A stretch of 64,000 nucleotides of DNA from sequence record LC765218.1; one strand, given 5' to 3'. Shown here one piece after another: positions 1-64,000 of this stretch (the stretch's first letter is position 1; the number at the start of each line of letters is the position of its first letter). The notes under the pieces are model-generated. The model saw nothing but the letters and a program-made list of their open reading frames with translations, did no database searches and was not told the DNA's origin. The translations under genes were made by a program, and so were the position numbers.

Positions 1-2
1 CC

Positions 3-1031
3 ATGATCATTAATGCAAGTCTGAACCGCGCTATGTTTTCCACTCAGACCAACGAAGCTGCCGAGCTGCTTCTGTTGTCTTATCTGCGTACCTCACCCGA
101 TGCGGCAGCAACCGAGGATAATGCTACCAAACGTATCCTGGCAGCCAAAGATAATTTGGTTGCATTGTGGAAGAACGGCTGCCGTTTTGTGATCGACGAT
201 GACCATCGTTGGATCATCTCTGAATTTGGAAATGCCATTCGTATTGCATATCAGGGACGTATCCGTGGTAGCTGGACTACCTTTGGTATTAACCTTGTGG
301 ACATCAATAACGGTGAAGCTGTTCTGAACGTTATTCGTGCCCGGCTTCGTACTGGTTACCCGGCGGATGAACTGCAACCTGGTTCTAATATCAAAGGGCA
401 TCTGTATGAAGACTACAAGGTGAATGGAAGTGGGATGTGGGCCGTAGGTCGAATCATTCTCGGCTTGCAGCCCAATGGGGTATTCCTCTGGGCTACTCTC
501 GAACGTCTCTATGAGGTGGCTAAATATCACAAGCTGTACGCCGATATCGTTGATGACTTCGGGATCAATCACGACCGTGATTACCTGAACAACATCGTCG
601 ATGGGAAATGGGTAGTGAATGAAGCTAACGCTAAGGCAGTGCTGAATAGCTACTTCGTATCGATGCTGAAGTTTTTCTATGAACGTGGGTTCTACTACCA
701 AGACACCATCGATGGCGGGCGCATCGATATTCGTTCCAACGTAGGTTCCTACCACTTCGATGGAAAGAATGCGACTGCGCACACGATCAATATTACTTAC
801 CTCAGCGAGAACAGCTACGAAGTTCGTGATAATGAATGGGAATTCTGTTGGGATTGCAACAACACCGAATACTTCCCTCTGGAAGCTCCTGTTGAAGCAC
901 TGACTGCATTCCAAACTCGTGTCGACAAAGAGCATATCTACATGGCGACTGGTCGTGGTTATAAGCTGGGAGATATCCACAACATCCAGCGTACTAAACG
1001 TGAACCTACCGAGTGGGAACAAGGGAAGTGA
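3..1031 (+). CDS. Hypothetical protein (342 aa; true start may lie upstream of the window)
   Basis: Long ORF with phage-like codon usage; its TGA overlaps the GTG start of the next gene; no recognisable motif. Confidence 0.85.
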   Translation: MIINASLNRAMFSTQTNEAAELLLLSYLRTSPDAAATEDNATKRILAAKDNLVALWKNGCRFVIDDDHRWIISEFGNAIRIAYQGRIRGSWTTFGINLVDINNGEAVLNVIRARLRTGYPADELQPGSNIKGHLYEDYKVNGSGMWAVGRIILGLQPNGVFLWATLERLYEVAKYHKLYADIVDDFGINHDRDYLNNIVDGKWVVNEANAKAVLNSYFVSMLKFFYERGFYYQDTIDGGRIDIRSNVGSYHFDGKNATAHTINITYLSENSYEVRDNEWEFCWDCNNTEYFPLEAPVEALTAFQTRVDKEHIYMATGRGYKLGDIHNIQRTKREPTEWEQGK

Positions 1032-1318
1032 TTAACATTAATCACGATCTACCTATCTGGGTATTACTACTATTAAGTACAGCCACATCATTCATCTACG
1101 CTTTTGTAAAAACCTTTCAGCAAAGAAACATCTTTCATGGTTATAAAAAGGCTGCTTTCTTCACCTCGTGGGGTATCAGTACCCTTGAGTTGACCACCAT
1201 TGGTCTATTTGTGATAGTGGGTCTTCCCGCTATTATATCTAGTGGTCTAGGTGGTTCCATAGGTGTCGTGTTGGCAATGACATTTCATGATAAGATTTTT
1301 CGTAAATTAACAAAATAG
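1028..1318 (+). CDS. Small multi-pass membrane protein (about 3 TM; loosely UPF0316/DUF5698-like)
   Basis: GTG at 1028 coupled to the upstream TGA (GTGA); hydrophobic segments IWVLLLLSTATSFIYAFV, TIGLFVIVGLPAII and GLGGSIGVVLAMTF. Confidence 0.75.
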   Translation: MININHDLPIWVLLLLSTATSFIYAFVKTFQQRNIFHGYKKAAFFTSWGISTLELTTIGLFVIVGLPAIISSGLGGSIGVVLAMTFHDKIFRKLTK

Positions 1319-1326
1319 GAAAAACA

Positions 1327-1665
1327 ATGTCTCGTAAACTCGGAAAGAAACATCCTCGCAATCGTTACGAAGATGCTAAGGCATATGAACACAAGTTGCG
1401 CACTGAGAAAGCCCAACTGGCGAACTGCCGACTGGGGCAATTGTATTCGGTTCGTATCCTGAACGACAACTGCTTCTTGCGTGATCGCCTCATGTGCCAG
1501 GAACAGGATATGTTCGATCCTCATCGCCTGACCCGTGCTAAACGGGAACGTTATCTCAAAGGTGAGCGCTATTGGCTCAATGCTGGATCGGGTAAATTCA
1601 TTCGTTCTGGCTATGAAAAGAACTGGGCTAAAAATAAACGTAAGGAGATGGCAAATGAGCAGTAG
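1327..1665 (+). CDS. Basic hypothetical protein (112 aa)
   Basis: RBS AGGA before ATG; Arg/Lys-rich; in operon. Confidence 0.8.
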   Translation: MSRKLGKKHPRNRYEDAKAYEHKLRTEKAQLANCRLGQLYSVRILNDNCFLRDRLMCQEQDMFDPHRLTRAKRERYLKGERYWLNAGSGKFIRSGYEKNWAKNKRKEMANEQ

Positions 1666-1939
1666 TTATAACCCACCGGTGGACACTGTTGATGTCCTCC
1701 ATATCGACTGCGAGTACGAAACGTTCTCGTTCGGTAAGTTGTTTCAACGTATGGTCGATCACTTCGGCAGCGATATCAAGCTGGATGATTTCGAAATCGA
1801 AGCAACCAAGATCAAAGTACGTGGTTGCAGCTGTTGTTTGGATCTGGATGACTACACGGATTATATTCGTGTAACTCGTCTTACCCAACCCGCCGCCGAT
1901 ACCGAGACCCTATCGATCGAAGGTCTTATTGTCGGTTGA
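1655..1939 (+). CDS. Hypothetical protein (94 aa, MSSSYNPP...)
   Basis: ATG at 1655 after AAGGAG, overlapping the end of the previous gene; the track's start at 1535 is probably too early. Confidence 0.75.
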   Translation: MSSSYNPPVDTVDVLHIDCEYETFSFGKLFQRMVDHFGSDIKLDDFEIEATKIKVRGCSCCLDLDDYTDYIRVTRLTQPAADTETLSIEGLIVG

Positions 1940-1975
1940 CGGCATAAAGCCCCTACCGGAAGGTAGGGGCTAAAT
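1939..1975 (+). terminator. CATA-arm hairpin element (terminator-like)
   Basis: ACGGCATAAA-GCCCCTACC-GGAA-GGTAGGGGC-TAAAT directly at the stop codon. Confidence 0.8.
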
Positions 1976-2099
1976 CCCATTTCTTTTCGCCAAAGAGTTC
2001 GTCTCGGGCATTGCGCGTTTTGGGCACTAACCCAGCAGTAGGAATAAGAAGTAACGCGTAATCTCCTTACATACTATCAGCCAATAGGTATTATTTCAC

Positions 2100-2654
2100 A
2101 TGGACAAAAAACTGAAAGAATTCCAAACAGTGACTCCGGGTGTAGATCGTTTCGTTTATTACGAGAAAACTGACACCTGGCTCCCCAAAGATACTCGCCC
2201 AATGGACTGTTTCCGCAATAAGAAAGCAATAGAGGCATTCGATAAAGCCAACGAAGAAATTCAAGAACGTTGGTTCTATTGGTGCATCGCATGGGAGAAA
2301 GCTTCTGTTCGCCCTACAATGGAAACCGAACTCTGGAAGAACCCGTTCATCTCTGTTGAAGAACGACTGGAGATTGCAGAAGGCGCCATCGCGTTCCGTA
2401 ACGAGGTCATCAGAAATCTCCAGGGGCGTTTAGTTTCGCCAACGATTACCGAGTTCAAACTTAACGACGAAATGGTGGAAGCTATCTTGGATAGCAGTTA
2501 CACTGTAAAAGATTTCGATCGGAACTCGGAAACGGGCGAAGTAGAGCTTCAGTATCAGATTTCCAATAACTTCCACAATCGCGAGTTGGCACGTGATACT
2601 GTTCACCGTATCATCAATGCCCTCAAACAACTTACCCCGGTGCAACAGCAATGA
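2100..2654 (+). CDS. Hypothetical protein (184 aa)
   Basis: Long ORF with typical codon usage; ATGA overlap with the next gene. Confidence 0.85.
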   Translation: MDKKLKEFQTVTPGVDRFVYYEKTDTWLPKDTRPMDCFRNKKAIEAFDKANEEIQERWFYWCIAWEKASVRPTMETELWKNPFISVEERLEIAEGAIAFRNEVIRNLQGRLVSPTITEFKLNDEMVEAILDSSYTVKDFDRNSETGEVELQYQISNNFHNRELARDTVHRIINALKQLTPVQQQ

Positions 2655-2860
2655 TCTATCTTGGTTGGTTCACCATCATCTTCGTGGTGATGGGTCTTGG
2701 TTTATTCGGTGCTTTCTGTCATCGAATAGTTAATTCCACTAATCCTGGATTGGAAGAGAAGCGTACTACAATGAATACCGCTATCTGGACAGGTATTCTT
2801 CTAGTGCTCGCTTATCTCAATGAAATCAGTCGAGTCTTTATTGTAGGAGTAGTTACATGA
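2651..2860 (+). CDS. Small 2-TM membrane protein (69 aa)
   Basis: Two hydrophobic helices; ATGA overlaps at both ends. Confidence 0.75.
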   Translation: MIYLGWFTIIFVVMGLGLFGAFCHRIVNSTNPGLEEKRTTMNTAIWTGILLVLAYLNEISRVFIVGVVT

Positions 2861-3099
2861 CATTACAAGAGCTGCGTGAACTTCTTTATAAAGAAGCTGG
2901 TATGGAATCAATCCATGCTAAAATTAAGCAACGGGCGCTCGCTGGTGATTCAGAGGTAAACTTCGATTACAGCAACGAGAACACGCCAGTTGAAGGGAAG
3001 ATGAATAATCGTCAAGCGGAAATCCTCCGTAAAGACGGTTACATTGTTGAATACAATAGTGCCTGTCTCTGGTACGAAGTAAAAGGATGGGATGAATAA
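2857..3099 (+). CDS. Hypothetical protein (80 aa)
   Basis: RBS AGGAG; translational coupling at both ends. Confidence 0.8.
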   Translation: MTLQELRELLYKEAGMESIHAKIKQRALAGDSEVNFDYSNENTPVEGKMNNRQAEILRKDGYIVEYNSACLWYEVKGWDE

Positions 3100-3365
3100 T
3101 GGGACTCCGTTACATGGGTTATTCCGTTAAAGCAACTGTGACTGACCGTGAAGGCGAGTCGCATATCTTTGACGGCTTTGCCAAGCCTGGCGAGGGTAAT
3201 TCGGTTTATCCCGGAGCTAATGGAGAAGGTGATAAGCGTCTTGCAGCTCGCCGCGCACTGGAAGCCTTCATGGATAGTCCAGTCTTCGAGGAACTAACAT
3301 CAGATATGTACGATACGTTCGATGTTCGTTTCAATTCTCTTGTGCACACTGGAATGCCGGAGTAA
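3099..3365 (+). CDS. Hypothetical protein (88 aa)
   Basis: TAATG overlap with the previous gene. Confidence 0.8.
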   Translation: MGLRYMGYSVKATVTDREGESHIFDGFAKPGEGNSVYPGANGEGDKRLAARRALEAFMDSPVFEELTSDMYDTFDVRFNSLVHTGMPE

Positions 3366-3370
3366 TAAAA

Positions 3371-3808
3371 ATGTCGATGTATACCAAAGACAACGCTGAA
3401 CTTTACACCCACAAAGAAGATGGTGGTATTTACTACTACCATGGCTTGGCTCATGGTACCGGTGATCAACGTGGAGAACTGTTGCACATCTACAGTGATT
3501 ACTTCACTGACATGATGTACTACCGTAACCACACCTGGTCTACTCGGATGGAACGCGTTTCTGCTCCAGGGCTTCGTCTGAGTCGTTCCTTGCATCCACG
3601 TCTGTGGATCACCACTCTGATCGGTTTGATGATCATTATCATTACTCAGGTTGTTTTCGGCACCGAGTTCAATGCAATCACTCCCCAAGAGATTGTCGGT
3701 ACAGCCGTCGCTGGTGTACTGGCACTGGGTCTTCCGAGTTTCATCCTGCACCAACTGTACAAGTGGAAGTACAAGAAACCTGTTAAACAGAAGTCCGAAG
3801 CGGCATAA
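3371..3808 (+). CDS. Membrane protein: DUF1653-like N-terminal domain plus 2 C-terminal TM helices
   Basis: YTHKEDGGIYYYHGLAH...YYR pattern resembles DUF1653 (from memory); LWITTLIGLMIIIIT and IVGTAVAGVLALGLP are hydrophobic. Confidence 0.7.
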   Translation: MSMYTKDNAELYTHKEDGGIYYYHGLAHGTGDQRGELLHIYSDYFTDMMYYRNHTWSTRMERVSAPGLRLSRSLHPRLWITTLIGLMIIIITQVVFGTEFNAITPQEIVGTAVAGVLALGLPSFILHQLYKWKYKKPVKQKSEAA

Positions 3809-3846
3809 AAGGAAATCCCCATTGGCCGCTAAACCAATGGGGTTCC
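3800..3846 (+). terminator. CATA-arm hairpin element
   Basis: GCGGCATAAAA-GGAAAT-CCCCATTGG-loop-CCAATGGGG-TTCC overlapping the stop codon. Confidence 0.75.
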
Positions 3847-3849
3847 AAA

Positions 3850-3953
3850 CAGTGCATTCGCGACTACACTGTCAGCAGGTGTCGTCCAAGAGAACTGCGG
3901 ATTAGCTACTTACCCCTCGTGGGCATTTTCGCTAGCAGTATTATAACAACACC
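3850..3953 (+). ncRNA. Candidate structured non-coding RNA
   Basis: Nested complementary segments (CAGTG/CACTG; GGTGT/ACACC; ACTGC/GCAGT; TAGC/GCTA; CCC-TCGT-GGG) in a gap with no convincing ORF, bracketed by two hairpin elements; strand assumed. Confidence 0.3.
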
Positions 3954-3970
3954 GTACGTTCTGAAAAGAT

Positions 3971-4007
3971 TAGCCCTCCTGTGCAACCAGGAGGGCTATA
4001 TGTCGTC
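3971..4007. terminator. TATG-arm hairpin element
   Basis: TAGCCCTCCTG-TGCAAC-CAGGAGGGCTA-TATGTCGTC. Confidence 0.75.
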
Positions 4008-4061
4008 AAGTTTAAGCTTGACTTTTTGCCCAAATGGGCCCACTTGCAGAGGAGACTCCTA

Positions 4062-4328
4062 ATGGAAGTCTTTGAAACAAGTTCCAGACCAGATCCCCAC
4101 CACGGGTACTTGACTGGTCTAGAGGTAACAGCATTCAATGGTAAGCCGATCGTCTATGGGCGAAATGAGCAAATCAAAGTTGCTGTATACGATGGTAAGA
4201 TGTTCCTTGGTTACATTGGCAATGGTCAGCTTGTAAGCAAGCTTTCCGATGCTAAATGGATTAACGGATCATCGAACTATCATATCAAGTCTAACTCCAG
4301 TAATCTTTTGTTTACTAGAGCAGCTTAA
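4062..4328 (+). CDS. Hypothetical protein (88 aa, MEVFETSS...)
   Basis: RBS GAGGAG upstream of ATG 4062, in frame with the track ORF 3981..4328. Confidence 0.7.
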   Translation: MEVFETSSRPDPHHGYLTGLEVTAFNGKPIVYGRNEQIKVAVYDGKMFLGYIGNGQLVSKLSDAKWINGSSNYHIKSNSSNLLFTRAA

Positions 4329-4336
4329 CCTCAATT

Positions 4337-4380
4337 GCCCTCTTCCTTGTGGAGAGGGCTTTACTTAGTTTATTTTTTTT
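4337..4380 (+). terminator. Rho-independent terminator
   Basis: GCCCTCTTCC-TTGT-GGAGAGGGC followed by a T-rich tract. Confidence 0.75.
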
Positions 4381-4710
4381 GTTGATTTAGAAGTTTTACT
4401 TGGGTGTTTAATGAATCTGTAGAACGAGGAAAAGGTACCTCCGGAGGAGGGGGGTTTTATTTAGTAATAAACAATACCGAAGGTATTTCCTTATTCTAAT
4501 TATAAACTTCTTTAATCTTTATTCCTGCTTTTACCCGAAGGGGATCTAACGGAGGCGATGCCCAAACATCGCCATACCAAATGAATTAAGCTTTAAAAAC
4601 AACACAGTCGCCTTGCCTCTCAGGAGCCTCTACACGACATTTCTAATATTAAGTGTCACCATGTTAGGCTTTATCTCTAATATCTCTATAAACGCGTTGT
4701 AGAGCCTTTT

Positions 4711-4744
4711 ACGGCATAAAGCTCCCCGAAGGGAGCAGTATGTT
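4711..4744. terminator. CATA/TATG-arm hairpin element ending the minus-strand dnaB unit
   Basis: ACGGCATAAA-GCTCCC-CGAA-GGGAGC-AGTATGTT. Confidence 0.75.
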
Positions 4745-5144
4745 AGGTCTTACGTTCTTCGAGATAGTTAGTCAACATCGCCTGGCCTTCCTGGCATGGA
4801 TCTGTATCAAAGAAATATTTAGAGTAGTTAGATACATCTACTGATATAAAATCACCATCTGGGCAAGGTGCAGCTTTCTGGAGAATGTCGATATGCAGAT
4901 GATGACTAAAGAACAGAGATGCTCTATACCTCTCTCCTTTCTCCATGATCTCGTTGGCCGACATGGTGAGGAAGTCTACATCCATTCCTTCTAATGCATT
5001 GATAAACAGTTTTGCTATCTCAAAGCGGACCTTATAAAGATTTTGGGATGCCACATGTACCAGAACAGAAGTACCGTGACGTTGTTGTAGATTGAAACGA
5101 AGGTAACCTTTTAGGTTATCGATAAGTGCGTCAATACAACTCAT
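4743..5144 (-). CDS. Hypothetical protein (133 aa)
   Basis: ORF downstream of dnaB on the same strand, flanked by hairpin elements. Confidence 0.75.
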   Translation of the reverse strand: MSCIDALIDNLKGYLRFNLQQRHGTSVLVHVASQNLYKVRFEIAKLFINALEGMDVDFLTMSANEIMEKGERYRASLFFSHHLHIDILQKAAPCPDGDFISVDVSNYSKYFFDTDPCQEGQAMLTNYLEERKT

Positions 5145-5168
5145 GATATTTACTCTTGTGAATTTGTG

Positions 5169-5206
5169 AATAAAGCCTTCCCCGAAGGGAAGGCATTTAT
5201 GTCGTT
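5169..5206. terminator. TATG-arm hairpin element after dnaB
   Basis: AATAAA-GCCTTCCC-CGAA-GGGAAGGC-ATTTATGTCGTT. Confidence 0.75.
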
Positions 5207-6743
5207 AGATAGACCATGCGTCAGAATCGAGATCGCCGCCAATTACAGACCCAGGAACAACTTTCAGAGAATAATCTTCCTCTTTATCAATGTCCCATGG
5301 AATCGTACCGATATTACTAAATGGTAGAAGAACATATTGGTCTTCTTCTGCCGTTACAGTGTTACGGTGTTTACCACGTTGAATAGCGAGATACGCTTTT
5401 CCTTTATGGCGGATGATGTGGTGGAACAGCTCAAGGTCAGGTTCCTGACCCAGACGACGACAACCATCGTAATAACCTTTGTTCGCTACTACCTTAACGA
5501 AGTCCTCGGTATTTTCACGCATCAGTTGCAGTGCATCAGAACCAAGCTGATGAGGGCTGATGAAAGTGATACCACGAGGAGTAGTGTAGTTACGCATGCG
5601 ACGGAATAGAAGACGAATATCGTCACCTGCTACTTTAGCATCAAGTCCTGTCTTAGGTAGCATGTTCAGATAGTCAACTACCAGGAATTGAATCTCGTAT
5701 CCCTGTCCCTGAAGACCATCTAGATAGTTAGTGAAACCACCAATTGTAAATTCAGTGGGGTCGAACCGAACCATCTTAACTTTAAAGCCATTCTCTTCAA
5801 GGCGTGCGCAAACATAAGCAGCAGCTTCACGTTTATCGATATCTTTGACAATGACTTCTTCACCCGTTTCGTTTTCACGGATGTATTTGTAAATAGTCAG
5901 AAGGTTATCAGAGATTTCGTTTTCAAGGGTTGCAAATAGAAGAAGAGGCTTCTTCGATTTATCACGCATCCATGGCTTATTAAACAATGCGACATGTACA
6001 AACAGTAACATAACCAGATACGATTTAAAGTTATGTTGTAGAGCTGCGGTGGTAATAAACTCACCACGACGGAAAGCACCTAGGCTACCCAATACACGGT
6101 TGAAACCTTTCCAACCTAGTTTGAAAGCACCATCGGCAGACAAAGTAGTTTGTACAGCTTCGAAGAATTCTTCTACACCTTCCGGGTTGTCAAAATCAAG
6201 GCAACCCATTTCAGCGGGATGTCGACTTTCAGCACGAGCCTTTACATAAGGATCGAGCTTAGCTCCCATCTCGTTGATCATACCAGCGATATCATTACCG
6301 CCACCACGGTTAAACAGAAGCTTAGTGGAATACTCTTTCATGATCGCTTTAATAGTTTCATCATTGATGTATTCATTAAGCGAACGACGATAAGAGTTAA
6401 TCCGGTGCATGATAGCCATCCCATCTGGGAAGTTTTCATTAACACCATTTAGTACAGCTTCGTAAAGATAGTTCTCTTCACGGCAGCTCACTTGCACAGA
6501 TTGTAGTACTTCAGCGATACTTGGAAATTCGTGCTTAACTTTCTTATTGAGATCTTGAACAAGTTTACGAAGCTCAAGAAAAGTTTGTCGACCATGATCA
6601 TGATCAACAGTAGTCTCTTTAATTTCAAGTGAACCAACAATTTTATCAATTAGTTCAGTAGACGGAGAGGCCGGAGAATCTGGGCGGTGCTCCAAGCAAA
6701 GCAGGGTAACGCAACTGACAAGAAGCTGTTTTGGGGAGGACAT
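5205..6743 (-). CDS. dnaB: Replicative DnaB-like helicase (phiKZ gp118-like)
   Basis: RecA-fold motifs: variant Walker A (TAALQHNFKS), Walker B LVVDYLNML, ISPHQL, IQRGKHR arginine finger; sits upstream of the capsid gene as in phiKZ. Confidence 0.9.
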   Translation of the reverse strand: MSSPKQLLVSCVTLLCLEHRPDSPASPSTELIDKIVGSLEIKETTVDHDHGRQTFLELRKLVQDLNKKVKHEFPSIAEVLQSVQVSCREENYLYEAVLNGVNENFPDGMAIMHRINSYRRSLNEYINDETIKAIMKEYSTKLLFNRGGGNDIAGMINEMGAKLDPYVKARAESRHPAEMGCLDFDNPEGVEEFFEAVQTTLSADGAFKLGWKGFNRVLGSLGAFRRGEFITTAALQHNFKSYLVMLLFVHVALFNKPWMRDKSKKPLLLFATLENEISDNLLTIYKYIRENETGEEVIVKDIDKREAAAYVCARLEENGFKVKMVRFDPTEFTIGGFTNYLDGLQGQGYEIQFLVVDYLNMLPKTGLDAKVAGDDIRLLFRRMRNYTTPRGITFISPHQLGSDALQLMRENTEDFVKVVANKGYYDGCRRLGQEPDLELFHHIIRHKGKAYLAIQRGKHRNTVTAEEDQYVLLPFSNIGTIPWDIDKEEDYSLKVVPGSVIGGDLDSDAWSI

Positions 6744-6833
6744 TTGAACCGCATCCTTTTAGTAAAATTAAAATGATGTACCGTGTATCATTTTTATCTT
6801 AAGTAATTTGTCACCAATTTAAGTATATATTCC

Positions 6834-6837
6834 TATG
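6834..6837 (+). promoter_or_regulatory. Putative late promoter core TATG (equivalent position to phiKZ P119L)
   Basis: TATG in an AT-rich divergent gap 44 nt before the gp119-like/capsid operon; TATG is the known nvRNAP late motif. Confidence 0.55.
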
Positions 6838-6880
6838 TAGACACTTAATAGCCTTGGTCCCACAATAGGTCAATACCCCG

Positions 6881-7417
6881 ATGATCAAGTTACTTGTAAT
6901 CCCCGAAGCAGTCTATGATCAGTACAAAGCTGATGGTGTGCAGTTTACTAAGCTACTCTGCCCCAACTATATAGCTTCCGTAAGCTCGGTAAATGACCTT
7001 GCGGAGATCGACGCTGCAATTAATGAATTCCCATTCCGGTTCTGTCAGGGAACTCAGATCGAGAAGGCTGACAGTCCGGTTGTTGGGATCGCCCTAAAGG
7101 CAACCTCCGACGACGATAATCAATTCAAGATGCAAGAATTGCACAATCGTGTAGAGGAACGTATTGCCAATATGGCTCTGCGTAAGGCAAATGATTCTGA
7201 TTATATCAGTGTTTATAGCCTTTATCCTGTAGATGAGTATCTTTGGGTTGCGGTGCAGAAGAGTCTGCACACTGGTTCAAGCGATCCTGACCGGCTCACA
7301 ATTAAGGCTAACCACACTTTCTTTGATAGTATGATTAGCGAGCTGACTAGAGCTTGCCCATTTGAGCAAGTAATGGCAACAAATCTCTTCACTTATTATC
7401 TGGAGTCACAAGGCTGA
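6881..7417 (+). CDS. Virion head-associated protein (phiKZ gp119-like)
   Basis: 178-aa ORF between dnaB and the capsid gene; assigned by synteny. Confidence 0.7.
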   Translation: MIKLLVIPEAVYDQYKADGVQFTKLLCPNYIASVSSVNDLAEIDAAINEFPFRFCQGTQIEKADSPVVGIALKATSDDDNQFKMQELHNRVEERIANMALRKANDSDYISVYSLYPVDEYLWVAVQKSLHTGSSDPDRLTIKANHTFFDSMISELTRACPFEQVMATNLFTYYLESQG

Positions 7418-7488
7418 ATCCGGAAAATACCAGCTTTGATGACAAGATATTTGTAACATCCAAAACCCATCCTGCGTAGGAATAAAAC

Positions 7489-9714
7489 ATGAAAGACCTT
7501 AAATCTCTGTTCAAAGTGAACGGCGACCGCGACCTGACTCGTTTCTCCATGGAATCCTTCCTTGGTAAACTGGACCTGGAAAAAGACTACGGCGACAGCA
7601 TCCTGTCCGCTGGTAGCAAACTGATTAGTAAGATCGGTCTGGAAAACTTCGGCCAACTGAGCGACGAAGATGCTCAAAGTGCTGCTGGTATGTACGCTAG
7701 CCTGCAAAAAGTTGCCCGTCAGTGTGGCTTCGAATCCTTCGAAGGCGCTAACAGCCGTGTAGGCGAAAACCAACTGTCCGCTGCCACCATGGCTGCCCTG
7801 GCAATGTCCAACTCCACTGAGTACGTTAAGGCTCTGAAACAAGTTGGTAAGAAAATTGCTTCCACTGACAAGAACGTCATTTCGGTTGAACACCGTTTCG
7901 ACGGCCCGGCTGGTTCGATCCAAACTTTCGAAGCTGCTGCTGGCGTCGGTCTGGAAAACTACAACGAGAAATCCCAGCGTGACTTCCGCGTTGTGACCGT
8001 TGGTTATAACCTGGCCGCTTCCCGTCAGGATGAGTTCGCTGAGCGTATCTATCCGACCACCGTTATCAACCCGATTGAAGGTGGTGTTGTTCAGGTTCTT
8101 CCGTACATCGCGGTAATGAAAGACGTTTACCACGCTGTTTCCGGTCAGAAGCTCGACAACCAAGAAGTCAACATGGTTGAAGCCTATCGTGATCCGTCCA
8201 TCCTGGACGACGAGTGCACTGCACTGATCCCGGCTATCGATCCTGCTGGCACTAACCTGAAGTACTTCGCTGATCCGGCTCTGCTGCCTCCGGTAACCGT
8301 TATCAACGAACAAAACATGTCCATCGAAACTGCTCCGCTGAAGCCGGGCGTTAAACTGGACCTGATGGGTAACTCGAACGCCAACCTGCTGATCAACAAA
8401 GGCATGCTGGACATTTCGGATACCATCGATCCGTCGGGCCGCCTGAAGGCTCTGTACGTTAAGTTCCAAGGTAAAGTCATCAAGTTCCAAACTGAACGTC
8501 TGCCGCGCGCAGTGTTCCAGCCGGACCTGGTTGGTGATACCCGCGGTGCCAAGATCGACTTCTGGTCGGATGACCTGACTGTTTCGGCCGTAACCCGCAC
8601 TACTGACGCTGCACAAACTGCTGGCATGAAAGAACTGGAACAACGTAAGTGGGTTCTGCGTCTGAGCATGCAATTCAGTGGTCACATCAGCCTGAGCCGT
8701 GGCGATAGCCGTTTCACCATCGGTGAAGTAACTATCGATCGCATCCTGGACGAAGACAAGCGTCGCATCGACCTGGAAACTGGCGATGGTAAAGCTCTGG
8801 CCGACAGCATTGGCGAAATGGAAATCGTTGGTTTCGACCTCGACACCCGCTTCACCAACACTAACCGCCGTCAGCGTGGTCACCTGCTGCAAACTCGTGC
8901 CCTGCAATTCCGTCACCCGATTCCGATGCATGCTCCGGTTACCCTGCCGCTGAGCACCATGGACGAAGAAGGTCCGGGCGAAGTTGTTAAGGCTCTGACT
9001 GTCAACACCAACATCCGTAACAGCAACAACGCTGTTAAGCGCCTGCTGAACTACCTGGCTCAGCTGAAAGAAGTAACCGCTAACGGTTTCGACCGTCCGC
9101 AGTTCGGTGCTGTTGAAGGTGCTCTGTCCGCAGTAATGCGTCCGACCTACCGCTACAAGAAGCTGCACCTGCCTGACATGATCGACACCCTGAAGTCGCA
9201 AGACCGTTGGGAAGACGTCTGCTCGGCAATCCTGAACGCTGTTAAAGGTGTACTGTTCCCGGCTTACCGTGAATCCAACATCGAAGCAGCTTTCCGCGTG
9301 ATCTCCGGTAACCAAGACGAGCGTCCGATGTTCCTGTTCTGCTCGGACAAAGAGATCGCTAACTACCTGATGACCAAGGGCGACGATCGTACCCTGGGCG
9401 CTTACCTGGAATACGACCTGGTATCGACCAACAACGAACTGTTCGACGGCAAGCTGGTAGTGATTCCGACCCGTAAGACTCCGCAAGAGAACGACATCCT
9501 CAGCTTCGGTCAATTCTACTACGTATCGACCGTAATCGCCGACCTGCCGATCACCCGTGGTGGCCAGCAAGTTACTCGCGAAATCGCTGCGATTCCGTTC
9601 AACCTGCACGTTAACAACATCCCGTTCGCTCTCGAATTCGACGTTACTGGCTTCGAAGAAGTGATGGGTGAGTCTCAGTGGAACAAGCCCCTGGTTGAAG
9701 CCGTAAAAGGTTGA
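7489..9714 (+). CDS. Major capsid protein precursor (phiKZ gp120-like)
   Basis: 741 aa with extreme high-expression codon bias; N-terminal propeptide with repeated S/G-X-E protease sites; size and position match phiKZ gp120. Confidence 0.93.
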   Translation: MKDLKSLFKVNGDRDLTRFSMESFLGKLDLEKDYGDSILSAGSKLISKIGLENFGQLSDEDAQSAAGMYASLQKVARQCGFESFEGANSRVGENQLSAATMAALAMSNSTEYVKALKQVGKKIASTDKNVISVEHRFDGPAGSIQTFEAAAGVGLENYNEKSQRDFRVVTVGYNLAASRQDEFAERIYPTTVINPIEGGVVQVLPYIAVMKDVYHAVSGQKLDNQEVNMVEAYRDPSILDDECTALIPAIDPAGTNLKYFADPALLPPVTVINEQNMSIETAPLKPGVKLDLMGNSNANLLINKGMLDISDTIDPSGRLKALYVKFQGKVIKFQTERLPRAVFQPDLVGDTRGAKIDFWSDDLTVSAVTRTTDAAQTAGMKELEQRKWVLRLSMQFSGHISLSRGDSRFTIGEVTIDRILDEDKRRIDLETGDGKALADSIGEMEIVGFDLDTRFTNTNRRQRGHLLQTRALQFRHPIPMHAPVTLPLSTMDEEGPGEVVKALTVNTNIRNSNNAVKRLLNYLAQLKEVTANGFDRPQFGAVEGALSAVMRPTYRYKKLHLPDMIDTLKSQDRWEDVCSAILNAVKGVLFPAYRESNIEAAFRVISGNQDERPMFLFCSDKEIANYLMTKGDDRTLGAYLEYDLVSTNNELFDGKLVVIPTRKTPQENDILSFGQFYYVSTVIADLPITRGGQQVTREIAAIPFNLHVNNIPFALEFDVTGFEEVMGESQWNKPLVEAVKG

Positions 9715-9798
9715 ACTGGAAAGGGTACCTTCCGTAAGCTTGAAAATGGTACTACCCGTTATCTTGAAGACGGAGTGGCCCGCCGCCTAGAGCGGTAA
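9715..9798 (+). other. Putative stop-codon readthrough extension of the capsid protein (TGKGTFRKLENGTTRYLEDGVARRLER*)
   Basis: 27 in-frame sense codons after TGA; last 21 aa are 11/21 identical, ungapped, to the C-terminus of CDS 36051..36584; no independent start codon or RBS. Confidence 0.7.
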
Positions 9799-9822
9799 AG
9801 CGGAAGTGTTAAGCTGACTGCT

Positions 9823-9864
9823 GGCATAACAGCCTCTACCTTCGGGTAGAGGCTTTATGTCGTC
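9823..9864. terminator. CATA/TATG-arm hairpin terminating the capsid transcript
   Basis: GGCATAAC-AGCCTCTACC-TTCG-GGTAGAGGCT-TTATGTCGTC. Confidence 0.85.
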
Positions 9865-9884
9865 ATTAAAAAATATTTCAAATC

Positions 9885-9892
9885 TATATTAC
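9885..9892 (+). promoter_or_regulatory. Putative early (virion RNAP) promoter TATATTAC
   Basis: Exact phiKZ early motif with an AT-rich upstream tract (AAAAAATATTTCAAATC), heading the unit that contains the nvRNAP subunit. Confidence 0.65.
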
Positions 9893-9930
9893 GGTATTGA
9901 AGAATCATTCCCTAATTAGAGGATCAGACA

Positions 9931-10410
9931 ATGTTCTGGAATACACACGGGCATCATGTTGAGCAAGAGCTCACTGATTCCCAAATGAATCCTGGCGACA
10001 TTGTCGTCATGAAAGAAAATACTACGGTTAGTAATAATACGTCTAACCAAACCAATTCTCAAACCACCACTACTATTCATCCTACCCAGGATGAGAATAT
10101 GTTCCATTTTGCTAATCGCTTCGAGAAGCAAATAAGACATGTTAATATATCCAATGGCCGTTGTTATGAATCGGGAGGTACCCCTGAAGAAAAACAACGT
10201 TCGCGCAACACGCGGAAGGGTAAAGGTAAAACGCGTGTTGCGCATGGGAAACGTGGAGACAGAAATCATAGAGATTCGAAAGCATCCCAAACGAGTCGAT
10301 ATGAACCTAGTCAAGAACGGAGTAGGCCCAAAGGACGTAAAGTAGAAATGGTATTGGATAGGATTGTTTTAAATGGTAAAGATCAACCGTTCCCGTGCGG
10401 GTCATATTGA
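9931..10410 (+). CDS. Hypothetical low-complexity/basic protein (159 aa)
   Basis: RBS GAGGA at good spacing after the early promoter; overlaps a second plausible ORF and the next gene, so its extent is uncertain. Confidence 0.5.
   Translation: MFWNTHGHHVEQELTDSQMNPGDIVVMKENTTVSNNTSNQTNSQTTTTIHPTQDENMFHFANRFEKQIRHVNISNGRCYESGGTPEEKQRSRNTRKGKGKTRVAHGKRGDRNHRDSKASQTSRYEPSQERSRPKGRKVEMVLDRIVLNGKDQPFPCGSY
10139..10345 (+). CDS. Small basic protein in an alternative frame (up to 68 aa)
   Basis: Protein-like sequence (KVKRVLRMGNVETEIIEIRK) ending 27 nt before the next gene; start uncertain. Confidence 0.4.
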   Translation: MLIYPMAVVMNREVPLKKNNVRATRGRVKVKRVLRMGNVETEIIEIRKHPKRVDMNLVKNGVGPKDVK

Positions 10411-11410
10411 GGACGATCCCGTACTGGAGTGTCCTCTTGACACATCGTACATGGACAGATGGCAGACATCTGTTTTCCAAAACATTTTCTTCGGTCAAGG
10501 TCTCGTCGATAAACGTGTACGTTACTTAAACCAATCGACGCATGAAATAAGTATTATCGATGGAACAGGTATTGTCCTGGATCTACCGGGTACTAACCGT
10601 ATTGAAAATAGACTTGTTATTTGTATCAACTTTACATGGGGTGGCGATGTAGAACTTAATATCGGGGCGATGATTAAACATTGGCCTAATCTCACTCAAG
10701 AATATCTGGAACAACTAGTAGGTTCTGTTAAGAACAAAGGAACCAACACGCCATGTGAACTGGATTTCTATTTCATTGTTGACCTTGACCACATCGATAC
10801 CGATCCTTATGGGCTTTGGATCGAAGCGCTCAACGTTCAAGTAGTTTCCACAGATCGAGCGAAGAAGACTACATTCTTCCCGCGCGATTGTTTCTTCTCG
10901 AAGAACGATGAACTCTACCGTCAGGAAGATATCATCTGGACTACTACTACAACTGTTGCTTATTTCGTAGACGATGAGCGTATAACCGAAAGTGTATTTA
11001 TGCCATTCGGCAGCGATCTACTTGAGGTAAAGCCTGTCTTCATGCCAGATATGCCTGTTGGTATTCATATTAACCTAAGGGGTAATGTGACATTTGCAGC
11101 ACGACGGGATAATGCGAAAGCGATTGTTATCAAACCTGGAGACTTTAAGAAGTATGGCATCTATTCCAGTTTACGTGAATGGAGAGAAGCTGTAAAGGAA
11201 AGTACAAAAGGAATGTCAAAGGAAGATGCTCAGAGACGTATGGATTGTTTTGATATGTTCCATCGACATCTATACGACGAAGAACTCGAACCTTTGGCTG
11301 TGAGAGATATCATCCTGTTTAGGGATATATCAGTTGGAACTGTCATGGACTTCTTAGCTGAAGTAGCCAAGGCAGATGCATTGCTCGAAAAGATATTCCG
11401 AAAGCGATAG
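10373..11410 (+). CDS. Hypothetical protein (345 aa; phiKZ gp122 position)
   Basis: Long ORF with RBS GGATAGG, directly upstream of the nvRNAP subunit. Confidence 0.85.
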   Translation: MVKINRSRAGHIEDDPVLECPLDTSYMDRWQTSVFQNIFFGQGLVDKRVRYLNQSTHEISIIDGTGIVLDLPGTNRIENRLVICINFTWGGDVELNIGAMIKHWPNLTQEYLEQLVGSVKNKGTNTPCELDFYFIVDLDHIDTDPYGLWIEALNVQVVSTDRAKKTTFFPRDCFFSKNDELYRQEDIIWTTTTTVAYFVDDERITESVFMPFGSDLLEVKPVFMPDMPVGIHINLRGNVTFAARRDNAKAIVIKPGDFKKYGIYSSLREWREAVKESTKGMSKEDAQRRMDCFDMFHRHLYDEELEPLAVRDIILFRDISVGTVMDFLAEVAKADALLEKIFRKR

Positions 11411-11415
11411 GAGGG

Positions 11416-13044
11416 GTGATGGACCCGTACGTAATCAGTAGGATTGATGGTGTCATACCCAAGCTAAATAAAGATTTAGCCAATGGGCTTGCAGTAAAGC
11501 ACATGATGGAGATCAACCCAGAAACAGGCATGAACGCAACTCGTGCATATGTTGATAAGTTGTTTGAAATCAACTCGGCGCTATTCCCTGCTGACTTCAA
11601 GTATCATGGAAACCGTCTGTGTAAACCCGAAGTTCATTTCGAAGAGATAACCCGTGAGTATGGCTCTAAGCGTGTAGCAAATATCGCCGAGAGTAATACG
11701 TACATGATCGAGCTGATCACTAGCTATAAAGGCGAAATGATGTTCCCACGAAGGGTACTATTGCCATATGTTCGTGATGGTGGTATCTGTACGCTCAATG
11801 GTGCAACCTATTCGATCTCTCCGGTGTTGACTGATGTCGGCTTCTCGGTATTGAATGGCAGTATCTTCATTCCATTCCGGCGTGCCAAACTGACGTTTAA
11901 GCAAGTTGACCACCACTACATGTGTAATGGTCAGCGTGAAGTGATGTATGTGATCTGGTCTCAGATTCACAACGAAATGTCTAAACGCACTAAACGTGAT
12001 TTGGATAACCGGCAGCACATCGAGTCGTGTCTTGCACATTACTTCTTCTGTGAGTTTGGTGTCGTTGAAACGTTCAAGCGTTGGGCTGGAGTAGATATCC
12101 AAATTGGATATCTGAAAGACTTTCCTGAGTCCCAGTATCCGCGTGATCAATGGAACGTTTATGAATCTGCGGTTCTGAAACGTCGTCATCCAACTGGAGA
12201 TATGGTTCTGGTTCTACCCAAAGACAAGGAGACAGACTTTGTCCGTCGACTCGTTGCAGGGTTCTGGTACGTCGTAGATGCATTCCCAAGCCGGTTCTAC
12301 GAGCCGAGCTACATGGATAATAAACAGCTATGGCGAATCATTCTCGGTCTGATGATCTTTGGTGACTTCGAGCATCAAGGTAAAATTGCTGAGAACATTG
12401 AATCTCACCTGGATAGCTTCAACAACTCTCTGGATGAGATGACCATTGAAGAACTTCGTTCAGTTGGAGTGAAAGTCAATACCATCTGGGAACTGCTATA
12501 TGCGATCATGACAGATATGGCACACCATCTGTATGCCACTGACATTGATGAAACTAGTATGTACGACAAACGCCTGAGTATTCTTAGGTATGTGATGGCA
12601 GAGTTTAACTATGCTGTCTCCATGTTTGCGTATACGTTCCAAGGTCGTAAAGATAAAGAGTGGACTGGACAGGAAATCAACGATGCCCTGAAACGTTCAT
12701 TCAAACTCAATACGTGCATTAAGAAACTTACCAGTGAACACGGTGAGCTCGACACACTGTCGTCTCCTGGTGATAGCAAGGTTATTAAAGTAACCTCGAT
12801 CCTTGTACCGCAGGATCGCGCGAAGACTTCTAAAGCACACAACAAATCACTAATCGGTGATAGCTCTCGTCTAATCCACGCTTCGATCGCGGAGGTGGGC
12901 CAATACAAAAACCAACCGAAAAACAACCCGGATGGTCGTGGCCGACTAAACCTCTTCGTCGGAGTTAGATACGACGGATTGGTTGAACGACGTGAAGAAG
13001 ATCGTGAACTTATTGACAAAGCTCAACAACGTTTTGTCTCTTAA
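11416..13044 (+). CDS. Non-virion RNA polymerase beta-like subunit, N-terminal part (phiKZ gp123-like)
   Basis: 542 aa; GGICTLNGATYSISPVL resembles the beta G-x-F-I-I-N-G region; C-terminal NNPDGRGRLN; size and synteny match gp123. Confidence 0.85.
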   Translation: MMDPYVISRIDGVIPKLNKDLANGLAVKHMMEINPETGMNATRAYVDKLFEINSALFPADFKYHGNRLCKPEVHFEEITREYGSKRVANIAESNTYMIELITSYKGEMMFPRRVLLPYVRDGGICTLNGATYSISPVLTDVGFSVLNGSIFIPFRRAKLTFKQVDHHYMCNGQREVMYVIWSQIHNEMSKRTKRDLDNRQHIESCLAHYFFCEFGVVETFKRWAGVDIQIGYLKDFPESQYPRDQWNVYESAVLKRRHPTGDMVLVLPKDKETDFVRRLVAGFWYVVDAFPSRFYEPSYMDNKQLWRIILGLMIFGDFEHQGKIAENIESHLDSFNNSLDEMTIEELRSVGVKVNTIWELLYAIMTDMAHHLYATDIDETSMYDKRLSILRYVMAEFNYAVSMFAYTFQGRKDKEWTGQEINDALKRSFKLNTCIKKLTSEHGELDTLSSPGDSKVIKVTSILVPQDRAKTSKAHNKSLIGDSSRLIHASIAEVGQYKNQPKNNPDGRGRLNLFVGVRYDGLVERREEDRELIDKAQQRFVS

Positions 13045-13067
13045 ACTTCTCAAATAGGAAAAGTCAG

Positions 13068-15131
13068 ATGTACAACCAACAAGCTCAACTCCCGGTATCC
13101 TGCCAACAAGTCGATCAGAGTACCTTTAATGGTAATCTGCCTCATGGCAATGACCGGGTACCTCAACTCCAACTCAGCCAGAACCTGATGAATAACCAAC
13201 AGCTGGTGCTCATGGCTATTGGTCTGTTCCGTGGGCTTGCGCAATCGTCGGTTGGAAAAAGCAACCTTCATATTTTCGCGTACAACCTGCTGTCGTCGAA
13301 CTGGTTCCAAAACCAGATCTTCCAACAATGGTGTCAGCACCTGGTGGATTTCGTTGAGTTCCTGTGTGTCTGCAAGAACTACAGTCAGACGGATGCTCCG
13401 CCGAAAGCTGCACAGCGTATGTATGAAGCGTTCCTTGGTCAATGCGTTGCATCGTATCCTGCTCTCGTGCAAATGGGTGCAGTTCCGCAACATATGTTCC
13501 AAGGTCTGCAAACTGCTCAAGCCATGTATCAGCAGATCCTCCAAGAGATTCAAGCGTACAAATCTGGTAACTATCGTCCCCAACAACAGCAAATGGGAAT
13601 GATGGGTCAACCGCAAGGTATCCAGATGGCAGGTAATTTGCCTCCCATTAACCCAGGTAACATGGGACAGTTCGCAACAACCACCCAAGCTACTTTCTCT
13701 CAACCCGCTGGTACTTATGGCGCAGCGCCAAACACGGTATCGAGCACCACCAGTTCGTATTACGATGATACTCCGGCTGCATCTGCTCCCCTGATGCCGA
13801 AGGAAGAGATCAGTACTGATATTTACGGTGGCTACTCCCATCAACAGGAGCAACAACCGATGTACAGTCAACAACCGCAAGTGCAAAATACACCCGTTGT
13901 GGAAGATACTGATCTCCCTGTTCCGATCGACGTATCTCAGGTGATGATCGATCCGATGTATTACCAACCTACTGGTTTCCGTGTAAACATCGCTCGTCCT
14001 TACGATGAGATTCATAACCCTGGGGGAATTCTGATTAAACCGGCACAACTGGTTGATTGGGAACGGACCGTTGGTGATGAAGATCCGTACAGTCCTCTGG
14101 TTGATCCGGAACACTATTGCCGTTTCTTCGTCAAGTTCCCCGATGGTGTAGTAAAAGAGAAATTCATTGAATGGAACCCGCAAATGGAATACCTGAAACA
14201 CGAACTGAATGATGACCTGCGTCGTCGTGAATATCGTCCTAACGGTGTGGTATATGCTTCCACCACTCCCATCTCTACTATCGGTGGAGATGCAATGGGT
14301 ATTGAAGAAGTAGAAAGCCTCGTCAAGGATAATGAACTCGGTGAAGCGGCGGCAATGCGTCCGATCATTCTTGATAATAAGATGTTCATGGGTGCTAACG
14401 ATCTCGAAAACGAATCTGAAGCACGTGCTGCTGTTCGGGAACTCCTGAACATTGGTGACGACGAAGAATCGCAGTCGATCACACTGCCTGCACACGAATA
14501 TAAATCGATGAGCATCTATCACATGGATGTTAGCGATGAAACCTTCGAGCAGCTGAGTAATCTGCGTAACTATACCGATCTGATCGGGATTGCTACCGAA
14601 CTGAAAGAAATGGTAAATCGCGGTCAACTGAGCATCCGCTATTTCCGTTTCCTGAATGATCGTCTGACCGATTCCATCAATGACTTCATGGCAGATAGCC
14701 TGTCGATCCAAAATATCACCATCAGTGATTTCGCACATGACATCGGTGATCTGCTGGATTACATCAGTAACAAGAAAGGTGTGCAAGTACTGCAAATCAT
14801 CAAAGCGTGTGCAGCTCAAATTATCGCTCGTTCGGTAACGATGGCTGAGGTTGATGATATCCGTGGTGTTGCCGATCAGTACGTTAACTTCCAGGTAGGT
14901 TGGACTCTTGAACAGATGGCCACTCTGAACGTTCTGACCGAGAAAGCCGTCCTTGTTTCTGAAGGAACTCACCCTACTGTTCGTGAAGTGCTGAAAGGTA
15001 TGATCACTCGTGCTACGGCATCTGGCCTTGCTAATGTCCGTATGCGGTTGATCACCGTTGATGGCGTTTACATGGAAGTTATTCGTGGACGTCTGACCGA
15101 GAAAGCGGTTCTGTTGAAGCGCCTGAAGTAA
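13068..15131 (+). CDS. Large hypothetical protein with Gln/Pro-rich disordered linker (phiKZ gp124 position)
   Basis: 687 aa; PQQQQMGMMGQPQGIQMAG...QQEQQPMYSQQPQVQ segment; high-expression codon bias. Confidence 0.85.
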   Translation: MYNQQAQLPVSCQQVDQSTFNGNLPHGNDRVPQLQLSQNLMNNQQLVLMAIGLFRGLAQSSVGKSNLHIFAYNLLSSNWFQNQIFQQWCQHLVDFVEFLCVCKNYSQTDAPPKAAQRMYEAFLGQCVASYPALVQMGAVPQHMFQGLQTAQAMYQQILQEIQAYKSGNYRPQQQQMGMMGQPQGIQMAGNLPPINPGNMGQFATTTQATFSQPAGTYGAAPNTVSSTTSSYYDDTPAASAPLMPKEEISTDIYGGYSHQQEQQPMYSQQPQVQNTPVVEDTDLPVPIDVSQVMIDPMYYQPTGFRVNIARPYDEIHNPGGILIKPAQLVDWERTVGDEDPYSPLVDPEHYCRFFVKFPDGVVKEKFIEWNPQMEYLKHELNDDLRRREYRPNGVVYASTTPISTIGGDAMGIEEVESLVKDNELGEAAAMRPIILDNKMFMGANDLENESEARAAVRELLNIGDDEESQSITLPAHEYKSMSIYHMDVSDETFEQLSNLRNYTDLIGIATELKEMVNRGQLSIRYFRFLNDRLTDSINDFMADSLSIQNITISDFAHDIGDLLDYISNKKGVQVLQIIKACAAQIIARSVTMAEVDDIRGVADQYVNFQVGWTLEQMATLNVLTEKAVLVSEGTHPTVREVLKGMITRATASGLANVRMRLITVDGVYMEVIRGRLTEKAVLLKRLK

Positions 15132-15162
15132 ACATAAGTGTCCCTCTTCGGAGGGACCTTTT
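15132..15162 (+). terminator. CATA-arm hairpin element
   Basis: ACATAAGT-GTCCCTC-TTCG-GAGGGAC-CTTTT. Confidence 0.8.
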
Positions 15163-15176
15163 CATAGGAAAATGAG

Positions 15177-15587
15177 ATGTTATCATTTGAAAATGGAGTA
15201 GGCGTAGAATTCATTGCTTTAGATCGACTTCCAAAATACATGCATGTGAATTATGAAGTCAGTAAGTTTAGCAATGATATTCGTTCCGGCGTGATCGCTT
15301 GTGAGTTTGGTCATCCTAAGATGACAGGTAACATTGAAACAGACTACAAACGAGCAACATCCATCAACTGCAATAATGGTGCAGCTTTAGTACTCGGTAT
15401 CGACCCTGTACATGAGAAAGCTAAACTCATTGGCTTCAACGTATACATCCGTCCATTCGGGCCCAATCATGATCGGATGCATGCGATGATCAAGAACGAT
15501 ATTCCAATGCGACTTGGTGTACGCGGCCTCAAGAATGCGGCTGGTGTATTGAAAGAAATTATCACATTCGACATATTGTCAGATTGA
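15177..15587 (+). CDS. Prohead-protease-fold paralogue 1, catalytic Ser absent
   Basis: CEFGHP...R..SI....IRPFGP...LGVRGL mirrors the GELNHP...GP...GVSSRG motifs of T4 gp21/phiKZ gp175-type proteases, with Gly at the Ser position. Confidence 0.6.
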   Translation: MLSFENGVGVEFIALDRLPKYMHVNYEVSKFSNDIRSGVIACEFGHPKMTGNIETDYKRATSINCNNGAALVLGIDPVHEKAKLIGFNVYIRPFGPNHDRMHAMIKNDIPMRLGVRGLKNAAGVLKEIITFDILSD

Positions 15588-15591
15588 TAAC

Positions 15592-15620
15592 TAGCCCCTC
15601 ATTAGAGGGGCTATATGTCC
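15592..15620. terminator. TATG-arm hairpin element
   Basis: TAGCCCCTC-ATTA-GAGGGGCTA-TATGTCC. Confidence 0.75.
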
Positions 15621-15636
15621 CTCTAGGAGCAGAGTA

Positions 15637-16176
15637 ATGAAATTCGAAAAACTACCGAATGCCAAATATCGGGTAACCGTTTCCTTCGATGAAATGCGCC
15701 AACGTATGGTCGCTGGTATTCGCCGGGATCTTGCCGTACTCGGTGAAGAACGAGTAGAAGCAATCGTTGAAAATGCATTTGGTTTGAGTCAACTTCACCT
15801 GTGGGTGAATTCTTCTTTTGTTAAGAAGAATGAACTCCTGTTGACAGGAATCGAATTAGGTCATCCCCAAGTAAAAGTATCTTCACTTGAAAATATTATT
15901 CTTCGTTCTCTAGTAGTAGATGCAAATCGTGTATGTGCTACTATTGATAGTTGGTCCATTCAATATAGTAACACCATCAATACACCACATGTATTGATTT
16001 TGGATGTTACCGCAGCAGGTCCCTTGGCCCGTGATCTGAATGCCCTTTATAATCTGCTTCCTCTTACAGTTGGGTTTAGATATCAACTGAATGACAATGA
16101 GCAGGTGGTTGATATTGTAGGTATCGATATCCTCTATGAAGATGATTTCGATAATCCTGTATTTAAAGATAAATAA
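15637..16176 (+). CDS. Prohead-protease-fold paralogue 2, catalytic Ser absent
   Basis: IELGHP...R..VVDANRVCATI...VTAAGP...VGFRY; same motif order as the neighbouring ORF; RBS AGGAG. Confidence 0.6.
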   Translation: MKFEKLPNAKYRVTVSFDEMRQRMVAGIRRDLAVLGEERVEAIVENAFGLSQLHLWVNSSFVKKNELLLTGIELGHPQVKVSSLENIILRSLVVDANRVCATIDSWSIQYSNTINTPHVLILDVTAAGPLARDLNALYNLLPLTVGFRYQLNDNEQVVDIVGIDILYEDDFDNPVFKDK

Positions 16177-16229
16177 CGCCTATATCACAGAGGTGATATA
16201 AATACACTCTATCAAAAGGAAATTGCAAA

Positions 16230-16934
16230 ATGAATCAGGTTTTCAACGCTGTAAAATCCATGTTCATTCCGTCTCATCGTGAAGTGTTCGGTAAGGCAAT
16301 TCGTGATGTAGAACATGATATGGATTTCTTTGAAACCATAATGGACGCTAGCAGTTATAGTCCAACTGAACTCCCTAAAGGCAAAGGAGAGAGTATGTCT
16401 ATTGATGTCCTTACTGTCGATGATCTTCCTTTGCGGGGTGATCCTGAGGCAACTTACAAAGTAACTTCTACTTTGGATTTGTATCGTTGGGTTAATGGGG
16501 AATATGTTGTACATAACCCTTACCTCGATCCAGTCGTGCAAAGTTCTGGTGAAAGAGCAGTGATTGTTGATCCAACCGCAACTCTGCCACATCTGACCGA
16601 GGAACATCTCCGTAAAGGTGGTGACATCAGACTGGCCATGGTTTATAATGTTCGGGCTCTGCGTGAAGATCTCCGTCGCATGGAACTTCTGAACATTTCC
16701 ATGGAGTCGCTGCTACCGCGTAATCTCCGTGTTAAAGACCTTGACGTACCAGGTATGTTCCTTTCCACTAACCACACCATCCTGACTCGTCAACTGAAGT
16801 CCATCATGCGTGGTAAAGGTAACTATGATAAATATGTCGTAGAAGGCCTGGCTCGCATGGGTGTTGATGTATGGTACGATGAAGCTAAACGTAAAGTTGG
16901 CTTTAAAGATGGCACTTTCGTGGCGCTGGTGTAA
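16230..16934 (+). CDS. Hypothetical protein, possibly virion-associated (234 aa)
   Basis: RBS AAGGA; contains an S-M-E protease-type site; preceded by the early-like TATATCAC at 16181. Confidence 0.8.
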   Translation: MNQVFNAVKSMFIPSHREVFGKAIRDVEHDMDFFETIMDASSYSPTELPKGKGESMSIDVLTVDDLPLRGDPEATYKVTSTLDLYRWVNGEYVVHNPYLDPVVQSSGERAVIVDPTATLPHLTEEHLRKGGDIRLAMVYNVRALREDLRRMELLNISMESLLPRNLRVKDLDVPGMFLSTNHTILTRQLKSIMRGKGNYDKYVVEGLARMGVDVWYDEAKRKVGFKDGTFVALV

Positions 16935-17207
16935 ATGTCTGTCTTCGGTTATGTATTGACGTGGACTCAGGAATTTCACATGTGGTTCCTGATAGCTGTT
17001 CTCGCTGCTTTCTTTGCTCTTTATCTAAATCATCGGTTTAGGTATCTCATCTACGTGCCATTTGAAAAGATTGGCAAACGTGATTTCATTAAGATGTCCC
17101 TTACTTCAATTACAATGCTGTTGTGTATTGTCGTTGTATTTGGGGCTACTCTACGAATGATCGAGATGAAAGAGATCGATAGAGTATGGTCGATTGAACG
17201 GCGATGA
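16935..17207 (+). CDS. 2-TM membrane protein (90 aa)
   Basis: MWFLIAVLAAFFALYL and ITMLLCIVVVFGATL helices; abuts the previous stop. Confidence 0.75.
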   Translation: MSVFGYVLTWTQEFHMWFLIAVLAAFFALYLNHRFRYLIYVPFEKIGKRDFIKMSLTSITMLLCIVVVFGATLRMIEMKEIDRVWSIERR

Positions 17208-17210
17208 GTA

Positions 17211-17260
17211 ACAACATAAAGCCCTCTCCTTCGGGAGAGGGCGATATGCTTTATTTTTTT
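17211..17260. terminator. Bidirectional CATA/TATG-arm hairpin between convergent units
   Basis: ACAACATAAA-GCCCTCTCC-TTCG-GGAGAGGGC-GATATGC followed by a T-tract. Confidence 0.85.
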
Positions 17261-17688
17261 TATTTCTCGAAACTTAATTCAACTTGTGAAGTTGGAATGT
17301 AGGCTAGAGAACGAGTAGTGGGTTTTAAAATAACCGTATTACCAGTTAGAGGACCATCTAGGAATTCATCAGTATCGACGGGTACAGTCACTTTATCACG
17401 GAGTACTTTAATAACATCATGGATAGTTGAATAATCAATTCTCTTCCCTGGAATAACAACCCCATTGAGAGCTTCTTCAATTCGATATCGATTAAAGAAT
17501 ATTTGTTTCTGTCCTTTAAAATACTTGCTTGTCCCAACAGCCTGAATAGTAGCTCTTGAGTTATTACCGTTCTGCAACCATATTTCAATACCAGTCCAAA
17601 TAACATCCTCAGGACGAATAGCTGGATCCAACTTGTTCTGAATACTAAACTGTTGGAGTAGTTTAGATTTCATGTTTTTAACGTGCAT
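17260..17688 (-). CDS. Putative virion structural protein, Y/F-x-R-L-x-L paralogue family
   Basis: NNSRATIQAV...YFKGQKQIFFNRYRI pattern shared with the CDSs at 17698, 36051 and 54263. Confidence 0.65.
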   Translation of the reverse strand: MHVKNMKSKLLQQFSIQNKLDPAIRPEDVIWTGIEIWLQNGNNSRATIQAVGTSKYFKGQKQIFFNRYRIEEALNGVVIPGKRIDYSTIHDVIKVLRDKVTVPVDTDEFLDGPLTGNTVILKPTTRSLAYIPTSQVELSFEK

Positions 17689-17697
17689 CTCTACTCC

Positions 17698-18576
17698 TTA
17701 GTTATAATGAATTCTAATTTCGCCAACGACATCCTGACATAAAGTTTTATGTAACTCGATAACAAGTACATTTTGTATATCAGTACGCCCACTAAATCGA
17801 GGTAGTACAATGCCATTATAAATGATCCTGTACTTTAGAACCCCTATTTCTTCAGTATAAGCGATGTTGTGAGAAGCTGGTGTCTTTGATGCTGTCCAAG
17901 GTTTATTCGTCACCTCAGCGAGAATAGCGGCCATCTTCTTAGGATCTGGATGGGTACCAGCCTTTGTTAGATGACGAAGATACTCTCTATGTTCACTAAA
18001 GTCATATCCAGTGATGTAATAAGTACCATTGATCAGTGAAAGATCATTAGCTTTAACATTGTCAGGTTTACCTACGTCAGGGAATTCAACTTTACTGAAA
18101 GTAGATAATTCCTTTCGTAGCGTATTAATCAAACGAACCCGAAGAAAACCTACAAAACGAAGAGACTTTTTATTCGCATGGAGAATGAATTCTTGGTTGA
18201 ATACATTATACTCGGTATGTTCGAAATCATCTACATCAAAAACAATGTTATTTAACTCGGATAATTTTTCGACAACCTTTAAACTGGAATATGGAGTATC
18301 CACATTCGATAAATCAAGCACTTGGGTTTGTCTAAAAAATGTCGTCAAATCTAATCGATCGTACGTATAAGTATCGAGTTCGACTTCCGGTAGTAAGTTA
18401 CCGGAAGCCTTACTGCGATTTACACTTATAACAATACGAGTCTTGGTACCACCCAGTGATTCGAACTGTTCAAGCTTAGTACTACCCGGAAACAATTGGG
18501 TAAAACAAGCATCGTTGATCATGTCGATTATAGATGTCCAAGGAGTAGACTGTAAATAGTCTCTCGTAATGTACAT
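17698..18576 (-). CDS. Putative virion structural protein, Y-x-R-L-D-L paralogue family
   Basis: IIDMIN...TKTRIVI...TYTYDRLDLTTFF; co-oriented with the baseplate gene. Confidence 0.7.
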   Translation of the reverse strand: MYITRDYLQSTPWTSIIDMINDACFTQLFPGSTKLEQFESLGGTKTRIVISVNRSKASGNLLPEVELDTYTYDRLDLTTFFRQTQVLDLSNVDTPYSSLKVVEKLSELNNIVFDVDDFEHTEYNVFNQEFILHANKKSLRFVGFLRVRLINTLRKELSTFSKVEFPDVGKPDNVKANDLSLINGTYYITGYDFSEHREYLRHLTKAGTHPDPKKMAAILAEVTNKPWTASKTPASHNIAYTEEIGVLKYRIIYNGIVLPRFSGRTDIQNVLVIELHKTLCQDVVGEIRIHYN

Positions 18577-18578
18577 GA

Positions 18579-20747
18579 TTACTCCTTAAGTTTCGGCCAG
18601 TTAGGGTCAGTGGAATTCTGATATTGATCCAAGTCGCCAGTTGTATTCGGCGAATTATTAGTTTCGATAACAACATTACTTACGTTAACACCATTTACTG
18701 GAATGTAATAATGGGCGTCAGCGTAACTAAGGTCTCTCACTTCTACAAATGGATTAATCCAGAACATATCCTGTTGACTATAAACGTAGTCGACGAATGG
18801 AGAAGTAGAATCATCAACAACACGATACGTATGCCCTGCCGACGTTCTATATGCTTTGACATTTTGAACAGCGACGTTGCAGATATAGTTACCAGCGGCA
18901 TCTACTGTAATATCCCCCACACGCGGCATTACCATACCAAGAATATGGAAATCGGTAAAGCTAACGTTACGAAGATATTGAAGAGGATAACTGGATAGAC
19001 GACCCATCAACCGTAGCAATTCACGTTGCACCTCACCTAGTGTAATAACACGAACCAAGTTGGAGCCAGTTGCAATATTGATGCAATCCATACACATCTG
19101 TTCTGCCTCAGTCTTATTTAGATTGAGGATATCGAAAGATGCTCTACGGAAATAATCTTCAAACTTGGTATTTGGTGGAGCCAGTTTACACATCCGATGC
19201 ATGTAATGGAACTTTACAAGTTGCTCACAATAAGCACGACCAGCAGGATGCTCCTGGAAAGAATACATTTCCCATTGCAGGAGATATTCTTTGTGTAAAC
19301 GGACACAGTCCAGATAGAACTGCTCAGTGGAGATATAGTTACCCATTGGGGTAACCATGTCTTGCACAGCAGTAATTAGACGGTCAGGGATAATACGTTT
19401 ATCAACAGCTGGTCGAAGTTCACCAAAGGTAGGTAACTTATCTCTTAGTACTTCATATGCTACAAGACTAGGGATGTTATCGGTTGGAATATCACGAGCC
19501 TTGGCATAGGTATACATCATCACAATGAAGGCATCTTTAACCGTCATGGTCATGAATTCGCCAGTCTTAGGATTAGGTATTTGAACATAAGCCCTATATT
19601 TATCACTTGAGGCCAAATGTAACCATTCGTTCAGCAATACGCTCATTAATGAACGTACAGAACTATTAGACCGGTCAATCACCTCAGAGTCAAGAACTTT
19701 AGTTCTAAGCCAACTGTATTGATCGGAACTCATCTTATCGGTGATATCTTGCTCAGCATCGAAACGAACAAGAGGGTTCTCTCTTGCAAGGTCATCTTCC
19801 CTTTCAAGAACGTCTGCCACAGATGTCGTTTCTTGGCCTTCTTGTACGACAGGGAAGTTAACGTCGTGTTTTATCATATCGACGGTTGGTCGATGCTGCT
19901 CAGGCATTTTAGAACTGTTTTGTTCAATAGTAAAACTGATCAACGGAATGCCACGAGGTGTAAGAATATTCTTAACAAGACGTTGCCAAATTTCCTTCTT
20001 ACCCGCATTGCGTTCTAGAAACGCAATGTTACGATATAACCATAAACGTTGCTCAAGAGAAAGATAGGGAATAAACTCATCCAACCCTTGGTGAGATGCG
20101 AGGTATTCCGTAACGTGATAACTATGCGCTTCGTTAGTCTTTGCATTCCGTAGACGAATAAGCATAATAGCAATAGGTAAACGGGTATATAAATGACCAA
20201 GGAAGTTTGCAAGGTATAGATCGTCAGTTAAATTAAACTGCGGGTTATACCAGCGAGTAATAAATACATTAACCCACGACTGAAGTTGATGGAAGAAAGA
20301 GTATTCATTATCTTCTACATACTTCGGATCAAAGTACAAAATATCCCCATCATTTGAATCTATTGCCGTTTGGATGTCAATTGGATATAAGATTCCAGTA
20401 ATCAAACCTGCTTGTTCTGGGAACTGTCTTACAAGGCTATTGTATAAAACGCTACCCGGAATATACTCTCGCGCAGTAGCGCGGTGAAGCGCCAGATTTT
20501 CTTTTGTGAAATCGATGATTTCAAGAGTATCCGCGGAACGAACTGTCATCATGACATCTGTTTCATGATACTCACCAGCAAGGTTCTGATAATATTTCCA
20601 AGTCTCCGGTCTTGCTGGATCAGCTTCATGTCCGACCTCTTTTAGGCGTTCATTAATCTGATTAGCTATTTCAGAAAACTTGATTACTACAGATCTTGCA
20701 AGTCTCATGACATCGTCACGGTAAACTCCAAAATACATGCTACTCAT
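18579..20747 (-). CDS. Baseplate/tail structural protein (phiKZ gp128-like)
   Basis: 722 aa; PETWKYYQNLAGEYHETD motif typical of this family; divergent from portal as in phiKZ. Confidence 0.75.
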   Translation of the reverse strand: MSSMYFGVYRDDVMRLARSVVIKFSEIANQINERLKEVGHEADPARPETWKYYQNLAGEYHETDVMMTVRSADTLEIIDFTKENLALHRATAREYIPGSVLYNSLVRQFPEQAGLITGILYPIDIQTAIDSNDGDILYFDPKYVEDNEYSFFHQLQSWVNVFITRWYNPQFNLTDDLYLANFLGHLYTRLPIAIMLIRLRNAKTNEAHSYHVTEYLASHQGLDEFIPYLSLEQRLWLYRNIAFLERNAGKKEIWQRLVKNILTPRGIPLISFTIEQNSSKMPEQHRPTVDMIKHDVNFPVVQEGQETTSVADVLEREDDLARENPLVRFDAEQDITDKMSSDQYSWLRTKVLDSEVIDRSNSSVRSLMSVLLNEWLHLASSDKYRAYVQIPNPKTGEFMTMTVKDAFIVMMYTYAKARDIPTDNIPSLVAYEVLRDKLPTFGELRPAVDKRIIPDRLITAVQDMVTPMGNYISTEQFYLDCVRLHKEYLLQWEMYSFQEHPAGRAYCEQLVKFHYMHRMCKLAPPNTKFEDYFRRASFDILNLNKTEAEQMCMDCINIATGSNLVRVITLGEVQRELLRLMGRLSSYPLQYLRNVSFTDFHILGMVMPRVGDITVDAAGNYICNVAVQNVKAYRTSAGHTYRVVDDSTSPFVDYVYSQQDMFWINPFVEVRDLSYADAHYYIPVNGVNVSNVVIETNNSPNTTGDLDQYQNSTDPNWPKLKE

Positions 20748-20782
20748 GGTAATTTACTCACTTGTTAAACGAGGAGCTTCAA

Positions 20783-23479
20783 ATGGCTCGACAAACGAAT
20801 GAGGTAGCGTACCCAAAGTTGCAGACGCTCCGTTTAGGATCGAAAGCAACTCCGACTAACGCCCTCCTCAACCTGTTGCGTAAGGACCCGAACGCAATTG
20901 GCAGCGAAGCAGCAAAGCCTCGTGTGAACGTAAACCGTTTCACATTAGATAAGGTTTCGCGTGATACTTCGCAAGAGATCGTTGACTCCGACTCTATTAT
21001 GCAGTTGCTACCAGACCTAGAGTTGGTAGAAACAGTATACGTCGGTAGTATCATCGATCCTAAAGCACTTTCGGATACGGACCTCACATTCGCTATTGAT
21101 CCAGCTATCTTTGATAGCGAGATTGCAAAGCTTTTGCTTGAGCCAGTTGAAACGTACTTTAAACGAGACTATAAGATTGACGAGCGTCTGGACCTGATCC
21201 TTCGGGATTGCTTGTTCCGTAAGGGTGCTTCCATCTTAGCTGTTCTCCCTGAAAACGTTCTAGATAACCTTATTAATGGGCGTCGCCAGGTATCTATGGA
21301 AACTTTCTCCTCTATTAGAGATCGTGTCCAGAATACAACTAATGAAAACTTGGGTTTCCTTGGTCACCCAGATAAGAACAATATCTCTCTTGAGGGATAT
21401 CATGATAATGCTACAGCTAACCGTATTCGTGGAGATAAGCTCCTCACTGTAACGGATAACTTTAACATTCTCAAAGTTCCATCGATGTCACAACGTGTAC
21501 GCGAAATGAATATTGCGCGTAAGCTTCGCGGTAATCAGATCTCGATGGAAAACGCTGTTCATAAATTCGGTAACGCTGAAATCGAACAGCTTTATCAGAA
21601 TAGACTAGGCGGCACTGAACATACTCAGGTAATCACAGCTCCTAAGTACATGAATCGGCCTTCGGTTGGACATCCATTGACTCTCCCTCTTCCAATGGAA
21701 TCCATTGTACCCGTATTCGTACAGGGGCGCCCACATGAACACATCGGCTATTTCTTGTTGGTCGACCAACATGGTTACCCGCTCTCCAAAGACTCAACCC
21801 GAGATTTTTATGGTGAGCTTCAATCAGGTTGGAAAGGTGGTAAGAATAACGACAACAGTTCTGAAGTTCTACGCCTTACTCGGGAAGCGATGGGTGCTAA
21901 TACTTCTAAACAAGATTTCGAAGTGGATGAAATCCAGCAAACATACAACGCGATTATTGTGAATGATCTTAACAACCGTCTTCGTAACGGCATGTATGAT
22001 CAAGAAATTGAGATCGGTCTAACTGAAGAAATTCAGAGGATCATGTTGTATCGTTCTTGGAAAGCTAAACATACTCAACTGGTATTCATCCCGGCAGAGC
22101 TTTTAGTTTATATTGCATTCGACTATAACGAAAATGGCATTGGTGAAACTCTTCTGTCTCGCTCGAAGATTATCGCAACCATGCGTTCTACTCTTCTTAT
22201 GGCAGAAGCTATTGGGGGTATGCGTAATGCTGTTGGTCGTAAGCGTGTAAGTATTACTCTTGATCCCGACGATACAGATCCGGAACAAACAATCAGTAAT
22301 ATCCAATCGAATATCATGGAATCGGCGCACCGTAGTTTCCCTCTGGCTGCTCCTGACCCTACGCAAGCGATGGACCATCTGATTCGTTCTGGCTTTGACT
22401 TTGAAATCAACACCAATGGTGCTGACTACGCAGAGACAAAGGTGCAATACGACGATTACAATACCAACGTTAATGCTGGGAATCCTGATCTACAAGATCG
22501 CCTTCGCCGTATGCACATCTCGGGTATGGGTGTACCACCTGAGAAAGTAGACCCGATGTCTTCTCCAGACTTCGCTACTTCTGTGGTACAGAATGACCTT
22601 GTAATGTCTCGACGTGTTAAAGAGAAACAGAAAGCGTTCTGTCAACACTTGTCTAAATTCATTCGTGTATTTGTAACGCACAGTTCTATCCTGCGTAATC
22701 AAATGTACAAAATCATTCAAGACAACGTTGACATGTTGACATCGCCTGAACTTAAACAGTTGACAGTTGAAGAAGTAGTTGATGAGTTTATCACTGCCAT
22801 TGAGGTTTCTCTACCGGCACCCGATAATACTCAACATGAACGTCAAGCAGAATCGATGGATGCCTATGATCGACTTCTGACTATGGGCTTGGAAAACTAC
22901 ATCACCAGCGAACTCTTCCCTGATGAGTTTACTTCCATACCTGGTCTGTCTGACCAGATAATGGTTCAGTTGAAAGCTGTATTTAAACGTCAGTTTATGG
23001 CAACACACAACATCCTTCCAGAACTTAATGTTCTTACAGAAATGGATGGTGATAAACCTGCATTCAGCTTGCTGGATTGGCTGAACGTACAACAGGAAAC
23101 TGTTGGCTCTGCTATCCTTAGCTATGCTAAGCATCAACAAGAAGCTAAGAAGCGTCTTGAGGCTAAGTATAAATCTACTATCGATGGAGCTGATGATGTA
23201 GGTGGTGGTGACAGTTGGAACAATGACAATAATGACGAGTCTGGAGATGACTCCTTCTCTGATTTAGATGGTTCTGATACTGACCTTGGTGTTGATGGTG
23301 GTACAGGTGATACTCCAGCTGGTGATAGTGATATCACTGACATGGATGAATCGTCCAGTGAAAATACCGATGAAACTAATCCCGAAGATGAGCCGCAAGT
23401 TGAGGGTCTTGAAGATCCAATATCGGCTGCTGAACAGGATGAACTGGAAGACGAAGAAGATACATCTGACTTCCGTTAA
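20783..23479 (+). CDS. Portal protein (phiKZ gp129-like)
   Basis: ATG 20783 after GAGGAG; about 898 aa; SME/SLE propeptide sites; long acidic C-terminal tail; synteny. Confidence 0.85.
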   Translation: MARQTNEVAYPKLQTLRLGSKATPTNALLNLLRKDPNAIGSEAAKPRVNVNRFTLDKVSRDTSQEIVDSDSIMQLLPDLELVETVYVGSIIDPKALSDTDLTFAIDPAIFDSEIAKLLLEPVETYFKRDYKIDERLDLILRDCLFRKGASILAVLPENVLDNLINGRRQVSMETFSSIRDRVQNTTNENLGFLGHPDKNNISLEGYHDNATANRIRGDKLLTVTDNFNILKVPSMSQRVREMNIARKLRGNQISMENAVHKFGNAEIEQLYQNRLGGTEHTQVITAPKYMNRPSVGHPLTLPLPMESIVPVFVQGRPHEHIGYFLLVDQHGYPLSKDSTRDFYGELQSGWKGGKNNDNSSEVLRLTREAMGANTSKQDFEVDEIQQTYNAIIVNDLNNRLRNGMYDQEIEIGLTEEIQRIMLYRSWKAKHTQLVFIPAELLVYIAFDYNENGIGETLLSRSKIIATMRSTLLMAEAIGGMRNAVGRKRVSITLDPDDTDPEQTISNIQSNIMESAHRSFPLAAPDPTQAMDHLIRSGFDFEINTNGADYAETKVQYDDYNTNVNAGNPDLQDRLRRMHISGMGVPPEKVDPMSSPDFATSVVQNDLVMSRRVKEKQKAFCQHLSKFIRVFVTHSSILRNQMYKIIQDNVDMLTSPELKQLTVEEVVDEFITAIEVSLPAPDNTQHERQAESMDAYDRLLTMGLENYITSELFPDEFTSIPGLSDQIMVQLKAVFKRQFMATHNILPELNVLTEMDGDKPAFSLLDWLNVQQETVGSAILSYAKHQQEAKKRLEAKYKSTIDGADDVGGGDSWNNDNNDESGDDSFSDLDGSDTDLGVDGGTGDTPAGDSDITDMDESSSENTDETNPEDEPQVEGLEDPISAAEQDELEDEEDTSDFR

Positions 23480-23518
23480 CGACATAAAGCCCGGCTCAAG
23501 GCCGGGCAATATGTTGCC
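23479..23518. terminator. Bidirectional CATA/TATG-arm hairpin between convergent genes
   Basis: ACGACATAAA-GCCCGGC-TCAA-GGCCGGGC-AATATGTTGCC. Confidence 0.8.
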
Positions 23519-24805
23519 TTAACCTTCAACCCCTAAAATTCGATAATATGCTGTCTCGTCTCTAAACGGATGAGCTGGATAACGTCCACCATCAACGATC
23601 TCTTGCTCAGGCCATGCTCGCGTATTAGCATCATAGGAATTCCTACGGTTTAATACAGCGCAGTAGACATACATATTTTCATGTTGAGGGATTATACCTT
23701 CATGGTGAGGTTCTTTGATTGTGTGATAATCTAGCATCCTACCATACGCACCAACGAGAGGCGATCTATCGTATTTGTTATCGAAGTAACGTCCAGGTAG
23801 ATTGAGATATTCTACAGCTTCGTATTCCTGGAAGAATGATTGGGAATCAACGATTACAAAGAAACTCTGACTAAGAGTTAAATACTTTCGGATAACATCA
23901 TTGTTTTTGAGTTCATCTACATTGAATAGAGTCGGGTTCTCTTTATCGAATGTTAATCCGAGAGAAGAGAGATCCATTGCGTGGTAAGACTCTAGATAAC
24001 GATCTAAAAACATCATGTTACCAAACTGAACTCTCCATGTTCTTTCGCCTACACGATTATAAACACTAGATAGAACGTTTAGATAACCGCCAGTAACAAG
24101 CAATACAGTTTTATTCTCGATGTCAACATTCTTAGGCATGGTTAGATAAGTACCATCCCACAAAGGGGCAGTGGGATTAAGTCCGCTAATCATATTGTCA
24201 ACAATAGGAACAAAAGTAAGCTTACCAATAGTTTCGAAACTGTAAACACCAATCTGATTATCGTTACATTTACGTAACGTCGTATTTCCATCAATAATCC
24301 TTACACCAGCACTGGTATAGTCACATAAATGGAAATAACCATTAACAGAGATCATGGAATAATCTCTGATCTTTGAAGGCTGATGTTTTGGATGAGTCAT
24401 AAGGAGATCTTCCTTATGGAAATCACTCCCTTGATCTAAAGGATGGCCTCCACGAGCAACTGGGGTAAAGTTATAACCACAGTGCCATGCTTGAGCATAC
24501 TTTACCAAACGAATTTTTTCGTTAGGTAGTTCTGCATCAAAAGGTAGAGCTTTATTACCTAAAGAGGTTAGCCACTCTTGAACAGTAACTGTTGGACCAA
24601 CATCGTTTAGCCAATTAGTAACATTAACCCAGTGCAGTGCTCTTGTTACAGGCTCACCTTGGCCAGGATATTGGATGTAGAGATAGATATCCCCATACTT
24701 CGCAGCTAGTGTAGTTACTAGCTCATTTGTAAAGTCCGCTTCCTGCCACCGACCACCTCGGCGACTAGGGCGATACCTAGAACGTACAAGCACGTACATT
24801 GTCAT
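23519..24805 (-). CDS. Virion structural (tail/baseplate) protein (phiKZ gp130-like)
   Basis: 428 aa; sits between the portal and the gp131 cluster; synteny. Confidence 0.75.
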   Translation of the reverse strand: MTMYVLVRSRYRPSRRGGRWQEADFTNELVTTLAAKYGDIYLYIQYPGQGEPVTRALHWVNVTNWLNDVGPTVTVQEWLTSLGNKALPFDAELPNEKIRLVKYAQAWHCGYNFTPVARGGHPLDQGSDFHKEDLLMTHPKHQPSKIRDYSMISVNGYFHLCDYTSAGVRIIDGNTTLRKCNDNQIGVYSFETIGKLTFVPIVDNMISGLNPTAPLWDGTYLTMPKNVDIENKTVLLVTGGYLNVLSSVYNRVGERTWRVQFGNMMFLDRYLESYHAMDLSSLGLTFDKENPTLFNVDELKNNDVIRKYLTLSQSFFVIVDSQSFFQEYEAVEYLNLPGRYFDNKYDRSPLVGAYGRMLDYHTIKEPHHEGIIPQHENMYVYCAVLNRRNSYDANTRAWPEQEIVDGGRYPAHPFRDETAYYRILGVEG

Positions 24806-24833
24806 GTCTCCGTTAGAAAAGATCGGACAATCT

Positions 24834-24837
24834 TATG
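24834..24837 (+). promoter_or_regulatory. Putative late promoter core TATG for the tail-tip operon
   Basis: TATG in the 88-nt divergent gap ahead of the gp131-like gene. Confidence 0.45.
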
Positions 24838-24893
24838 TGAATTTCACATCATTACGCTAACAACCGCGCGCTAGCGCTTTAAAGGAGGGCGCG

Positions 24894-27176
24894 ATGTCCA
24901 CCGTTAGTACAACCGGTCTATATGACGAGGATTTGCATGGCACTAACCCAGCTAACCTCATCACAGGGGAAATCCAAACCCTGCAAGTACCCGGCCCTAC
25001 CGATTATTATTTCATTATTCCGAAAGCGGCTCCTTTCTTTGTCGACTCTCTAAAAGTACGGAACAACCAGACCGGTGCTCTGTTTGTAGAAGGCGTCGAC
25101 TACATGATCGGTCACCGTTTCATCGAAGCAATGGATTCTATTGGTCGACCGATCGCTGGTTCTATCCGCTTCATGAAACGCTCTATCGCCGGTCAAGCTC
25201 GTCTTGATTATCGGACCATCGGTGGGCAGTGGGGCTTTAGCGACCAAGCCATTCTGGCGGAACTGTCTCGTCGACAGTACAACCCGCTGATTCGTGCATG
25301 GGGTAATATTGATGTACTCCCTGCCTCGTTCCCACCACTCGATCATGATCAACCGATCGATAGTCTTGTGGGTTCTGAAGAGATTAATGCTTCTCTTCAA
25401 CGTCTTGGTGATATCATGGAGGCTACCGCTTCCGGTACAACCGAGTCGCACTTAAGAGACTATGATAACCCGCACCGTGTTAACAAGGTGCAAATCCAGC
25501 TTGGTAATGTGCCCAACTTCTCTATGGCAACAGACCAACAGCACAAAGATGGTAATCGTAACGACATGTTTACGAACCCTCGTGGTGTACTGTTGTCCAT
25601 CCAAGAAAACGCACTCAAGCCTCTTAATGCACACATTGCCGCCACGGGTAACGTTCATGGAATGGTACCACGTGACATTGGTTTAGGTAACGTTCCTAAC
25701 TATCCGGCTGCAACACCACAACAGGCAGTTGACCCGACTAACAATAGTACCTTGATGACTCCGTATACGGTGTCTTTGCTTATCCAAGCAGTTCAAGGTG
25801 ACCCACGTCTGGATCAATTAATTATTGATTTCAATAAACACCTTACTGATACCAACCCGCACAATATCACCCCTGGTTTAATTGGTACATATACCAAACA
25901 GGAAATTGATCAGAAGATTGCGGCTGGTGGAAGTGGTGGTGATGCGACTACCTTTGGTGGGGAAACTCCTGAGGAATGGGAAGCTAAGTTCCCGCTCAAC
26001 AGCGATATTAATGGCATCATGGCAGAAGTGACTGAGAAGATCGGAGAAGGTATTGCTTCTTCGGCAGATATCAGTTTCAATGACCCGACTCCTCCAGACG
26101 AGCAAGATAAAGAACGTCTGAGTAAGATTCAAGGGGTTCTCGCCGGTGCAGCAGCATATGCGTTATTCAACGGTTCGGGCGATACAGTTTATCGCTCTGA
26201 ACCAGCGGGTGCCGATGCATATCCGATCACTTCAATCCGTGGTGCAGCTTGGTCTTGGTTAAGCCTACAGGATGCAGATTATCATCTAGTTCCAGCCATA
26301 CGTGACTTCCAGTCCGGTACTTGGTCACAGGGCGATGGTATCCGTTCAGCCGGTTCTGCTAAACTAGCAATTCCTGCTGGTTGGGCTGCTGGTGCTGGCT
26401 TCAACCAGGCAAATGCGATGGTTGCTATGTGGGGCTCTAAAACTGCTCTATATGTTCAACTAAAACCAAGTGACGGTGCAGATGAAGGTAAGATCATGAA
26501 GATCGCCGGAGGTACAGTAACTCAACTGTACGCCGAGTCTGACAATGTAACCGAAATGTGGGTAGCAACCGAAGAAGCGGATTCTCGTCAAATGGCAATT
26601 GTTGAAAAGTCCCCACCGTCTGGTGACCCGACTTATACAGCAATAGGTGCTAGTGATTGGGTTTCTGCTGCTACGCCTGTAATCGCTGCTCAATTGACTG
26701 GCGGCTGGGAAATCTCCGATATCCGGATTGGTTCCAAGTATCTAGTATTCCAAGGTGGTAATACCACTAATGGAAATGCTAGTCGAATCCGTGTGTATGA
26801 GATTACATATACGCCTACATTTAAATTGACTGAAGTCACTTCTACTCTCGATGTTTGGTCAGCGAAAGATAATCGTTTGGTCAAAGCAAACACCCTAACC
26901 GATGTGAGTTCTATCTCTGGCAACTATGGACACCACGCCGTTCAGATTCGACGTGATCCATCTAGCCTTGAGAATATGGATACAGACATCGCTATGTTCG
27001 GTTCCAACGAGAATGGACAGTTAGAAATTCCTTACGGGTCAGCACCTTTCTATAGTGCGGCTGCTGGTAAAGGTTTCACTGTTACAGTAAACAATCTTGG
27101 TTATACCGAATTCTGGGGTGATTCTCCGACCAATGCTCTCATCTGGAATGATGGGACGACTATTGTCGCGCCCTAA
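24894..27176 (+). CDS. Tail tip/fibre protein (phiKZ gp131-like)
   Basis: 760 aa; YDEDLHGTNPANLI N-terminus and NPH-x(5)-GLGNV repeats; probable beta-rich C-terminal domain. Confidence 0.85.
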   Translation: MSTVSTTGLYDEDLHGTNPANLITGEIQTLQVPGPTDYYFIIPKAAPFFVDSLKVRNNQTGALFVEGVDYMIGHRFIEAMDSIGRPIAGSIRFMKRSIAGQARLDYRTIGGQWGFSDQAILAELSRRQYNPLIRAWGNIDVLPASFPPLDHDQPIDSLVGSEEINASLQRLGDIMEATASGTTESHLRDYDNPHRVNKVQIQLGNVPNFSMATDQQHKDGNRNDMFTNPRGVLLSIQENALKPLNAHIAATGNVHGMVPRDIGLGNVPNYPAATPQQAVDPTNNSTLMTPYTVSLLIQAVQGDPRLDQLIIDFNKHLTDTNPHNITPGLIGTYTKQEIDQKIAAGGSGGDATTFGGETPEEWEAKFPLNSDINGIMAEVTEKIGEGIASSADISFNDPTPPDEQDKERLSKIQGVLAGAAAYALFNGSGDTVYRSEPAGADAYPITSIRGAAWSWLSLQDADYHLVPAIRDFQSGTWSQGDGIRSAGSAKLAIPAGWAAGAGFNQANAMVAMWGSKTALYVQLKPSDGADEGKIMKIAGGTVTQLYAESDNVTEMWVATEEADSRQMAIVEKSPPSGDPTYTAIGASDWVSAATPVIAAQLTGGWEISDIRIGSKYLVFQGGNTTNGNASRIRVYEITYTPTFKLTEVTSTLDVWSAKDNRLVKANTLTDVSSISGNYGHHAVQIRRDPSSLENMDTDIAMFGSNENGQLEIPYGSAPFYSAAAGKGFTVTVNNLGYTEFWGDSPTNALIWNDGTTIVAP

Positions 27177-27187
27177 GGAGACTTAAG

Positions 27188-27511
27188 ATGGCTATGACAG
27201 TATTTCGTGTCGAACTCGATAAGCTGAAAGGCAATATCGGTCAGTTTAATAACATCATTCTCAACCTACTCCGTAGTGCTCGGGATCGTATGAACGCACA
27301 CATCCTTGAAAAAGGTAACGTTCATGGACTTGAGCCTAGAGATATTGGTTTAGGTAATGTCCCTGACTGGCTACCGGCACAGCAAGCACAAGCTAAAGGT
27401 GGAACGAATAACTCTTCGTTCATGACACCTAAACGGGTAGACAACTACGCTGAGGAGAATATCTTCAAAGCGATAGAGAAAGTGTTTAACGACGCTTACG
27501 ATCGTTTGTAA
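27188..27511 (+). CDS. Short gp131-family protein (gp132-like)
   Basis: HILEKGNVHGLEPRDIGLGNVPDW repeat nearly identical to one in the gp131-like gene. Confidence 0.8.
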   Translation: MAMTVFRVELDKLKGNIGQFNNIILNLLRSARDRMNAHILEKGNVHGLEPRDIGLGNVPDWLPAQQAQAKGGTNNSSFMTPKRVDNYAEENIFKAIEKVFNDAYDRL

Positions 27512-27523
27512 CCTACCCTGGCA

Positions 27524-27568
27524 ACGGATGGAATCACTGTGTGTAAAAGCACGGTGGTTCCGTCTTTT
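27524..27568 (+). terminator. Intra-operon hairpin with G-U pairs and a T-tract
   Basis: GGAATCACTGTGT-GTAAAA-GCACGGTGGTTCC (13 bp, three G-U pairs) followed by GTCTTTT. Confidence 0.6.
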
Positions 27569-27588
27569 GTTCAATTTGGAGAATTTAA

Positions 27589-28956
27589 ATGTCCGATGTA
27601 ATCGTACAACTACCGTTAGATAAGACCGGACGTGATCCGAATAACCTGGTAGGTAGCGAAGAAGCAACTCTTACCCCTATCTCGGGGTTCCCTTTTAAAA
27701 TGGTAACCATGTATCACGGTGGTTTCTATGTTAATAGCCTCCGTGTATATGACTCTCGTTACGTTCCTTTAATTCGTGATAAAGATTATATCGTCACGTA
27801 TTACCATAAGCAAGCCAGCGAGTTCTATGGCCTTGATATTGCCAGTGGTATTGTTTTCTTGGATCGTACTCGTACCGGTAAGATTTACATGTCGGCGCAG
27901 ATGGTAGGCGGCGATGTTGCATTTAGTTTCACAGTCATCGACGATTATGTAAACTTCTGGAAAACTAAGCCTTCTGACTATATTCCTAAATGGCTTGATT
28001 ATAACGGCACTGAACCGATTTATGGTCCTGGCGAGTTAGCTGCCCTACGCTGGCGCTTGGATACATATCAGCCGTTTAACAACGAGATTGAGAATATCTC
28101 TCGGGCAATCACTGGCCAACTTGGTAATACAGAAGCAGAGTTCCGTGTTGATGTAAAAGCTGAATATGATCGTTTCTTACAACGTTTCAATAATCGCCTC
28201 GATCTACACATTCAAGATAAAGAAAACCCACACGTCGACACAAAAGAACATGTAGGTTTAGGTCTTGTAGAAAACTACCGCGTAGCGAGTCTTGCAGAGG
28301 CTACAGCAGGTATATCGAACGAACTCTATCTTACCCCACAGCTTTCGGCTGCGGAAATAAATAAGATCGGTGGAGATCCACTACAGGCCCACATCGATGC
28401 ACGTGGCAACGTTCATGGCGTCACTAATGCACAGTTGAATACCAATAGCAAGCAAGAAGTAAATACTCTGGCTAATACCAAGTATCTGAGAAATGAAGTT
28501 GTTGAAAACTCTAACCTCGGATTTTGGTTAAACCAGGATATGACGTATAACCAAATTCTACAGTTGTATCGTAAAGACATTCCTGCAAATGCTTTTACTA
28601 ACTATGATCAAGGCAAGCTTCCTCTTGGTCGATTAGGTCGTGGTGTTCTGAATAATCGTGCTGTTCTCGATAACAATCGGAACTGGACTAACATTGATGC
28701 CCTGCTATCTCTTCTTCCTCAAGGTGGCAGTGGAGATGTTGCATTCGCATCTTTCAGTGTCAATATCACTCAGGCGCAAGCCAACGCAATGGTTGCTACA
28801 ACACCGCCGTTCTCTAACATGCGTTTGAATAGTATTGTTTTCTATTACATTCGCGAGACTAAGGCATGGGGTTCTGGTAACGGTGCATGGAACGGTGTAT
28901 ATGACATTCTTTACGCTTCTATGAATATCCCAGGTCAAGGTTGGGTACCAATCTAA
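27589..28956 (+). CDS. gp131-family tail protein (gp133-like)
   Basis: LPLDKTGRDPNNLV N-terminus; NPHVDTKEHVGLGLVEN repeat; C-terminal WGSGNGA motif. Confidence 0.8.
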   Translation: MSDVIVQLPLDKTGRDPNNLVGSEEATLTPISGFPFKMVTMYHGGFYVNSLRVYDSRYVPLIRDKDYIVTYYHKQASEFYGLDIASGIVFLDRTRTGKIYMSAQMVGGDVAFSFTVIDDYVNFWKTKPSDYIPKWLDYNGTEPIYGPGELAALRWRLDTYQPFNNEIENISRAITGQLGNTEAEFRVDVKAEYDRFLQRFNNRLDLHIQDKENPHVDTKEHVGLGLVENYRVASLAEATAGISNELYLTPQLSAAEINKIGGDPLQAHIDARGNVHGVTNAQLNTNSKQEVNTLANTKYLRNEVVENSNLGFWLNQDMTYNQILQLYRKDIPANAFTNYDQGKLPLGRLGRGVLNNRAVLDNNRNWTNIDALLSLLPQGGSGDVAFASFSVNITQAQANAMVATTPPFSNMRLNSIVFYYIRETKAWGSGNGAWNGVYDILYASMNIPGQGWVPI

Positions 28957-28966
28957 AGGAATCAAC

Positions 28967-30373
28967 ATGAACCCATTACTTCACGCTCTTCCCTACGATG
29001 GGACGGGCACTTGTTTCAATAACCGCACGCGTGGAGAATACCACAACTTGGCAGATCAAGCTGGTCTGCCATATCGGGTGATTGTTCTGGATAAAGGTTA
29101 CTTCTACAATAACAATCTGCACATGATTGATGGTCGTGGCTATGTGTTAAAAGAGAAGGACGATTTCCAATGCACTCAGATGCATCCAGAGATTACTAAG
29201 AAGACTGGCATTCCAGCTTTTGCAGTTATTGTCATTAAGAACCCACGGGTTCACCATGAGATCAGGGTTGATGCCCAGATGGTCGGTGGTGTTTACTGTA
29301 ATCTTGGTAAAGCAATCGCTAACCAAGCACTCGGGTTGATCAACAATACTCGGAAGATTCATTGGAACAATATTACTGGTAAACCGGATGATTACAAACC
29401 CAACGGTCACCTACATGCGTTGTGGGAACTTTACGGGTTTACGCTTCAAGTATTACTACTTAAGCGAATTACTGCCGCCGGTGAAAAGTTCGTAAAGAAA
29501 GACATGGATGCTTTGTTTGACCAATATAAAGCCGAGCTTGCTTTAGTTGGAGATGAACTTACTTCCATTGAGCAACGTCTTACTACCCACATTAACGATC
29601 GTAATAACCCGCACAAACTCACTGCCGCTAAAGTTCAGCTGGATAAAGTGAAGAATGCTGCTATTGCTACGAAAGATCAAGCTGAAGCAGCTAACGGGGA
29701 TATTCTGGATCGTTACGCTACGCCATTACGAGCTAAGCAAAGTATCGACAAGAACTTCTTACCGATTCTACAGGCGCACGTTGATGACCGTAATAACCCA
29801 CACAAAGAGACAGCTGCTAAACTTGGTACGTATACCGTTCAAGAACATCAGCAAGTTGCTGGGAACTATTACAACCGTGGTGAAACCGTTAACAGTACCG
29901 AACGTATTGGTGGCGTTAAAGATGCCAACAACAATACGACTAGCAATGGCATGACTTTCCAAGAGCTTTACGAGTTCACTCGTCAGGATGAAATCCTTGG
30001 ACAGCTGAAGACTGGTTTGCTGCCACCGCAAACTTTTGCAAGTGGGGCTATTCCACCTGCTAACAACTACGCTTTCCTTGTTCCTGCTTCTGCTGATGCA
30101 GCAAGCTGGCTTCATTGGATCGATATCCAAACAGCATGGATCGATAAACCAAAGAGCGTTATTTATGCGGCAGGGTCATTTGATCCTAACGGTGCAAACG
30201 CTGAAGCTCAGTTGAACAACGTGCTAGGTAGGAACCACCCTGCTGGTACAACGGCCATCTTCCGTTATCTTGGTGGCTGGGGTATCGGTACTGGTAACGG
30301 TGCAATCACAACGTATATTAACTCCGTTGGTTTCGCTGTATTTAATACATCGTTAAATTCCTGGAAGGTATAA
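28967..30373 (+). CDS. gp131-family tail protein (gp134-like)
   Basis: LPYDGTGTCFNN N-terminus; NNPHKLTAAKVQL repeats; C-terminal WGIGTGNGA. Confidence 0.8.
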   Translation: MNPLLHALPYDGTGTCFNNRTRGEYHNLADQAGLPYRVIVLDKGYFYNNNLHMIDGRGYVLKEKDDFQCTQMHPEITKKTGIPAFAVIVIKNPRVHHEIRVDAQMVGGVYCNLGKAIANQALGLINNTRKIHWNNITGKPDDYKPNGHLHALWELYGFTLQVLLLKRITAAGEKFVKKDMDALFDQYKAELALVGDELTSIEQRLTTHINDRNNPHKLTAAKVQLDKVKNAAIATKDQAEAANGDILDRYATPLRAKQSIDKNFLPILQAHVDDRNNPHKETAAKLGTYTVQEHQQVAGNYYNRGETVNSTERIGGVKDANNNTTSNGMTFQELYEFTRQDEILGQLKTGLLPPQTFASGAIPPANNYAFLVPASADAASWLHWIDIQTAWIDKPKSVIYAAGSFDPNGANAEAQLNNVLGRNHPAGTTAIFRYLGGWGIGTGNGAITTYINSVGFAVFNTSLNSWKV

Positions 30374-31738
30374 ATGAACGATATTACTTTTCTTGAGCTT
30401 GACCTTACCGGTGAAGATCCAGATAACTGGATTAAAGGTGAGGAACACACTCTAATTCAAGTTCCTGGTAAGAAGCATCGCGTATTCGTTTGTACCCATG
30501 GCGGTTTCTATACGAATGGCTTTGTACTGAGGGACTCTACTGGTAAAGCTCTTGTGCGTGGTAAAGACTATGTTCTAACGTATCACTACGAAAAGCTTTC
30601 TGAAATGACTGGTCAAAATGTGATGGGTCTCGTTGTTATCATCAACGCCTCCGTCACACCAGTCGTTCGTGCGGAATATCATGCAGTAGGTGGATTCTTT
30701 AGTGTTTCTGTAAAAGAACTTAAAGCACTAATGGAGAAGATAGATGAGACTAATCTTAAGTTTACTTGGGAAGAAATCATCGGTAAACCAACTGCATATA
30801 CTCCATCAGAACACATGCACAAATATTGGCAGTTGTATGGTCTTGAATCCACGGTTGTCAATATTAACCGTTTAGGTGATGCATGGGCAGTGGGTCGAAC
30901 TGCAATTCTAGCGGCTGGTACGGATTATTACAAATATTACGTTCAGCTTGCGAAAGACGATGTGCAGAATTATATCAACCGTGTGAACGCTCACATAACC
31001 GATGAAAATAATCCGCACTCTTCGGATAAGGTAAAGATTAAGCTTGGGCAAATTAACAACTGGCCAATGGCTACAAAAGCTCAGACAACAGATACTAGCC
31101 TAACCAATGTGTATATGCCGATTGGTGGTATTTTCAATCTGATCCAATCCATTTTGATTCCAAAGATTACAGATCACATTCGTAATCAAAATAACCCTCA
31201 TGGGTTAACACTGGCGATCATGAACTTGTACAGTAAAGCTGAAATCGATGCTATTTATGCACAACGGCTTCACCGTACACAACGCGCATTTACATCTAAA
31301 CGGTTGGCTGGGGTTGGTTGGGAACAATTGTATTTCCCTGCACGAGTTGACCTAGATGCTAGTAACGTTTGGAATATCACTCGCTTTGAATTAAAGCAAT
31401 TCGTTACGACTTTCCCAACTCCATGGCCTCCTACTGGAACTGATCCTCAAGGTCGTCCAAATATCCCGTCTGACTACTGCATTATGGGTAATGGACAAAT
31501 CGTTCACTTCCGTGATCTATTTGCGACTTATAATGCCAATGCACGTGGGCACTATTATGCTGGTGGACGTTATGCTAGCGCTCAAGCTGCTATCAGTGCT
31601 CTCCAGGCAAATATCTCGCAGATTGCTGATGGTGGTTATGGATTTGCTCAATACTTGCTGGACTTCAACAATGGTCGCAAAATGCCAACAATGGTTGTAA
31701 TGCGCCGTAACGGTAGTAGTCTCACTCGAATCGTCTAA
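30374..31738 (+). CDS. gp131-family tail protein (gp135-like)
   Basis: LELDLTGEDPDNWI N-terminus; NNPH repeats. Confidence 0.8.
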   Translation: MNDITFLELDLTGEDPDNWIKGEEHTLIQVPGKKHRVFVCTHGGFYTNGFVLRDSTGKALVRGKDYVLTYHYEKLSEMTGQNVMGLVVIINASVTPVVRAEYHAVGGFFSVSVKELKALMEKIDETNLKFTWEEIIGKPTAYTPSEHMHKYWQLYGLESTVVNINRLGDAWAVGRTAILAAGTDYYKYYVQLAKDDVQNYINRVNAHITDENNPHSSDKVKIKLGQINNWPMATKAQTTDTSLTNVYMPIGGIFNLIQSILIPKITDHIRNQNNPHGLTLAIMNLYSKAEIDAIYAQRLHRTQRAFTSKRLAGVGWEQLYFPARVDLDASNVWNITRFELKQFVTTFPTPWPPTGTDPQGRPNIPSDYCIMGNGQIVHFRDLFATYNANARGHYYAGGRYASAQAAISALQANISQIADGGYGFAQYLLDFNNGRKMPTMVVMRRNGSSLTRIV

Positions 31739-31750
31739 AGGAAATTACAC

Positions 31751-32347
31751 ATGTTCGATTTTCATAATGTACCAGAACCTGAAAAGGGTCGTAAACCTGT
31801 TGTCCTTTGTTTTAACCGTCTGAATGGTAAGTTCATCGTTGCTACTTCGATGACTATCGATCAATGCGATCCAGATAACCCAAACGTGATCTATGTTGAA
31901 GACAACATGGATCTGTTTAATGGTGACCGAGTTGTCGGTGACCTCACCATCAATGACGATGGAACCTGGGAAAAGAACTACTCTATTCTTGGAGAGAACG
32001 AAGGTCCTCGTCTGATCTATGAAGCACAGCTGGACAACCAGATGGCTTACAAGATCACTCAACGTTATCCTGTCGTAGAACAAGTAAACGTGCTTGGGCG
32101 TGCAATCGTGGCTCTTGCAGAGAAGACCGGTCTTGAACTTACTGAACTTAGTGAGATGCTAGACTATATCAAACTCTGTAAAGATACTAGTCGAAATCAC
32201 AAAGAGTTCTATCAGAATGATCCCAACTACGAATACATTACCAATGAGCAAGAAGCCGAAGATCGAGCTGCTACCTTCGAAGGCGGTCTCCATGAACTCA
32301 TTGGCCCAAGAAACATCGAAGGCGGTCGTGTTTTCGCAACCAGTTAG
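31751..32347 (+). CDS. Hypothetical protein in the tail operon (possible fibre assembly chaperone)
   Basis: 198 aa directly after the gp131 cluster; function inferred from position only. Confidence 0.7.
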   Translation: MFDFHNVPEPEKGRKPVVLCFNRLNGKFIVATSMTIDQCDPDNPNVIYVEDNMDLFNGDRVVGDLTINDDGTWEKNYSILGENEGPRLIYEAQLDNQMAYKITQRYPVVEQVNVLGRAIVALAEKTGLELTELSEMLDYIKLCKDTSRNHKEFYQNDPNYEYITNEQEAEDRAATFEGGLHELIGPRNIEGGRVFATS

Positions 32348-32357
32348 TGAAAGACTG

Positions 32358-32774
32358 GTGGAGTACTTAAAAGCGCTACCTCGTGCAAGATGGTACAATC
32401 GCAAGAAGATAAATAGTATCCCTACCAAGGGTACAGTGGAAGCAAACTACTGGTTCCTTGGTAATGGTCAGATGCCAAAAGAACTTAGCGATTATCTGTT
32501 TGAAATTGCACCAACTATCAATGGGATAAAACCCAAAGAAGCATGTGTCAATATGTACGAGGTTGGTTTTGGTATGCCGGAGCATATCGACATTGCAATG
32601 TATAGATTTAATATGGTGATTGCATTGTGTGATAATGGAGATGGACTCGACCTAAATGGTGAGTTCATCCCAGATGTTCCTGGAAGAGCAGTAATCTTTC
32701 CAGCTAAAACACCACCGCATTCTGTACCACCCGTAAAACACCTACGCTTCGTTCTCATCTATCTCTACGAGTAG
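32358..32774 (+). CDS. 2OG-Fe(II)-dependent dioxygenase superfamily protein
   Basis: VNMYEVGFGMPEHID (HxD), GRAVIFP, PHSV (distal His), LRFVLIY (2OG-binding Arg); probable GTG start near 32358 (the track start at 32217 overlaps the previous gene). Confidence 0.8.
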   Translation: MEYLKALPRARWYNRKKINSIPTKGTVEANYWFLGNGQMPKELSDYLFEIAPTINGIKPKEACVNMYEVGFGMPEHIDIAMYRFNMVIALCDNGDGLDLNGEFIPDVPGRAVIFPAKTPPHSVPPVKHLRFVLIYLYE

Positions 32775-32781
32775 GACAGAT

Positions 32782-33270
32782 ATGTATAAACATTACGACC
32801 CCCTTACCGAAGAGGAAGTAACTACTTTAGTAGACCTCTCTCGTAAGGTTAAATATAAAGACTCGTATGGCTCTCGTTGCCGTATCGGTAAGAACAAAAC
32901 CAAAGCACTGAGTATTTACAACTATTCTAAGTGGTTTGATTGGACATCTAAACAACGAGATATCTTCAAGGTTGGTTTTAGTGAAGATATCCAAAATAAA
33001 GCTGTTCAAGGTTGGTTCCTAGATATTCCAGCTGGTCGTGGTTTCCTCGATCAGATGACAACGTGGGTCAATAAAACTGGTGCAGGTACCATCGTCGCAA
33101 CTGCATTAAAAGATAGACAAGCCATTCAACTTAATGGACGTTTGATCGAACTTCGTAAAGGTGAACAGATCGCCTTTAACCTTAGTACAGTTCACGCGAT
33201 TCCTAAATCCGACCATGGTCAGTTGTGGGCATGTGTAATGATACGTGGTGACTTCCAACAGTACACCTAA
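32782..33270 (+). CDS. Divergent jelly-roll (2OG-oxygenase-like) protein lacking HxD
   Basis: GWFLDIPAGRGFLDQM...GEQIAFNLSTVHAI...WACVM parallels the neighbour's layout, but the first His is absent. Confidence 0.55.
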   Translation: MYKHYDPLTEEEVTTLVDLSRKVKYKDSYGSRCRIGKNKTKALSIYNYSKWFDWTSKQRDIFKVGFSEDIQNKAVQGWFLDIPAGRGFLDQMTTWVNKTGAGTIVATALKDRQAIQLNGRLIELRKGEQIAFNLSTVHAIPKSDHGQLWACVMIRGDFQQYT

Positions 33271-33295
33271 CGGCATAAACCTCCCTAACGGGAGG
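33270..33295 (+). terminator. CATA-arm hairpin element
   Basis: ACGGCATAAA-CCTCCC-TAAC-GGGAGG. Confidence 0.7.
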
Positions 33296-33353
33296 CAAGC
33301 CAAAAATTCTTACACAATGGTACAATGAACTTTCTAAGTCAAGGATTAAAAGA

Positions 33354-34250
33354 ATGGCTAGTAACCCTATCGATCAGCAGATTATCAACGTAGTACGTAC
33401 GTGCTATGCATCTTATCTGCAAACTACAAAATATCTCGGTCTATCTCCGTTCCGTGTGATTGCACATACAACTCTGAATGAGAAGTTCGGTGTACAAAAT
33501 GGCGTAACTCCAGCAGCGGGTGAAATTCCGAACGTGCGTTATATGGTAATTGGTAACATGGGTCACTACACAATCAAAGCCGCTGATGGCTCCGATGAAG
33601 TAGAAAACCGTATTCACCGTTCTAACCATGCTGCACTTTATAACCATATTCCGTTTGCACTGCGTGAAGTAACTGATGATCTTCCAGCCGCACAACGGGA
33701 TCGGTTCTGCTTACGTGTTCCGGAAAAACATAATGGTAAAAACTACGTTGCCTATTATGGAATGCGCATTAACGTTACAGGTGTACAACCACAGCTTCTG
33801 GAAATCGAAGTAATTAATGGTATTCCAACACCGAAACCGTACACACCAACTGTTGATGATCTTAACCCAGTACCGCCAGCTATTTCGAACAACGGTACAG
33901 TTATCGGTTCTAACGTTAATATCTCGGCCAGTGCTATCGTTAAGGTTAGCCTGTCTGCTGAAGATATCATCGAGATTACCAACGCGCATCGAATTCGTAC
34001 TGCATCGACTCGTTCTCCGATTATCTCTGAGATCGGCTTGTGTTCTGGTGTTGACCGTAAGGTCGATGCACCCGCCGGTACGGGTGGTTCGTTCCAATAT
34101 CTCGAAGTAATCGCTTGTCAAGTTAACGTACATATTGCCACTAACCATCCAATTGGTTATAACTCGAATGGTCTTAACCTAACCTTCGATATTGGTGGTG
34201 TAGAACCTACTCTTGGCGACAAGGCTGTAAACGTAGCTAAGTTCGTATAA
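33354..34250 (+). CDS. Virion structural (baseplate) protein (phiKZ gp139-like)
   Basis: 298 aa; [16 protein letters not shown] and [11 protein letters not shown] motifs recalled from this family; synteny. Confidence 0.75.
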
Positions 34251-34260
34251 GGACTTAGTT

Positions 34261-34827
34261 ATGTTGCAGATGCCTGAAAGTGATGAACCATTCCGTGTTG
34301 CTTCGTTCGACCCAGGTTCGTCTAACTTGGGTCAAGCGTTGTTGGAACATGGCTTTAAGAATGAAGGTGTGGCGGTGAAAACCGCCTATACCTCTGTTCT
34401 TAGAGATACTCATCCGGACTATTCAATGTTCGGGGAATTGCATGGTAGTCGGGTAGTCCGATTAATGATAATGCGAGATTTGATACTAGACTTCTTAAGG
34501 ACACATAGACCACATGCTGTTATTGTTGAATCTAACTATCTAGGTAGATTTGCCACAAGCTTTGCCGCATTGGTTGAATGTGTTGCCGTTATACGAAGTG
34601 CTCTTTTTGAGTATGACCCTTTTATACCGCTTTACATGGTTGACCCTACAACAGTTAAAACCAACGTGGGTATGAAGAAAATTAAGGGTACAGACAAAGA
34701 AGATGTGCGACGTGCATTGGTAAGTAGAACCGACGTTGTTTGGGGTGATGTTGATCATAGTCAACTAGATGAACACTCCATCGATGCAGTAGCAATCGGT
34801 TACTATTTCCTTACACAGTTGTTCTAG
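34261..34827 (+). CDS. ruvC: Holliday junction resolvase RuvC
   Basis: VASFDPGSSNLG, VIVES, PTTVK, KEDV and DEHSIDAVAIG catalytic motifs. Confidence 0.9.
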   Translation: MLQMPESDEPFRVASFDPGSSNLGQALLEHGFKNEGVAVKTAYTSVLRDTHPDYSMFGELHGSRVVRLMIMRDLILDFLRTHRPHAVIVESNYLGRFATSFAALVECVAVIRSALFEYDPFIPLYMVDPTTVKTNVGMKKIKGTDKEDVRRALVSRTDVVWGDVDHSQLDEHSIDAVAIGYYFLTQLF

Positions 34828-34839
34828 ATGTGAGGTAGT

Positions 34840-35334
34840 ATGTTCAACTGGTTAAAAAACATCAAGTGGTTTAATTGGGTGTTTATCGGTATAGTTATTA
34901 CCGGTGGGCTTGGACTGTTGTTCTTCTATAACCAGTATACTGATCAGCTTGTACACAATGGCAGTTTAGTTGAGAAAAATGGTCAACTAGAAGTCAAAGT
35001 CGAAATGCAGGGTAAGTCAGCTGCCATCACTGATGAAACCGTTACTCAGTATACCACTCAAAAAGTCGATGAGCTGAGAGAGCTGGAACAATCACGAGCA
35101 GGAGTGATTGATGAGTACATTAACTTATCCGGACAATCTGGGGTCAGTTGGCCTACTACAGAAAATGTCCCTGTGGAAAAAACTAGGGATGAACCTATTC
35201 GGAAAAATCCCACCACCGCCATTAAAGATAATGGTAGTGTTACTGACGATGTTGCTCTTATCACCCTTGCTAATAGGATGTACGAGCACTACTGCAAAGC
35301 CAAGCGGCTGGACCCGCAGTGCGGTACCAAGTAG
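34840..35334 (+). CDS. Putative inner-membrane spanin (i-spanin, Rz-like)
   Basis: N-terminal TM helix (WVFIGIVITGGLGLLFFY), helical periplasmic domain, C-terminal Cys pair; overlapped by a lipoprotein gene. Confidence 0.7.
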   Translation: MFNWLKNIKWFNWVFIGIVITGGLGLLFFYNQYTDQLVHNGSLVEKNGQLEVKVEMQGKSAAITDETVTQYTTQKVDELRELEQSRAGVIDEYINLSGQSGVSWPTTENVPVEKTRDEPIRKNPTTAIKDNGSVTDDVALITLANRMYEHYCKAKRLDPQCGTK

Positions 35335-35581
35335 CTTTACTCAACTTTGCTATGTAGCTCCTCCACCGTCAGCTGACGATCTCATCAATGCACCTAGTCG
35401 GTATAAAGTAGCTGGGATCACTGATCCATGGGAAGCTCGTTTCCTATTGATGACAGATCACTGGTTATTACAGACTGACTATCTCGGTTCGTGTAATTTG
35501 CAAATCGAGAAGCTCCGTGACTGGGATAAAAAACAGTCAGAGATGGAGAGAAGCTATGACTCTGGAAAAAATATTAAGTGA
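35189..35581 (+). CDS. Putative outer-membrane spanin lipoprotein (o-spanin, Rz1-like)
   Basis: Alternative frame overlapping the 3' part of the i-spanin; lipobox LLIG-C (Cys codon 35279); Pro-rich then helical; start could be 35165, 35189 or 35231. Confidence 0.7.
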   Translation: MNLFGKIPPPPLKIMVVLLTMLLLSPLLIGCTSTTAKPSGWTRSAVPSSFTQLCYVAPPPSADDLINAPSRYKVAGITDPWEARFLLMTDHWLLQTDYLGSCNLQIEKLRDWDKKQSEMERSYDSGKNIK

Positions 35582-35960
35582 CCTTGGCGATAAGCCTTTG
35601 TCGAAAGCTCCTAACTATCGTCAAATCGTAGCATACTTGAACGGTATGTTACATGCAGATGGTAGTGCACGTGTTAATGGGAATACAACTGCCGATGAAG
35701 TATTAACTGAGATCTATTCTCTTTCTGATCTTGAAAAGCAGTCGAAGCTTCTCGAAAAAGAATACACTGGTGTTAGAGCTAGTGATACTTACCGCAGTTC
35801 TATTTTAACTGCAAGTGCCTTGTTAGCTATACTGTCCACTGGTGTAGTGATGAGTGTTATTAACACTGATGGTCCAATGACTTCAGAAGTAGCCGATATC
35901 TTTAAAACTTTAGGTATGGGTCTTATTGAAATCATTAAGATGGTAATTTCTACTCAGTAA
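35556..35960 (+). CDS. Membrane protein, holin/antiholin candidate (134 aa)
   Basis: ATG 35556 after GGAGAG; C-terminal hydrophobic segments ILTASALLAILSTGVVMSVI and LGMGLIEIIKMVI; lies between the spanins and the endolysin. Confidence 0.5.
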   Translation: MTLEKILSDLGDKPLSKAPNYRQIVAYLNGMLHADGSARVNGNTTADEVLTEIYSLSDLEKQSKLLEKEYTGVRASDTYRSSILTASALLAILSTGVVMSVINTDGPMTSEVADIFKTLGMGLIEIIKMVISTQ

Positions 35961-35970
35961 CAATAATATT

Positions 35971-36000
35971 AGCCCCTCCTTAAGTGGAGGGGCTTTTATA
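35971..36000 (+). terminator. Hairpin terminator
   Basis: AGCCCCTCC-TTAAGT-GGAGGGGCT-TTTATA. Confidence 0.75.
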
Positions 36001-36050
36001 ATGCTATGTGGGTTAAGTAAATTTTGTAAACCACAATTGAGGGTTTAACA

Positions 36051-36584
36051 ATGAGCGATCGTTTTCCTTATAACCTCCCGTCTCGTGCGGCACTCTGCCG
36101 TTTGATTCGGGAAACGTCTAAACACAAGAATATTCAGGACGAGTTTGTAAACTTCGAAGATATGTTCTTCAGTCCTACTTCTGGTGTTCCGGGGCGTACT
36201 TATATCGAGATGATCGATAACAAAGCTAGTCTAAAAGACTGGTTCGTTTATCGTCGTCTGGAATTGTCTCACCCTGATTGTCTTGGACCTAATCCGTCTA
36301 TTAAACTATCTGGTGTAGCTACACCTGCGGCCATCGCAGAAGAGATCAACCGTTCCCGTAAGATGACATTCGGTCCGGACGATCTATCCTTCTCTACCAC
36401 TGTCATTAATACCAAAGACGACGTATTCGAATATGAACTCGTTGCAATGACTGGTAGTTACGCCTACTTCGGTTCGACTATCGTTACGATCGAAATGGTT
36501 GAAGGTAACCAATATGCACGTCTACTTGAGGATGGTGGTTATCGTCTAATGGAAGACGGCTTGATTCGTGAGCTGGAACATTAA
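36051..36584 (+). CDS. Virion structural protein (phiKZ gp143 position) with C-terminal RLLEDG repeats
   Basis: Y-R-R-L-E-L family domain; ends RLLEDGGYRLMEDGLIRELEH; TATG at 36005 and RBS GAGG upstream. Confidence 0.8.
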   Translation: MSDRFPYNLPSRAALCRLIRETSKHKNIQDEFVNFEDMFFSPTSGVPGRTYIEMIDNKASLKDWFVYRRLELSHPDCLGPNPSIKLSGVATPAAIAEEINRSRKMTFGPDDLSFSTTVINTKDDVFEYELVAMTGSYAYFGSTIVTIEMVEGNQYARLLEDGGYRLMEDGLIRELEH

Positions 36585-36601
36585 TTACTGGAGACAGACA
36601 A

Positions 36602-37381
36602 ATGGGTACTGTACTCAAACGTGGCGACCGCGGCTCTGCTGTGGAAGATCTACAAATGAAACTTCGAGTCGCAGGATACGCAGTTAGCGCTGACGGAATC
36701 TTCGGTGGAGATACAGAGAAAGCTGTTCGTGATTTCCAAGCTTCTAAAGCTTTGGTGGTTGACGGAAAAGTTGGACCTGCTACTCTAGCTGAACTAGCCA
36801 AATCCGCTACTGTTCCTGCTAAATGGGAAGCTATCCCTTTCCCAACAGCTAATAAATCTCGGTCGGCTGCAATGCCCACACTGAATGCGGTTGGAGCAAT
36901 GACTGGTACCGATCCTCGGTTACTCGCTACATTCGCTTCCATTGAGTCTGCTTTTGATTACACTGTCAAAGCATCCACATCTTCGGCTACTGGTTGGTTC
37001 CAGTTCCTTGATGCTACATGGGATGACATGATCAAAGCACATGGTTCCAAATACGGGCTACCTAAAGATCCCACTAGGGCACTCCGTAAAGACCCACGTG
37101 CAAATGCATTAATGGGTGCAGAATTCCTTAAAGGAAATGCAGCTGTATTACGTCCAGTAATCAATCGCGAACCGAGTGATACAGACTTGTATTTGGCACA
37201 TTTCCTTGGTGCTGGCGGCGCTAAGAAATTCCTATCCGCAGATCAGAAAACTCTCGGTGAAGTTCTATTCCCGAAACCTGCTAAAGCAAACCCGTCGATC
37301 TTTAGCAATAAAGGTGTACCACGTACCCTTGCAGAGATCTACAAGCTGTTCGAAGATAAAGTTTCGAAACATCGGGCATAG
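36602..37381 (+). CDS. Modular endolysin: peptidoglycan-binding domain plus lytic transglycosylase (phiKZ gp144-like)
   Basis: LKRGDRG...DGIFG...DGKVGPAT PG-binding repeats; FASIESAF catalytic Glu, SATGWFQFL and YLAHFLG motifs as in gp144. Confidence 0.95.
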   Translation: MGTVLKRGDRGSAVEDLQMKLRVAGYAVSADGIFGGDTEKAVRDFQASKALVVDGKVGPATLAELAKSATVPAKWEAIPFPTANKSRSAAMPTLNAVGAMTGTDPRLLATFASIESAFDYTVKASTSSATGWFQFLDATWDDMIKAHGSKYGLPKDPTRALRKDPRANALMGAEFLKGNAAVLRPVINREPSDTDLYLAHFLGAGGAKKFLSADQKTLGEVLFPKPAKANPSIFSNKGVPRTLAEIYKLFEDKVSKHRA

Positions 37382-37512
37382 CGTCCACCTGTTCTTTTAA
37401 CGGTGGTAACACTTAGAAAAGGATTTTGTTAACCTGATACTTCCCCAGGTTTGAAGGTGGTATTATCAGGTTAAAAGAATATGTGCAACGCAGCCAATCC
37501 TGAAGGACATCT

Positions 37513-38532
37513 ATGATGGCTGAAGAAAAGAAAAAGGTTTCTGAACTCGATTTTCTGTCTGGTCTAACCGGACAGGAATTCGTAGAGGTTGTTGCTCGCG
37601 ATACAGAAGGTTCTTATAAGAACTATCGTGTACTCGCAGATAAATTACGTGTAGGCGCTTCTGCTTTTGATGGCGCTGTCAAAGCTGGTTTTGTCGGTAC
37701 TGAAGAAGAATGGTTAGAAACACTCGTTGGAAAATCTGCGTATCAAATCGCAGTTGATCAGGGTTATGAAGGCACTGAAGAACAATGGGTTTCTGCAACC
37801 AATCCTCTATTTGAGATCCTTCCAGAAAATGCTGGTATGGTACTCACTGTAAATGAACTAGGTCTTCCAGAGTGGAAAGTAATTGACCTTTCGTTTGCAA
37901 ACTTAGATAAGGTCGATAATACAGCAGATGCTGATAAACCTATTTCTCGTCAGCAGAAGAAAGAACTTGATCGAAAGCTTTACATCAAAGATGCACCGAG
38001 TGCGGTTATGTCCACTCTACAACAAATCGGTGTAGTTGTTTCTGAAGATGGTAAAGAAGTATCGTTCGATGAAGGGCGTGCCACAGAAGTCAGTGAACTG
38101 CTTCTACAACATCGTCGCGGCTCTGCTCTAGAAGCGGCAGCTTGGACAGGCAAAGAAGGAACGTTCTTTGTAGATCTTGAGAATAAGAAGCTTTATGTTC
38201 ACGATGGCGTTACTGTCGGTGGTGCTCAGATCGGTGGTCTAACTGCCGCTGAAGTACAAGTCATCATCGATGCAGGTATTGCTATCGATAAAGTTACTGG
38301 ACTGGTTGATGCTCTTGCTAAGAAAGCAGATCTCGATGAGGACGGTAAACTGAAAATAGAACAGCTTCCTGAACTGGATATTCCGACTAAGGTTGATGAA
38401 GCTGCTGTCATTGCTGGTGAGGATGATACAGGCTTTGCTACTGCTAAAGGTATTCATGCACTTCTGGACGCCATTGGTTTTACCAAAGACGAGAATGGTT
38501 CTTGGAAACTCGATCCAGCCGTTGTGGCGTAA
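37513..38532 (+). CDS. Fibre-like structural protein (KVSEL N-terminus, KSAY repeats, Mtd_N-like segment)
   Basis: KKVSELDFLSGLTGQEFVEVV N-terminus; 2 KSAY-type repeats; LQHRRGS...GTFFVDLENKKLYVHDGVTVGG segment; TATG at 37480. Confidence 0.75.
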   Translation: MMAEEKKKVSELDFLSGLTGQEFVEVVARDTEGSYKNYRVLADKLRVGASAFDGAVKAGFVGTEEEWLETLVGKSAYQIAVDQGYEGTEEQWVSATNPLFEILPENAGMVLTVNELGLPEWKVIDLSFANLDKVDNTADADKPISRQQKKELDRKLYIKDAPSAVMSTLQQIGVVVSEDGKEVSFDEGRATEVSELLLQHRRGSALEAAAWTGKEGTFFVDLENKKLYVHDGVTVGGAQIGGLTAAEVQVIIDAGIAIDKVTGLVDALAKKADLDEDGKLKIEQLPELDIPTKVDEAAVIAGEDDTGFATAKGIHALLDAIGFTKDENGSWKLDPAVVA

Positions 38533-38572
38533 ATAAAATAGTCGCAACTCCAGATAGATGCTCTCCTGAAAA

Positions 38573-38610
38573 GGCATACTGGAGTCCCCTTTGGGACTCC
38601 TATATGTTGC
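38573..38610. terminator. CATA/TATG-arm hairpin element
   Basis: GGCATACT-GGAGTCCC-CTTT-GGGACTCC-TATATGTTGC. Confidence 0.75.
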
Positions 38611-38699
38611 TAAAATAATACACTACTCTATGAGTCTTATTTTCCTTTTAAGACGTGCACGAGTAGTTGCGAAGACTCTCTCCAACAAAGGAATACGTA

Positions 38700-41168
38700 A
38701 TGGCCATTAAATCCAGTCCGGGTATGATCTCCGGAATGCAGCCTCTTAACACCATCACAGGTGAAGAGTTTGTAGAAGTTATCCGTCTTGAGGCAGATGG
38801 TTCTTATAAGAACTTCCGTCTCATGGTTTCTAAAATCCGTAACAATGAAGGCCTATCGGCTTATGAAGTTGCGGTAAAGAATGGTTTCGTAGGCACTGAA
38901 ACTGAGTGGCTCGAAAGTCTAAAAGGTCAAGGTATTTATCAGCTGGCTCTTCAACAGGGCTTCGTAGGTACTGAAGACGAATTCCTCGCCTCTCTTAAAG
39001 GTGAAGACGGCGCAGATGGCGCTGTAGGTAAATCCATCTATGAAGTTGCCGTAGATAACGGCTTCACTGGCACTGAACAAGAATTCCTTGCAACTCTCGT
39101 CGGTAAGTCTGCCTATCAATCCGCTCTTGATACTGGTTTTACCGGTACCGAGGCCGAGTTCATCCAGTCCCTAAAAGGTGACAAAGGCGATGCCGGCGAG
39201 AAAGGTGATAAGGGCGATAAAGGCGACCAGGGTGATCAAGGTAAGTCCGCTTACGATCTAGCTGTCGAAGCTGGTTTCACTGGAACCGAAGCTGAGTACC
39301 TGGAATCTCTCCACGGTATCGACGGTACTAAAGGTGATGACGGTATCGATGGCGCTGACGGCAAATCTGCTTACGAGCTAGCCGTAGCAGCCGGTTTCGT
39401 TGGTACTGAAGAAGAATATCTCGAAAGCCTACACGGTGCTGATGGTAAGTCTGCTTATCAGATCGCTCGTGATAATGGTTTCGTTGGTACTGAAGAACAA
39501 TGGCTGGAAAGCCTAGAAGGCGCTAATGGTAAGTCCGCATACGAATCCGCTGTTGATGGTGGATACGTCGGTACTGAAGAAGAATTTAACCTGTCGCTTG
39601 CCGAACCGAAAGGTGTAAATGGTGGCGTATTCATCACTGATATCACTCCGGTTAATGCCGCTGATAACGTCGGTGAGAAGGTTAAGTCCGCGGATAGTTT
39701 CTCTCTGGTGCAATGTTCTTCGTCTACTCGTGACGTTAAAGTTAAAGTGGCTGCTATTACCGGTCATACTAACTATCGTCCTGTCGTTAAAGTTAACGGC
39801 GTAGATGTATCTCTCGTCGCTGGTGCAAATGCCCCGATGTGGACCGGTGAAGTAACTATTAATCTGCCTGAGCCGGTTGGTAGTGATCCCATTAAGGTCG
39901 AAGCTGTTCACGAAGATGGTGCTAAGGCATCTACTGATGTAATCATGGATACCGCGCCGGTTGTAACTGCGGCTACATTTACAGGTGAATATCCTGGTTC
40001 TCAAACCGAGCTGAAAGCAGGCGACACAATGTCGATCACTTTCACCACTGACCAAGATGTGGTAGGTTATGAGATTCGTGATGAAGGTGCATTCGTAGCA
40101 CGCAATGGTACACTGACCGCCGGTAAGACTCACAGTCTGACTGGTCTGGTTATTGCTGACCGTGGTAACACTGCTACTAACCAACCGTTCAGTATCCGCG
40201 TTAAGAAAGCCTCCGGTAGTTTCTCCGCGTGGTATAAGTCCGACGTAGCTGGTACTACTGAGAAAGTCAACGTTGTCAAGCTGAACAACCTGAAACCGAC
40301 GATTACATTCGGTGCTGTAACTTATCCGGCTGGTCAAACTGCCATTAAAGCTGGTGAAGATGCAACCGTTGCTAACACTGTAACTAACGCTACTAGCGCT
40401 ACTTACACCTCGGCTAATGGTCAGCTGACTGTAACTAACCCGACTCAGATTGAAGCAAACAAAACTGTTTCTTACCTGACTGGTAATTACAACGACCTGA
40501 CTAATAACCTGACAATCACTGCACAACGTGCTGCTAACGGTAGTTCGTCTACTGCATCGACAATCGTTAAGATTGCTAACGGTGCCCCTGAACTGACTGT
40601 TACCACTCCTGCCACTCGTCTGCGCTCCGGTGGTAATGCAGGTACTGTTGTACAGCGTCACACCATCACTATCACTTCGACTCAATCGCTGGCTGAAGCC
40701 CCTGTGATGACTGCTCCTGGCGGTAACTGGGATTCTGCTGGTTGGGTGGGTGATGCAGCTAAGAAAGTATGGACACGCACACTGCTCGTTCATGATGATG
40801 ATGCTAAAGGTATCTTCAACTTTACCGATGTTGTAGCCAAAGGTCTGGCTGGCGTTACAGTCAATACCCTTAAAGCTGGTGGCGAGTATACCCTTGGTGG
40901 CTTCGTTCTTCGTACCATGTCTATCGCTGCTTTCCCGAATCGTGAAGGTGCTATTGGTACAGATGTAGTTATGACTGGTAAACTTCGCTGCACTAACCTG
41001 TCTAAGGGTGCTAGCGGTTCTCTTAACTTCACCTATAAAGCTGACGATGCTGATGCTGTAAATACTTACACCATCAAGAATAGCAATAGTTGGTATAACT
41101 GCGACGCAGCTAACGCTGTATCTAACACATCCGGTCTGATGCGCGTCGAACTTGAGGAAGTTGTATAA
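38700..41168 (+). CDS. Fibre protein with KSAY repeats and Ig-like C-terminal domains (phiKZ gp145 position)
   Basis: ATG 38700 after AAGGA; N-terminus paralogous to CDS 37513; 8 GKSAYxxAVxxGFxGTExEWLESLxG repeats; Thr-rich beta-sandwich region. Confidence 0.8.
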   Translation: MAIKSSPGMISGMQPLNTITGEEFVEVIRLEADGSYKNFRLMVSKIRNNEGLSAYEVAVKNGFVGTETEWLESLKGQGIYQLALQQGFVGTEDEFLASLKGEDGADGAVGKSIYEVAVDNGFTGTEQEFLATLVGKSAYQSALDTGFTGTEAEFIQSLKGDKGDAGEKGDKGDKGDQGDQGKSAYDLAVEAGFTGTEAEYLESLHGIDGTKGDDGIDGADGKSAYELAVAAGFVGTEEEYLESLHGADGKSAYQIARDNGFVGTEEQWLESLEGANGKSAYESAVDGGYVGTEEEFNLSLAEPKGVNGGVFITDITPVNAADNVGEKVKSADSFSLVQCSSSTRDVKVKVAAITGHTNYRPVVKVNGVDVSLVAGANAPMWTGEVTINLPEPVGSDPIKVEAVHEDGAKASTDVIMDTAPVVTAATFTGEYPGSQTELKAGDTMSITFTTDQDVVGYEIRDEGAFVARNGTLTAGKTHSLTGLVIADRGNTATNQPFSIRVKKASGSFSAWYKSDVAGTTEKVNVVKLNNLKPTITFGAVTYPAGQTAIKAGEDATVANTVTNATSATYTSANGQLTVTNPTQIEANKTVSYLTGNYNDLTNNLTITAQRAANGSSSTASTIVKIANGAPELTVTTPATRLRSGGNAGTVVQRHTITITSTQSLAEAPVMTAPGGNWDSAGWVGDAAKKVWTRTLLVHDDDAKGIFNFTDVVAKGLAGVTVNTLKAGGEYTLGGFVLRTMSIAAFPNREGAIGTDVVMTGKLRCTNLSKGASGSLNFTYKADDADAVNTYTIKNSNSWYNCDAANAVSNTSGLMRVELEEVV
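38850..39600 (+). repeat. Eight tandem KSAY repeats of about 25 aa with short collagen-like spacers
   Basis: Directly visible in the translation; boundaries approximate. Confidence 0.9.
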
Positions 41169-44100
41169 TGGCTGGTGAATCCGCATTTGAAGTTTTCGTT
41201 AACGGTGAGTTACCAAAACGTATCTCCACCGAAGACAATCCTCTTGAGGTAGTTGCAGGCAAGATCCCGGTTTCGACCGGGGCTGGCCTGGCTACAACTT
41301 TCAAAGACCCGACCGAAATCGAGGGAATGAAAGGTGAGGATGGCGCGGATGGTAAATCCGCTTATCAGCTGGCACTCGATGCTGGCTTTATTGGTACTGA
41401 AGCCGAGTGGCTCGAATCGCTGAAAGGCGAAGACGGCGCTAAAGGTGATACTGGTCTGCAAGGTAATCCTGGTGAACCGGGTCCCGTTACCAATATCAAA
41501 GGTACCGTAACTCTTGACGATTTCGAAACCAACATTGCTCCCATCGATAGTTGGGAATTTGGTGATGCTTGGTTCGTTCGTTCTTCCACTGCTACTGTAC
41601 TGAAAGTATGGTCTGCCCCAGAAACCGGTTCGCCGGATGCTGGCCAGTGGATCGACTCCGGTGACATGCGTGGTCCGGAAGGTACTGGTCTTGTTATTCG
41701 TGGTCAATGGCCTGATAACCAAGAACTTCCGCCCTTGGCTGCCAAAGGCGATACCTACGGTTGGAAAAATGCTCTTTACACTTTCATGCTTGTAGCTGGT
41801 GAAGAAGATATCTTCCCTGACAACTATGCATACATCCAGATCGTGCCGATGGGTCCTGAGGGTCCTAAAGGTGATACTGGTGCCAAAGGTGATAAAGGCG
41901 ACCGTGGTCTGAAAGGTGACACTGGTGCACCTGGTAAGGACGCTACTCCGTTCACTATTAAAGCTGACTTAGCTTCCGAAGATGATCTGCCTCTGGCTGG
42001 CGATGCCAAGCCTGAAGAAGCATATTCGGTTATGGTTGACGATGTACGCCATCTATTCGTCTTCTCCGTCGATGAAAACCGCTGGATGGATCTCGGTACT
42101 TGGCAGGGCCCGAAAGGTGAACCTGGTCAAGACGGTATCATCGGTGGCGACGGCCCGAAAGGGGACAAAGGCGATAAGGGTGATAAAGGCGATCCTGGTC
42201 AAGATGGTATCGATGGTCAAGACGGTGCTCCTGGTGAAAACCTGGAAATCCTCGGTACGTATCCGACCATGGCAGATCTTCTGGCCGCAGGTGCTACTCT
42301 TGTCATCAAGAAAGCTTACGCTGTTCGCGATGTTAACACCCTCTTCTACGTAGCTACTACTCCTGTTACCTCTGAAGGCGACCTGATTAACCTAGGTCAA
42401 TTCAAAGGTGAGAAGGGCGACAAAGGGGATAAAGGTGACAAAGGGGATACCGGTGCAAAAGGTGATAAGGGTGACACCGGTGACGGTGGTAAGAACCTGG
42501 TTGTCTCCGGTGTTCTTCCTGACCTTGCTGCCATTCAAGCCGTACCTGATCCGCAAGAACAGGAAGCTTGGGTAGCTGCCGATAACCGCCACCTCTACAT
42601 GTTCATTGATGGAACATGGGTTGACCTTGGTACTCATACTGGCGCCAAAGGCGATAAAGGGGACAAGGGCGATAAGGGTGATACTGGCGCCAAGGGTGAC
42701 ACTGGTGATAAAGGCGACAAAGGTGATCAGGGTGAAAACTTTGAAATCATCGCTGTTGTTGACACTGTAGGTGAAGTTCCTCCGGCCACTGCCGACAACA
42801 AAGGTAAAGCCGTTGTTGTTAAAGGCGGCGATGTTTATGTAAACATTAGTGGTACTCAGTTCGTATCTGTTGGTCCCATTGGCCAGAAAGGTGATCAGGG
42901 TGATCGTGGCGCCTCGATGCGCATCGTTGGTGAAGTAGGTTCTGTTGAAGCTCTACCTGAACTGGTAGCCGGTGAAACTGATCCCGCTGATGGCGAGGCG
43001 TACATTGTTACCGTTATCCAGGGTGATGACACCATTAAGGTAATCTACGTAGCTAACCGCTCTACGAATACCTACGATGGTCCGTTCAATATCCAGGGTC
43101 CGCAAGGTAACGATGGTCCGCAGGGTGAAGTAGGTCCTCGCGGTGAAATCGGCCAAGGTATCAAAATTGTTGGCGACTATCCGTCTGAAGCTGCTCTTAC
43201 AGCTGCTCATCCGACTAGTGCTATTGGTGATGCATATTCGGTTGGTCCTGAAAACAGTAAAGAACTGTTTGTTTGGGCTGTCGATGGTGCTGATGATACT
43301 GAGAAGTATCTGAACCTGGGTAGCTTCACCGTTGGCGCCAAAGGCGAAAAAGGTGATAAGGGTGACCAAGGTATTGTTGGTCCTCGCGGTATTCAAGGTG
43401 CAAAAGGTGATAAAGGTTCTCGTTGGGTAATTCTACCGAACGGTGTCGATATCCCGAATAACACTATTGGTACTCAAGATGACTGGTGCCTTGATAAGTC
43501 TGGTAAAGTTTGGTATCGTGACGCAACTGGCTGGAAAGAATTCATCCAACTTCTGGATGTTCCTGTAGCCGAAGTAGAAACTGCCGATCAGAACAAGAAG
43601 ATGGTTCGCTATCAACTTGGCTGGGCACCTCTACTGGTCGATGAAGTGGAAACCCCTGAAGAAGGTGAACAGTATATCCGTAAGGGTAAAGCTGATGGCA
43701 CCACCGAATGGGCTCCGCTTGAAGTAGATGCTGTACCAGACGTTCCTACTCCCAACATTGCTCTTGCAATGGTTCGTAAGGACGGTGAGTGGAAACAAGG
43801 TGCACCTATTGTCATTGCCAACGATGTTGATAAGCATTACGTTCTGAAGGGTAAGGCTAGCTGGGTCGAAACCGATGTCTTTAAAGACGCGGCTAGCGAT
43901 GGTAAGTCTTACGCTCGTAAGGATGGTGCTTGGGCTGCGGTAGTACCTGAAACTACCAATGATGATAAACTGTACGCTCGTAAAACTACTGTTGCTGGCG
44001 TGTCCAGCTGGGTAGAGGTACCGGCTGCAATTATCGCATCGGATGCTCCGGATGCCAAGAACTACACTCGTTCTAACGGTGAGTGGAAAGAACTGGTAAC

Positions 44101-44491
44101 CATTCCGGAACCAGGTATCGATGCTACTAAAGTTTGGGGTCGTCAGACAACTGCTGCTGGTACATCGGCGTGGGTAGAGATCAAGAAAGAATTTGATACC
44201 TACTCCCTGCTATCTGGTGCTGCTCCTGCTGGTAACTTCACCATCACTCCGGCTAACCAACAGTGCTATACTGTTCCATCTACTGCTGCTCGTACTATCA
44301 CTCTAGGTGATGGTCCGTCTGGCCGAATGATTACAGCTGTACTGGTTCTAACTGGTACGGTCATTCCGACCTTCAGCGGTAACTTCAAATGGAATGATAA
44401 CACGGCTCCTGAAGCTGCTGCAACCAAGACTGTCATCACCCTTCTGTGGGATGGTAGTGAATGGCTCGGCGCTAAAGGTGCTGGCTACTAA
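41168..44491 (+). CDS. Collagen-like fibre protein (phiKZ gp146 position)
   Basis: 1107 aa; many G-X-Y tracts (GDKGDKGD...) alternating with small globular repeats; foldon-like array; C-terminal domain; TAATG coupling. Confidence 0.88.
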   Translation: MAGESAFEVFVNGELPKRISTEDNPLEVVAGKIPVSTGAGLATTFKDPTEIEGMKGEDGADGKSAYQLALDAGFIGTEAEWLESLKGEDGAKGDTGLQGNPGEPGPVTNIKGTVTLDDFETNIAPIDSWEFGDAWFVRSSTATVLKVWSAPETGSPDAGQWIDSGDMRGPEGTGLVIRGQWPDNQELPPLAAKGDTYGWKNALYTFMLVAGEEDIFPDNYAYIQIVPMGPEGPKGDTGAKGDKGDRGLKGDTGAPGKDATPFTIKADLASEDDLPLAGDAKPEEAYSVMVDDVRHLFVFSVDENRWMDLGTWQGPKGEPGQDGIIGGDGPKGDKGDKGDKGDPGQDGIDGQDGAPGENLEILGTYPTMADLLAAGATLVIKKAYAVRDVNTLFYVATTPVTSEGDLINLGQFKGEKGDKGDKGDKGDTGAKGDKGDTGDGGKNLVVSGVLPDLAAIQAVPDPQEQEAWVAADNRHLYMFIDGTWVDLGTHTGAKGDKGDKGDKGDTGAKGDTGDKGDKGDQGENFEIIAVVDTVGEVPPATADNKGKAVVVKGGDVYVNISGTQFVSVGPIGQKGDQGDRGASMRIVGEVGSVEALPELVAGETDPADGEAYIVTVIQGDDTIKVIYVANRSTNTYDGPFNIQGPQGNDGPQGEVGPRGEIGQGIKIVGDYPSEAALTAAHPTSAIGDAYSVGPENSKELFVWAVDGADDTEKYLNLGSFTVGAKGEKGDKGDQGIVGPRGIQGAKGDKGSRWVILPNGVDIPNNTIGTQDDWCLDKSGKVWYRDATGWKEFIQLLDVPVAEVETADQNKKMVRYQLGWAPLLVDEVETPEEGEQYIRKGKADGTTEWAPLEVDAVPDVPTPNIALAMVRKDGEWKQGAPIVIANDVDKHYVLKGKASWVETDVFKDAASDGKSYARKDGAWAAVVPETTNDDKLYARKTTVAGVSSWVEVPAAIIASDAPDAKNYTRSNGEWKELVTIPEPGIDATKVWGRQTTAAGTSAWVEIKKEFDTYSLLSGAAPAGNFTITPANQQCYTVPSTAARTITLGDGPSGRMITAVLVLTGTVIPTFSGNFKWNDNTAPEAAATKTVITLLWDGSEWLGAKGAGY
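43562..44190 (+). repeat. About eight tandem T4-fibritin-foldon-like repeats
   Basis: For example DAASDGKSYARKDGAW and DAPDAKNYTRSNGEW versus the T4 foldon [16 protein letters not shown]. Confidence 0.75.
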
Positions 44492-44497
44492 TAATAG

Positions 44498-44538
44498 CGG
44501 CATAAAGCCCAGGGTTAACCCTGGGCTTTTATGTCGTC
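44498..44538. terminator. Bidirectional CATA/TATG-arm hairpin; the minus-strand stop codon lies in the loop
   Basis: CGGCATAAA-GCCCAGGG-TTAA-CCCTGGGC-TTTTATGTCGTC. Confidence 0.85.
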
Positions 44539-45276
44539 TTTATCAACTTCGATACCGTTATCTCCAGGACGAATCATGGAGAAATATTTAGCATCTATAA
44601 ATTCAAAGTCCATGTGAATCAGCCGCTCGACCCTGAACTTAAATAGTTCAAACTTCTTCTCCTCGATAGTGAGTTTACTAACGTCACGTTCGAAGAGTTT
44701 AGGTCCAATAAAATTGAAGCATGGCATTTGAACTTTAGACAAAGCAAGATAATGAGTGTGCATCCATTCATGGAAATCGTAAGTGATATACATCGCATAG
44801 AGAGCATCCAAGAATTTAGGTGTGAGCTCTTCTAATGGATGACTAACTACTTCCACGGGCATTTCTTCGCCGTATATTTCTTGGATGATATTTTCAAGGT
44901 CATCGATAACTTCACCAGGTAACGTGTAAGGCCAGATGTTGATCGTAAGACCAATCTCGTCTTCAGGATTACCCATGTTATCCATTCTGTTTACATGATC
45001 TTCCGCGAGAATTCGCATCAAGAACGGACTGATACCTGTTAGGATAGAAGCGTTGATAGTATCAGCGGAATTATCTCCGCCTCTATTAGCATACGCTTCT
45101 TTGAATTGCTCCGTTGTAACAAGACCACCTGTTAGAGTGGTCCAGTCATCATTTTCACGAAGCCAATATTCCTTAGTGGAAACCAACCGTTCTGCTGCCT
45201 CCTTGTTAATTGTAGACATGACTCCAAGACGGGTGTCAAGTAATACATCAAGAGGTATCAGAATACGTTTGATCAT
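44515..45276 (-). CDS. Hypothetical protein (253 aa; HAD-like N-terminal signature)
   Basis: RILIPLDVLLDTRLG N-terminus; in the conserved operon with the vRNAP fragment. Confidence 0.8.
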   Translation of the reverse strand: MIKRILIPLDVLLDTRLGVMSTINKEAAERLVSTKEYWLRENDDWTTLTGGLVTTEQFKEAYANRGGDNSADTINASILTGISPFLMRILAEDHVNRMDNMGNPEDEIGLTINIWPYTLPGEVIDDLENIIQEIYGEEMPVEVVSHPLEELTPKFLDALYAMYITYDFHEWMHTHYLALSKVQMPCFNFIGPKLFERDVSKLTIEEKKFELFKFRVERLIHMDFEFIDAKYFSMIRPGDNGIEVDKDDIKAQG

Positions 45277-45749
45277 TTCATTTTCGCCTGTGCAATAATG
45301 TTATTTACATGGCGAAGTTGCGTAGATGCATATACAAGGAAGAACAACCAGTGATTTTGCTGTAGCGTACCATAGAGTTCATCTACATTAGCTGCTTTAC
45401 CCAGTAACTCCCTATCGACCATTGCTGAATCAGGTGTGAATGGAACCAAGCGTCTAGTGAGATACTCAATTGCTACATCAATGTTTTCAATTTCTAAAGT
45501 GAATGTAGTGGTGGTAGACAGAAGAGCACCCAATACATCCTGCTTAGAACGGATACCTGACCAAATCTGATTAATGATAACTCTATCATTAAAACTAGAA
45601 ATCATCATATTGTTTCTAAGTTCGTTAATATGCTCTAGAATTTGAGCAATAACGAGATCATCATCAACAGATACCAATTCACTAATTGCAACACCTAATG
45701 CATTCTGCAATACTTCGCTAATACCTTCTTCCGCATTCTTAATAGCCAT
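45273..45749 (-). CDS. Hypothetical protein (158 aa)
   Basis: Coupled ORF in the minus-strand operon. Confidence 0.8.
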   Translation of the reverse strand: MAIKNAEEGISEVLQNALGVAISELVSVDDDLVIAQILEHINELRNNMMISSFNDRVIINQIWSGIRSKQDVLGALLSTTTTFTLEIENIDVAIEYLTRRLVPFTPDSAMVDRELLGKAANVDELYGTLQQNHWLFFLVYASTQLRHVNNIIAQAKMK

Positions 45750-45751
45750 GA

Positions 45752-46426
45752 TTACCCCACTAGGTTATTCTGTAAATGCATGGCCTTCAAATAGACGGAC
45801 ATGGTTTTGTTAGATTTAACTTGAGAAGGCGTCTCGGCCATAATGGAATCGAGAGAAGCTTCACCTGTTTCAATGATGGATCGATTCATAGCGTTATATG
45901 CCTTTTCATCACCACCACGAAACTTAATCAGTTCGAGAACCATGTTGTTAAGACCTTTAGAGGCGTTAACCTGAATCTCAGGGGCAGATAGACGTGCACC
46001 TTTACTATCACCAGTTGCCTGTCCAGAACGCTCGTCAACAACAGTATTAGAACCTGGGATAGAAGCTTTCTTAGCTAGCATCTGAACCTGCCGACGAAGC
46101 GGAACCATACCAACTAGGTGTTTATTCTGAGTCTTATAAACTTGACCAGTGCCCGGATCAGTTAAGATAAGGTGTTGGAATAGTTCAAAACCAAGAGCAT
46201 CAGCTACTTTATAATTCTGAGCGATACTTAGAGTTGGTTCTTCTAAGTTAGGAGCGTAGAGAGCCAGCACTTCACCTGCCTCTAGACGTTCCATCCATTC
46301 AAAAAACTCTTCGTCAGAATAACGGTCAAAAAGTTCTTGATAGATTTTAACGTTCTCGCTTCCTGGTCGGAACATGTCGATGAAGTATAGAATTTCTTTT
46401 TCAAGGACTTTACGATCGGGTTTCAT
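45752..46426 (-). CDS. Virion RNA polymerase beta-like subunit, C-terminal fragment (phiKZ gp149-like)
   Basis: LTDPGTGQ...QATGDSKGARLSAPEIQV...ELIKFRGGD parallels the beta C-terminal QP..G....GGQRFGEME...E.L...SDD region; synteny. Confidence 0.85.
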   Translation of the reverse strand: MKPDRKVLEKEILYFIDMFRPGSENVKIYQELFDRYSDEEFFEWMERLEAGEVLALYAPNLEEPTLSIAQNYKVADALGFELFQHLILTDPGTGQVYKTQNKHLVGMVPLRRQVQMLAKKASIPGSNTVVDERSGQATGDSKGARLSAPEIQVNASKGLNNMVLELIKFRGGDEKAYNAMNRSIIETGEASLDSIMAETPSQVKSNKTMSVYLKAMHLQNNLVG

Positions 46427-46461
46427 AGTTACCTCTACAAATCAAATGAGCATACGATTAC

Positions 46462-46782
46462 TCAGATTGATTTAGACTCGCAGTGATACATTGGCTGTGC
46501 AGCAGCGTCTGTACATGGAGGTAACCGCTTTTTACGGAACAACGGAATGAAATTAGCAGCGAAGTTACGCCACCATGCTTCAAAATCATTCACTTCATTT
46601 AGGGTACAACGTAATTCCAGGGTGTTGATTTTGTATTGAGCCAACAACAGATGGAAGAATTGATTAAGAGTTGCAAGATCCTTGATTTCGGGCATGCGTC
46701 TATACAGATCTTCAGCAACCTCTACATCAAGAGCACGGGTACGCTGAAAAATAACAGCGCGATAATCGATGGTATTAGACAT
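46462..46782 (-). CDS. Hypothetical protein (106 aa)
   Basis: RBS AGGA; in operon. Confidence 0.75.
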   Translation of the reverse strand: MSNTIDYRAVIFQRTRALDVEVAEDLYRRMPEIKDLATLNQFFHLLLAQYKINTLELRCTLNEVNDFEAWWRNFAANFIPLFRKKRLPPCTDAAAQPMYHCESKSI

Positions 46783-46804
46783 AATTTGTTTCCTGATCGG
46801 GTAA

Positions 46805-47152
46805 CTACTCTATTTCGCCTAGGTAGTTTACCTCAGTTATTTCTTTTAAAAATTTAACGAGAATGTGTCGATGGCAAAACTTACCAGCTGGACAGTAACA
46901 TCCTAGTGCAACCTTGTCCAACTCAGTCAGCCATTCGAAGTAATCTGGGAATGCAGCGTATCGTTCAGAGAGGATGTCCATATACGCATCCTCATATTGC
47001 TCATCTGTAATGGCACCGGCTTTATGTCCCATTACCATATTCCAGGTAGGGGCAAGTAATTCCTCACCACTTTTTATAGTTGTATCCAAAGGAAAGATAT
47101 GTTTCTGTCTAACCTTTCGCCATTTAGCGATTTGATAAGTATAGACGTTCAT
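46805..47152 (-). CDS. DUF488-like protein (115 aa)
   Basis: LAPTW...Y...Y...L...VALGCYCPAGKFCHRHIL motif. Confidence 0.65.
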   Translation of the reverse strand: MNVYTYQIAKWRKVRQKHIFPLDTTIKSGEELLAPTWNMVMGHKAGAITDEQYEDAYMDILSERYAAFPDYFEWLTELDKVALGCYCPAGKFCHRHILVKFLKEITEVNYLGEIE

Positions 47153-47168
47153 TGGAATACCTACTTGA

Positions 47169-47197
47169 CATAGAGGGAGCTAATGCTCCCGTCTATG
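47169..47197. terminator. CATA/TATG-arm hairpin element
   Basis: CATAGA-GGGAGC-TAAT-GCTCCC-GTCTATG. Confidence 0.7.
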
Positions 47198-47200
47198 ATA

Positions 47201-47593
47201 TTAATCACAACAACTGCTATCGCTACTTGAACCACTATCGGTAGTATCGCTAGAAAGGGCCACAGCAGCTCCTACAGCGAAGATTGTGTTGGACAGGTCC
47301 ATATCCTCGGCTCCTCTACCAGAAGCGTAACCACGGCCTTCTGGGATCCTTAAAGGTTGAACCTGTTTTGATTCGTTTGCTCTATAGCGCTCGTACCATT
47401 CTTTTGCTGGGTCAGATAAAGTGGATCTATATTTTTCACTGCCCATTTCAACGGCTTCGCGTGCCAAAGAGATCTGTTCGCATTTACCCAAATCCCCGCG
47501 CTCGGCAGGGATAGGTTCAACGATCACAACTCCTTCTTTAGGCAGCTTTCGCTTTGGCCAGATCCAACGGAATAATCTTAGCACGTTCATCAT
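47201..47593 (-). CDS. Hypothetical protein with Ser/Asp-rich tail (130 aa)
   Basis: Overlaps the 3' end of uvsX by 56 nt; ends SSDTTDSGSSSDSSCCD. Confidence 0.6.
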   Translation of the reverse strand: MMNVLRLFRWIWPKRKLPKEGVVIVEPIPAERGDLGKCEQISLAREAVEMGSEKYRSTLSDPAKEWYERYRANESKQVQPLRIPEGRGYASGRGAEDMDLSNTIFAVGAAVALSSDTTDSGSSSDSSCCD

Positions 47594-48977
47594 CAGTCAT
47601 CCAGTAAGGTTTATAGTCACCGGTACGCATACGAAGAAGATCGTAGGTCGAAAGGAATTTCTTATCGGTGAGAGCTTCGTCTTCTTCACACATCCAATAG
47701 CCACGAGTCGTATTCAGGATCATATCCCAATCATAACCCATCGCTTTCAGATCTTCGTACAGTGTCTTTGGATCACATACATCTTCAGCCGTCCAACGCT
47801 GGAACTGGATCAACTGAAGCATCTCAGATTGAATTTCAACAGCCCGACGAAGGGATTCGTTTTCCATAAGCTTCTTACGTACAGTGGTACGACTAAGCTT
47901 GATATCTGGGCAAAGTTCAATGTAGTAGTTCAGAAGGTTACCACCAATACCCCAACCATTTTCTTTGCAGTAATGGAACTCAGTGAGCGAAGGAAGTACA
48001 CCTTCAGTCTGAGAAACTACGATATGGAAAGGAAGGCCAGTAATACCACCTTTACCACGAAGGTTCATTACCTCCAGAATCTTAAGATCGGTATCCCCTT
48101 CCATTGCGGTCGAGTTATCGATCGGATACAGAGGCATCTTCTCTTTGTTAACAAGAGGTTTGTTAGACTCGATAGAGAATACGTTGTTAGGCAGCGAATA
48201 GAAGCCAGAACTAACGCCTTTAAGAACCGTATCCTTCTTCATGTGGGAAAGATTACGTTTATCAGTCGGGTACATCTCCATTTGGATGATGTCACCAGTG
48301 TGCGCAGTCAGTACGATATAAGTACCGGTCTTAGCACATACCTGAGGCAATTGGTTGAACAGCTGGTTCTTAGCCTTACCATTAGTCATGGCATCGGTGT
48401 TGTTACCAGATGCACCGATAGCATTCTTCTCGTACATATCCGATACGGCAGTAACGATAAACTTCGAGAAACTATCGATCAGGCCAGTTGTCGGGTACAT
48501 GCATTTCTTGTTGTTACCTTCAACATCAAGGAACGGAGTAGTGCGCTGATATTCTTTTTCTGCTTTCTCTTTCTCACCAAGTGCTGTACGGAAGAGTTTA
48601 AAGAACTCATCGCCGGTATATCGAGAAAGGTCAGTGAACATGAATTGTTCATCATGTTCCCAATCGATCTTTTGCAGATCACTGAATTGAGCTGCAAGAC
48701 TACTGAAACGTGCAACCGGGTTCAAGGTACCCTCGGTATCATAGATCATGCCATGGGAACCCGGCATAGCTCGACGAACCATCGCTAGCATATACACAGC
48801 GAGTGCAGTTTTAAAGTTGTTAGGTCGAGATGCGATACCGGTCATCGGACCGAGACCACCGTTACAGATCATCTCGCCGTGTTTACCTTGTTCATATTTA
48901 CCAGTGGATACATCCATCAGGCAGCCGATATTAACCGCCGGGCGGAAGGCCGGACGTTGGAAGTGTTTAGCGAACAT
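47538..48977 (-). CDS. uvsX: RecA/UvsX-like recombinase (phiKZ gp152-like)
   Basis: Variant Walker A GIASRPNNFKT, IYDTEGT, GLIDSFSK (Walker B), VLTAHTG; no intein visible. Confidence 0.9.
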   Translation of the reverse strand: MFAKHFQRPAFRPAVNIGCLMDVSTGKYEQGKHGEMICNGGLGPMTGIASRPNNFKTALAVYMLAMVRRAMPGSHGMIYDTEGTLNPVARFSSLAAQFSDLQKIDWEHDEQFMFTDLSRYTGDEFFKLFRTALGEKEKAEKEYQRTTPFLDVEGNNKKCMYPTTGLIDSFSKFIVTAVSDMYEKNAIGASGNNTDAMTNGKAKNQLFNQLPQVCAKTGTYIVLTAHTGDIIQMEMYPTDKRNLSHMKKDTVLKGVSSGFYSLPNNVFSIESNKPLVNKEKMPLYPIDNSTAMEGDTDLKILEVMNLRGKGGITGLPFHIVVSQTEGVLPSLTEFHYCKENGWGIGGNLLNYYIELCPDIKLSRTTVRKKLMENESLRRAVEIQSEMLQLIQFQRWTAEDVCDPKTLYEDLKAMGYDWDMILNTTRGYWMCEEDEALTDKKFLSTYDLLRMRTGDYKPYWMTDDERAKIIPLDLAKAKAA

Positions 48978-49031
48978 TGATATTACCTTTTAGTGATTAG
49001 CCAATCACTTTATTGATATTGAGAGTAATTT

Positions 49032-49035
49032 TATG
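49032..49035 (+). promoter_or_regulatory. Putative late promoter core TATG
   Basis: TATG in the AT-rich divergent gap 41 nt before a head-protein gene. Confidence 0.45.
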
Positions 49036-49075
49036 TTTAGAGAATTCGCAACTCTTGTGCCATAGGAAAACAACC

Positions 49076-50044
49076 ATGATTAAAAATGTTCTTAATAAAT
49101 ACACTGAGAAGGTCTCCAATGAAAACGTCCAGACTGATGACGTTATCTTTGATAGTTCTCAGAATAAGTTCTTCACTGAGGGTGATCCTCAAGCAGCAGA
49201 GCAAACCCCTGAAACAGAAGTTCTTCCTGTAGATCAAACTCCTACAGACAAACTATTCGATGCTCTGGGTACAATTTCCACTGAAGCTGGTTTCATTGGT
49301 AATGTTTCTAATTGGTTTGCCCGTAAAGTATCCAATATGGGAGTTCATATTAAAGACGGTTTCCGTTATCTGACTACGTGGAACTATGATCCGCTTCTAC
49401 CTCTTAATCCTCTATCCATGAAAGGCTTTGTGGCTACTCTGGATTATTTCGAAGTTGAGAAAGAGATTGTTCCGCAACCAGCTGGCTTTAAAGGCGAAAT
49501 GCTTCCATATACCGCTGGTCTGGTATCGCGTGCACAGGTAATGGCGCAAGTAGTAGAGAAGGTTATTCGACCCGCGACATCTCGTTTTGGTCATTATCTG
49601 ACTACTCCAGAAGATCGTGCAGAACGTCGAGACTTCCAATACGGTATCGATATTGATAAATCGATTGACCAGCTTATTAAAGAAGACGCTCAGTTCTTTG
49701 CTAATAACCGCCAGTCAACTGTTGCATTTGGTAAGATTTACAGTTCGATGAATGACTTCTATGAATCTGAACAACATATGTTCGAGATTAATACCATTCT
49801 TAAAGGTGGTGAAACCTCTACCGTTAAAAGTGCAGTAGAAGCATTAAGTCAAACCGTAACTGCTTTGATGGAACGGATCGGTAAAGAAGGCGATATCAAA
49901 ACATCCAGCGAGTTCGCTAAGATGATGTCTGAGGAACTAACCCAAGTAGCTAAGTGGGTAGAGTGGTTCTCCATTCAAATGACACGAATTATTGAAACCA
50001 ATAATGTCTTAGCTGAAACAGAGAAACATCTTCGTTCTCTGTAA
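49076..50044 (+). CDS. Head protein with cleaved propeptide (phiKZ gp153-like)
   Basis: ATG 49076 after AGGA; acidic N-terminus with S-N-E and S-T-E sites; synteny. Confidence 0.75.
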   Translation: MIKNVLNKYTEKVSNENVQTDDVIFDSSQNKFFTEGDPQAAEQTPETEVLPVDQTPTDKLFDALGTISTEAGFIGNVSNWFARKVSNMGVHIKDGFRYLTTWNYDPLLPLNPLSMKGFVATLDYFEVEKEIVPQPAGFKGEMLPYTAGLVSRAQVMAQVVEKVIRPATSRFGHYLTTPEDRAERRDFQYGIDIDKSIDQLIKEDAQFFANNRQSTVAFGKIYSSMNDFYESEQHMFEINTILKGGETSTVKSAVEALSQTVTALMERIGKEGDIKTSSEFAKMMSEELTQVAKWVEWFSIQMTRIIETNNVLAETEKHLRSL

Positions 50045-50085
50045 GACAACATATTGCCCCACCTAATGGTGGGGCTTTATGCCGT
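50045..50085. terminator. Bidirectional CATA/TATG-arm hairpin
   Basis: GACAACATATT-GCCCCACC-TAAT-GGTGGGGC-TTTATGCCGT. Confidence 0.85.
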
Positions 50086-50495
50086 TAAGCTGTCGCCTGA
50101 CGTTCCTTCATGCAATGGTGTACTAATTGCTTAAGTTCTTTAACGAAAGTTTCCTTGTCTGTATATAGAAGCCAGCAGGGAGTCTTTCGAGCGATCCTTT
50201 CGAAGTACTTGTCAGATTCAAGATCAACCTTCTCGATAGGGAGGATACCTTTCCAAACGTAAGGTCCAAATAACGTTGGTAAGCGTAAGGCGCTTTCATC
50301 CCTCACGAGACGCATCACTGAATTAAGCGAAGATATCCGCTCGCATTCGTGATCGCGACACTGCACCAGTGCGGCATGCAATGACGCCATTACGCACATC
50401 CGTTTGAAGCCGTTATCCAGGTGATTCCAGATGAAAACCCAGAATGTCCTGAATGGATTTTCATCCAGCCTCAAGAATCTGCTAATAAGGCTCAT
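50085..50495 (-). CDS. Hypothetical protein (136 aa)
   Basis: Downstream of RNase H in the same operon. Confidence 0.75.
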   Translation of the reverse strand: MSLISRFLRLDENPFRTFWVFIWNHLDNGFKRMCVMASLHAALVQCRDHECERISSLNSVMRLVRDESALRLPTLFGPYVWKGILPIEKVDLESDKYFERIARKTPCWLLYTDKETFVKELKQLVHHCMKERQATA

Positions 50496-50505
50496 GAGTT
50501 ACCCA

Positions 50506-51951
50506 CTATTTTTTCAAAATGAACTGTGTGTACGGTGCTTCATAGATGGCAGAACCATCATCAGTTACAAACACAGTCGAGTATGAATAGGCTAACGGAC
50601 CCGTAGCTACAATCAGTACTTCCACTTTAACACCCTCGCAGCTGATTCGAGCGAGTTGGTTACGAGAAGGAATATCGATTGTCAATGCCAATCGGAGTGA
50701 TACCTTCTGTCCTTTATAATCGATAGGAATATCGAGATATGGTGTATTTTGAGTGATAGACTTCTTAAGTTGGGTTACCGTCTTCTTACCGCTCTGTACA
50801 GTTTCATACAGGTGATCGGTAATGTCGATTTTATAAACCGACTCTCCTATCGTTCCCGCCGTGTATTCCGCCAAACGACGTTCCAGCACGTTAAACATGC
50901 TTACCGCATCGTTAGCCATACGTGGTGGGTTGAGAGTCCTACTAATGAGACCCATATCTGGAGTTGCAAGAACAAAGATGTCATCAAAACGTACAAGAGC
51001 ATCAAGCCCAAGTGATTCGATTTGCTGGCGTTGCTTTGCTCCACAAGCATTACCCAGATTGAGAATACCGAGTTCTGGGAGGTCAGTCCCAAATGCTTTC
51101 GTATGTAGCTCAATTAGATTCTCTAAATACTCGTCAGGTTCCCGAGATTTATAGACTCCAAAGGTTGCTTCGGAAATCCTTCTCCCAAGTAGCAAATCTG
51201 CTTTGGCCAATTTATCTTTGGCAGTATCCCTAGGACGATGGCCCGCATTATGCATACTTCCGAGGTTGTACATGTAGTAGGTCCCATCCGAGGGTTTCCC
51301 ACTATTAATTCCAAAGAGCAGACGGGACTCCAGGATCAGTGGATTCATCTGAACTTTTTTCAGCTTGTTGATGGCATCGCCTTCAACCTTAACTGTTTTA
51401 GGTGTAACCGAAGCACCGCCTCCGCGTAGCGCATTGACGTCAGCCTTCTCGTTGCCTATATCTCCCGAATGGCCTTTAACCCATTTGAGTTCCAGTTTGC
51501 GGTCGTTCTTAAGCCAATCCATCTTTTGCTGGTTCAGAGCAATCCATAGATCTTTGTTGGCTACAGGATTACCATCTACCTTAACCCAATTGTTTTTTAT
51601 CCATTTTGGGAGATAAGATTCGAGACCTTTTCTGACATACTCACTATCCATAAGCATGGTTAGTTTAGTAGCCTTAGAGGCATCTGCAATCTTAAAGCCG
51701 TTAATCGCCGCACTAAGCTCAGCGGTGTTGTTCGTCGGATTATCGACTACCTTACCGAAGGAGTCGATATATTCAATAACCGTACAAGTATCCTCGGCAC
51801 CGACATCCTGATAACCCGATGCAGTTGGCTGCTGTTTTGTAGCAGCTTTAGACTTCATCGGTGTATTGGTGTAAGTGTAACCATGGACTCCCCAACCAGC
51901 TAGACCTTGACGGAATGATCCATCTGTGTATAGCACTATACCGTCGCACAT
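50506..51951 (-). CDS. rnhA: Ribonuclease HI with a long C-terminal domain (phiKZ gp155-like)
   Basis: LYTDGS, TNNTAEL, MDSEYV, NKDLW and WVKGHSGDIGNEKAD catalytic motifs; about 280-aa extension. Confidence 0.92.
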   Translation of the reverse strand: MCDGIVLYTDGSFRQGLAGWGVHGYTYTNTPMKSKAATKQQPTASGYQDVGAEDTCTVIEYIDSFGKVVDNPTNNTAELSAAINGFKIADASKATKLTMLMDSEYVRKGLESYLPKWIKNNWVKVDGNPVANKDLWIALNQQKMDWLKNDRKLELKWVKGHSGDIGNEKADVNALRGGGASVTPKTVKVEGDAINKLKKVQMNPLILESRLLFGINSGKPSDGTYYMYNLGSMHNAGHRPRDTAKDKLAKADLLLGRRISEATFGVYKSREPDEYLENLIELHTKAFGTDLPELGILNLGNACGAKQRQQIESLGLDALVRFDDIFVLATPDMGLISRTLNPPRMANDAVSMFNVLERRLAEYTAGTIGESVYKIDITDHLYETVQSGKKTVTQLKKSITQNTPYLDIPIDYKGQKVSLRLALTIDIPSRNQLARISCEGVKVEVLIVATGPLAYSYSTVFVTDDGSAIYEAPYTQFILKK

Positions 51952-51993
51952 TGTTTTTTACCTCTGTCAACAGACTCTTAACTAAAGTATAAA

Positions 51994-52404
51994 TCAGTCG
52001 AGTTTTCTTTGACAGTGATCCAACCACTTTTGGTGGGCTTGCTCTATCTTGGATCGTTCGGCAACATTGTACGCACGAAGTTCGGCTACATACTCCGAGA
52101 GTTTCCGATCGATTTCTTCTGAAGACTGCGCACTCGCTAATTCTTCTTCGTTCGGTTTCTCGGGGAGTAAAGCAGCACGTGGGAGTACAAACGGTTCACA
52201 GCTTGCTAACGGACGCTTTTGTTCTGTGACAGGTGTTTGTATAACTCGTTCTTTCACTTCCGTTATTGTTTTAATTTGCGGCTGGCTAAATTCCCAGCTG
52301 GAAGTTGTCTCTTGCTGAACCACAGTCTGTGTGGTGTACCTCGGTGCATAAATAACGCAACCAGAAAGAGTCAAACAAAGTACTAGTAAATATTTTTTAG
52401 ACAT
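51994..52404 (-). CDS. Lipoprotein, o-spanin-like
   Basis: MSKKYLLVLCLTLSG-C signal II/lipobox; RBS AGGTG; Pro-rich middle and C-terminal helix with Cys. Confidence 0.7.
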   Translation of the reverse strand: MSKKYLLVLCLTLSGCVIYAPRYTTQTVVQQETTSSWEFSQPQIKTITEVKERVIQTPVTEQKRPLASCEPFVLPRAALLPEKPNEEELASAQSSEEIDRKLSEYVAELRAYNVAERSKIEQAHQKWLDHCQRKLD

Positions 52405-52430
52405 GTGGTTCACCTACAGCCCATTAAAGG

Positions 52431-52718
52431 TTATTTCAGAATTTCACCCAGAAGCTTTCGCCTGGCTTGAAGCGATTCGACAGAGTCTACATCGCATACA
52501 CATTCCGGACGTTGTTTCAACTTCCAGTTCTCTGACTTAACATCATTCAACTCGCCGATAGTTAACATGAGCGACATGGCCAAGACCAGTACCATCGCAA
52601 ACATAAACGTAACGTGCTTGTTTTCCAGCATCACTTCACGGACAGTACGATCACCGAAGATCGCCCGTTTCAGGAAGGGCCACAACAGGAGCAAGGCTTT
52701 TGCAGTTAAACTGAGCAT
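52431..52718 (-). CDS. Small membrane protein, i-spanin-like or holin-like (95 aa)
   Basis: TM helix VTFMFAMVLVLAMSLMLTI followed by a coiled segment with CxC; directly upstream of the lipoprotein. Confidence 0.6.
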   Translation of the reverse strand: MLSLTAKALLLLWPFLKRAIFGDRTVREVMLENKHVTFMFAMVLVLAMSLMLTIGELNDVKSENWKLKQRPECVCDVDSVESLQARRKLLGEILK

Positions 52719-52907
52719 GATTTCCTCTGTTCAGTTAGACATTGCGCCTACCCATAAAAGCCGTGGATGGCTGAGATCAATAGACATTAAAGACAATATA
52801 CTAACCGTTTAAAAGCATTAGTATACCCGACGTTTTAAATAAGCACAAGCGGAGTGACTGATTTTATAGATGGAAGACCATCGATCTCTCGCTCATGAGG
52901 ATAGCAC

Positions 52908-54215
52908 ATGTACAATTTGAAAGGCTTTTACAGCTTCCCTGCACTCATTTCGAATGCACCTGAAACTGTAGCGAAGCTCGGCGAACTTTCGTCGAACAGC
53001 GCAACCTATGCAAAGGACAAGACTTTCCACACCGGTACGTCCGCACCAAACGTTGTTTTTATTTCTTTTCATAGCGTAAAGGATGGAAACGTTGTTGATG
53101 TTGCTGGTAACAACAAAGATCAAGTTCTTAAGCTAGGTGAATATATTTATCAACAGTCGATTTCTGGTACGATCGGTTCCGATCCTAACGTACTTCGTCA
53201 ACTGGTGATGGCAGAGTTTAATGGGGTTATCCAAAGTTTCCGTAGTGGTCAAATGATTTCTAACGGTAGCATTTGGATGCCAGAATGGGTTGAATTCGTA
53301 TTAGTTGGTTCTGAAGCTAACCAGATGAATATCTGGCTTGCAGATGAATCCTTTGCAGCTCAGTACGATGAATACATCATCGAGATCGTACATCCGATAA
53401 TTCCGTATGACGATTTCTTTAAAGATCCGCTTATTGTTAAGCAGCTACTGGACGATTATGATCTCGTTGAGAAGATCGAAGAAGTTCAGGCTAAGCGGGC
53501 ACAATATCCATATACACATCAACGGGCATTCATGTTTGAATACCATAATCCCCGTGATGATTCTATGCGTTTCCCCGCCTATTGGATTGCAATCGTCTAT
53601 GGCGAGGCTGGCAACAACCCTGACCTCATCAAAGACAAGATTGTAGAAGAACTACTGGCTGACTCTGCACATCCACGGACAGATTGGGAAGTTATTCTTC
53701 CAGACCTGTTCATGACAACTGAGTTCATCTTTACTCCATTCTGGAACCAGTATTCTATCGAACAAGCCGATTATCGAGCTGGTACCTACAGTCCTACTGT
53801 AGACCATCGTAAACGACTTCCTTTGATTCGTCGAACAGCACGTGGGCCAGGTTATACTCAAACCTACGTAGACAATAAATTCGAGCTGTCTTCGAACACA
53901 TACAAATCCATTGCCTTCTCCGTATTGGGTAACCCTCAAAACAGGAATGGTATTACACAGTTCTCGCAGAAATTTAAAGATTATCAGTTAGTAACTAACG
54001 ATACTGGGGATATCAATAAATCGTCGCCTGAAACAATTGAATGGATGATGTTGTTCTCGAAGCTACTGAAAGCAGCCGAAGGGATGACTCGCTATAGCTC
54101 TGTTCCACAAGGGGTGTCTCGCATGATTCGTGATAATGTGATTTATGCAAGCGCATACTTTAAGAACGTTAACTACATGGTTGTAGCTAAAGCTAGCGTA
54201 GAAGAATTATCCTAA
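52908..54215 (+). CDS. Virion structural protein (phiKZ gp157-like)
   Basis: 435 aa; N-terminal LKGF...N....A.LGELS motif recalled from this family; synteny. Confidence 0.7.
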   Translation: MYNLKGFYSFPALISNAPETVAKLGELSSNSATYAKDKTFHTGTSAPNVVFISFHSVKDGNVVDVAGNNKDQVLKLGEYIYQQSISGTIGSDPNVLRQLVMAEFNGVIQSFRSGQMISNGSIWMPEWVEFVLVGSEANQMNIWLADESFAAQYDEYIIEIVHPIIPYDDFFKDPLIVKQLLDDYDLVEKIEEVQAKRAQYPYTHQRAFMFEYHNPRDDSMRFPAYWIAIVYGEAGNNPDLIKDKIVEELLADSAHPRTDWEVILPDLFMTTEFIFTPFWNQYSIEQADYRAGTYSPTVDHRKRLPLIRRTARGPGYTQTYVDNKFELSSNTYKSIAFSVLGNPQNRNGITQFSQKFKDYQLVTNDTGDINKSSPETIEWMMLFSKLLKAAEGMTRYSSVPQGVSRMIRDNVIYASAYFKNVNYMVVAKASVEELS

Positions 54216-54216
54216 A

Positions 54217-54250
54217 AACATAAGGGAGAGGGGAAACCCTCTCCTTTTAT
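54217..54250 (+). terminator. CATA-arm hairpin element
   Basis: AACATAA-GGGAGAGGG-GAAA-CCCTCTCC-TTTTAT. Confidence 0.8.
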
Positions 54251-54262
54251 TAGGGGATACAC

Positions 54263-55837
54263 ATGCGTCAAATTTCTATTTCACTTGCCGATAACCCTAT
54301 CGGTGCTAGTCCATTAGTTGGACTTTATAAAGCGATTAACGCTAAATATTCCAGCCTAGGTCTGACCCAAGCAAACTCTCGGGTTATTAGAGTACAACCA
54401 GCAGCAACTAAAGAAAGACCCAACCAGACAGTAGTGTTTATTCAGAAGGGAACTTCTTATGACACTATTTACGATTTTTATTACGATCGATTTAACCTAA
54501 ACGATTTTATTGAGAATCCATACTGGACGGCTTCTGAAGTTGAAGAACTCCAACAGATGGAGAACTCTACTGAAGTCCTTGGTGAAGTGGCTCGTAAATC
54601 GACTTTGAATTTAACAAAATCAGATATTTGGGTTAACGATACTTCTATCGATTATACCGGTGGACAAGTCGGACCTAACTGGTTATTAAAGTCTATTTAC
54701 AACTCACTGTATTTTACCGGCGAACTAGTTCTTTGGTTACATTCAGGTGGAGATGGTCCTGGTCCAGAGCCTGAACCTACAGATGGGTTCTATGAACATA
54801 TCTTCGAAGGTTCGATCTCTAATTACATTACTGGTACATTTGGTAACCCAGGTTACTATGTATCTCTTAGTGTACAACAGAATGGTAACCGTGTTTATGT
54901 ACTCGAACCAATTCCTGAGGGTGAGAAGGTACCTACACTGAACTGGCCTACCTACCATGAAAATGATCCAGCTACACTTGTACCTGGACATGAATGGATT
55001 ATTATCAATAACTCCGGACATGAGATCACATTTGATCCAGAGGGACTTAGTCATAATAAATTCCTCTTGCCTGCGTGGAATGTAATCGCAGTTAAACAGG
55101 GTGGGACTATTCGTGGTACTGCCATCGGTTGGGATAATAATACCAATCAATGGATTTGGGCAATTTCTGGGGATATTGTTCAAGGTAAAACTGTAGGTAG
55201 TTCTATCATGGATGACTTGATTAGTTGGTATGCCATGGAAGGGATTGCTACAGACTCACACGGCGGTCATAACTTCGGATTTAACTCTGAAAGTACGATA
55301 CCTGGTAAAGTTGGTCAAGCACTAAGTGGTATAAAAGCTTCCGGTGCTGAAGGTAACTTCGGTAGCTATAATAGCGGTACGGCAATGTTTGGTTGGTTTA
55401 AAGTAAATAACCCAACCGTAAGTCAGGAATATGTATTGACTCTTGGTAAGTTTGGCGAGTACTATGGCTGTAAGTACGGCTTATCGTACAGAGGTTCCAA
55501 CGGCTGGAGAGGATTCTCTCGCAATGCTGCTAACACAGAGACTACTGTATCTACTGGCGGTCAACACATGGGTAAAGGAGAATGGCAATTCATCGTTCTT
55601 CAAGTAAAAGATCGATTCCTTGAGATCTATGTTGACAATGGTAATCCGATACGTAAAGAAATTCCATTACCAAGTAGTGGTTCTTATGATGGTCTACAGT
55701 TCGGAGAAATCTTTAGTGATTCCAAGTTTGATGGTGCTGTAGATGAAGTTGGATTATGCTGGCGACCGCTAGAGAAAGAAGAGATCGCGTGGCTATACAA
55801 CAATGGTCAAGGTCGTACTTATGAAACTCTTGTTTAA
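54263..55837 (+). CDS. Structural protein: Y-D-R-F-x-L family domain plus LamG/ConA-like lectin domain
   Basis: N-terminal FYYDRFNL; GPEPEP linker; C-terminal SWYAMEG...TAMFGWFK...WQFIV...LEIYVDNG...FDGAVDEVGLCWRPLEKEEIAWLYN is a LamG pattern. Confidence 0.75.
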   Translation: MRQISISLADNPIGASPLVGLYKAINAKYSSLGLTQANSRVIRVQPAATKERPNQTVVFIQKGTSYDTIYDFYYDRFNLNDFIENPYWTASEVEELQQMENSTEVLGEVARKSTLNLTKSDIWVNDTSIDYTGGQVGPNWLLKSIYNSLYFTGELVLWLHSGGDGPGPEPEPTDGFYEHIFEGSISNYITGTFGNPGYYVSLSVQQNGNRVYVLEPIPEGEKVPTLNWPTYHENDPATLVPGHEWIIINNSGHEITFDPEGLSHNKFLLPAWNVIAVKQGGTIRGTAIGWDNNTNQWIWAISGDIVQGKTVGSSIMDDLISWYAMEGIATDSHGGHNFGFNSESTIPGKVGQALSGIKASGAEGNFGSYNSGTAMFGWFKVNNPTVSQEYVLTLGKFGEYYGCKYGLSYRGSNGWRGFSRNAANTETTVSTGGQHMGKGEWQFIVLQVKDRFLEIYVDNGNPIRKEIPLPSSGSYDGLQFGEIFSDSKFDGAVDEVGLCWRPLEKEEIAWLYNNGQGRTYETLV

Positions 55838-55843
55838 GGAGGA

Positions 55844-56266
55844 ATGATGGCTACGATGTGTGTTAGTTGGCCAGAGATCATCACCATGGATCTTTCTGGT
55901 GCCGGCGCAGGTGGAGAGACTGTAAGCAATAGAAAGGATATTTTGAGTAGTACACTGATTTTAACCGGTGGTACTTTCGATGGTAAAGATAAAGCAAATG
56001 GAAATTATAATGACGCGTTTATCTTCTACCTGGATACTCCAGATATGCCTGCTGACCAGCGTGTCCGATTTAAAGTTTTCAACCATAGCGAACGTTCGAT
56101 CATATTCAACGTCCCAGAGAGATGGCTTGGTAAACGGAATGGTATTCAACTAGTTATCCAACCTGGTAACGGAGTTGAGATTCTACGTGTAGTCTGGATT
56201 GATGAAGATACACCGATTATTCGATGGATCATGCGTGGGCCACATTACGAATTCAACAACATGTAG
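55844..56266 (+). CDS. Hypothetical beta-rich protein (140 aa)
   Basis: RBS AAGGAGG; resembles the middle domain of the upstream gene. Confidence 0.75.
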   Translation: MMATMCVSWPEIITMDLSGAGAGGETVSNRKDILSSTLILTGGTFDGKDKANGNYNDAFIFYLDTPDMPADQRVRFKVFNHSERSIIFNVPERWLGKRNGIQLVIQPGNGVEILRVVWIDEDTPIIRWIMRGPHYEFNNM

Positions 56267-56273
56267 GTGTTAT

Positions 56274-56729
56274 ATGGACATTAATCCAATTAATTGCTGG
56301 AACTTTGTTGAATCACCAAACCAGCTTCTGATCACTGATTACCCTGAGCAGTTTAGTTATGACGGTTACACAATGGCCGTTAACAAGATCGATGTTTCTA
56401 AATACGTCGATACTATTCTTATACTTGGTAATCCCTCAGATGAAGGTAGGGAATATGACATCGGTATTGTTTTAAAATACGATAGCGATTATGTTTCTGG
56501 TACTGCATGTGATATCGTCTTTCCGACAGGTATCATAAGTGGAGGTTGTGTACTCTACGAAGACAGTAATGGTGATTATCATCGTCTACGTTCTAATTAT
56601 CCAAGTCTCACTCCAGATGGCACCTATTATTTTGAATCAGGTGAAGCCATCAGAGTGACATTGTTTATTGATAAGTGGACTAACAAATATTACTGGCAAT
56701 TATCAGAACTGATAGAGCGTCAATACTAA
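56274..56729 (+). CDS. Hypothetical beta-rich protein (151 aa, MDINPINC...)
   Basis: ATG 56274 after AGGTG, in frame with the track ORF 56199. Confidence 0.75.
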   Translation: MDINPINCWNFVESPNQLLITDYPEQFSYDGYTMAVNKIDVSKYVDTILILGNPSDEGREYDIGIVLKYDSDYVSGTACDIVFPTGIISGGCVLYEDSNGDYHRLRSNYPSLTPDGTYYFESGEAIRVTLFIDKWTNKYYWQLSELIERQY

Positions 56730-56733
56730 GAAT

Positions 56734-56760
56734 GTGGCTCGGTTAACCGAGCCACTCTTT
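56734..56760 (+). terminator. Hairpin terminator
   Basis: GTGGCTCGG-TTAA-CCGAGCCAC followed by TCTTT. Confidence 0.75.
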
Positions 56761-56805
56761 ACTTTCATTACCAATTACATGACAATTCAATAGTGAGTAT
56801 GATAC

Positions 56806-57435
56806 ATGGCCACTAACAATTTAATGGTCCCTCCAATTGGTACAAAGGGACTATATGTTCTTCTACCTCCGTTTGATAAAGTATTGGAAGCAGCTGAACT
56901 TTACGAATGCGGTGCTATCCGCTACTTCGAGGATGTAGAAAATAATGGTCGTTCAGTTTATGACCTTTATTACAAGCCTTGGAAAATCGACGAGTCACGC
57001 GTCGCGACAGATCGACAGCAAGGTCATGTAATCGTAACGTTGCTGTCACCTAAATTCCCACCTGTTTATGTACCATCGAGCTACATCAAATCTTATCCTG
57101 ATCTTAGCTCTAAGCCATACAACCAAGTCATCATGACTCTGTCGCTTGGTGCATTGCCAGATGACGTAATTCTAGATACAGCCGCTAATGCTGCTGCGAA
57201 TGCAGTTAGTGATACGATCGGTGTTAATCCAGAAGTCCACTTTGGCATTATGCCGTTGTCAGATTCTGTAACACCAGCCGTCCACGAAACACGTGAGGCA
57301 GCACGACAAGGTAAGATCAAGAATCGTACGACGGATTATGCTCGTCTACTTGAACTGGAAAATGCCAACTCTATTTTAAAGCAACAGAACCTTATTCTTG
57401 AGAAAATCATCAAGGATAACAACCTGCTGCCTTAA
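56806..57435 (+). CDS. Conserved hypothetical protein (phiKZ gp161 position)
   Basis: 209 aa; VPPIGTKG and VYVPSSYIKSYP motifs; synteny. Confidence 0.75.
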   Translation: MATNNLMVPPIGTKGLYVLLPPFDKVLEAAELYECGAIRYFEDVENNGRSVYDLYYKPWKIDESRVATDRQQGHVIVTLLSPKFPPVYVPSSYIKSYPDLSSKPYNQVIMTLSLGALPDDVILDTAANAAANAVSDTIGVNPEVHFGIMPLSDSVTPAVHETREAARQGKIKNRTTDYARLLELENANSILKQQNLILEKIIKDNNLLP

Positions 57436-57488
57436 CAACCTTATGTAGTTTAAACTCACGAAATCCCCCGCAATTGTGGAGTATATAA

Positions 57489-59249
57489 ATGGCCCGCGCT
57501 AACCTTTTCGATCTGTGCCGTAGCATCTCTAACGAATCCATTACTGAAGAAGTAGAGAACAAAGCTGCTGGTACTGTCACTGAAGCCTCCGATCAGAACG
57601 TGGATCTGGAAGGCAAGAAAGATCTCGAACCTCAACTGAAGAGTGATGAGGGCGAAAAGCCTGATGCTGATGATGTTGATGCTTCGGTCACTAACACACA
57701 GACTAGTGAACCAGGTCCCACTGAAGGTGGTGGCGATGGTACTGCCGAAACTGTAGATGTGACCAATGTTCATACTTCGGACACCGTTGAGAATCACGTA
57801 ACCGCCGTTGACCAAACTGGTCTTGGGGATGTTGGTTCTGCACATGACGAAGTATCGGCTGACGATGATAACGTCGCTACCACTACTTCTGTAGAAGAAC
57901 ACACTGATGGTCTCGATACCATCGAATCTGGTGAAACTGAATCCGTTGGCGAAGCTGACGACATGGTGCAGGACATCGATGAAGCTGTTGAAGCTCTTAC
58001 TGCCGATGGCCTTACATCCGCTACTGATGCCAAAGGTGCCGTTGTAAACGAGATTGCTTCGGATATGGGCGACATTGAAAACGCCAAAGCTTCCGTTGAG
58101 CGTTATCTTGGTATCCTGCGTGGCATGCGTGAAAACGGCTATGAAGTTACTAACGAGCTGGCTGAGTCGATGCGTGTCGGTCTGGAAATGATTGATCCTG
58201 ATTTCTTCTCTGATACCGTGGTATCCGTTGAAGAACTTGACGACAGCGATAAGCATACTTCTGCTCGTGATGCTACTGAAAGCAAACTCACTGCTAAGAT
58301 GAAGTCTTTGCTGGAAGCAGCCCGTAATGTTCTGATGCGTATCTTCAACGCATTGATGGACTTCTGGCGCTCCTTTACTCAAGATGCTACCAAACTGAAA
58401 GAACGTCTGCGTACTCTTCGTAGTAAAGTAGGTACTCTTGATGGTGGTAAGCAGATTAAGATTGGTGGTCTGCAACGTCTGTCCATTGGTAAAGAATTCG
58501 TTGGCGATAGTCCTGAAGCTATTAAGCGTGTTGAGAATACCGCTGATATCGTTCTCATCAACTGGCCGAGCAAACTTGCTGAAATTCTGAAGAAGTTTGA
58601 TGATAAATCTACTTACTACTTCGGCGTTCAAAGCGGTCTCGCTCCTGAAATGCTCGATGCGATCGATGACATTCTGTCTAACTCCTTCCGTGGATTCAAG
58701 AACGTTAATTCCAACGAGAAAGATAAAGTTCCGAGTGGTATGTTGAATAGCACCTCGGTTCATATGTCCGAAGTTCTTCCGGGTAACCGTGCAATGTTCG
58801 TTGGTGTGAACACCGATTACGCAGCCGATAAGACTTTCAACTTCAACAACGCTATTAATATCAACTTCTCGGTTATTCCGGGTGGCGATAGCTATGGTGG
58901 TGCCGATACCATCAAAACGATGTCTGCTGGTGAAGCAGTTTCTGTTATTCGCGCTACCGAGCAACTGATCAATAAAGTTGAAGCAGCTGTTGAAGGTCGT
59001 AGCAAGCTGAATGAACTCGCCCAACGGGTTAACCAGAAAGGATCTAGCTTCCTGTTTGGTGCACTGATGACCGGTGATGAGAACTCGGCTATTTCCAGTC
59101 TGCTTGCCATTACTCTGGCTCGTCAAACTGCTAATGCTAACCATCTGTTTACAGGTTATTGCCTGAACCTGGTTAAAGCTGAAATCGCTGTTATTGAAGC
59201 CATGCTGAAAGCTGAACATGGTGATGTTATCGAAGGCGAGAAAGCCTAA
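57489..59249 (+). CDS. Inner-head/ejection protein with acidic propeptide (phiKZ gp162-like)
   Basis: Very acidic N-terminal region of about 260 aa with SNE, SVE and GLE sites; SEVLPGN motif; TATG at 57442. Confidence 0.8.
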   Translation: MARANLFDLCRSISNESITEEVENKAAGTVTEASDQNVDLEGKKDLEPQLKSDEGEKPDADDVDASVTNTQTSEPGPTEGGGDGTAETVDVTNVHTSDTVENHVTAVDQTGLGDVGSAHDEVSADDDNVATTTSVEEHTDGLDTIESGETESVGEADDMVQDIDEAVEALTADGLTSATDAKGAVVNEIASDMGDIENAKASVERYLGILRGMRENGYEVTNELAESMRVGLEMIDPDFFSDTVVSVEELDDSDKHTSARDATESKLTAKMKSLLEAARNVLMRIFNALMDFWRSFTQDATKLKERLRTLRSKVGTLDGGKQIKIGGLQRLSIGKEFVGDSPEAIKRVENTADIVLINWPSKLAEILKKFDDKSTYYFGVQSGLAPEMLDAIDDILSNSFRGFKNVNSNEKDKVPSGMLNSTSVHMSEVLPGNRAMFVGVNTDYAADKTFNFNNAININFSVIPGGDSYGGADTIKTMSAGEAVSVIRATEQLINKVEAAVEGRSKLNELAQRVNQKGSSFLFGALMTGDENSAISSLLAITLARQTANANHLFTGYCLNLVKAEIAVIEAMLKAEHGDVIEGEKA

Positions 59250-59259
59250 GGGTGAAAGC

Positions 59260-60444
59260 ATGTCCTATCTGGCACAATGGAATGAAGTATCTGAAGACCT
59301 GAGTAAGATTCAGCGTCTTGGTTCTTCTCTAGAGCGCTACCGCGATCTGCTAGCTGGACGTGACGTTGTAACAGGGGCTACTGCTGATGTTATCTCGGTA
59401 GCCCTTGAGAGTATTGACCCTGACTTTGATATCAAAGAAGGTTCTAAAATTACTCTGAGAGCAATCAAAGAAGGCATTATCGCGGCGGCGAAAGCCACCC
59501 GCGATATTGTCCGCTACATCTGGGAATTGCTTAACTCTTTCTACGTCAAATTCACCGGTAGCATTCGTCGTGTTCGTCGCACACAAGAAAGCATTAGTCG
59601 ACGCTTAGGTAAACTAGGCTCGGCAACTACTTACCAGAAAATGTCTGTAGCTGGTGTACAACGTCTATCTATTGATGGTAACTTCGTGGGGTTAGACCTT
59701 AACCACTTGAACGACATCAAAGATCTAACCAACTACATTCTCAACCATTATCCTAAATCGGTTGCAAAGATTGCACGGAACAGTTCTCGACAGTTCCTGA
59801 ATATCTTGGATAAATCTAAGGATGCTAGCTCTAATGAAGTAGCTGGTGAGGTTGTAGAAGCATTTGCAAATATCCTCCAACGTGATTTTACCCCTCCGCC
59901 TGGTCATGCCCCTCTCCAACAGAGAGAACTGACTACTGCGGAAAAAGGTGTCCATCGTTCGGTTGTCCTACCTGGCAACGTAGCGTTCATCTATACACCA
60001 CCTGACGTTATCAGTCAGATGTTGAATAATAGTAAAGTCGCTAATGAGGATGTTGTAAGACGTTCGTTTACAATGCAGTTCGCTGAGCTACAGCTAAATG
60101 TAGCTGACCGTTCTGAACGTGAGATTGATGTACCTTCTGTCCGTACTCTTAGTGAGATCACTCAGTTGATCTCCAGCATCCTTTCTCTAGCAGAGAAAGC
60201 TGAAACGGGTCAGCGGGACTTCTCCACGGTCAAAGTAGTTGTAGACGACGCTATTCGACAGATCGCTGAAGCGGGTGAAGAGGCAGGTAAATCCTATAAT
60301 TCTGTTCTCTCTATTATCGGCGAGATTTCGAAGAAGTTAGCTGAACCAATGGGTTTCTATACTCACTGGCTGGCTGTATCGCTTAATGTGTATTTGACTT
60401 TCATTAGTCATTGCATCAAGCATTACGAAGCTGAAGGCGTATAA
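59260..60444 (+). CDS. Inner-head protein paralogue (phiKZ gp163-like)
   Basis: SLE/ALE sites; GVQRLSIDGNFVG and SVVLPGN match the upstream paralogue (GLQRLSIGKEFVG, SEVLPGN). Confidence 0.8.
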   Translation: MSYLAQWNEVSEDLSKIQRLGSSLERYRDLLAGRDVVTGATADVISVALESIDPDFDIKEGSKITLRAIKEGIIAAAKATRDIVRYIWELLNSFYVKFTGSIRRVRRTQESISRRLGKLGSATTYQKMSVAGVQRLSIDGNFVGLDLNHLNDIKDLTNYILNHYPKSVAKIARNSSRQFLNILDKSKDASSNEVAGEVVEAFANILQRDFTPPPGHAPLQQRELTTAEKGVHRSVVLPGNVAFIYTPPDVISQMLNNSKVANEDVVRRSFTMQFAELQLNVADRSEREIDVPSVRTLSEITQLISSILSLAEKAETGQRDFSTVKVVVDDAIRQIAEAGEEAGKSYNSVLSIIGEISKKLAEPMGFYTHWLAVSLNVYLTFISHCIKHYEAEGV

Positions 60445-60487
60445 CGGCATAAAGCCCCTACCGAATGGTAGGGGCTTTATGTTGTCA
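60444..60487. terminator. Bidirectional CATA/TATG-arm hairpin
   Basis: ACGGCATAAA-GCCCCTACC-GAAT-GGTAGGGGC-TTTATGTTGTC; left arm and stem identical to the element at 1939. Confidence 0.85.
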
Positions 60488-60751
60488 ACCGCTACTAGTC
60501 GCATCGGGTCTACCGGTTGCAGTATGACCACAGCTAGCGGACATTCCTTGCAGAACAATTGGCACGCCTTTAATAAAAGCTTTCGTTGAAGCTTGTACCA
60601 TGTTTGCGCTGTTATGTGGGGATCGCCCATGTCCATCTACGGGATCACCTAATACAGCAATTGGATTACCTTTATAGAAGCCAGTTGAATTACCACTTGG
60701 TCTTATTGTTCCACCAGCAGAATCTATATTACAAACAGCTATACCAGGCAT
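60485..60751 (-). CDS. PAAR-like spike tip protein
   Basis: ATG at 60751 coupled to the spike stop (TAATG); PIAVLGD..DGHG..PH...PIVLQG..ASCGH metal-binding PAAR pattern. Confidence 0.85.
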
Positions 60752-61560
60752 TAGACAATATCCCATCTTCCAGTTTGTTCGATAATGTGACCCGCCACAG
60801 TTGTATGTGTCCCACTACTCGTTAGTGTAGTATTAGACGTATTACTGTTAATCGAATCTGGTCGCAGCTCAAGAGTTGTTCCGCCCACGGTCATTTTGAT
60901 ATGATCATCCGCAGACATTTCGATCCATTGCCGTTCTACCTTAACAAAAGAGTTGTCCGAGTTTATTAATTGTACACGTCGTTCAGTTGAATCAAGTTCT
61001 ATAAGCTGACCAACATCGTCTTTAATATAGACTGCGCCATAATCAGTATTGATTTGGAATGTGTATGCGAAAGGTTCTCCATTTGCTTTAGATGTACCGA
61101 TTGTCCAGTGTTTGTCATGTGCTGATATAGCCATGAAATAACACGTGCTAAAATCGATACCACCACCACCAGGTTTGGGCGAAGCATTCCATGCAAATAC
61201 AACGGATTCTAATGTACGAAGATTGTTACGAAGACCCATACACCGCCAATAGTACTGATCGGTGTCTCCCATTCGCCAAATCTCTACGATCTCGTTACGA
61301 CGTACATCTGGTGGAGTAACACGGTTGTCTTCGTTCGGTAGCCATTCACAGTTAGTCGTTCTAGTTGTAGTAGCTTTAACATTATACTGATTACCCTCGG
61401 CATCGAAACCTTGTAGTGTTTCCTGCAATGGGTCAAACGTTACTTCACCATCAGTACCAGTGGCAAGCTCTACAGGTAAAACGTCCACATGCCTTGAAGA
61501 ACGTTCTTTGTTTGCAGCTACTCTACCAATACTTACTAATTTGAAAATTGAAGCTTCCAT
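60751..61560 (-). CDS. Baseplate central spike protein (phiKZ gp164-like)
   Basis: N-terminal OB-like region (CEWLP...[15 protein letters not shown]) and C-terminal beta-helix-like repeats; followed by the PAAR gene. Confidence 0.82.
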
Positions 61561-61628
61561 ATGTTCCTCTGAATAATTACTGATAACCTTAGTTCTATAG
61601 GGTAACGTACGATTTTAAGGGCTTACCA

Positions 61629-64000
61629 ATGCAAATCACTCTACTGCGTTTGAAAAAATTCAAACGACTTATGACGGCAAATATCCAATTCTTCGAATGG
61701 ACCCCCACTAAGAACATGATGATTATACTCGGTTCTAATGGTTCGGGTAAATCGTCAGTTATGGATGAACTAACTCCATTGCCATCTCGACATACAAACT
61801 TTGATAAAGATGGTTTTAAAGAATTCCATTGCTACCATAATGGAAGCCTTTATGTACTTCATTCGGTATATGGTCATGGTACTGGTCGTCACTCTTTCAA
61901 ACGGGATAATGAAGAGTTGAATAGCGGCGGTACATATAAAATCCAAGAAGAACTCTGTCTACAAGAGTTTGGACTTACGCGTGAAATCCATGAGATTGCA
62001 ACTGGTCGAGTTAAATTTACCGCTATGTCTACAGCAAAGCGCCGCGAGATTCTTACGCGGATGTCAACTGTTGATTTGACTTATGCGTTAGATGTATACA
62101 GAGACATTAAACAGGAACATCGCAGTCAGAAAGGTGTCATCGATCTAATCACAAAACGCCTAGTCACTGAAAATCACGATATCTTTAGTGATAGTGAAAT
62201 GACACTGATGCGCGAAGAGACCTCTCGTCTTACTAAGCGTTTGAATAAACTCTTCCAAGAAAAGCAAAATGATGTTCGACCTGCTTTCCAGAATGTGCAA
62301 CAAGCTGAAAACGAACTCGAATCTATTCTGAATGATGCACGCGCTTGCCTACGTGATTATCCAATGTTACCGGCCGCTATTCGTGTAGCTAACCATGGAG
62401 AATTCCAGGTAGAATTCAATCGGGTATCGGAGCAATACTCTTCGATCAATGCAGTGATTAATCGTCTTGCAGAAGAACTAGAAAAGCTTCGTACTAACTC
62501 TCCATCGGCGATTGAAATATCGGAAGATGATGTTAATGCATTGAAACAACAGCATGCTGCGAATCTGGCGAATGTTGAATCGTGTATTAACTCGATGAAA
62601 ACTTATACTGGTCAATTTCCAATTATTAAGTTTAATACAGCCGGTGCTGATCCTATTTGTAAGTTGGATGGAATGTTCGACCGATGGTTTGATCTGTTAA
62701 CTAGTTTCCCTGATAACGGTGACGGTTGGATGAATCGGGAAGAAGCAACCAAACGACAGAACCGTCAGAAAGAGCTTAGGAATATTTACGCACAAGTCTC
62801 AGATAAAATCGAGCAGGCTAATTCCAGGTTGTCGCGTTTGAAAGGTTGTGAATCTGTGGTATGTCCATCTTGTACCCATGAATTTAAACCTGGCGTAGAT
62901 CCATCTGAAACGGATATGCTTGAAGCTTCTAAAGTTAAACTCCACGAAGCTATTGATCGTATCGAAGCAGAACAAAAAGAGAACGAAGAATATCTTGAGA
63001 AATTCCAGGACTATTCAAGTTATGTTTTCCAGTACATGTCTTTGACAAAAGACTACCCAGAGTTTAATGAACTGTGGGATTACTGTGCAACTAACATGAC
63101 AATGTATCGGACTCCTGCATTGCATAAGACTGATGCTTTGCAATGGCATACAGCCATGCGGAGTTATGTCAAATCCCGTACTGAACTAGAGCTTGCTACT
63201 AATATCGAGAAACGTCTTAAAGTTATCGCTGAGATAGACCAAGATGCAATCGGTTATATGAAACGCCGCGCCGAAGAATTGGAAACTGAAATTAACATCA
63301 TGTATGTTAAAGCTTCAGATATCAATCAGTACATGCAAGATCTACGGTCTGGTGAACAATCTATTCTACGTAACAATAAACGTATCCATGATGTCCTGGA
63401 CCGTTATGAAATGTGGAAAGATAAAGTAGAGCGTCATTCGGAGTATTTGCTTGATAGAGCCTATACTGAAGAGATAGGAACCATCCAGGTAAAACTCGCT
63501 GAAACAACGCGACAGCTCACACAGATGGAACAACGTGAAACGACCATACGTACGCTTGAAAACGAAGTAACAAATGCTACTGAAGTACATAGCGATCTTG
63601 GTATTCTAATTAAGTCGTTATCTCCAAACGGTGGATTGTTGGGTCGATATATGCTTGGCTTCTTGCAGGGTGTTACTTACATTGTCAATGCATTCATTGA
63701 CGAGGTGTGGACATACCCAATGGAAGTACTACCTTCTAAAGTTGAAAAGGAGGAGTTAGACTACAACTTCCCTCTCAAAGTAGCAGGCGGTCAAGTAATG
63801 GCACCTGACATTTCGTATGGTTCCGATAGTCAATTGGAAATCGTTAACTTTGCATTCAAGATGGCTATTCTGAAGTTCCTCGGTCTTGAAGACATGCCAT
63901 TGTATCTTGATGAATTTGGTCGTACGTTTGATGAACAACACCGCGCAAACTTAATCCCGTTTATCTCTCGTCTTATCGAGAACGGTCAATTTAAACAAGT
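61629..64000 (+). CDS. sbcC: SbcC/Rad50-like ATPase (phiKZ gp165-like), 3'-truncated by the window end; missing from the ORF track
   Basis: ATG 61629; Walker A GSNGSGKS; coiled coil with Zn-hook CPSC (62862-62873); signature-like GSDSQ; Walker B and D-loop LYLDEFGRTFD; frame consistent at all motifs checked. Confidence 0.92.
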   Translation, partial: MQITLLRLKKFKRLMTANIQFFEWTPTKNMMIILGSNGSGKSSVMDELTPLPSRHTNFDKDGFKEFHCYHNGSLYVLHSVYGHGTGRHSFKRDNEELNSGGTYKIQEELCLQEFGLTREIHEIATGRVKFTAMSTAKRREILTRMSTVDLTYALDVYRDIKQEHRSQKGVIDLITKRLVTENHDIFSDSEMTLMREETSRLTKRLNKLFQEKQNDVRPAFQNVQQAENELESILNDARACLRDYPMLPAAIRVANHGEFQVEFNRVSEQYSSINAVINRLAEELEKLRTNSPSAIEISEDDVNALKQQHAANLANVESCINSMKTYTGQFPIIKFNTAGADPICKLDGMFDRWFDLLTSFPDNGDGWMNREEATKRQNRQKELRNIYAQVSDKIEQANSRLSRLKGCESVVCPSCTHEFKPGVDPSETDMLEASKVKLHEAIDRIEAEQKENEEYLEKFQDYSSYVFQYMSLTKDYPEFNELWDYCATNMTMYRTPALHKTDALQWHTAMRSYVKSRTELELATNIEKRLKVIAEIDQDAIGYMKRRAEELETEINIMYVKASDINQYMQDLRSGEQSILRNNKRIHDVLDRYEMWKDKVERHSEYLLDRAYTEEIGTIQVKLAETTRQLTQMEQRETTIRTLENEVTNATEVHSDLGILIKSLSPNGGLLGRYMLGFLQGVTYIVNAFIDEVWTYPMEVLPSKVEKEELDYNFPLKVAGGQVMAPDISYGSDSQLEIVNFAFKMAILKFLGLEDMPLYLDEFGRTFDEQHRANLIPFISRLIENGQFKQ

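Follow-up and report, generated by a model that had tools for sequence, protein, structure and literature searches.

Intergenic hairpins of phage BRkr

The DNA analysed belongs to Pseudomonas phage BRkr (Pawinskivirus, Chimalliviridae); the window is the 64,000-nucleotide stretch at positions 1-64000 of record LC765218.1. The UvsX protein of BRkr is 81% identical to that of phiKZ, and the preliminary description of the window had correctly treated it as chimallivirus DNA, the BRkr genus belonging to Chimalliviridae. The sole RNA run found for BRkr or its near-identical relatives is a single 244-nt contig. The window contains 24 GC hairpins (stem of at least 6 perfect pairs, at least 5 of them G:C, loop of 3-8 nt) compared to 3.5 ± 1.6 (maximum 7) in 30 dinucleotide-preserving shuffles; 17 of the 24 have 4-nt loops, and the RNA folding z-scores of the hairpins range from -2.4 to -8.9. 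All 17 hairpins listed in the preliminary description were confirmed as perfect or near-perfect GC stem-loops, three members were missing from that list (4337-4359, 35971-35994 and 56734-56755), and a covariance model seeded with BRkr elements recovered 12 of the 17 listed sites (E <= 0.01, 720-kb search). The earlier statement that most gene junctions carry such a hairpin was too broad: one was found at 18 of the 63 junctions of the window (17 of the 31 gaps of at least 30 nt) and at 96 of 355 genome-wide.

Across the 300-kb genome, 104 of 125 hairpins are intergenic, non-coding DNA making up 8% of the sequence. Occupancy depends on the type of junction: 18/22 convergent, 1/22 divergent and 77/311 co-directional. 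The distance from the stop codon to the stem peaks at 6-12 nt, the next start codon is a median of about 50 nt downstream of a co-directional hairpin, and loops read in the sense orientation are UUCG in 36 cases and CGAA in none.

On the 3' side, the flank TTTATG-YY-GT (logo: T T T A T K Y Y) keeps a constant register to the stem. Its G of TATG stands 6 nt beyond the final G:C pair in 32/36 sites; the next positions hold Y (35/36), Y (35/36), G (21/36) and T (20/36). This G, given earlier as a constant, is not one: sense flanks genome-wide have G in 33/84 and T in 30/84 cases (TTTAT-K, like phiKZ). Searched as TTATGYYGT with at least 8 of 9 positions matching, the motif was found beside co-directional hairpins on the sense side in 30/84 cases (36%) and on the antisense side in 13/84 (15%), beside convergent hairpins in 7/19 and 13/19 cases on the two sides, and in 0.7% of background intergenic windows. 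Of the conserved CATA...TATG arms of the preliminary description, the upstream one is far weaker than the downstream one at co-directional junctions.

Elements in the window

The elements at convergent junctions were assigned to neither strand alone. They are 4709..4750 (hairpin 4721-4736; motif score 9/9 on the minus and 7/9 on the plus strand, putatively bidirectional), 17207..17256 (hairpin 17221-17242; 9/9 minus, 7/9 plus), 23475..23521 (hairpin 23489-23507; 9/9 minus, 7/9 plus, with a different loop in the HPP-Temi orthologue), 44493..44541 (hairpin 44504-44529; 9/9 plus, 8/9 minus, the orthologous sites of phiKZ, Phabio and RVTF4 having different stems), 50042..50089 (hairpin 50056-50075, beside a UvsX-like gene; 9/9 and 8/9) and 60440..60489. 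At the junction orthologous to 50042..50089 the arms are kept and the stems are unrelated in HPP-Temi, phiKZ, Phabio, RVTF4, Erwinia Simmy50 and OBP. The most complete copy is 60440..60489, with a 15-bp perfect stem at 60448-60481 that includes CATAAAG / CTTTATG (-33.3 kcal/mol) and with orthologues carrying other stems in HPP-Temi, phiKZ, Phabio and RVTF4.

Five further elements also lack a single strand assignment. At 3800..3842 (hairpin 3817-3842, 9 bp, 8-nt loop; 5-6 of 9 positions) the CATA arm lies 7 nt further out than usual, and the element was therefore graded a weak member. The hairpin at 5175-5194 (element 5163..5209), between two minus-strand genes, has the 9/9 motif on the plus (antisense) strand and a TTTATT-type tail on the minus (sense) strand. 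The element 15132..15170 (hairpin 15140-15157, UUCG loop, 9 nt past a stop codon) has the plus-strand tail CTTTTCATAGG, without TATG, and a 7/9 match on the minus strand; 38567..38614 (hairpin 38581-38600) scores 7/9 on both sides, its loops and stems being changed in the HPP-Temi and phiKZ orthologues; and 54211..54258 (hairpin 54225-54244, GAAA loop) has the plus-strand tail TTTTATTAGG, the K = T variant, and 8/9 on the minus strand.

Candidate plus-strand terminators are located at 3971..4006 (hairpin 3971-3998, 11 bp, 6-nt loop, then TATATGTCGT), 9820..9867 (hairpin 9832-9853, UUCG loop, then TTTATGTCGT, 9/9, with an early-promoter motif at 9884-9892) and 15582..15625 (hairpin 15592-15613, then TATATGTCC). 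The three members newly added are on the same strand: 4337..4369, an imperfect GC hairpin (4337-4359) right after the gene at 4062-4328, terminator-like, with a TTTACTT tail and no TATG; 56734..56766, a hairpin (56734-56755) with a plain TCTTTACTTTC tail, no TATG or CATA, and an orthologue in HPP-Temi; and 35960..36010, a hairpin (35971-35994) followed by TTTTATAATGCTATGT, whose stem is replaced and whose flank is kept in HPP-Temi, phiKZ and Phabio. As this flank resembles the phiKZ late promoter P119L, the element probably combines a terminator with a true late promoter behind it.

On the minus strand, 1939..1982 (core stem 1949-1970, GGAA loop) has the 9/9 motif on that strand only; its upstream arm (1939-1947) is the reverse complement of the minus-strand motif, it abuts an annotated stop codon, and its plus-strand flank has no motif. 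The hairpin at 33280-33295 (element 33266..33307) lies between two plus-strand genes and has the full motif on the minus (antisense) strand alone, an arrangement kept in HPP-Temi and phiKZ (gp138/gp139 junction). The element 47161..47202 (hairpin 47175-47190), between two minus-strand genes, has CATAGA...TCTATG arms and a weak motif (6/9).

Covariation and conservation of stems and flanks

The stem covaries strongly: 99.3% of cells pair, compensatory changes occur in 8/8 pairs, and the covariation score of 0.716 (versus 0.147) was reached by 0/500 shuffles. The arms, compared among BRkr and six relatives, show no covariation (0.134 versus 0.160, with 498/500 shuffles at least as high), no gain in pairing over chance (71.7% versus 73.7% shuffled) and no excess under independent permutation (348 versus 341.9 ± 13.5). 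Without arm covariation, CATA...TATG reads better as one motif present in two independent copies than as the single paired unit originally proposed: the CATA arm upstream of the stem is that linear motif carried by the other strand, not an extension of the helix. This combination of strong covariation within the stem and none between the arms is a new observation.

The flank is kept while the stems are replaced in Phabio, RVTF4 and the Ralstonia and Erwinia chimalliviruses, a cross-genus persistence likewise not described before; it is absent from SPFM4, EL and one Vibrio phage. The hairpins are a genuine selected family. Its variable stems are indeed replaced between relatives, but they do not vary freely, being drawn from a repertoire with a C-rich 5' arm and a G-rich 3' arm in which several stems recur.

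Probable transcription termination and alternative readings

The elements are very likely intrinsic-type transcription terminators of the phage, of the same class as the conserved terminators of phiKZ and 201phi2-1. Termination, among the functions first suggested, agrees with their position, their strand polarity and the identity of their motif with the experimentally mapped phiKZ / 201phi2-1 terminator motif, and by homology with these two phages RNA 3' ends are expected to form at the BRkr elements. A GC-rich RNA hairpin, its 5' arm usually C-rich and its loop usually of 4 nt (often UUCG), would form 6-12 nt past the stop codon; a short, interrupted U-tract and the conserved tail would come next, at a constant distance (stem-TTTATG-YY-G-T). 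The upstream arm, ACRRCATAAA, would serve as the tail motif for the opposite strand and not as the pairing partner of the downstream arm. Since the same motif is present on each strand, a two-armed element, the rule at convergent junctions, would stop transcription from both directions, and a one-armed element from one. Our leading guess for the flank, by analogy, is a polymerase pause or termination signal: the conserved non-U positions (A4, G6, Y7, Y8, G9, T10) may compensate for the short U-tract and act as a pause/release signal for the phage's own multisubunit RNA polymerases. Were termination to take place 8 nt past the stem, the consensus would have its G, Y and G at -10, -1 and +1, the positions of the elemental pause consensus (G-10 Y-1 G+1) of polymerases of this type. 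Two facts count against termination: classical intrinsic terminators usually have a longer U-tract, and about 15% of the co-directional hairpins have the full motif on the antisense side, alone or additionally (e.g. 33280, in three genera), which requires antisense transcription. Antisense RNAs and antisense terminators were reported in phiKZ (PMC10914365).

Pairing of the two arms in RNA, forming a 19-20 bp long-stem terminator, for instance against antitermination, as proposed for motifs A plus B of 201phi2-1, where an elongated hairpin was described (PMC11512511), is very unlikely here. The arm consensuses are reverse complements, and single-sequence folds pair the arms in many copies, 60440-60489 among them, but besides the lack of covariation, arms swapped among elements pair equally well, many elements have one arm only, G:C pairs at the variable RR/YY positions are below expectation with A-C mismatches commoner, and the sense strand has no G.U excess (73 G.U versus 89 A-C). 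That the hairpin-adjacent TATG is an nvRNAP late promoter, making the element a terminator-promoter module or a site of re-initiation after release, is unlikely, even though the G of TATG falls at the expected active site of the terminating polymerase, co-directional hairpins lie close upstream of the next start codon, and at 35971-36010 a hairpin precedes a conserved P119L-like sequence. Convergent junctions have the most complete motif, and a transcript initiated there could only run antisense into the facing gene; about half of the flanks have T instead of G. The context of the hairpin TATG also differs from that of late-promoter sites, again a new observation: it continues YY-G-T, with neither G nor A at the two Y positions in 35/36 sites, unlike P119L and free promoter-like intergenic sites, where TATG leads into TA, TG or A, and published late promoters were reported without conserved positions downstream of TATG. 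This distinct context, and a motif strongest where no gene lies downstream, argue against a promoter role; the link to the late-promoter core drawn earlier comes down to a shared 4-mer.

Post-transcriptional recognition of the flank, whether by a binding protein of phage or host or by a nuclease that cuts there, is similarly improbable. The hairpin would then give 3' ends by processing instead of termination, and the flank would help in this processing, in protection from exonucleases or in marking mRNAs for exit from the phage nucleus. In favour of this reading, the flank is conserved in phages of different hosts, which points to the phage as the source of the reader, and chimalliviruses have RNA-binding proteins and need to get their mRNA out of the nucleus. 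However, in the one published eCLIP of ChmC, a chimallivirus nuclear RNA-binding protein, binding was enriched near start codons, not at 3' ends, and without a motif; such 201phi2-1 terminators function in uninfected Pseudomonas in a terminator trap (PMC11512511); and an RNA that ended in or just after the U-tract would lack most of YYGT once mature, as expected if the signal is read while transcription is under way. Nothing points to the mRNA export or RNA-binding protein function initially suggested. Least credible of all are purely DNA-level features, either palindromic sites for a dimeric protein or mobile REP-/MITE-like repeats: dyad symmetry, high copy number and the recurrence of some stems at several loci suit them, but half-site spacing depends on the lengths of stem and loop, the distance of each arm from its own stem base being constant, loops are strongly polarised relative to transcription, stems at orthologous junctions show compensatory substitutions, the elements are nearly missing from divergent junctions, and Rfam had no match for them. 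Overall, the first interpretation is supported in part, for termination and a selected family, and is not supported for the late-promoter link, the export or RNA-binding role and the paired arms.

Comparison with known terminators

The flank matches the published phiKZ terminator motif and motif A of 201phi2-1, so the kind of element is already known, although the preliminary description was unaware of it as a published motif. In phiKZ, 61 mapped terminators share the motif BCCYCCCCHWWDGGGRRGGBYTTATKYYGT, and six bidirectional terminator regions lie between convergent genes (Putzeys et al. 2024, PMC10914365). BRkr has in common with it the C-rich / G-rich stem of 7-9 bp, the 4-nt loop, the YTTATKYYGT tail, the intergenic location and the bidirectional convergent cases, and orthologous phiKZ junctions carry the same arms. 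BRkr mostly has one extra T, the G of TATG being 6 nt from the stem compared to 5 in many phiKZ copies (41-kb sample), and its elements are known from sequence whereas those of phiKZ were mapped by RNA sequencing; there the motif was handled as one RNA-level unit, the upstream arm being left unanalysed (PMC10914365). In 201phi2-1, where terminators were validated in a terminator trap, motif A (n = 59) was stated to resemble the phiKZ motif, and motif B joins it in 21 terminators, placed so that the hairpin looks longer (PMC11512511). Motif B corresponds to the BRkr upstream arm; its authors tied A plus B to a longer stem and antitermination, whereas in BRkr and its six relatives the arms do not covary.

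Classical Rho-independent terminators, including bidirectional ones, share the GC hairpin, the U-rich 3' tail, the A-rich 5' side and the post-stop and convergent placement; in BRkr, by contrast, the U-tract is interrupted (UUUAU), the later non-U positions are conserved across phage genera with different hosts, and the hairpins begin just 6-12 nt past the stop codon. The phiKZ nvRNAP late promoter (TATG, G = +1; P119L) shares the tetranucleotide on the non-template strand, but P119L has no upstream hairpin, continues TAGAC instead of YYGT and differs in genomic placement. Pause and termination signals read on DNA include the elemental pause, the NusG-dependent TTNTTT pauses in Bacillus and the class II terminators of T7 RNA polymerase. 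They would have in common with the BRkr tail that a short, conserved stretch, located at the point of release or beyond it, acts with or without a hairpin, a functional analogy that offers a lead.

Hairpins at the gene ends of phage BRkr

Positions 1-64000 of Pseudomonas phage BRkr (LC765218.1, 306 kb) are identical to the window, which is 99.5-99.7% identical to PA1C, phiHQ, HHBS36_1, PS119XW and phiLBG22, and 82% identical to HPP-Temi. The genus Pawinskivirus (type species PS119XW) is placed in Chimalliviridae by the taxonomy dump, and the UvsX-like protein (47538-48977, minus strand) is 81% identical to phiKZ gp152, indicating that BRkr and phiKZ are sister lineages. Nearly all the genes of the BRkr record are annotated as 'hypothetical protein'; genome-wide statistics were obtained on 300 of the 306 kb using our own gene calls by codon-usage score, which match the record except for a few small genes.

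Hairpins were defined mechanically (perfect stem of at least 6 bp with at least 5 G:C pairs, loop of 3-8 nt), a definition that misses imperfect members. The window contains 24 hairpins versus 3.5 ± 1.6 in dinucleotide-preserving shuffles, with folding-energy z-scores of -2.4 to -8.9; over the first 20 kb, a generic scan for terminators gave 38 sites versus 16.1 ± 4.9. A GC stem-loop with the described flanks was present at all 17 hairpin coordinates claimed in the preliminary description, whose statement that most gene junctions carry one was too broad: hairpins were found at 18 of the 63 junctions of the window, and in 17 of the 31 gaps of at least 30 nt. The 300 kb hold 125 hairpins, 104 of them within the non-coding 8% of the sequence. 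Occupancy was 18/22 for convergent junctions, 77/311 for co-directional junctions and 1/22 for divergent junctions, the sole 'divergent' hairpin (1949) hinging on our own gene call at 1628-1888 (minus strand), slightly favoured by codon usage, where the record has 1655-1939 (plus strand).

The distance between stop codon and core stem was 6-12 nt in about 55 of 84 co-directional cases. The loop was 4 nt long in 76 of 104 hairpins; read in the orientation of transcription, co-directional elements had UUCG loops in 36 cases and CGAA loops in none, and the convergent junctions had UUCG in 6 and CGAA in 3. The 5' arm was richer in C than in G in 51 of 84 sense-oriented stems, with the reverse in 25. 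Placement, strand polarity and distance to the stop codon are properties of RNA hairpins acting at transcript ends. The single weak RNA run found gave one 244-nt contig only, without ends at hairpins, and a search for transcriptomes of the phage group returned none.

The short spacing from the stop codon holds genome-wide (15131/15140, 33270/33280, 54215/54225 and 60444/60448 are examples from the window), so that a ribosome at the stop codon would sit over the 5' arm; this would be tolerable if the phage nucleus separates transcription from translation. The gaps at 3808-4062 and 4328-4743 are unusually long, lack an annotated gene and carry several hairpins in differing directions (3817 and 3971; 4337, 4437, 4554 and 4721), being candidates for small RNAs like those reported in phiKZ.

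The sense 3' flank has the logo T T T A T K Y Y, with G in 33/84 and T in 30/84 elements at position six; the 5' flank is much less informative (A-rich, A at -3 in 62/84, CATA frequent). In the elements anchored on a sense-side TATG, its G lies exactly 6 nt past the last G:C pair in 32/36, and the following positions are Y (35/36), Y (35/36), G (21/36) and T (20/36); at convergent junctions TATG-YY is followed by G in 23/33 and by T in 28/33. Of the 84 co-directional hairpins, 30 (36%) had the pattern TTATGYYGT (at least 8 of 9 positions, at most 16 nt from the stem) on the sense side and 13 had it on the antisense side, versus 0.7% in background intergenic windows. Among 19 convergent hairpins it was found in 7 on one side and in 13 on the other, and 14 have the motif on both sides at 7 or more of 9 positions.

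The consensus of the U-tract, UUUAU then G/U, Y and Y, falls short of the uninterrupted tract of about 7-8 nt expected of a classical intrinsic (Rho-independent) terminator. Longer T-runs occur chiefly within the block 108000-178000, which encodes about 140 small same-strand genes and in which UUCG loops and plain T-rich tails prevail among the hairpins. Tails of the TATG type were found in 54 of 91 terminator sides outside this block, where the TATG-YY tail is dominant in the structural regions, and in 8 of 31 inside it. The plain T-rich and TATG-YY tails may represent polymerase-specific or class-specific flavours of terminator.

Two independent flanks conserved in several chimalliviruses

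The upstream arm is the reverse complement of the tail, and the flanks could be read either as an extension of the helix, giving a long-stem terminator, or as one consensus copied on each strand. When MAFFT and RNAalifold were applied to 53 elements differing in stem length, the stems fell out of register, so that no structure emerged. The covariance model was seeded with 22 equal-length BRkr elements and an explicit structure in which only the core stem was annotated; it was run against BRkr and against ten loci from other chimalliviruses, each about 41-48 kb long, and covariation was analysed on the best 150 matches. The core stem was paired in 99.3% of the cells, all 8 of its 8 pairs showed compensatory double changes (279 cells), and its covariation score was 0.716 versus 0.147 when shuffled, a value reached by 0 of 500 shuffles. 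The ten arm positions treated as a helix were paired in 71.7% of the cells versus 73.7% with partners shuffled among sequences, with a covariation score of 0.134 versus 0.160 (498 of 500 shuffles at least as high). At RR opposite YY, the only variable arm positions, G:C was observed 9 times versus about 16 expected, and A-C mismatches were common. An independent permutation of the BRkr arms gave 348 paired cells versus 341.9 ± 13.5, and there was no excess of G.U on the sense strand (73, versus 89 A-C). Neither pairing nor covariation of the arms exceeded the shuffled or permuted controls, so the extended helix was rejected: the complementarity is that of one consensus copied on each strand and does not come from selection for pairing. 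The upstream arm is an opposite-strand copy of the terminator tail, not its pairing partner, and the independence of the two arms argues for bidirectional or opposite-strand terminators.

Readings at the DNA level were also considered. A dispersed repeat of the REP/MITE type was rejected because the stems differ and covary, because placement follows gene ends and strand, and because orthologous positions are kept across genera; a DNA-palindrome reading was considered and likewise rejected. Arm columns 5-6 and 63-64 of the alignment including the arms (A3) are anti-correlated, with G:C less frequent and A-C or G.U more frequent than expected (at 60444-60487, for example, upstream CGG stands opposite downstream TTG), as if perfect long palindromes were avoided. 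An SbcC-like subunit of a palindrome-specific nuclease is encoded at 61629-64121.

The same hairpin criteria were applied to the loci of the relatives, each centred on the UvsX-like gene. A hairpin followed by TTATGYYGT(T) was found in HPP-Temi, phiKZ, Phabio, RVTF4, Ralstonia phage FLC1-1B and Erwinia phage Simmy50, and once in the OBP locus; the UvsX proteins of FLC1-1B and Simmy50 are only about 40% identical to that of BRkr. The reverse complement of this motif was also present 5' of the hairpin at convergent junctions of the relatives. Hairpin tails in the loci of Vibrio phage Yong XC32, Salmonella phage SPFM4 and phage EL were ordinary T-rich or unrelated. The covariance-model scan proposed in the preliminary description, run on BRkr and the ten loci, gave sites (E ≤ 0.01) in seven relatives: HPP-Temi (7 distinct), phiKZ (6), Phabio (6), RVTF4 (5-6), FLC1-1B (3), Simmy50 (1) and OBP (1); there were none in the Yong XC32, SPFM4 and EL loci. 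Rfam 15 had 0 matches to the window at the gathering threshold.

Orthologous junctions keep the flanks and replace stems and loops. From BRkr to OBP, eight different stems occur at the junction that adjoins the UvsX-like gene (window 50056), all within the same arms. The conservation of arm sequence in relatives, on which the preliminary description had staked its reading, was thus borne out.

The element at 33266-33307 has the full tail motif only on the strand antisense to all the surrounding genes, and this antisense-tail terminator is conserved in BRkr, HPP-Temi (locus L008, about 15268) and phiKZ (locus L009, about 34251). Such conservation of the motif implies a putative antisense transcript, itself conserved, whose 3' end would lie within the long structural operon of the plus strand. 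The annotation of the adjoining region is in conflict: window 32782-33270 and its phiKZ orthologue are on the same strand as their neighbours, and HPP-Temi has a minus-strand gene there (14744-15265 of its locus).

TATG as promoter core and as terminator tail

Initiation by the phiKZ nvRNAP needs TATG, with G as +1, and conserved positions were not seen downstream; in a 2026 structure, the beta-like subunit GP123 binds the four TATG bases on the single-stranded non-template strand. The preliminary description had linked the TATG arms to this late promoter. The shared tetranucleotide proved to be no evidence for a promoter, as both its context and its placement differ. Intergenic TATG sites of BRkr that face a gene and lie away from hairpins are mostly followed by TA, TG or A (this free set includes several imperfect hairpin members missed by the perfect-stem definition; the free site at 6834 reads TATGTAGAC), and the oligonucleotides for the phiKZ late promoter P119L have the native context ...GCTATG-TAGAC..., without a hairpin; TATG adjacent to hairpins is followed by YY-G-T. 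The terminator motif is most complete at convergent junctions, where a promoter would only yield antisense RNA, which counts against a promoter. The late-promoter reading of the arms was therefore rejected.

A sequence resembling P119L is present at 35995-36010 (TTTTATAATGCTATGT), 3' of a non-conserved hairpin, and has orthologues in HPP-Temi, phiKZ and Phabio, being conserved across four genera including BRkr. Judged by this resemblance, TTTTATAATGCTATGT is likely a late promoter that serves the virion-protein gene at 36051, and the element at 35971-36010 is probably a terminator adjoining a true late promoter.

The most enriched 8-9-mer upstream of genes is an AT-rich early-promoter-like motif, ...TTTAAA...CTATATTAC, with window copies on the plus strand at 9884-9892 and, with one mismatch, at 16180-16188, and about 20 copies genome-wide (record positions 64556, 66470, 71505, 108644, 116638 and 142374, among others). 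Its distance from a terminator hairpin on its 5' side is often 20-43 nt, and hairpins directly 5' of it have a TATG-type tail in 9/13 cases. There was no significant scarcity of TATG-type tails at the ends of early units with CTATATTAC promoters (6/19 versus 56/103, Fisher p = 0.08; two of the 'other' calls are stem-trimming artefacts).

TATG is avoided within genes. In all the coding sequence of BRkr 1-300000, sense-strand TATG occurs 1189 times versus 1668 ± 32 with codons shuffled within genes (ratio 0.71, z = -14.9), and its complement CATA has a ratio of 0.80; the deficit is mostly at T-ending codons followed by ATG, and AATG, CATG and GATG are enriched. The avoidance was observed in all eleven chimallivirus loci (BRkr and L008-L017, the loci of the relatives; ratios 0.53-0.85), and was absent from the controls, phage 14-1 (0.91) and T4 (0.96). 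A link between the avoidance and the TATG-type terminators was rejected, as SPFM4, where the avoidance is strongest, lacks these terminators. Most simply, the avoidance reflects the use of TATG as a polymerase signal across the family.

The fixed register between stem and tail, a tail mostly past the likely release point and the conservation across hosts point to a signal read during transcription, suggesting that the tail is read by the phage polymerases. Chimallivirus RNA polymerases would work in the phage nucleus without the host NusA, NusG and Rho. Release 8 nt past the stem would place G at -10 (26/36), Y at -1 (35/36) and G at +1 (21/36; 23/33 at convergent junctions). G-10, Y-1 and G+1 form the elemental pause consensus of multisubunit polymerases. 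Alternatively, the non-template TATG might be captured by the GP123 pocket, that is, the non-template-strand TATG pocket of the beta-like subunit, as for late promoters; the 3' end would then be separated from the stem by only 5 nt, a point at which the hairpin would seem not yet to have formed, and pocket capture is consequently rated lower. That TTTATG-YY-G-T is a stop or pause signal peculiar to the multisubunit RNA polymerases of chimalliviruses, read in the DNA or in the nascent RNA as an elemental pause or by the TATG pocket, is a tentative proposal that we hold to be rather doubtful. If true, a single polymerase surface would serve start and stop signals, and this would also explain why genes across the family avoid TATG on their sense strand.

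Relation to the terminators of phiKZ and 201phi2-1

By ONT-cappable-seq, 61 phiKZ terminator regions with a predicted intrinsic mechanism share the conserved motif 5'-BCCYCCCCHWWDGGGRRGGBYTTATKYYGT-3'; in six regions where genes converge, termination is bidirectional, and 9% of the terminators lie antisense to a gene (PMC10914365). The agreement of the BRkr elements with this motif extends to each of its positions: they too have a C-rich 5' arm, a short loop and a G-rich 3' arm, with the tail YTTATKYYGT immediately 3' of the stem, and they lie past the ends of genes as transcribed, being bidirectional where genes converge. In the phiKZ locus, hairpins with the same flanks are present at the junctions orthologous to window 33280, 35972, 38581, 44507, 50056 and 60448. 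The elements are thus of a kind already known, of which BRkr is an unstudied member. The proposal of a role in termination made in the preliminary description agrees with the placement at gene ends, the strand polarity and the motifs of phiKZ and 201phi2-1, and we infer by homology that BRkr transcripts end at these hairpins. The elements provide a map of transcription-unit ends for an unannotated 306-kb phage that is a therapeutic candidate.

The map of 201phi2-1 comprises 132 termination sites; its motif A (n = 59) 'strongly resembles' that of phiKZ, and motif B (n = 26) accompanies it in 21 terminators, is drawn as an elongation of the hairpin and is tied by the authors, as part of the elongated A + B hairpin, to resistance to antitermination (PMC11512511). 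A reporter assay in uninfected P. chlororaphis covered eight of the 201phi2-1 terminators, and related elements terminated host transcription in vivo in this reporter (PMC11512511). The phenomenon having been described for phiKZ and 201phi2-1, the hairpins themselves will not surprise a specialist. The more useful result is the 10-nt tail kept from Pseudomonas to Ralstonia and Erwinia chimalliviruses amid the turnover of the stems. The reason for this deep conservation is a testable question, into which the published logo is thereby turned: how two non-canonical RNA polymerases terminate without host factors. The two independent arms of the BRkr elements correct the long-stem reading of the combination of motifs A and B.

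Follow-up and report, generated by a model that had tools for sequence, protein, structure and literature searches.

A conserved UGA stop codon and an in-frame C-terminal tail motif suggest a readthrough isoform of the major capsid protein in phiKZ-like phages

The major capsid gene of Pseudomonas phage BRkr (phiKZ-like, Pawinskivirus) ends in a TGA codon, and the same reading frame stays open behind it. This raises the question of whether the TGA terminates every copy of the protein, or whether some ribosomes pass it and add a hidden C-terminal peptide, as proposed in the initial annotation of the locus. The window analysed here is a stretch of 64,000 nucleotides of the BRkr genome (sequence record LC765218.1). 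The features at the 3' end of the capsid gene are as follows:

7489..9711 (ORF to 9714), + strand: CDS of the major capsid protein, homologue of phiKZ gp120, 741 codons (Pfam PhiKZ_MCP, E 7.9e-231)
9712..9714, + strand: conserved TGA stop of the capsid gene, proposed to be leaky (TGA in 25/25 distinct extension-bearing relatives)
9715..9795, + strand: in-frame extension TGKGTFRKLENGTTRYLEDGVARRLER, 27 sense codons, conserved at the peptide level
9733..9795, + strand: tail motif of three octads, R..E.G.. / R..E.G.. / R.LE. (RKLENGTT-RYLEDGVA-RRLER), a member of a C-terminal tail family
9796..9798, + strand: TAA closing the extended form, in frame 0 of the capsid gene
9823..9861, + strand: strong terminator-like hairpin GCAUAAC-AGCCUCUACC-UUCG-GGUAGAGGCU-UUAUGU, identified by RNA folding, 3' of the extension

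Organization of the capsid gene 3' end

The C-terminal 99 residues of the BRkr capsid protein match gp120 of PDB entry 8y6v (E 1e-49). ORF 7489..9714 ends in GGT-TGA-ACT, as originally described, and TAA is indeed the majority stop in the window, closing 36 of its 57 ORFs of at least 100 amino acids (TGA closes 11/57 and TAG 10/57). The capsid frame remains open for 27 sense codons past the TGA, up to the TAA at 9796-9798. The extension had been said to lack an ATG and a ribosome-binding site, and this holds: its sole in-frame ATG, GTG or TTG is a GTG at codon 21, and no ribosome-binding site is visible. The distances given for the terminator hairpin, 108 nt from the TGA and 24 nt from the TAA, are likewise correct. 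A second, weak hairpin reported just after the TGA (GGAAAGG-GTA-CCTTCC) is present at 9718-9733, but it is missing from the minimum-energy fold, is not conserved, and has no evident role.

An open frame behind a stop codon is not in itself unusual, as at least 27 open codons follow the stop in 15 of the 57 window ORFs. Across the six frames of the complete 306-kb BRkr genome, however, the tandem motif occurs at only two places, namely the capsid extension and the end of a homologue of phiKZ gp143, and in both it starts 21 residues before the stop. On the sequence evidence available, the significance of the extension comes from its relatives, not from the BRkr genome alone.

Conservation in phiKZ-like phages

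I compared the corresponding region in 28 loci and in phage 201phi2-1, which together give 25 distinct sequences from at least six genera or lineages. The extension-bearing set reaches down to ∼62% capsid identity, and includes metagenomic contigs. A TGA followed by an in-frame extension was found in BRkr, HPP-Temi, Phabio, phiKZ, D6, RVTF4, Noxifer, 201phi2-1, PhiPA3, Psa21 and PA7, and in 17 further IMG/VR contigs. A search downstream of the capsid stops of relatives had been suggested as a check of the proposal, and all 25 distinct sequences possess the conserved TGA and an in-frame octad peptide.

The extension is 24–30 codons long in the 25 distinct relatives and retains the pattern R..E.G..R..E.G..R..E., closed by TAA, TAG or TGA 20–24 residues past the first arginine of the motif. 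The motif starts +15, +18, +21 or +24 nt from the TGA, in frame 0 in every relative, and every indel within the extension is a multiple of three. Frames +1 and +2 contain stops across the same region. Variation is highest at third codon positions (0.55, versus 0.42 and 0.41 at the other two), and pN/pS is 0.61 in frame 0, versus 0.88 and 1.07 in the shifted frames. At the invariant Arg, Glu and Gly columns 2–5 synonymous codons are in use, with CGT, CGA, CGC, CGG and AGG all serving for the arginines and all four codons for glycine. Among close pairs, synonymous and non-synonymous codon changes number 4/0 (BRkr versus HPP-Temi), 6/2 and 2/0.

The pN/pS of 0.61 is not very low in absolute terms. 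Saturation affects these comparisons, and residues 1–6 of the extension behave as a variable linker.

These observations bear on whether the extension is merely an evolutionary leftover or an error, that is, the product of a recent nonsense mutation, of faulty sequencing, or of basal readthrough tolerated without function. The absence of a stimulatory element is compatible with this, and bacteria in general show basal leakage at UGA. However, lineages close to saturation at synonymous sites (pS 0.64) still share the TGA and the peptide, and the motif residues are invariant. In addition, ten relatives with 62–74% capsid identity have capsid genes that end in TAA, and in these the extension has been deleted rather than decayed, with the hairpin 24–44 nt past the capsid stop. 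I therefore regard a leftover or error as unlikely. The original proposal would have been refuted by faulty sequencing, by a nonsense mutation private to BRkr, or by a lack of conservation of the peptide; the presence of TGA and peptide in relatives excludes all three.

It could also be argued that the extension belongs to a separate small protein, starting downstream of the capsid stop as a small ORF or through termination-reinitiation. The region lies on the abundant late capsid mRNA, 5' of the terminator hairpin, and the extension of some relatives does contain a GTG, TTG or ATG. None of these codons is conserved, however: of 24 sequences, 14 are without one in frame, and in the others it is found at codon 9–29, inside or after the motif. 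BRkr, as noted above, has no visible ribosome-binding site, and the capsid frame is kept across four spacer lengths, which an independent ORF would not need. A separate product is thus very improbable.

Finally, the region might act as a nucleic-acid element (a 3' UTR structure, a small RNA or a DNA site), in which case the reading frame would be incidental. The region sits 3' of a highly expressed gene and 5' of the terminator of that gene, which would suit such an element, and close relatives share parts of its nucleotide sequence. In every relative an equivalent hairpin is found 3' of the extension stop, or directly 3' of the capsid stop where the extension is deleted, and the hairpin forms a module with a promoter that is repeated elsewhere in the BRkr genome. 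Yet only this hairpin and promoter part recurs; the second place recovered by BLAST consists of the module without the extension. No conserved RNA structure was detected after the UGA in 14 diverse sequences, for which the consensus fold has an energy of −0.64 kcal/mol and no supported helix or covariation. The concentration of variation at third codon positions, the many codons used for invariant amino acids, and the occurrence of the same peptide motif at the end of dozens of unrelated phage proteins also speak against a nucleic-acid element, and leave it with next to no support.

Termination context and decoding of the stop

The base following the capsid TGA is A in 19, G in 5 and C in 1 of the 25 distinct sequences, and T in none. 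T is the next base at 5 of the window's 11 TGA stops (those of ten other genes and of the capsid gene itself). In E. coli, T after the stop is the strongest termination context.

As the stop is always UGA, the codon of selenocysteine and of Trp or Gly reassignment, I considered whether it is recoded by a dedicated system. The evidence is against each form of this. Selenocysteine insertion is made very unlikely by the lack of a conserved hairpin (SECIS) 3' of the UGA in the 14-sequence consensus fold. A phage-encoded suppressor was not found in a tRNA scan of the whole BRkr genome, which contains 7 tRNAs (Thr, two Leu, Tyr, Asn, Met and Pro), none with anticodon TCA or otherwise able to read UGA, and no suppressor or Trp tRNA. 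Reassignment of TGA as a sense codon was rejected because it is an ordinary stop here: it ends 11 of the 57 window ORFs, ten being other genes, as expected for the standard genetic code. Behind these ten the downstream tails are short and lack the motif. Dedicated recoding of the UGA is therefore highly improbable. An extension produced by frameshifting, of the T7 10B type, was also rejected, since the motif is in frame 0 in all relatives.

What the sequences show is a conserved TGA and an in-frame peptide selected at the protein level, with no start codon, suppressor tRNA or RNA structure to account for it. The reading that I favor, with a probability of roughly 80%, is that a host tRNA reads through the UGA at low efficiency in a programmed manner, giving rise to a minor tailed isoform of the capsid protein. 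The initial interpretation as readthrough is supported by the TGA and by the protein-coding pattern of substitutions in relatives; that the extension is translated is inferred, as there are no protein or ribosome data.

A proposed minor tailed capsid subunit

According to this readthrough mechanism, most ribosomes would stop at 9712-9714, giving the ordinary capsid protein of 741 aa. In the minority that do not, a near-cognate host tRNA would decode the UGA; the residue inserted can only be inferred, and the analogy of Qbeta and E. coli makes Trp the expected one. These ribosomes would then translate 27 further codons, up to the UAA at 9796-9798, and the resulting 769-aa isoform would co-assemble into the T=27 shell. 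A small share of the capsid subunits thus probably carries the hidden tail. The rate of readthrough is inferred as well: as no conserved RNA element that could stimulate it was identified, its efficiency may be no more than the basal UGA leak. I estimate that a rate of 1–5% would place tens of tailed copies on each capsid.

In phiKZ, the C-terminal arm of gp120 lies on the capsomer axis, where the arms of a hexamer come together as a six-helix bundle and those of a pentamer touch the external protein gp244 (PMC11297242). By inference from this location, the tail would leave the shell at the centre of each capsomer, probably on its outside. The crowding of six C-termini at each hexamer axis would also explain why the stop persists and has not given way to a sense codon.

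As deposited in PDB entry 8y6v, gp120 comprises 747 residues, and two cryo-EM papers on phiKZ mention nothing beyond residue 747. A rare and flexible tail would however be averaged out in such reconstructions. My search of the literature did not find any report of gp120 readthrough, of phiKZ ribosome profiling, or of the peptide strings of the extension. In 40 loci, I found neither a relative with a sense codon at the position of the capsid TGA nor a database protein across the stop junction, the protein search having gathered only two candidates.

Comparison with known extended capsid proteins

The closest parallel is phage Qbeta, where a host tRNA decodes the leaky UGA of the major capsid gene at low frequency, producing the minor extended subunit A1 of the virion. 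As in BRkr, where readthrough is proposed, the capsid gene ends in UGA and is followed by an in-frame extension. BRkr is however a jumbo phage with a dsDNA genome and an HK97-fold capsid, of unrelated sequence, whereas Qbeta is an ssRNA coliphage. The extension also differs in length, with 24–30 residues in phiKZ-like phages against 196 in Qbeta, and, in contrast to A1, its incorporation and function have not been shown, and no stimulatory context beyond the non-U base after the stop has been identified.

Among tailed dsDNA phages, T7 (gp10B), Lactobacillus phage A2 (gp5B) and Listeria phage PSA (Cps-L) frameshift at the 3' end of the capsid gene, so that a fixed minority of subunits is longer. 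BRkr resembles them in phage type and in the position of the proposed event, but they employ a −1 or +1 shift at a slippery site, while the BRkr extension is in frame behind a stop. To my knowledge, a capsid extension made by stop-codon readthrough would be the first in a tailed dsDNA phage.

phiKZ, PhiPA3 and 201phi2-1 are the main models of nucleus-forming jumbo phages, and near-atomic structures of the capsid and of the whole virion exist for phiKZ. In annotations, PDB entries and searchable papers on these three phages, the capsid protein ends at the TGA. If the proposal is correct, a conserved readthrough isoform is a hidden component of their virions, missed by gene callers in genome annotation. 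The isoform would also be relevant to phage engineering, as the capsid C-terminus is a natural display site, and it would open a way to a tail motif that is widespread on phage tail-tip and virion proteins and whose function is unstudied.

The gp143 homologue

The second BRkr protein with this tail, and the only other one, is located further downstream in the window:

36051..36584, + strand: homologue of phiKZ gp143, 177 aa (PHROG 2935 'virion structural protein', E 7e-43)
36519..36581, + strand: tail of the gp143 homologue, RLLEDGGY-RLMEDGLI-RELEH, the same motif as in the capsid extension

The resemblance originally noted between the two proteins is borne out: the last 21 residues of the capsid extension align without gaps to the C-terminus of ORF 36051-36584 (RLLEDGGYRLMEDGLIRELEH), in the same register to the stop, with 11/21 identical. 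The three arginines of the gp143 tail are invariant in 28 members of its family. An AlphaFold2 model of the gp143 homologue has a pLDDT of 84, with only 65–71 in the tail, which is predicted to form beta-bridges at a period of 8.

Its best fold match is 9xqd, a chain in the outer periphery of the phiKZ baseplate (E 3.7e-7, 12% identity), and a weak sequence match was obtained to 9gb2_M, a baseplate 'triplex' protein. The gp143 homologue of 201phi2-1 is present in virions. The baseplate hints conflict with the published role of phiKZ gp143 as a cytoplasmic lysis regulator that acts on the holin gp142 (PMC12894885), and I could not reconcile the two.

One conceivable reading is that the tail is a shared address tag, linking capsid output to lysis. 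If the capsid and gp143 tails bind each other or share one partner, gp143 could be titrated or loaded as capsids accumulate, and lysis would in turn be timed to assembly. Such a tag would represent a new class of portable docking tag, attached directly or by recoding. I hold this link to lysis to be rather unlikely.

A point against the favored readthrough reading is that two contigs keep the gp143 tail although their capsid gene ends in TAA without an extension; the two tails are thus not strictly co-inherited, and their strict co-occurrence is ruled out.

A C-terminal tail family

In its general form, the tail consists of R-x-[TL]-E-D-G twice, followed by R-x-L-E and a stop. I searched IMG/VR for exact matches to a DNA pattern encoding R..EDG..R..EDG, and obtained 87 matches, 64 of which start 19–24 residues before a stop. 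The motif of the BRkr extension, 21 residues before its TAA, is in the same register as these 64. In most cases a third R..E follows, although the pattern did not impose it. Carriers include J-like tail-tip proteins, other tail and virion proteins, and the gp143 family. No solved structure for the tail was found in the PDB, using a single peptide and a 39-sequence profile, and there is no Pfam model for it. I also found no description of a three-octad tail in the literature. The family of C-terminal tails is widespread and apparently undescribed.

Like the proposed capsid tail of BRkr, the tails of the J-like proteins and of gp143 (PHROG 2935) place the three-octad motif at the extreme C-terminus of virion proteins. 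They are however part of the ordinary reading frame, and only in phiKZ-like capsid genes does the tail lie behind a stop. The tail, with its three R-x-x-E-x-G octads, would most likely serve as a binding tag, for a partner that is not yet identified. Docking is itself only inferred, and is made more plausible by the same tail ending many unrelated virion proteins.

Fraser et al. (2006) are reported to have described Ig-like domains that phages append to their structural proteins through recoding, as accessory surface modules. Similarly, a Big_2 domain is found directly 3' of the capsid stop in two related contigs, and in one of these the same tail follows; the BRkr and phiKZ module is by contrast a 21-residue repeat tail and not a folded Ig domain. 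In contig L034, a Big_2 domain and the same tail are in frame past a TAA stop, so that simple leakiness of UGA is no explanation there. In contig L135, a −1 frameshift is a possible route to the tail.

The capsid gene and its in-frame extension

Programmed UGA readthrough at the stop codon of the major capsid gene, as proposed in the initial annotation, is strongly supported by comparative genomics, and I estimate its probability at roughly 0.8; translation past the stop is inferred, without protein-level proof. Every sequence statement behind the proposal (capsid end, extension, match to a second protein, hairpin and stop usage) was rechecked and holds. The features concerned are:

7489..9714, major capsid protein, 741 amino acids (Pfam PhiKZ_MCP, E 7.9e-231), with a C-terminus matching phiKZ gp120 (PDB 8y6v)
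9823-9861, strong hairpin, 24 nt past the TAA and 108 nt past the TGA
36051-36584, homologue of phiKZ gp143

Region 9300-10000 is identical (100%, same coordinates) to Pseudomonas phage BRkr (LC765218.1), where the capsid ORF is annotated as a hypothetical protein, and its identity to the Pawinskivirus phages PS119XW, PA1C, phiHQ and HPP-Temi is 95-99.9%; each of the 68 records matched belongs to a Pseudomonas phage of the phiKZ group. The capsid gene ends GGT TGA ACT, and its frame continues as TGKGTFRKLENGTTRYLEDGVARRLER to a TAA at 9796-9798. The last 21 residues of this extension share 11/21 identities with the C-terminus of the gp143 homologue (RLLEDGGYRLMEDGLIRELEH), in the same register to the stop. 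Most of the 57 long ORFs of the window end in TAA (36), the others in TGA (11) or TAG (10). A 27-codon open continuation is unremarkable by itself, since 15 of these 57 ORFs have one of at least that length. A six-frame search of the window for the tandem motif [RK]x[LIMV]E[DN]G gives just two sites, and a looser form finds only the same two in the whole 306-kb genome; at both, the motif starts 21 residues ahead of a stop.

In the HPP-Temi record (L002 1869-2012; L-numbers denote contigs or records, mostly from IMG/VR), a 47-residue hypothetical protein is annotated out of frame over the end of the capsid gene and the extension; it is probably an artefact of gene calling with the extension left unannotated. 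The hairpin, CATAA(A)GCC...GGCTTTATG, is followed by AAATCTATATTAC at 9823-9892 and at many other sites of the BRkr genome (e.g. L042 27474-27541), and the two form a terminator-plus-promoter-like module present in many copies. Many genes have the hairpin start only 0-3 nt past their stop, so that translation beyond the stop reads RHKAP...

Conservation of the stop and peptide in relatives

The decisive evidence, comparative in nature, is what follows the capsid stop in related phages. For BRkr, HPP-Temi, Phabio and phiKZ, the 3' end of the capsid gene was aligned together with the DNA that follows it, and AAATCTATATTAC (9880-9892) is invariant across all four. I read the post-stop frame in eight phages, in 33 IMG/VR contigs from a capsid C-terminal profile search, and in 201phi2-1. 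The search for a kept stop and peptide, suggested in the initial annotation, found both at 28 loci (24 distinct nucleotide sequences) and additionally in 201phi2-1. Beyond a TGA, a peptide of 24-30 residues continues in frame in every examined capsid gene at least 80% identical to that of BRkr, and in several at 62-74% identity. The peptide takes the form x3-G-x2-R..E.G..R..E.G..(x)R..E.

Post-stop peptides of capsid genes in related phages
phiKZ: AGKGYRYLENGTIRYLEDGNARKLEE
PhiPA3: AGKGTLRYMENGNVRYLEDGVARRLDTPVI
201phi2-1: TGKGGFRYMEDGTTVRYEESGIARRLER
Phabio: TGKGTFRTLEDGTRRTLQDGQARLLE
D6: RNPGIVRRYEDGTIRYFEDGTTQRYLEA
Noxifer: LPAAPSSRKFEDGSLRSTEGGVPRTLES

Ten contigs of the same wider clade have a capsid gene ending in TAA and no extension; inspection of three showed a deletion of the extension, with the terminator hairpin 24-44 nt past the stop. 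The peptide was not found after the TAA-ending capsid genes of the more distant SPN3US-like phages, Deimos-Minion and Xanthomonas phage RTH11. The distant capsid genes of Serratia phage PCH45 (L067 1337-1489) and Ralstonia phage RP12 (L068) also have a TGA stop, past which the frame stays open for 49 and 15 codons, respectively, and neither continuation contains an R..E.G motif or a Pfam match.

Selection on the extension

As judged from the alignment, the extension is conserved at the protein level. Its invariant Arg, Glu and Gly columns are written with many synonymous codons (CGT, CGA, CGC, CGG and AGG for the first Arg, all four Gly codons in both Gly columns, GAA and GAG for Glu). Mean pairwise diversity at codon positions 1, 2 and 3 is 0.42, 0.41 and 0.55. 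Frame 0 gives a pN/pS of 0.61, and the shifted frames of the same alignment give 0.88 and 1.07. In unsaturated comparisons, the four nucleotide differences between BRkr and HPP-Temi are all synonymous, and synonymous to non-synonymous ratios in the D6 group are 6:2 and 2:0. The spacer from the TGA to the first Arg is 15, 18, 21 or 24 nt, and all indels therefore preserve the capsid frame.

A small ORF initiated independently of the capsid gene can be ruled out: an in-frame ATG, GTG or TTG is absent in 14 of the 24 sequences, with no conserved site in the remainder, and nearly every sequence has stops in frames +1 and +2. RNAalifold found no consensus RNA structure in 14 diverse sequences (-0.64 kcal/mol), and this leaves unsupported a SECIS element, a readthrough-stimulating stem and the small hairpin that the initial annotation had placed after the TGA.

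Proposed decoding of the UGA

None of the seven tRNAs found by scanning the whole BRkr genome (Thr-tgt, Leu-tag, Tyr-gta, Asn-gtt, Met-cat, Pro-tgg, Leu-taa) reads UGA. The genetic code is standard, since TGA terminates ten other long ORFs of the window; the open tails beyond these are short and lack the tail motif. Readthrough would thus rest on a near-cognate host tRNA, which in E. coli and Qbeta work is tRNA-Trp.

The only contextual regularity lies in the base 3' of the capsid TGA: 19 cases have A, 5 have G, one has C and none has T (24 distinct sequences plus 201phi2-1). Among the 11 TGA stops of the window, the capsid's own TGA-A included, T is the next base in 5. In E. coli, UGA terminates most strongly when U comes next and most weakly before A or C. 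The bias would fit selection for a weak stop, though the sequences are related. The stop directly ahead of the tail is always TGA, the leakiest stop codon, and never a sense codon, TAA or TAG, which argues that both protein forms may be needed.

A tail family on virion proteins

I scanned IMG/VR for a DNA pattern encoding R..EDG..R..EDG. This returned 87 matches, where by my own estimate only a few are expected by chance, and in 64 of these a stop codon lies 19-24 residues on from the motif start. The 55 distinct tails have the consensus R-[LI]-[TL]-E-D-G-x-x-R-[LIY]-[TL]-E-D-G-x-x-R-x-L-E-(x)-stop, with an in-register third Arg in 43 and Glu in 39, neither required by the pattern. Virion proteins from several families unrelated to one another carry the tail.

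Carriers of the C-terminal tail
J-like tail-tip proteins, 650-880 amino acids: PHROGs 1101, 6284, 21247, 4271; Pfam Phage-tail_3, Rcc01698_C
Other tail and virion proteins: PHROGs 6305, 20680, 384
gp143 family: PHROG 2935

Solved relatives of the J-like carriers are 8rk3 ('Tip attachment protein J') and 8vjh ('minor tail protein'). The predicted capsid extension has exactly the architecture and register of this family. No Pfam model exists for the tail, and no PDB chain matches it, by peptide or by a 39-sequence profile; a docking function is plausible but remains open. In contig L089 (IMGVR_UViG_3300037076_000106, 3310-4180), adjacent ORFs of 323 and 292 residues both carry R-I-T-E-D-G repeats near their C-termini, so phiKZ-like phages are not alone in having two or more tail-bearing proteins.

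The gp143 homologue

The three tail arginines are invariant in 28 members of the gp143 family. An AlphaFold2 model of the BRkr protein has a confident core and a tail with pLDDT 65-71 and isolated beta-bridges every eight residues, which suggests a segment that may become ordered upon contact with a partner. The gene lies directly upstream of a gp144-type endolysin of 259 amino acids (36051-37381 for the pair), as in the phiKZ lysis cassette. There, gp143 is a cytoplasmic, holin-specific lysis regulator, non-essential by transposon sequencing (PMC12894885; PMC12676376). This published role sits uneasily with the gp143 fold, which resembles a chain of the phiKZ baseplate outer periphery (9xqd), and with the record of the 201phi2-1 homologue gp228 as a mass-spectrometry virion protein. 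Two contigs whose capsid gene lacks the extension keep the gp143 tail, so the two tails are not strictly co-inherited.

Probable position of the extension on the capsid

In phiKZ hexamers, the C-terminal 20 residues of gp120 build a six-helix bundle that encloses a ~9 Å axial pore, and in pentamers they swing outward and contact the external decoration protein gp244 (PMC11297242). Because the gp120 C-termini lie there, a readthrough tail would start on the capsomer axis, probably facing outward. Six C-termini meet on the hexamer axis, and extending all of them would probably disturb the bundle; I infer that this may be why a stop passed only a few percent of the time is kept.

Known systems and other possible recoding cases

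The proposed mechanism resembles that of Qbeta A1 (leaky UGA, host tRNA, minor extended coat protein), and its outcome that of the frameshift-extended capsid proteins of T7, A2 and PSA. What sets it apart is that a stop codon would be read through in a tailed dsDNA jumbo phage, and that the tail added is a tiny repeat of a widespread family of which I found no description. The annotations examined, the PDB entry and the searchable literature do not mention the capsid extension. The claim is of high interest for phage biology, and testable on existing data.

Three further contigs present possible recoding. In L029 (IMGVR_UViG_3300043122_000192, 2125-2739), a related capsid gene ends with a Gly/Thr/Pro linker and TGA, and 203 open in-frame residues lie beyond, in which a Big_2 Ig-like domain begins at residue 4 (Pfam E 4e-9). 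Since codon 3 is an ATG, both readthrough and a separate gene are possible. In L034 (= L126; IMGVR_UViG_3300037502_002993, 2140-2430), the capsid gene ends with a Pro/Glu linker and TAA, and the frame continues for 95 residues, comprising a Big_2 domain from residue 2, with no start codon ahead of it, and a terminal RLTEDGEMRTTEDGTPRYSEL before the next stop. To read through a TAA would be unusual, and the case is unexplained. In L135 (IMGVR_UViG_3300022918_000013, 3738-4205), the end of a 131-residue fn3-like ORF (...IALPGEL-stop) is overlapped in the -1 frame by the tail ITARLLEDGAGRYLEDGAVRNLEG, just upstream of a 441-residue fibre-like ORF; the tail has no start codon and adjoins CCGGGGGAG, a run of G, and may be added through a -1 frameshift. 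By analogy, these putative cases echo the known habit of phages of placing accessory modules on structural proteins by recoding.

Follow-up and report, generated by a model that had tools for sequence, protein, structure and literature searches.

The first 64,000 nucleotides of the genome of Pseudomonas phage BRkr (LC765218.1), the window analyzed here, contain two adjacent small genes, which raise the question of what their products are, whether they cut other proteins, and what they may do if they do not. This phiKZ-like jumbo phage has a genome of 306 kb and belongs to the PA1C/Pawinskivirus group. In LC765218.1 both open reading frames are already annotated as coding sequences for hypothetical proteins (RVBP21_0180 and RVBP21_0190), and their counterparts in the records of close relatives carry the automatic annotation "head maturation protease." An initial annotation made from the DNA sequence proposed that ORF1 and ORF2 are tandem prohead-protease paralogues with the catalytic His intact but Gly at the position of the nucleophile Ser, and that both are catalytically dead. 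The two genes and their neighbors are as follows.

7489-9714: major capsid gene, the first gene of the block containing ORF1 and ORF2
11416..13044, plus strand: nvRNAP subunit, phiKZ gp123 homologue (phrog_2943, E 9.7e-203)
13068..15131, plus strand: phiKZ gp124 homologue, 687 aa (phrog_15010, E 5e-236, and synteny), directly upstream of ORF1
15140..15157, no strand: GC-rich stem-loop at the junction of the gp124-like gene and ORF1 (terminator-like scan and sequence)
15177..15587, plus strand: ORF1, 136 aa, short pseudo-protease of the gp21/S80 fold, orthologue of PhiPA3 gp143
about 15592-15613: similar hairpin at the ORF1/ORF2 junction
15637..16176, plus strand: ORF2, 179 aa, second short pseudo-protease lineage, orthologue of PhiPA3 gp142
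about 16181-16200: similar hairpin at the junction of ORF2 and the gp125-like gene
16230..16934, plus strand: phiKZ gp125 homologue, 234 aa (phrog_14839, E 1.5e-59, and synteny), directly downstream of ORF2

The block is co-directional and runs from the major capsid gene through two small genes, the nvRNAP subunit gene (whose product is 70% identical to proteins annotated as non-virion RNAP subunit in phiKZ-type records) and the gp124 homologue to ORF1, ORF2 and the gp125 homologue. The initial annotation placed the pair downstream of the nvRNAP subunit, which is correct, "rather than in a late head operon," which was overstated. Since the major capsid gene heads the block, which abuts, on its 3' side and on the opposite strand, virion-protein genes and then a portal homologue, the pair is not remote from head genes. 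At each junction around ORF1 and ORF2 a short stem-loop is followed by a ribosome-binding site; in the case of the hairpin 3' of ORF1, TATG and a ribosome-binding site come next. Stem-loops occur at nearly all junctions of the block (another lies at 17221-17242), and 16 terminator-like sites were observed in the region 9500-17800 compared with 5.7 expected from shuffles. A reading of ORF1 as part of an 856-aa open frame was rejected because three stop codons separate the gp124-like gene from ORF1.

We then analyzed the two translations. ORF1 carries C-E-F-G-H46-P, R59-A-T-S-I, F-G95-P, L-G114-V-R116 and F-D132-I-L, and ORF2 carries I-E-L-G-H76-P, R90-S-L-V-V, A-G128-P, V-G146-F-R148 and I-D164-I-L, so that the ordered series E-x-G-H-P, R-x-x-x-I/V, G-P and G-x-R claimed initially was found in both proteins, whose reading frames lie at precisely the stated coordinates. 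The agreement goes well beyond chance: an alignment of the two proteins spans 120 residues, with 22% identity. The motifs that correspond to the active site of the true protease are encoded at the following positions.

15303..15317, plus strand: ORF1 E43-F-G-H46-P47 loop, catalytic-His motif kept, aligned to E87-x-x-H90-P91 of the true protease
15513..15524, plus strand: ORF1 L-G114-V-R116, with Gly (GGT) at the nucleophile-Ser position and Arg kept (columns S176 and R178 of the true protease)
15570..15572, plus strand: ORF1 D132, third triad residue kept, 4 residues before the end of the protein
15853..15867, plus strand: ORF2 E73-L-G-H76-P77 loop
16069..16080, plus strand: ORF2 V-G146-F-R148, with Gly (GGG) at the nucleophile-Ser position
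16126..16128, plus strand: ORF2 D164, Asp kept

Homology to proteases was assessed with sequence profiles. Against the Pfam family Peptidase_S80 (PF20034), ORF1 scored 21.0 bits (E 2e-4) and ORF2 15.4 bits (E 0.01), both below the gathering cut-off of 23.4 bits, while the true BRkr protease scored 324 bits. Both also matched PHROG 7478, a 147-position "head maturation protease" family (E 5.8e-5 for ORF1 and 1.8e-10 for ORF2). When a profile of 17 short proteins was compared with a profile of 20 diverse true S80 proteases using hhalign, the two families aligned over 119 columns with 99.4% probability and an E value of 1.5e-21, and H46 was paired with H90, G114 with S176, R116 with R178 and D132 with D199. 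In a scan of the whole BRkr genome, the short-family profile recognized three places only: ORF1, ORF2 and the true protease.

The predicted structures agreed with the profiles. AlphaFold2 models built from the 17-protein alignment were confident (pLDDT 94.5 and pTM 0.86 for ORF1; pLDDT 86.5 for ORF2), and ORF2 differed in having a longer helical insert after the first two strands. Using Foldseek against the PDB, we found T4 gp21 (5JBL) as the single outstanding match, with a probability of 1.00 for the ORF1 model and 0.97 for the ORF2 model; the runners-up had scores of about 6, and herpesvirus proteases appeared further down the list. In a library of predicted viral structures, ORF1 resembled many uncharacterized jumbo-phage proteins of 125 to 160 aa, including three of Phabio, gp206 and gp210 of 201phi2-1, and proteins of Psa21, Erwinia phage RAY and Yersinia and Klebsiella phages, followed by prohead proteases of the T4 type. 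Protease-fold homology by profile and Foldseek search had been set beforehand as the test of the proposal. Such homology was found, and with the matching residue map it bears out the description of the pair as tandem prohead-protease paralogues.

Other searches defined how narrow the family is. A HMMER profile made from ORF1, ORF2 and close orthologues retrieved only about a dozen true relatives among 1.8 billion representatives, all of them short phage proteins; four large matches (three LRR/Death-domain proteins and one TPR protein) were discarded as repeat-driven false positives. Scans of IMG/VR with the ORF1 or ORF2 protein yielded no relatives, and a word-based protein search found nothing beyond the PA1C-group orthologues. 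Sequence-profile searches of the PDB with the short family or the true proteases did not reach T4 gp21, and their matches to IolI and ribosomal L12 were judged to be chance. A phmmer search with the true protease gave no match.

BRkr also encodes a true prohead protease of the gp175/S80 type. This protein has 277 aa and is encoded outside the window, at 72030-72743 of the phage genome; the reading frame occupies 1441-2274, minus strand, of the segment BRkr 70530-74243. Across 20 true S80 proteases the invariant residues are, in BRkr numbering, E87, H90, P91, R116, H128, S176-V-R178-S179 and D199, and the motifs read G-E-[YF]-K-H-P and [FC]-S-V-R-S, which is close to the true-enzyme motifs quoted in the initial annotation. 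By analogy with SPN3US gp245 (H77, S153 and D178), the putative catalytic triad of the BRkr enzyme is H90, S176 and D199. The corresponding residues of the three BRkr proteins are listed below.

H90 of the true enzyme: H46 in ORF1, H76 in ORF2
H128 of the true enzyme: L in ORF1, T in ORF2
S176 of the true enzyme: G114 in ORF1, G146 in ORF2
R178 of the true enzyme: R116 in ORF1, R148 in ORF2
S179 of the true enzyme: G in ORF1, Y in ORF2
D199 of the true enzyme: D132 in ORF1, D164 in ORF2

The map confirms that both copies have kept the His and carry Gly instead of Ser. Past the Asp, the true enzymes run on for about 78 residues with invariant positions of their own. ORF1 ends 4 residues and ORF2 15 residues past the Asp, and both are thus without this C-terminal tail. 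In SPN3US, the C-terminal region of the protease is cleaved off by the enzyme itself; its inferred role is to direct the protease into the prohead (PMC5694885). With the nucleophile Ser, the second His and the tail all missing, ORF1 and ORF2 should be unable to cut by a serine mechanism and are probably not packaged. The loss of H128, S179 and the whole tail thus strengthens the proposal of catalytic death, which had been based on the Ser alone. Neither protein reaches the PF20034 threshold, has a complete His-Ser-Asp triad or carries the C-terminal extension of the active S80 proteases; both have the features of the short diverged paralogue family (PHROG 7478), including a length far below the 277 aa of the phage's own protease. 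We are confident that ORF1 and ORF2 are noncatalytic prohead-protease paralogues of the S80/gp21 fold, encoded by real, accessory genes under selection, and that they are probably not packaged.

Paralogues of this type have been described before. Thomas et al. (2017) named SPN3US gp117, PhiPA3 gp143 (136 aa) and 201phi2-1 gp206 (145 aa) as diverged prohead-protease paralogues whose genes lack a counterpart of the 3' portion of the protease gene (PMC5694885). ORF1 and ORF2 belong to the same family, being short, without the C-terminal region and additional to a real protease. In the BRkr pair, His and Asp remain and Ser is lost; SPN3US gp117 is reported to have kept Ser and Asp, with no His at the aligned position (PMC5694885). 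With the phiKZ gp175 family (MEROPS S80/PF20034) the pair shares a homologous core and, in the same order, the motifs E-x-x-H-P, R, G-P, x-R and D. It differs from that family in its sub-threshold Pfam scores, the change of Ser176 to Gly, the loss of H128 and S179, the missing tail and a 10 to 20 times faster evolution. The core fold of the models is also common to T4 gp21 (PDB 5JBL), which has the herpesvirus assemblin-like fold, but the identity is only 10 to 17%, Pfam Peptidase_U9 gives no match, and ORF1 and ORF2 have no nucleophile.

The short family was then compared position by position. In the alignment of 17 short paralogues the Gly of G-P, the Arg and the Asp were invariant, and the Glu and Pro of the E-x-x-H-P loop were nearly so. 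Among 27 short paralogues the Arg was still invariant, and the Asp was kept in all except Psa21_310. The His was often substituted, and the Ser position held Gly in 15 proteins, Ser in 4 and Ala, Asp, Lys, Val or Asn in the rest. The variability of the Ser position suggests that a nucleophile is not needed there. As far as the alignments go, it is only the motifs of the former active-site cleft that are held constant across the short family, and this restriction suggests that the cleft may still bind something. Alternatively, it may be the stability of the fold, and not ligand binding, that has preserved the Arg, Asp, Glu, Pro and Gly. The family is not dead throughout, since in a few members (201phi2-1 gp210 and a metagenomic orthologue of ORF2) the His, Ser and Asp occur together. 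Of these, gp210 (125 aa; segment 12058-12435) is a second, previously unnamed short paralogue of 201phi2-1, with the motifs E-R-H-P, P-S-A-R and F-D-L.

In a maximum-likelihood tree, ORF1 and ORF2 fell into separate clades with supports of 97/91 and 100/100, respectively. Each clade contained members from BRkr/PA1C/Temi, from PhiPA3 (gp143 and gp142, respectively) and from metagenomes. ORF1 and ORF2 are thus two anciently separated lineages, each of which is a minimal protease core with the fold kept. The true proteases formed a tight clade, and the branches of the short paralogues were 10 to 20 times longer. ORF1 and PhiPA3 gp143 share 43% identity (E 8e-25; 136 aa in both). Between BRkr and PhiPA3, the true protease is 79% identical and the pseudo-proteases are 43% (ORF1) and 29% (ORF2) identical.

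In BRkr, PA1C, HPP-Temi, PhiPA3 and two metagenomic contigs, the two genes adjoin each other and are flanked by the gp124 and gp125 homologues. In PhiPA3 (HQ630627.1, segment 7001-7935) the ORF2-type gene gp142 comes first and is followed on the same strand by the ORF1-type gene gp143; in the other five, the ORF1-type gene precedes the ORF2-type gene. Next to the PhiPA3 pair (segment 4845-6951), only a short 786-nt gene, gp140, is annotated for the gp124 homologue, and a 1455-nt ORF on the opposite strand, gp141, overlaps it. The relatives all carry one gene of about 2.1 kb at this site, and the PhiPA3 arrangement is probably a frameshift or a mis-annotation in the record.

The number of copies per phage varies from 0 to 3. 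Profile searches of whole phage records gave the following counts.

phiKZ-type phage (fMGyn-Pae01): 0 short copies
Goslar: 0 short copies
PCH45: 1 short copy
RAY: 1 short copy
BRkr: 2 short copies
PhiPA3: 2 short copies
201phi2-1: 2 short copies (gp206 and gp210)
Phabio: 3 short copies

In Psa21, the whole-record search found one clear copy, gene 310, and missed gene 175 in the gp124-gp125 slot, a weak candidate with an E value of 0.0094 against the family HMM. The same HMM matched 201phi2-1 gp206 with an E value of 1e-14. The genes adjoining the paralogues in three phages (201phi2-1 gp205, Phabio gp192 and Psa21 176) were considered and are not detectable members of the family. In the GenBank record of 201phi2-1, gp206 and gp210 lack the note "identified as virion protein by mass spectrometry" that their neighbors carry.

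Several copies lie elsewhere in their genomes. Phabio gp341 and gp342 (segment 4165-4937) adjoin genes for PRPP synthetase and NAMPT, Psa21_310 (segment 3884-4318) is near genes for thymidylate synthase and NAMPT, and a metagenomic member (contig segment 4001-4411) is placed downstream of ribonucleotide reductase, with genes for dCTP deaminase and DHFR on either side. A 311-aa metagenomic protein combines the pseudo-protease domain with a dNMP-kinase-like domain (phrog_139, E 9e-10), and the gene for this fusion adjoins a phage RNAP beta-like gene. The nucleotide- and NAD-metabolism neighbors and the fusion suggest that the fold may have a second role.

What, then, could a dead protease core do? 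On the initial suggestion that the pair could be S/A/G-X-E binding modules that time or inhibit prohead maturation, or decoys, indirect evidence points in both directions: the confinement of conservation to former active-site motifs favors a retained binding cleft, and the lack of the genes in phiKZ and Goslar, their varying number and position, the paralogues in nucleotide-metabolism islands and the non-essential PCH45 paralogue point the other way. We propose, tentatively and from the pattern of conserved residues, that the kept cleft binds the substrates of the protease or the protease and thereby modulates head maturation, possibly with the two proteins acting as a pair; taken singly, this role is possible, though short of probable. 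The likeliest ligands would be the protease or those segments of head or inner-body precursors that contain Glu and serve for recognition. The ORF1 and ORF2 proteins would then work in the cytoplasm, perhaps together, where they would modulate or chaperone head-maturation proteolysis while being dispensable and evolving fast. As a counterpoint, phiKZ-type phages and Goslar build heads without such a paralogue, so that any role in maturation would be optional. The explanation as a whole, in which inactive paralogues would serve as cleft-binding modulators of head maturation, is the best that we can offer, and we put its chances at about even.

A more sweeping model is rather improbable in our estimate. 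It holds that the Gly-for-Ser proteins of the gp21 fold are an old accessory family of nucleus-forming jumbo phages in which the cleft would have been kept as a noncutting peptide trap, that a heteromeric pair in BRkr- and PhiPA3-like phages would mask Glu-containing propeptides or the protease until the prohead is assembled, and that other lineages would have been recruited to nucleotide metabolism, including by fusion.

On the other hand, the fold may have been exapted for a job unrelated to the head, such as accessory binding or scaffolding, nucleotide-metabolism complexes, or host takeover or counter-defense, in which case the proximity to the capsid gene would be historical. We hold this reading to be possible, again short of probable, and about equally plausible as the modulation of head maturation. 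The nucleotide-metabolism islands and the dNMP-kinase-like fusion hint at such a role, and the change in copy number from 0 to 3, the shifting positions among related phages and the long branches relative to the true protease are consistent with it. PCH45 adds a genetic result. Its short paralogue (208566-209045, 159 aa) has F-G-Y-R-G with Gly at the Ser position and ends just past the Asp of W-D-L; from the order of protein accessions we deduced that it is gp220. In a Tn-seq study of PCH45, gp220 was non-essential and the true head protease (gp81, core gene cg60) was essential (bioRxiv 10.64898/2025.12.19.695335). Like ORF1 and ORF2, gp220 is short, has Gly for Ser and stops soon after the Asp; unlike the BRkr pair, it belongs to a phage of another genus, occurs in one copy only, at the end of the genome, and has Arg in place of the His. 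However, wherever the ORF1 and ORF2 lineages occur, they occupy the gp124-gp125 slot of the capsid-gene block without exception, and the residues conserved are those of the protease cleft. Furthermore, no NCBIfam model matches ORF1 or ORF2, and location in an accessory island of a jumbo phage is weak evidence of function.

It is very improbable that ORF1, ORF2 or both are still proteases, using another nucleophile (Cys42 of ORF1, or a water activated by His and Asp) or active only as a hetero-oligomer. This idea draws on the ORF1 clade, in which C42, E43, H46, P47 and D132 are all invariant and the Cys, four residues before the His, is specific to the clade, and on the invariant Arg beside the former nucleophile. 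However, no Ser, Thr or Cys is conserved as an alternative nucleophile across the short family, and H128 and S179 of the true enzyme are gone as well. In the ORF2 clade the His itself varies (Thr in PhiPA3 gp142 and Ser-Ile in one metagenomic orthologue), and the nucleophile position holds Gly, Ser or Asp. Cys42 probably points into the core, as judged from its place in a strand beside the nearly invariant Glu.

ORF1 and ORF2 are under purifying selection. Between BRkr and HPP-Temi, dN/dS was 0.05 for ORF1 and 0.08 for ORF2, similar to the neighboring genes, with dS saturated in this comparison. That the pair are decaying, functionless remnants of duplicated protease genes is the least likely reading, with hardly any weight: the catalytic residues and the tail are lost, divergence is very rapid and phiKZ has no copy, but the reading frames are intact in every member, dN/dS is as low as just given, both lineages have been kept across phage genera at 29 to 43% identity, the predicted folds are compact and confident, and each gene has its own ribosome-binding site.

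The gene type itself was known, since the ORF1 orthologue PhiPA3 gp143 was named a diverged paralogue in 2017 (PMC5694885). That report does not name the lineage of ORF2 and PhiPA3 gp142, nor does it report how prevalent Gly is at the Ser position or that the Arg and Asp are invariant (PMC5694885). A literature search for functional follow-up on the short protease paralogues found none. New here are the second lineage and the conservation of two old lineages as a pair; the family-wide Gly/Arg/Asp pattern, with Gly at the Ser position as the family norm and conservation confined to the cleft motifs; the contrast in evolutionary rate with the enzyme; the variation in copy number, including the absence from phiKZ; and the associations with nucleotide metabolism. 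Nothing established is overturned by these results, and the pair offers a clean, testable system.

Cellular pseudo-proteases are known to regulate active paralogues, as cFLIP does with caspase-8 and as iRhoms do. Like ORF1 and ORF2, these are dead paralogues that stand beside an active protease; the folds are unrelated, and the comparison is one of analogy only. In the maturation of phiKZ-like heads, many head and inner-body proteins are processed, and premature cutting must be prevented. If our reading of a cleft-binding modulator is true, viruses would have a simple solution to premature cutting by the protease, namely a dead paralogue bound to the enzyme or its substrates, and ORF1 and ORF2 would be a rare case of a viral pseudo-protease regulator.

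Follow-up and report, generated by a model that had tools for sequence, protein, structure and literature searches.

The window analysed here, a stretch of 64,000 nucleotides from sequence record LC765218.1, comes from Pseudomonas phage BRkr (Pawinskivirus), a phiKZ-like jumbo phage. It encodes one type of short peptide twice, at the end of a small protein in the lysis cassette and in frame behind the TGA that closes the major capsid gene, which raises the question of what these two proteins might bind in common. The original prediction, made from the letters of the DNA, was that the peptide is a socket into which the N-terminal domains of two nearby fibres plug.

A short DUF7941 protein with a repetitive tail

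The first of the two peptides lies among the lysis genes:

34840-35334, + strand: i-spanin, gp141-like, first gene of the lysis cassette (phrog_7584, Rz-like spanin, at 3e-35)
35517-35960, + strand: gp142-like holin candidate, immediately 5' of ORF 36051 (phrog_14484; synteny with phiKZ gp142)
36051-36584, + strand: orthologue of phiKZ gp143, short DUF7941 protein with an N-domain and a C-terminal tail (phrog_2935 at 7e-43)
36519-36581, + strand: C-terminal tail, (R-x-L-E-D-G-x-x) twice and then R-E-L-E-H, with an 8-residue period (sequence, conservation, AF2 model)
36602-37381, + strand: endolysin, gp144-like, PG_binding_1 and SLT (lytic transglycosylase) (domain matches)

The order of spanin, gp142-like protein, ORF 36051 and endolysin agrees with the position of gp143 in phiKZ, where the orthologous gene stands in the same place in the series spanins, holin, gene 143, endolysin (PMC12894885). 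The phiKZ gp144 protein doubles as a component of the neck "wedge." ORF 36051 encodes 177 aa (stop at 36582-36584) and is 49% identical to a phiKZ-like homologue, L021. The protein itself scores 13.4 bits (E 0.053) against the DUF7941 profile PF25613, for which the Pfam cut-off is 27. Among its 75 homologues, 42 match PF25613 at E <= 0.01, the best of them at 1.5e-10, and the profile search returned no second family; several relatives carry a precomputed PF25613 assignment. The AF2 model (pLDDT 88.4, pTM 0.79) has a single significant PDB match by Foldseek, a 150-aa chain of the phiKZ outer baseplate (9xqd_0; E 1.4e-7, TM 0.64). Going by its length, the entry and the description in the Goslar preprint, we take this chain to be the N-domain of gp127, which that text places at residues 1-150 in phiKZ (bioRxiv 10.64898/2026.04.21.720040). 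In the model, the fold of the N-terminal globular domain agrees with the DUF7941 short form. ORF 36051 is thus like the chimallivirus DUF7941 proteins (Goslar gp22 and gp23; phiKZ gp126, gp127 and gp143) in having a DUF7941 N-domain, as judged by homologue profiles and fold.

The 201phi2-1 homologue, gp228, is annotated as a virion protein identified by mass spectrometry, and Goslar gp23, at ~2,140 copies per particle, ranks with the most plentiful proteins of the virion (bioRxiv 10.64898/2026.04.21.720040). The same preprint describes AlphaFold 3 models, gp23 included, in which each DUF7941 protomer docks onto the N-domain of the next through the segment that follows its own N-domain, and reports that purified Goslar gp22 forms filaments by negative-stain EM. 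The DUF7941 profile match of Goslar gp23 extends through the tail of that protein; the match of ORF 36051 ends at residue 147 (profile position 151), and the tail begins just beyond it.

The RLLEDGGY-type tail that had been predicted at 36519-36581 was borne out by the sequence, with L or M at position 3 of both units (R-x-[LM]-E-D-G-x-x). R157, R165 and R173 are invariant in the 75 homologues, the tail is kept in homologues as distant as 40% overall identity, and the AF2 model places beta-bridges every 8 residues across it (pLDDT 77-80). Translated in six frames, the window contains the tandem motif 2 times, against 0/200 composition-preserving shuffles, and across the whole genome of a 99%-identical relative the motif is confined to the gp143 tail and the extension of the capsid gene. 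A search of 50,697 phage records with the tail peptide returned Pseudomonas chimalliviruses only.

The capsid gene beyond its UGA codon

The second peptide follows the major capsid gene:

7489-9714, + strand: major capsid protein gene, TGA at 9712-9714 (PF25620 PhiKZ_MCP at 7.9e-231)
9715-9798, + strand: in-frame extension of 27 codons with a tail-type three-unit peptide (9715-9795), TAA at 9796-9798 (sequence, comparison across loci)

A peptide of the same type had been expected here, and it does lie in frame past the TGA. We compared 33 IMG/VR capsid loci, five fetched genomes, Goslar and 2050HW. The motif-bearing extensions are all preceded by TGA, and capsid genes that lack an extension end in TAA in all but one case; the named exception to the stop-codon pattern is L051, which combines TAA, an Ig-like domain and the motif. 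In both L048 and L051, the Ig-like domain lies downstream of the capsid stop in the same frame. The extension frame has no internal stop in any locus of the phiKZ-like clade, the motif is retained in 19/19 distinct extension peptides, and differences fall on codon positions 1, 2 and 3 as 95/92/152, a coding-type pattern with a third-position excess. Because no in-frame start codon within the extension is conserved across the compared loci, the extension presumably arises by stop-codon read-through, and the sequence has the traits that this would call for: a leaky UGA kept at the site and a downstream frame under protein-level constraint. The window contains no tRNA genes, and no suppressor tRNA is present among the seven tRNAs of the 99%-identical relative; read-through would therefore rely on host decoding.

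It is very improbable that the post-stop sequence is an untranslated relic or transcript-end element with a functionally meaningless resemblance to the gp143 tail. Two points suit that explanation, a terminator-like hairpin beyond the extension and the absence from the searched papers of any proteomic report of an extended capsid protein, but the open frame, the retained motif with its third-position excess, the strict association of the extension with TGA, the Ig-like domains beyond the capsid stop and the existence of separate versions in independent clades all argue against it.

A six-frame scan of BRkr with the capsid extension gave the tail of ORF 36051 as the best non-self match, with a score of 52 that was reached by 1/200 shuffles (mean 35.8, sd 3.3). 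For the Goslar extension, the best non-self match was the tail of the phage's own short DUF7941 protein, at a score that 0/200 shuffles reached. The top match of the 2050HW extension was in gp047 (0/200 shuffles), and the third-ranked match was the C-terminus of gp049, a protein of 177 aa with a sub-threshold DUF7941 match. In Goslar-like and 2050HW-like phages, too, the extension resembles the tail of the short DUF7941 protein encoded by the same phage. The motif varies from clade to clade: in the Pseudomonas clade the tail is built of three R-x-L-E-D-G units, which sets it apart from that of Goslar, and no repeat is obvious in motifs of the Goslar and 2050HW types. A linker profile of the other Goslar DUF7941 paralogues missed the capsid extension (E 0.82, with a partly mis-anchored alignment), so the resemblance is specifically to the tail of the short paralogue.

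The RNA phage Qbeta makes its read-through coat protein A1 at a leaky UGA, and in tailed phages programmed frameshifting produces capsid extensions, among them T7 10B and Ig-like domains. In Qbeta A1 and T7 10B, recoding where the coat gene ends yields a minor, C-terminally extended coat protein that is displayed on the shell. BRkr would share with them a recoded coat-gene end, and the Ig-like domains in L048 and L051 are likewise placed. Unlike them, it is a 300-kb dsDNA jumbo phage, and its putative extension, of only ~16-30 residues, copies the tail of another phage protein.

Fibres, capsid and holin as candidate partners

Three fibre genes lie past the endolysin:

37513-38532, + strand: fibre protein 1, gp145-like; N-module at ~37525-37665, then S-A-Y..G-F-x-G-T-E repeats and an Mtd_N-like segment (profile matches, sequence)
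38700-41168, + strand: fibre protein 2, gp146-like; N-module at ~38709-38870, then repeats and a collagen-like stretch (phrog_15433, profile)
41168-44491, + strand: third fibre protein, collagen-rich, without the shared N-module (profile scan, sequence)

The first two are the predicted fibre pair, and their N-termini are indeed related, with 42% identity over 56 columns. A profile built from 28 N-domains matched only these two ORFs in the window (E 6e-22 and 1e-26), and both fit the phiKZ-like pattern, in which the module stands right at the N-terminus and S-A-Y..G-F-x-G-T-E repeats come next. The domain is rare (38 clusters among 1.84 billion representative proteins); in the genuine matches among these clusters the module lies within about the first 65 residues, strictly N-terminal on fibres of many lengths. 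Its monomer model is a beta-hairpin of moderate pLDDT (58-78). We infer that the module is a separate anchor, borne by one to three fibres per genome.

According to the original prediction, this N-module plugs into the peptide, through gp143 as well as read-through capsid subunits, and LxEDG peptides often neighbour K-I/V-S-E-L domains. The adjacency itself stands, the order tail protein, endolysin, N-module fibre(s) being found in 21/23 related IMG/VR loci, but all of these are phiKZ-like and, as far as tested, represent a single synteny block of one clade, so that synteny is not independent evidence for the pairing. The narrow spread of the module and its strictly N-terminal place on fibres of varied length are what would be expected of an anchor, its pLDDT as a monomer would fit a need for partners, three peptide units may correspond to the trimers expected for collagen-like fibres, and the phiKZ structural atlas mentions neither gp143 nor gp145/gp146. 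Co-occurrence across phages nevertheless breaks down in Goslar and 2050HW, which have the extension/tail pair and no detectable fibre N-domain in the 50 kb scanned from each. Furthermore, the tail protein of L029 precedes fibres of a different type, phiLBG22 has one N-module and BRkr two although their peptides are identical, and the tail's carrier is a member of DUF7941, whose proteins are proposed in the preprint to dock head to tail through this segment. In phiKZ, gene 143 is dispensable, tolerating five transposon insertions, whereas gp145 and gp146 (putative fibres) have none; gp143 is therefore unlikely to be an obligatory fibre adaptor. With gene adjacency in one clade alone favouring a peptide socket and a fibre plug, we consider the pairing unlikely. 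The adenovirus fibre-tail peptide fits the penton base and bridges a symmetry mismatch, which resembles the predicted peptide-in-socket arrangement in having a short conserved peptide on one partner; there, however, the peptide is on the fibre rather than the capsid, and there is no homology.

Partners other than fibres may be envisaged. The peptides may bind each other by homotypic beta-assembly, or the gp143 tail may dock on the capsid at the site that the extension occupies in cis, making gp143 a head decoration protein. Co-assembly or a common capsid site would require the peptides to be alike, the 8-residue beta-bridges of the AF2 model would suit such assembly, and the copy number of Goslar gp23 seems to be of the order of that of the capsid protein. 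In Goslar, a six-stranded barrel of capsid C-terminal arms occupies the hexon centre, which is also compatible with this idea. We nevertheless regard it as unlikely, since neither the phiKZ capsid paper (3.5 A) nor the Goslar preprint describes a bound peptide in its accessible text, and the Goslar-type and 2050HW-type motifs lack an obvious repeat. The tail may instead serve holin timing, with the capsid extension titrating or mimicking it and so linking head production to lysis, and virion association being incidental. ORF 36051 has the holin candidate on one side and the endolysin on the other, an arrangement shared with phiKZ, and the sole experiments on gp143 indicate holin timing, which counts against a docking role for the peptide. 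In the available text of that study, which presents phiKZ gp143 as a "lysis regulator" (Sci Rep 2026, PMC12894885), deletion of gene 143 from the cassette delayed lysis by ~15 min, co-expression of gp143 advanced holin triggering by ~10 min and blocked a truncated holin, and AlphaFold 3 paired gp143 with the cytoplasmic domain of the holin. The cytoplasmic role described there runs through the first globular domain, and in the same text neither the C-terminal tail nor an association with virions comes up. The abundance of Goslar gp23 in virions, the mass spectrometric identification of 201phi2-1 gp228 as a virion protein and the lack of a link between capsid protein and lysis control make this explanation quite unlikely.

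A putative docking tag on gp143 and the capsid

The reading we favour, at somewhat short of an even chance, is that the peptide is a putative docking tag common to gp143 and read-through capsid subunits, with the DUF7941 N-domain as its likely socket. Three further genes of the window bear on it:

17260-17688, - strand: DUF7941 paralogue, N-domain only, candidate socket (PF25613 at 8e-8)
17698-18576, - strand: full-length DUF7941 paralogue (PF25613 at 2.7e-19)
54263-55837, + strand: DUF7941-like N-domain and then a ConA-like lectin domain, candidate cargo-bearing socket (PF25613 at 1.6e-4, below the Pfam cut-off; Laminin_G_3 at 1.7e-8)

A small share of ribosomes would read through the capsid UGA, and a few capsid subunits per head would therefore bear the C-terminal peptide. 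In support of this reading, the C-terminus of the phiKZ capsid protein lies at the outer surface, at least at pentons, and its C-terminal arm touches the outer protein gp244. The likeness of the gp143 tail to the extension of the capsid protein would reflect one common partner, most probably a DUF7941 N-domain engaged head to tail, as has been proposed for Goslar gp22 and gp23. In that case gp143 chains would be tethered to the head by read-through subunits, which might also hold DUF7941 proteins of the N-domain-only or lectin-bearing kind, and the read-through rate would set the number of tethers. From the original prediction, we can still reasonably infer that the peptide is a docking element and that the rate of read-through sets its copies per head.

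Several results count against the docking tag. In the Pseudomonas clade, extensions and tails show no co-variation by genome: matched pairs score 45.1 and mismatched pairs 47.7 (permutation p 0.95). The linker of the full-length DUF7941 paralogue in the window shows no resemblance to the tail. The failure of the Goslar linker profile to reach the capsid extension, the dispensability of gene 143 in phiKZ and the score of ORF 36051 below the Pfam cut-off also weigh against the tag. The capsid extension is absent from RAY and from a marine-type contig, both of which have DUF7941 proteins, and also from SPN3US and KpGz_1. The available text of the phiKZ and Goslar capsid papers assigns no outer density to DUF7941-type proteins. 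Our proposal also departs from the chimallivirus DUF7941 preprint, which in its accessible parts anchors the family at the peripheral baseplate only and makes no mention of the capsid stop codon (bioRxiv 10.64898/2026.04.21.720040).

In its full form the docking proposal is tentative, and we think it possible but on the doubtful side: UGA read-through would put a short-DUF7941 docking tail on a few capsid subunits, and heads, not only baseplates, would carry DUF7941 chains and lectin-type cargo. If this is true, the abundant, unlocated virion proteins of the gp23/gp143 type would gain a place on the particle, and, the same protein tuning holin triggering, the making of heads might be coupled to the timing of lysis.

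Genomic setting and identity of ORF 36051

The 12 kb between 33000 and 45000 matches Pseudomonas phage BRkr (LC765218) at 100% identity over the same coordinates and shares at least 99% identity with other phiKZ-like jumbo phages of the Pawinskivirus group, among them PA1C and PS119XW. We assigned phiKZ gene numbers to the window ORFs from record annotations and synteny, as follows.

7489-9714, gp120 major capsid protein
34840, gp141-like i-spanin
35517, gp142-like protein, holin candidate
36051-36584, gp143-like protein (ORF 36051)
36602, gp144 endolysin
37513 and 38700, gp145/gp146-like fibres

The region 34840-37381 makes up a complete phiKZ-type lysis cassette (i-spanin, o-spanin candidate, gp142-like holin candidate, gp143-like protein, and endolysin). 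The ORF at 35108-35581, which overlaps in the +1 frame and carries a lipobox-like L-I-G-C, is probably the o-spanin.

ORF 36051 closes, at 36519-36581, with two R-x-[LM]-E-D-G-x-x units followed by R-E-L-E-H, the peptide tail that the original prediction had described. Two copies of the tandem motif are present in the window; 200 shuffles produced none. Among 75 homologues of ORF 36051, the tail is kept down to 40% overall identity, with its three arginines invariant and its acidic positions nearly so. Since tblastn with the tail peptide was too insensitive to yield per-genome copy counts, we scanned a 99%-identical relative piecewise and found the tandem motif only at the gp143 tail and in the sequence that extends the capsid gene beyond its stop codon (the capsid extension). 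A possible role for the tail as a prohead-protease cleavage site was considered and dropped, as the residues preceding the glutamates do not appear to fit the phiKZ protease motif.

The Pfam family DUF7941 was matched by 42 of the 75 homologues, with no match to any other family. An AF2 model of ORF 36051 based on the homologue alignment was confident (pLDDT 88.4), and its sole significant PDB match was 9xqd_0 (150 residues), from the outer baseplate of phiKZ (E = 1.4e-7); this chain agrees in length and entry with the gp127 N-domain described in the Goslar preprint (bioRxiv 10.64898/2026.04.21.720040). The tail was modelled at pLDDT 77-80, with beta-bridges at eight-residue intervals. When the gp143 family was compared by hhalign with Goslar gp23 and 2050HW gp049, the alignments were collinear but of low probability (E = 0.09 and 0.03, respectively), and DUF7941 membership was instead assigned from the homologue Pfam matches and the fold. 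Searching PDB sequences with ORF 36051 or either fibre gave matches at chance level only. When the peptides alone were searched against Pfam (the gp143 tail, the Goslar gp23 tail, and the window and Goslar capsid extensions), nothing meaningful was returned; the search is powerless for this purpose, since the gp23 tail alone misses DUF7941.

In PMC12894885, phiKZ gp143 is named a lysis regulator that advances holin triggering, and its first globular domain is predicted to bind the holin cytoplasmic domain. A transposon screen found gene 143 to be dispensable and recovered no insertions in genes 145 and 146, which putatively encode fibres. Among the roles proposed for gp143, only lysis has experiments behind it.

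In-frame sequence after the capsid stop codon

The same three-unit peptide lies at 9715-9795, in frame directly after the capsid TGA, and runs for 27 codons to a TAA, in agreement with the earlier claim that this type of peptide also appears in a capsid read-through extension. A capsid TGA with the in-frame motif over the next 23-30 codons was found in BRkr, PhiPA3, 201phi2-1, Phabio, and one phiKZ-type phage. Across 33 IMG/VR capsid loci, TGA preceded every motif-bearing extension and extension-less capsid genes stopped at TAA, with one exception to the TGA/TAA pattern (L051). The capsid genes of SPN3US, RAY, and KpGz_1 stop at TAA, and no extension was found after the stop. TGA with a conserved in-frame extension (window 9712-9798; loci L031-L064, L007, and L065) is seen in the phiKZ-like clade, with differing forms in Goslar-like and 2050HW-like phages. 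In two metagenomic loci, an Ig-like domain (Big_2-like by eye) directly follows the capsid stop and is in frame with the gene, the stop being TGA in L048 and TAA in L051; the L051 extension terminates in an R-x-T-E-D-G tail.

The motif is retained in all 19 distinct extension peptides, and nucleotide differences among the extensions number 95, 92, and 152 at codon positions 1, 2, and 3, respectively. No start codon is conserved within the extension, and neither the window nor the 99%-identical relative encodes a suppressor tRNA. Seven tRNA genes (Thr, two Leu, Tyr, Asn, Met, and Pro) and no suppressor are present at 287-298 kb of phiLBG22 (L078). Judging from these comparisons, the sequence after the capsid stop probably codes for protein. 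Stop-codon read-through appears to be the sole mechanism compatible with all of the loci, and we infer it for the extension. In phiKZ, the C-terminal arm of the capsid protein touches the outer protein gp244 at pentons, and the putative extension would therefore face outside there.

Candidate partners of the peptide

A six-frame scan of BRkr with the capsid extension gave the ORF 36051 tail as the best non-self match. The Goslar capsid gene has a TGA stop and then an in-frame 28-residue extension, quite unlike that of BRkr in sequence, which, itself aside, scores highest within 50 kb against the C-terminal tail of gp23, the short DUF7941 protein (score 55; shuffles average 35.5, sd 2.9, with 0 of 200 as high). 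In Serratia phage 2050HW, the 16-residue extension after TGA resembles both the C-terminus of gp049 (177 residues, DUF7941 match below threshold), whose gene adjoins a full-length DUF7941 gene, and a site close to the gp047 C-terminus, the latter being the best match. This site (~13428 in L065) is a third copy of the peptide, ~50 residues before the end of gp047, a virion structural protein of 856 aa that matches nothing in Pfam. Since the Goslar and 2050HW extensions resemble short DUF7941-type tails, the extension tracks that tail even though the motif changes.

The original prediction made the peptide a socket and the N-terminal domain shared by the two post-endolysin fibres (the N-module) its plug. 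The fibre N-termini are indeed paralogous (42% identity over 56 columns), and a profile built from 28 N-modules matched only ORFs 37513 and 38700 in the window. Among 1.84 billion representative proteins, the N-module is limited to 38 clusters, with the genuine matches resembling phiKZ-type fibres. Divergent N-module proteins also occur on contigs too short to bear on co-occurrence. The 50-kb stretches of Goslar and 2050HW that carry extension and tail yielded no N-module, and on this scope the N-module does not track the capsid extension across clades. The comparative evidence thus supports the general idea of a docking peptide on read-through capsid subunits, but not the fibre N-module as its plug. 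We leave the fibres a modest probability as partner, because the phiKZ atlas mentions neither gp143 nor gp145/gp146.

The AF2 model of the first fibre was poor overall (pTM 0.28), and a fold search with it was set aside for that reason. This fibre (37513-38532) is one 339-aa ORF in the window; many relatives (loci L011-L017) have it split into an N-module ORF of ~200 aa and an Mtd_N-type ORF of 160-200 aa, and a deletion in the phiLBG22 fibre region leaves one 652-aa N-module ORF.

Better supported as the putative socket is the DUF7941 N-domain. The Goslar preprint (bioRxiv 10.64898/2026.04.21.720040) lists phiKZ gp126, gp127, and gp143 as DUF7941 proteins and presents AlphaFold 3 models, short paralogue gp23 included, in which one DUF7941 protomer uses the segment following its N-domain to dock on the N-domain of the next. 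It also reports that purified gp22 makes filaments and estimates gp23 at about 2,140 copies per virion. Three further DUF7941 N-domains in the window (N-domain-only, full-length, and ConA-like lectin fusion) could be sockets.

17260-18576, minus strand, adjacent DUF7941 paralogues, N-domain-only (142 aa) and full-length (292 aa)
54263-55837, plus strand, DUF7941-like N-domain (E 1.6e-4), Pro/Gly linker, and ConA-like lectin domain (Laminin_G_3, 1.7e-8); 524 aa

The adjacent paralogues probably correspond to gp126 and gp127, a pair modelled in the outer baseplate of phiKZ, and the lectin fusion has the architecture that the Goslar preprint ties to host recognition.

The capsid, or the peptides themselves, could just as well be the partner, because the extension shows no fine co-variation with the tail of the same genome in the Pseudomonas clade (p 0.95) and the Goslar extension matches the gp23 tail specifically. 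A linker profile of the other Goslar DUF7941 paralogues, in which one sequence was mis-anchored, did not find the Goslar capsid extension, and the proposal that the extension matches a general DUF7941 linker motif was dropped on that basis.

Implications for nucleus-forming jumbo phages

phiKZ and Goslar are model nucleus-forming jumbo phages whose virions have recently been mapped almost completely, and in these maps no place is assigned to abundant proteins of the gp143/gp23 type or to collagen-like fibres. The available text of the phiKZ and Goslar capsid, virion, and lysis papers makes no mention of a conserved capsid read-through extension, nor does it describe coat-gene read-through combined with a copied docking tail of another virion protein. 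Capsid read-through and docking tails are each of a known kind; it is their combination that differs. If made, the extension would provide a defined attachment point on the head, with a copy number set by the read-through rate, and the few known cases of coat-gene recoding would gain one from a dsDNA jumbo phage. It would also caution annotators that the post-stop capsid sequence in these phages is probably coding.
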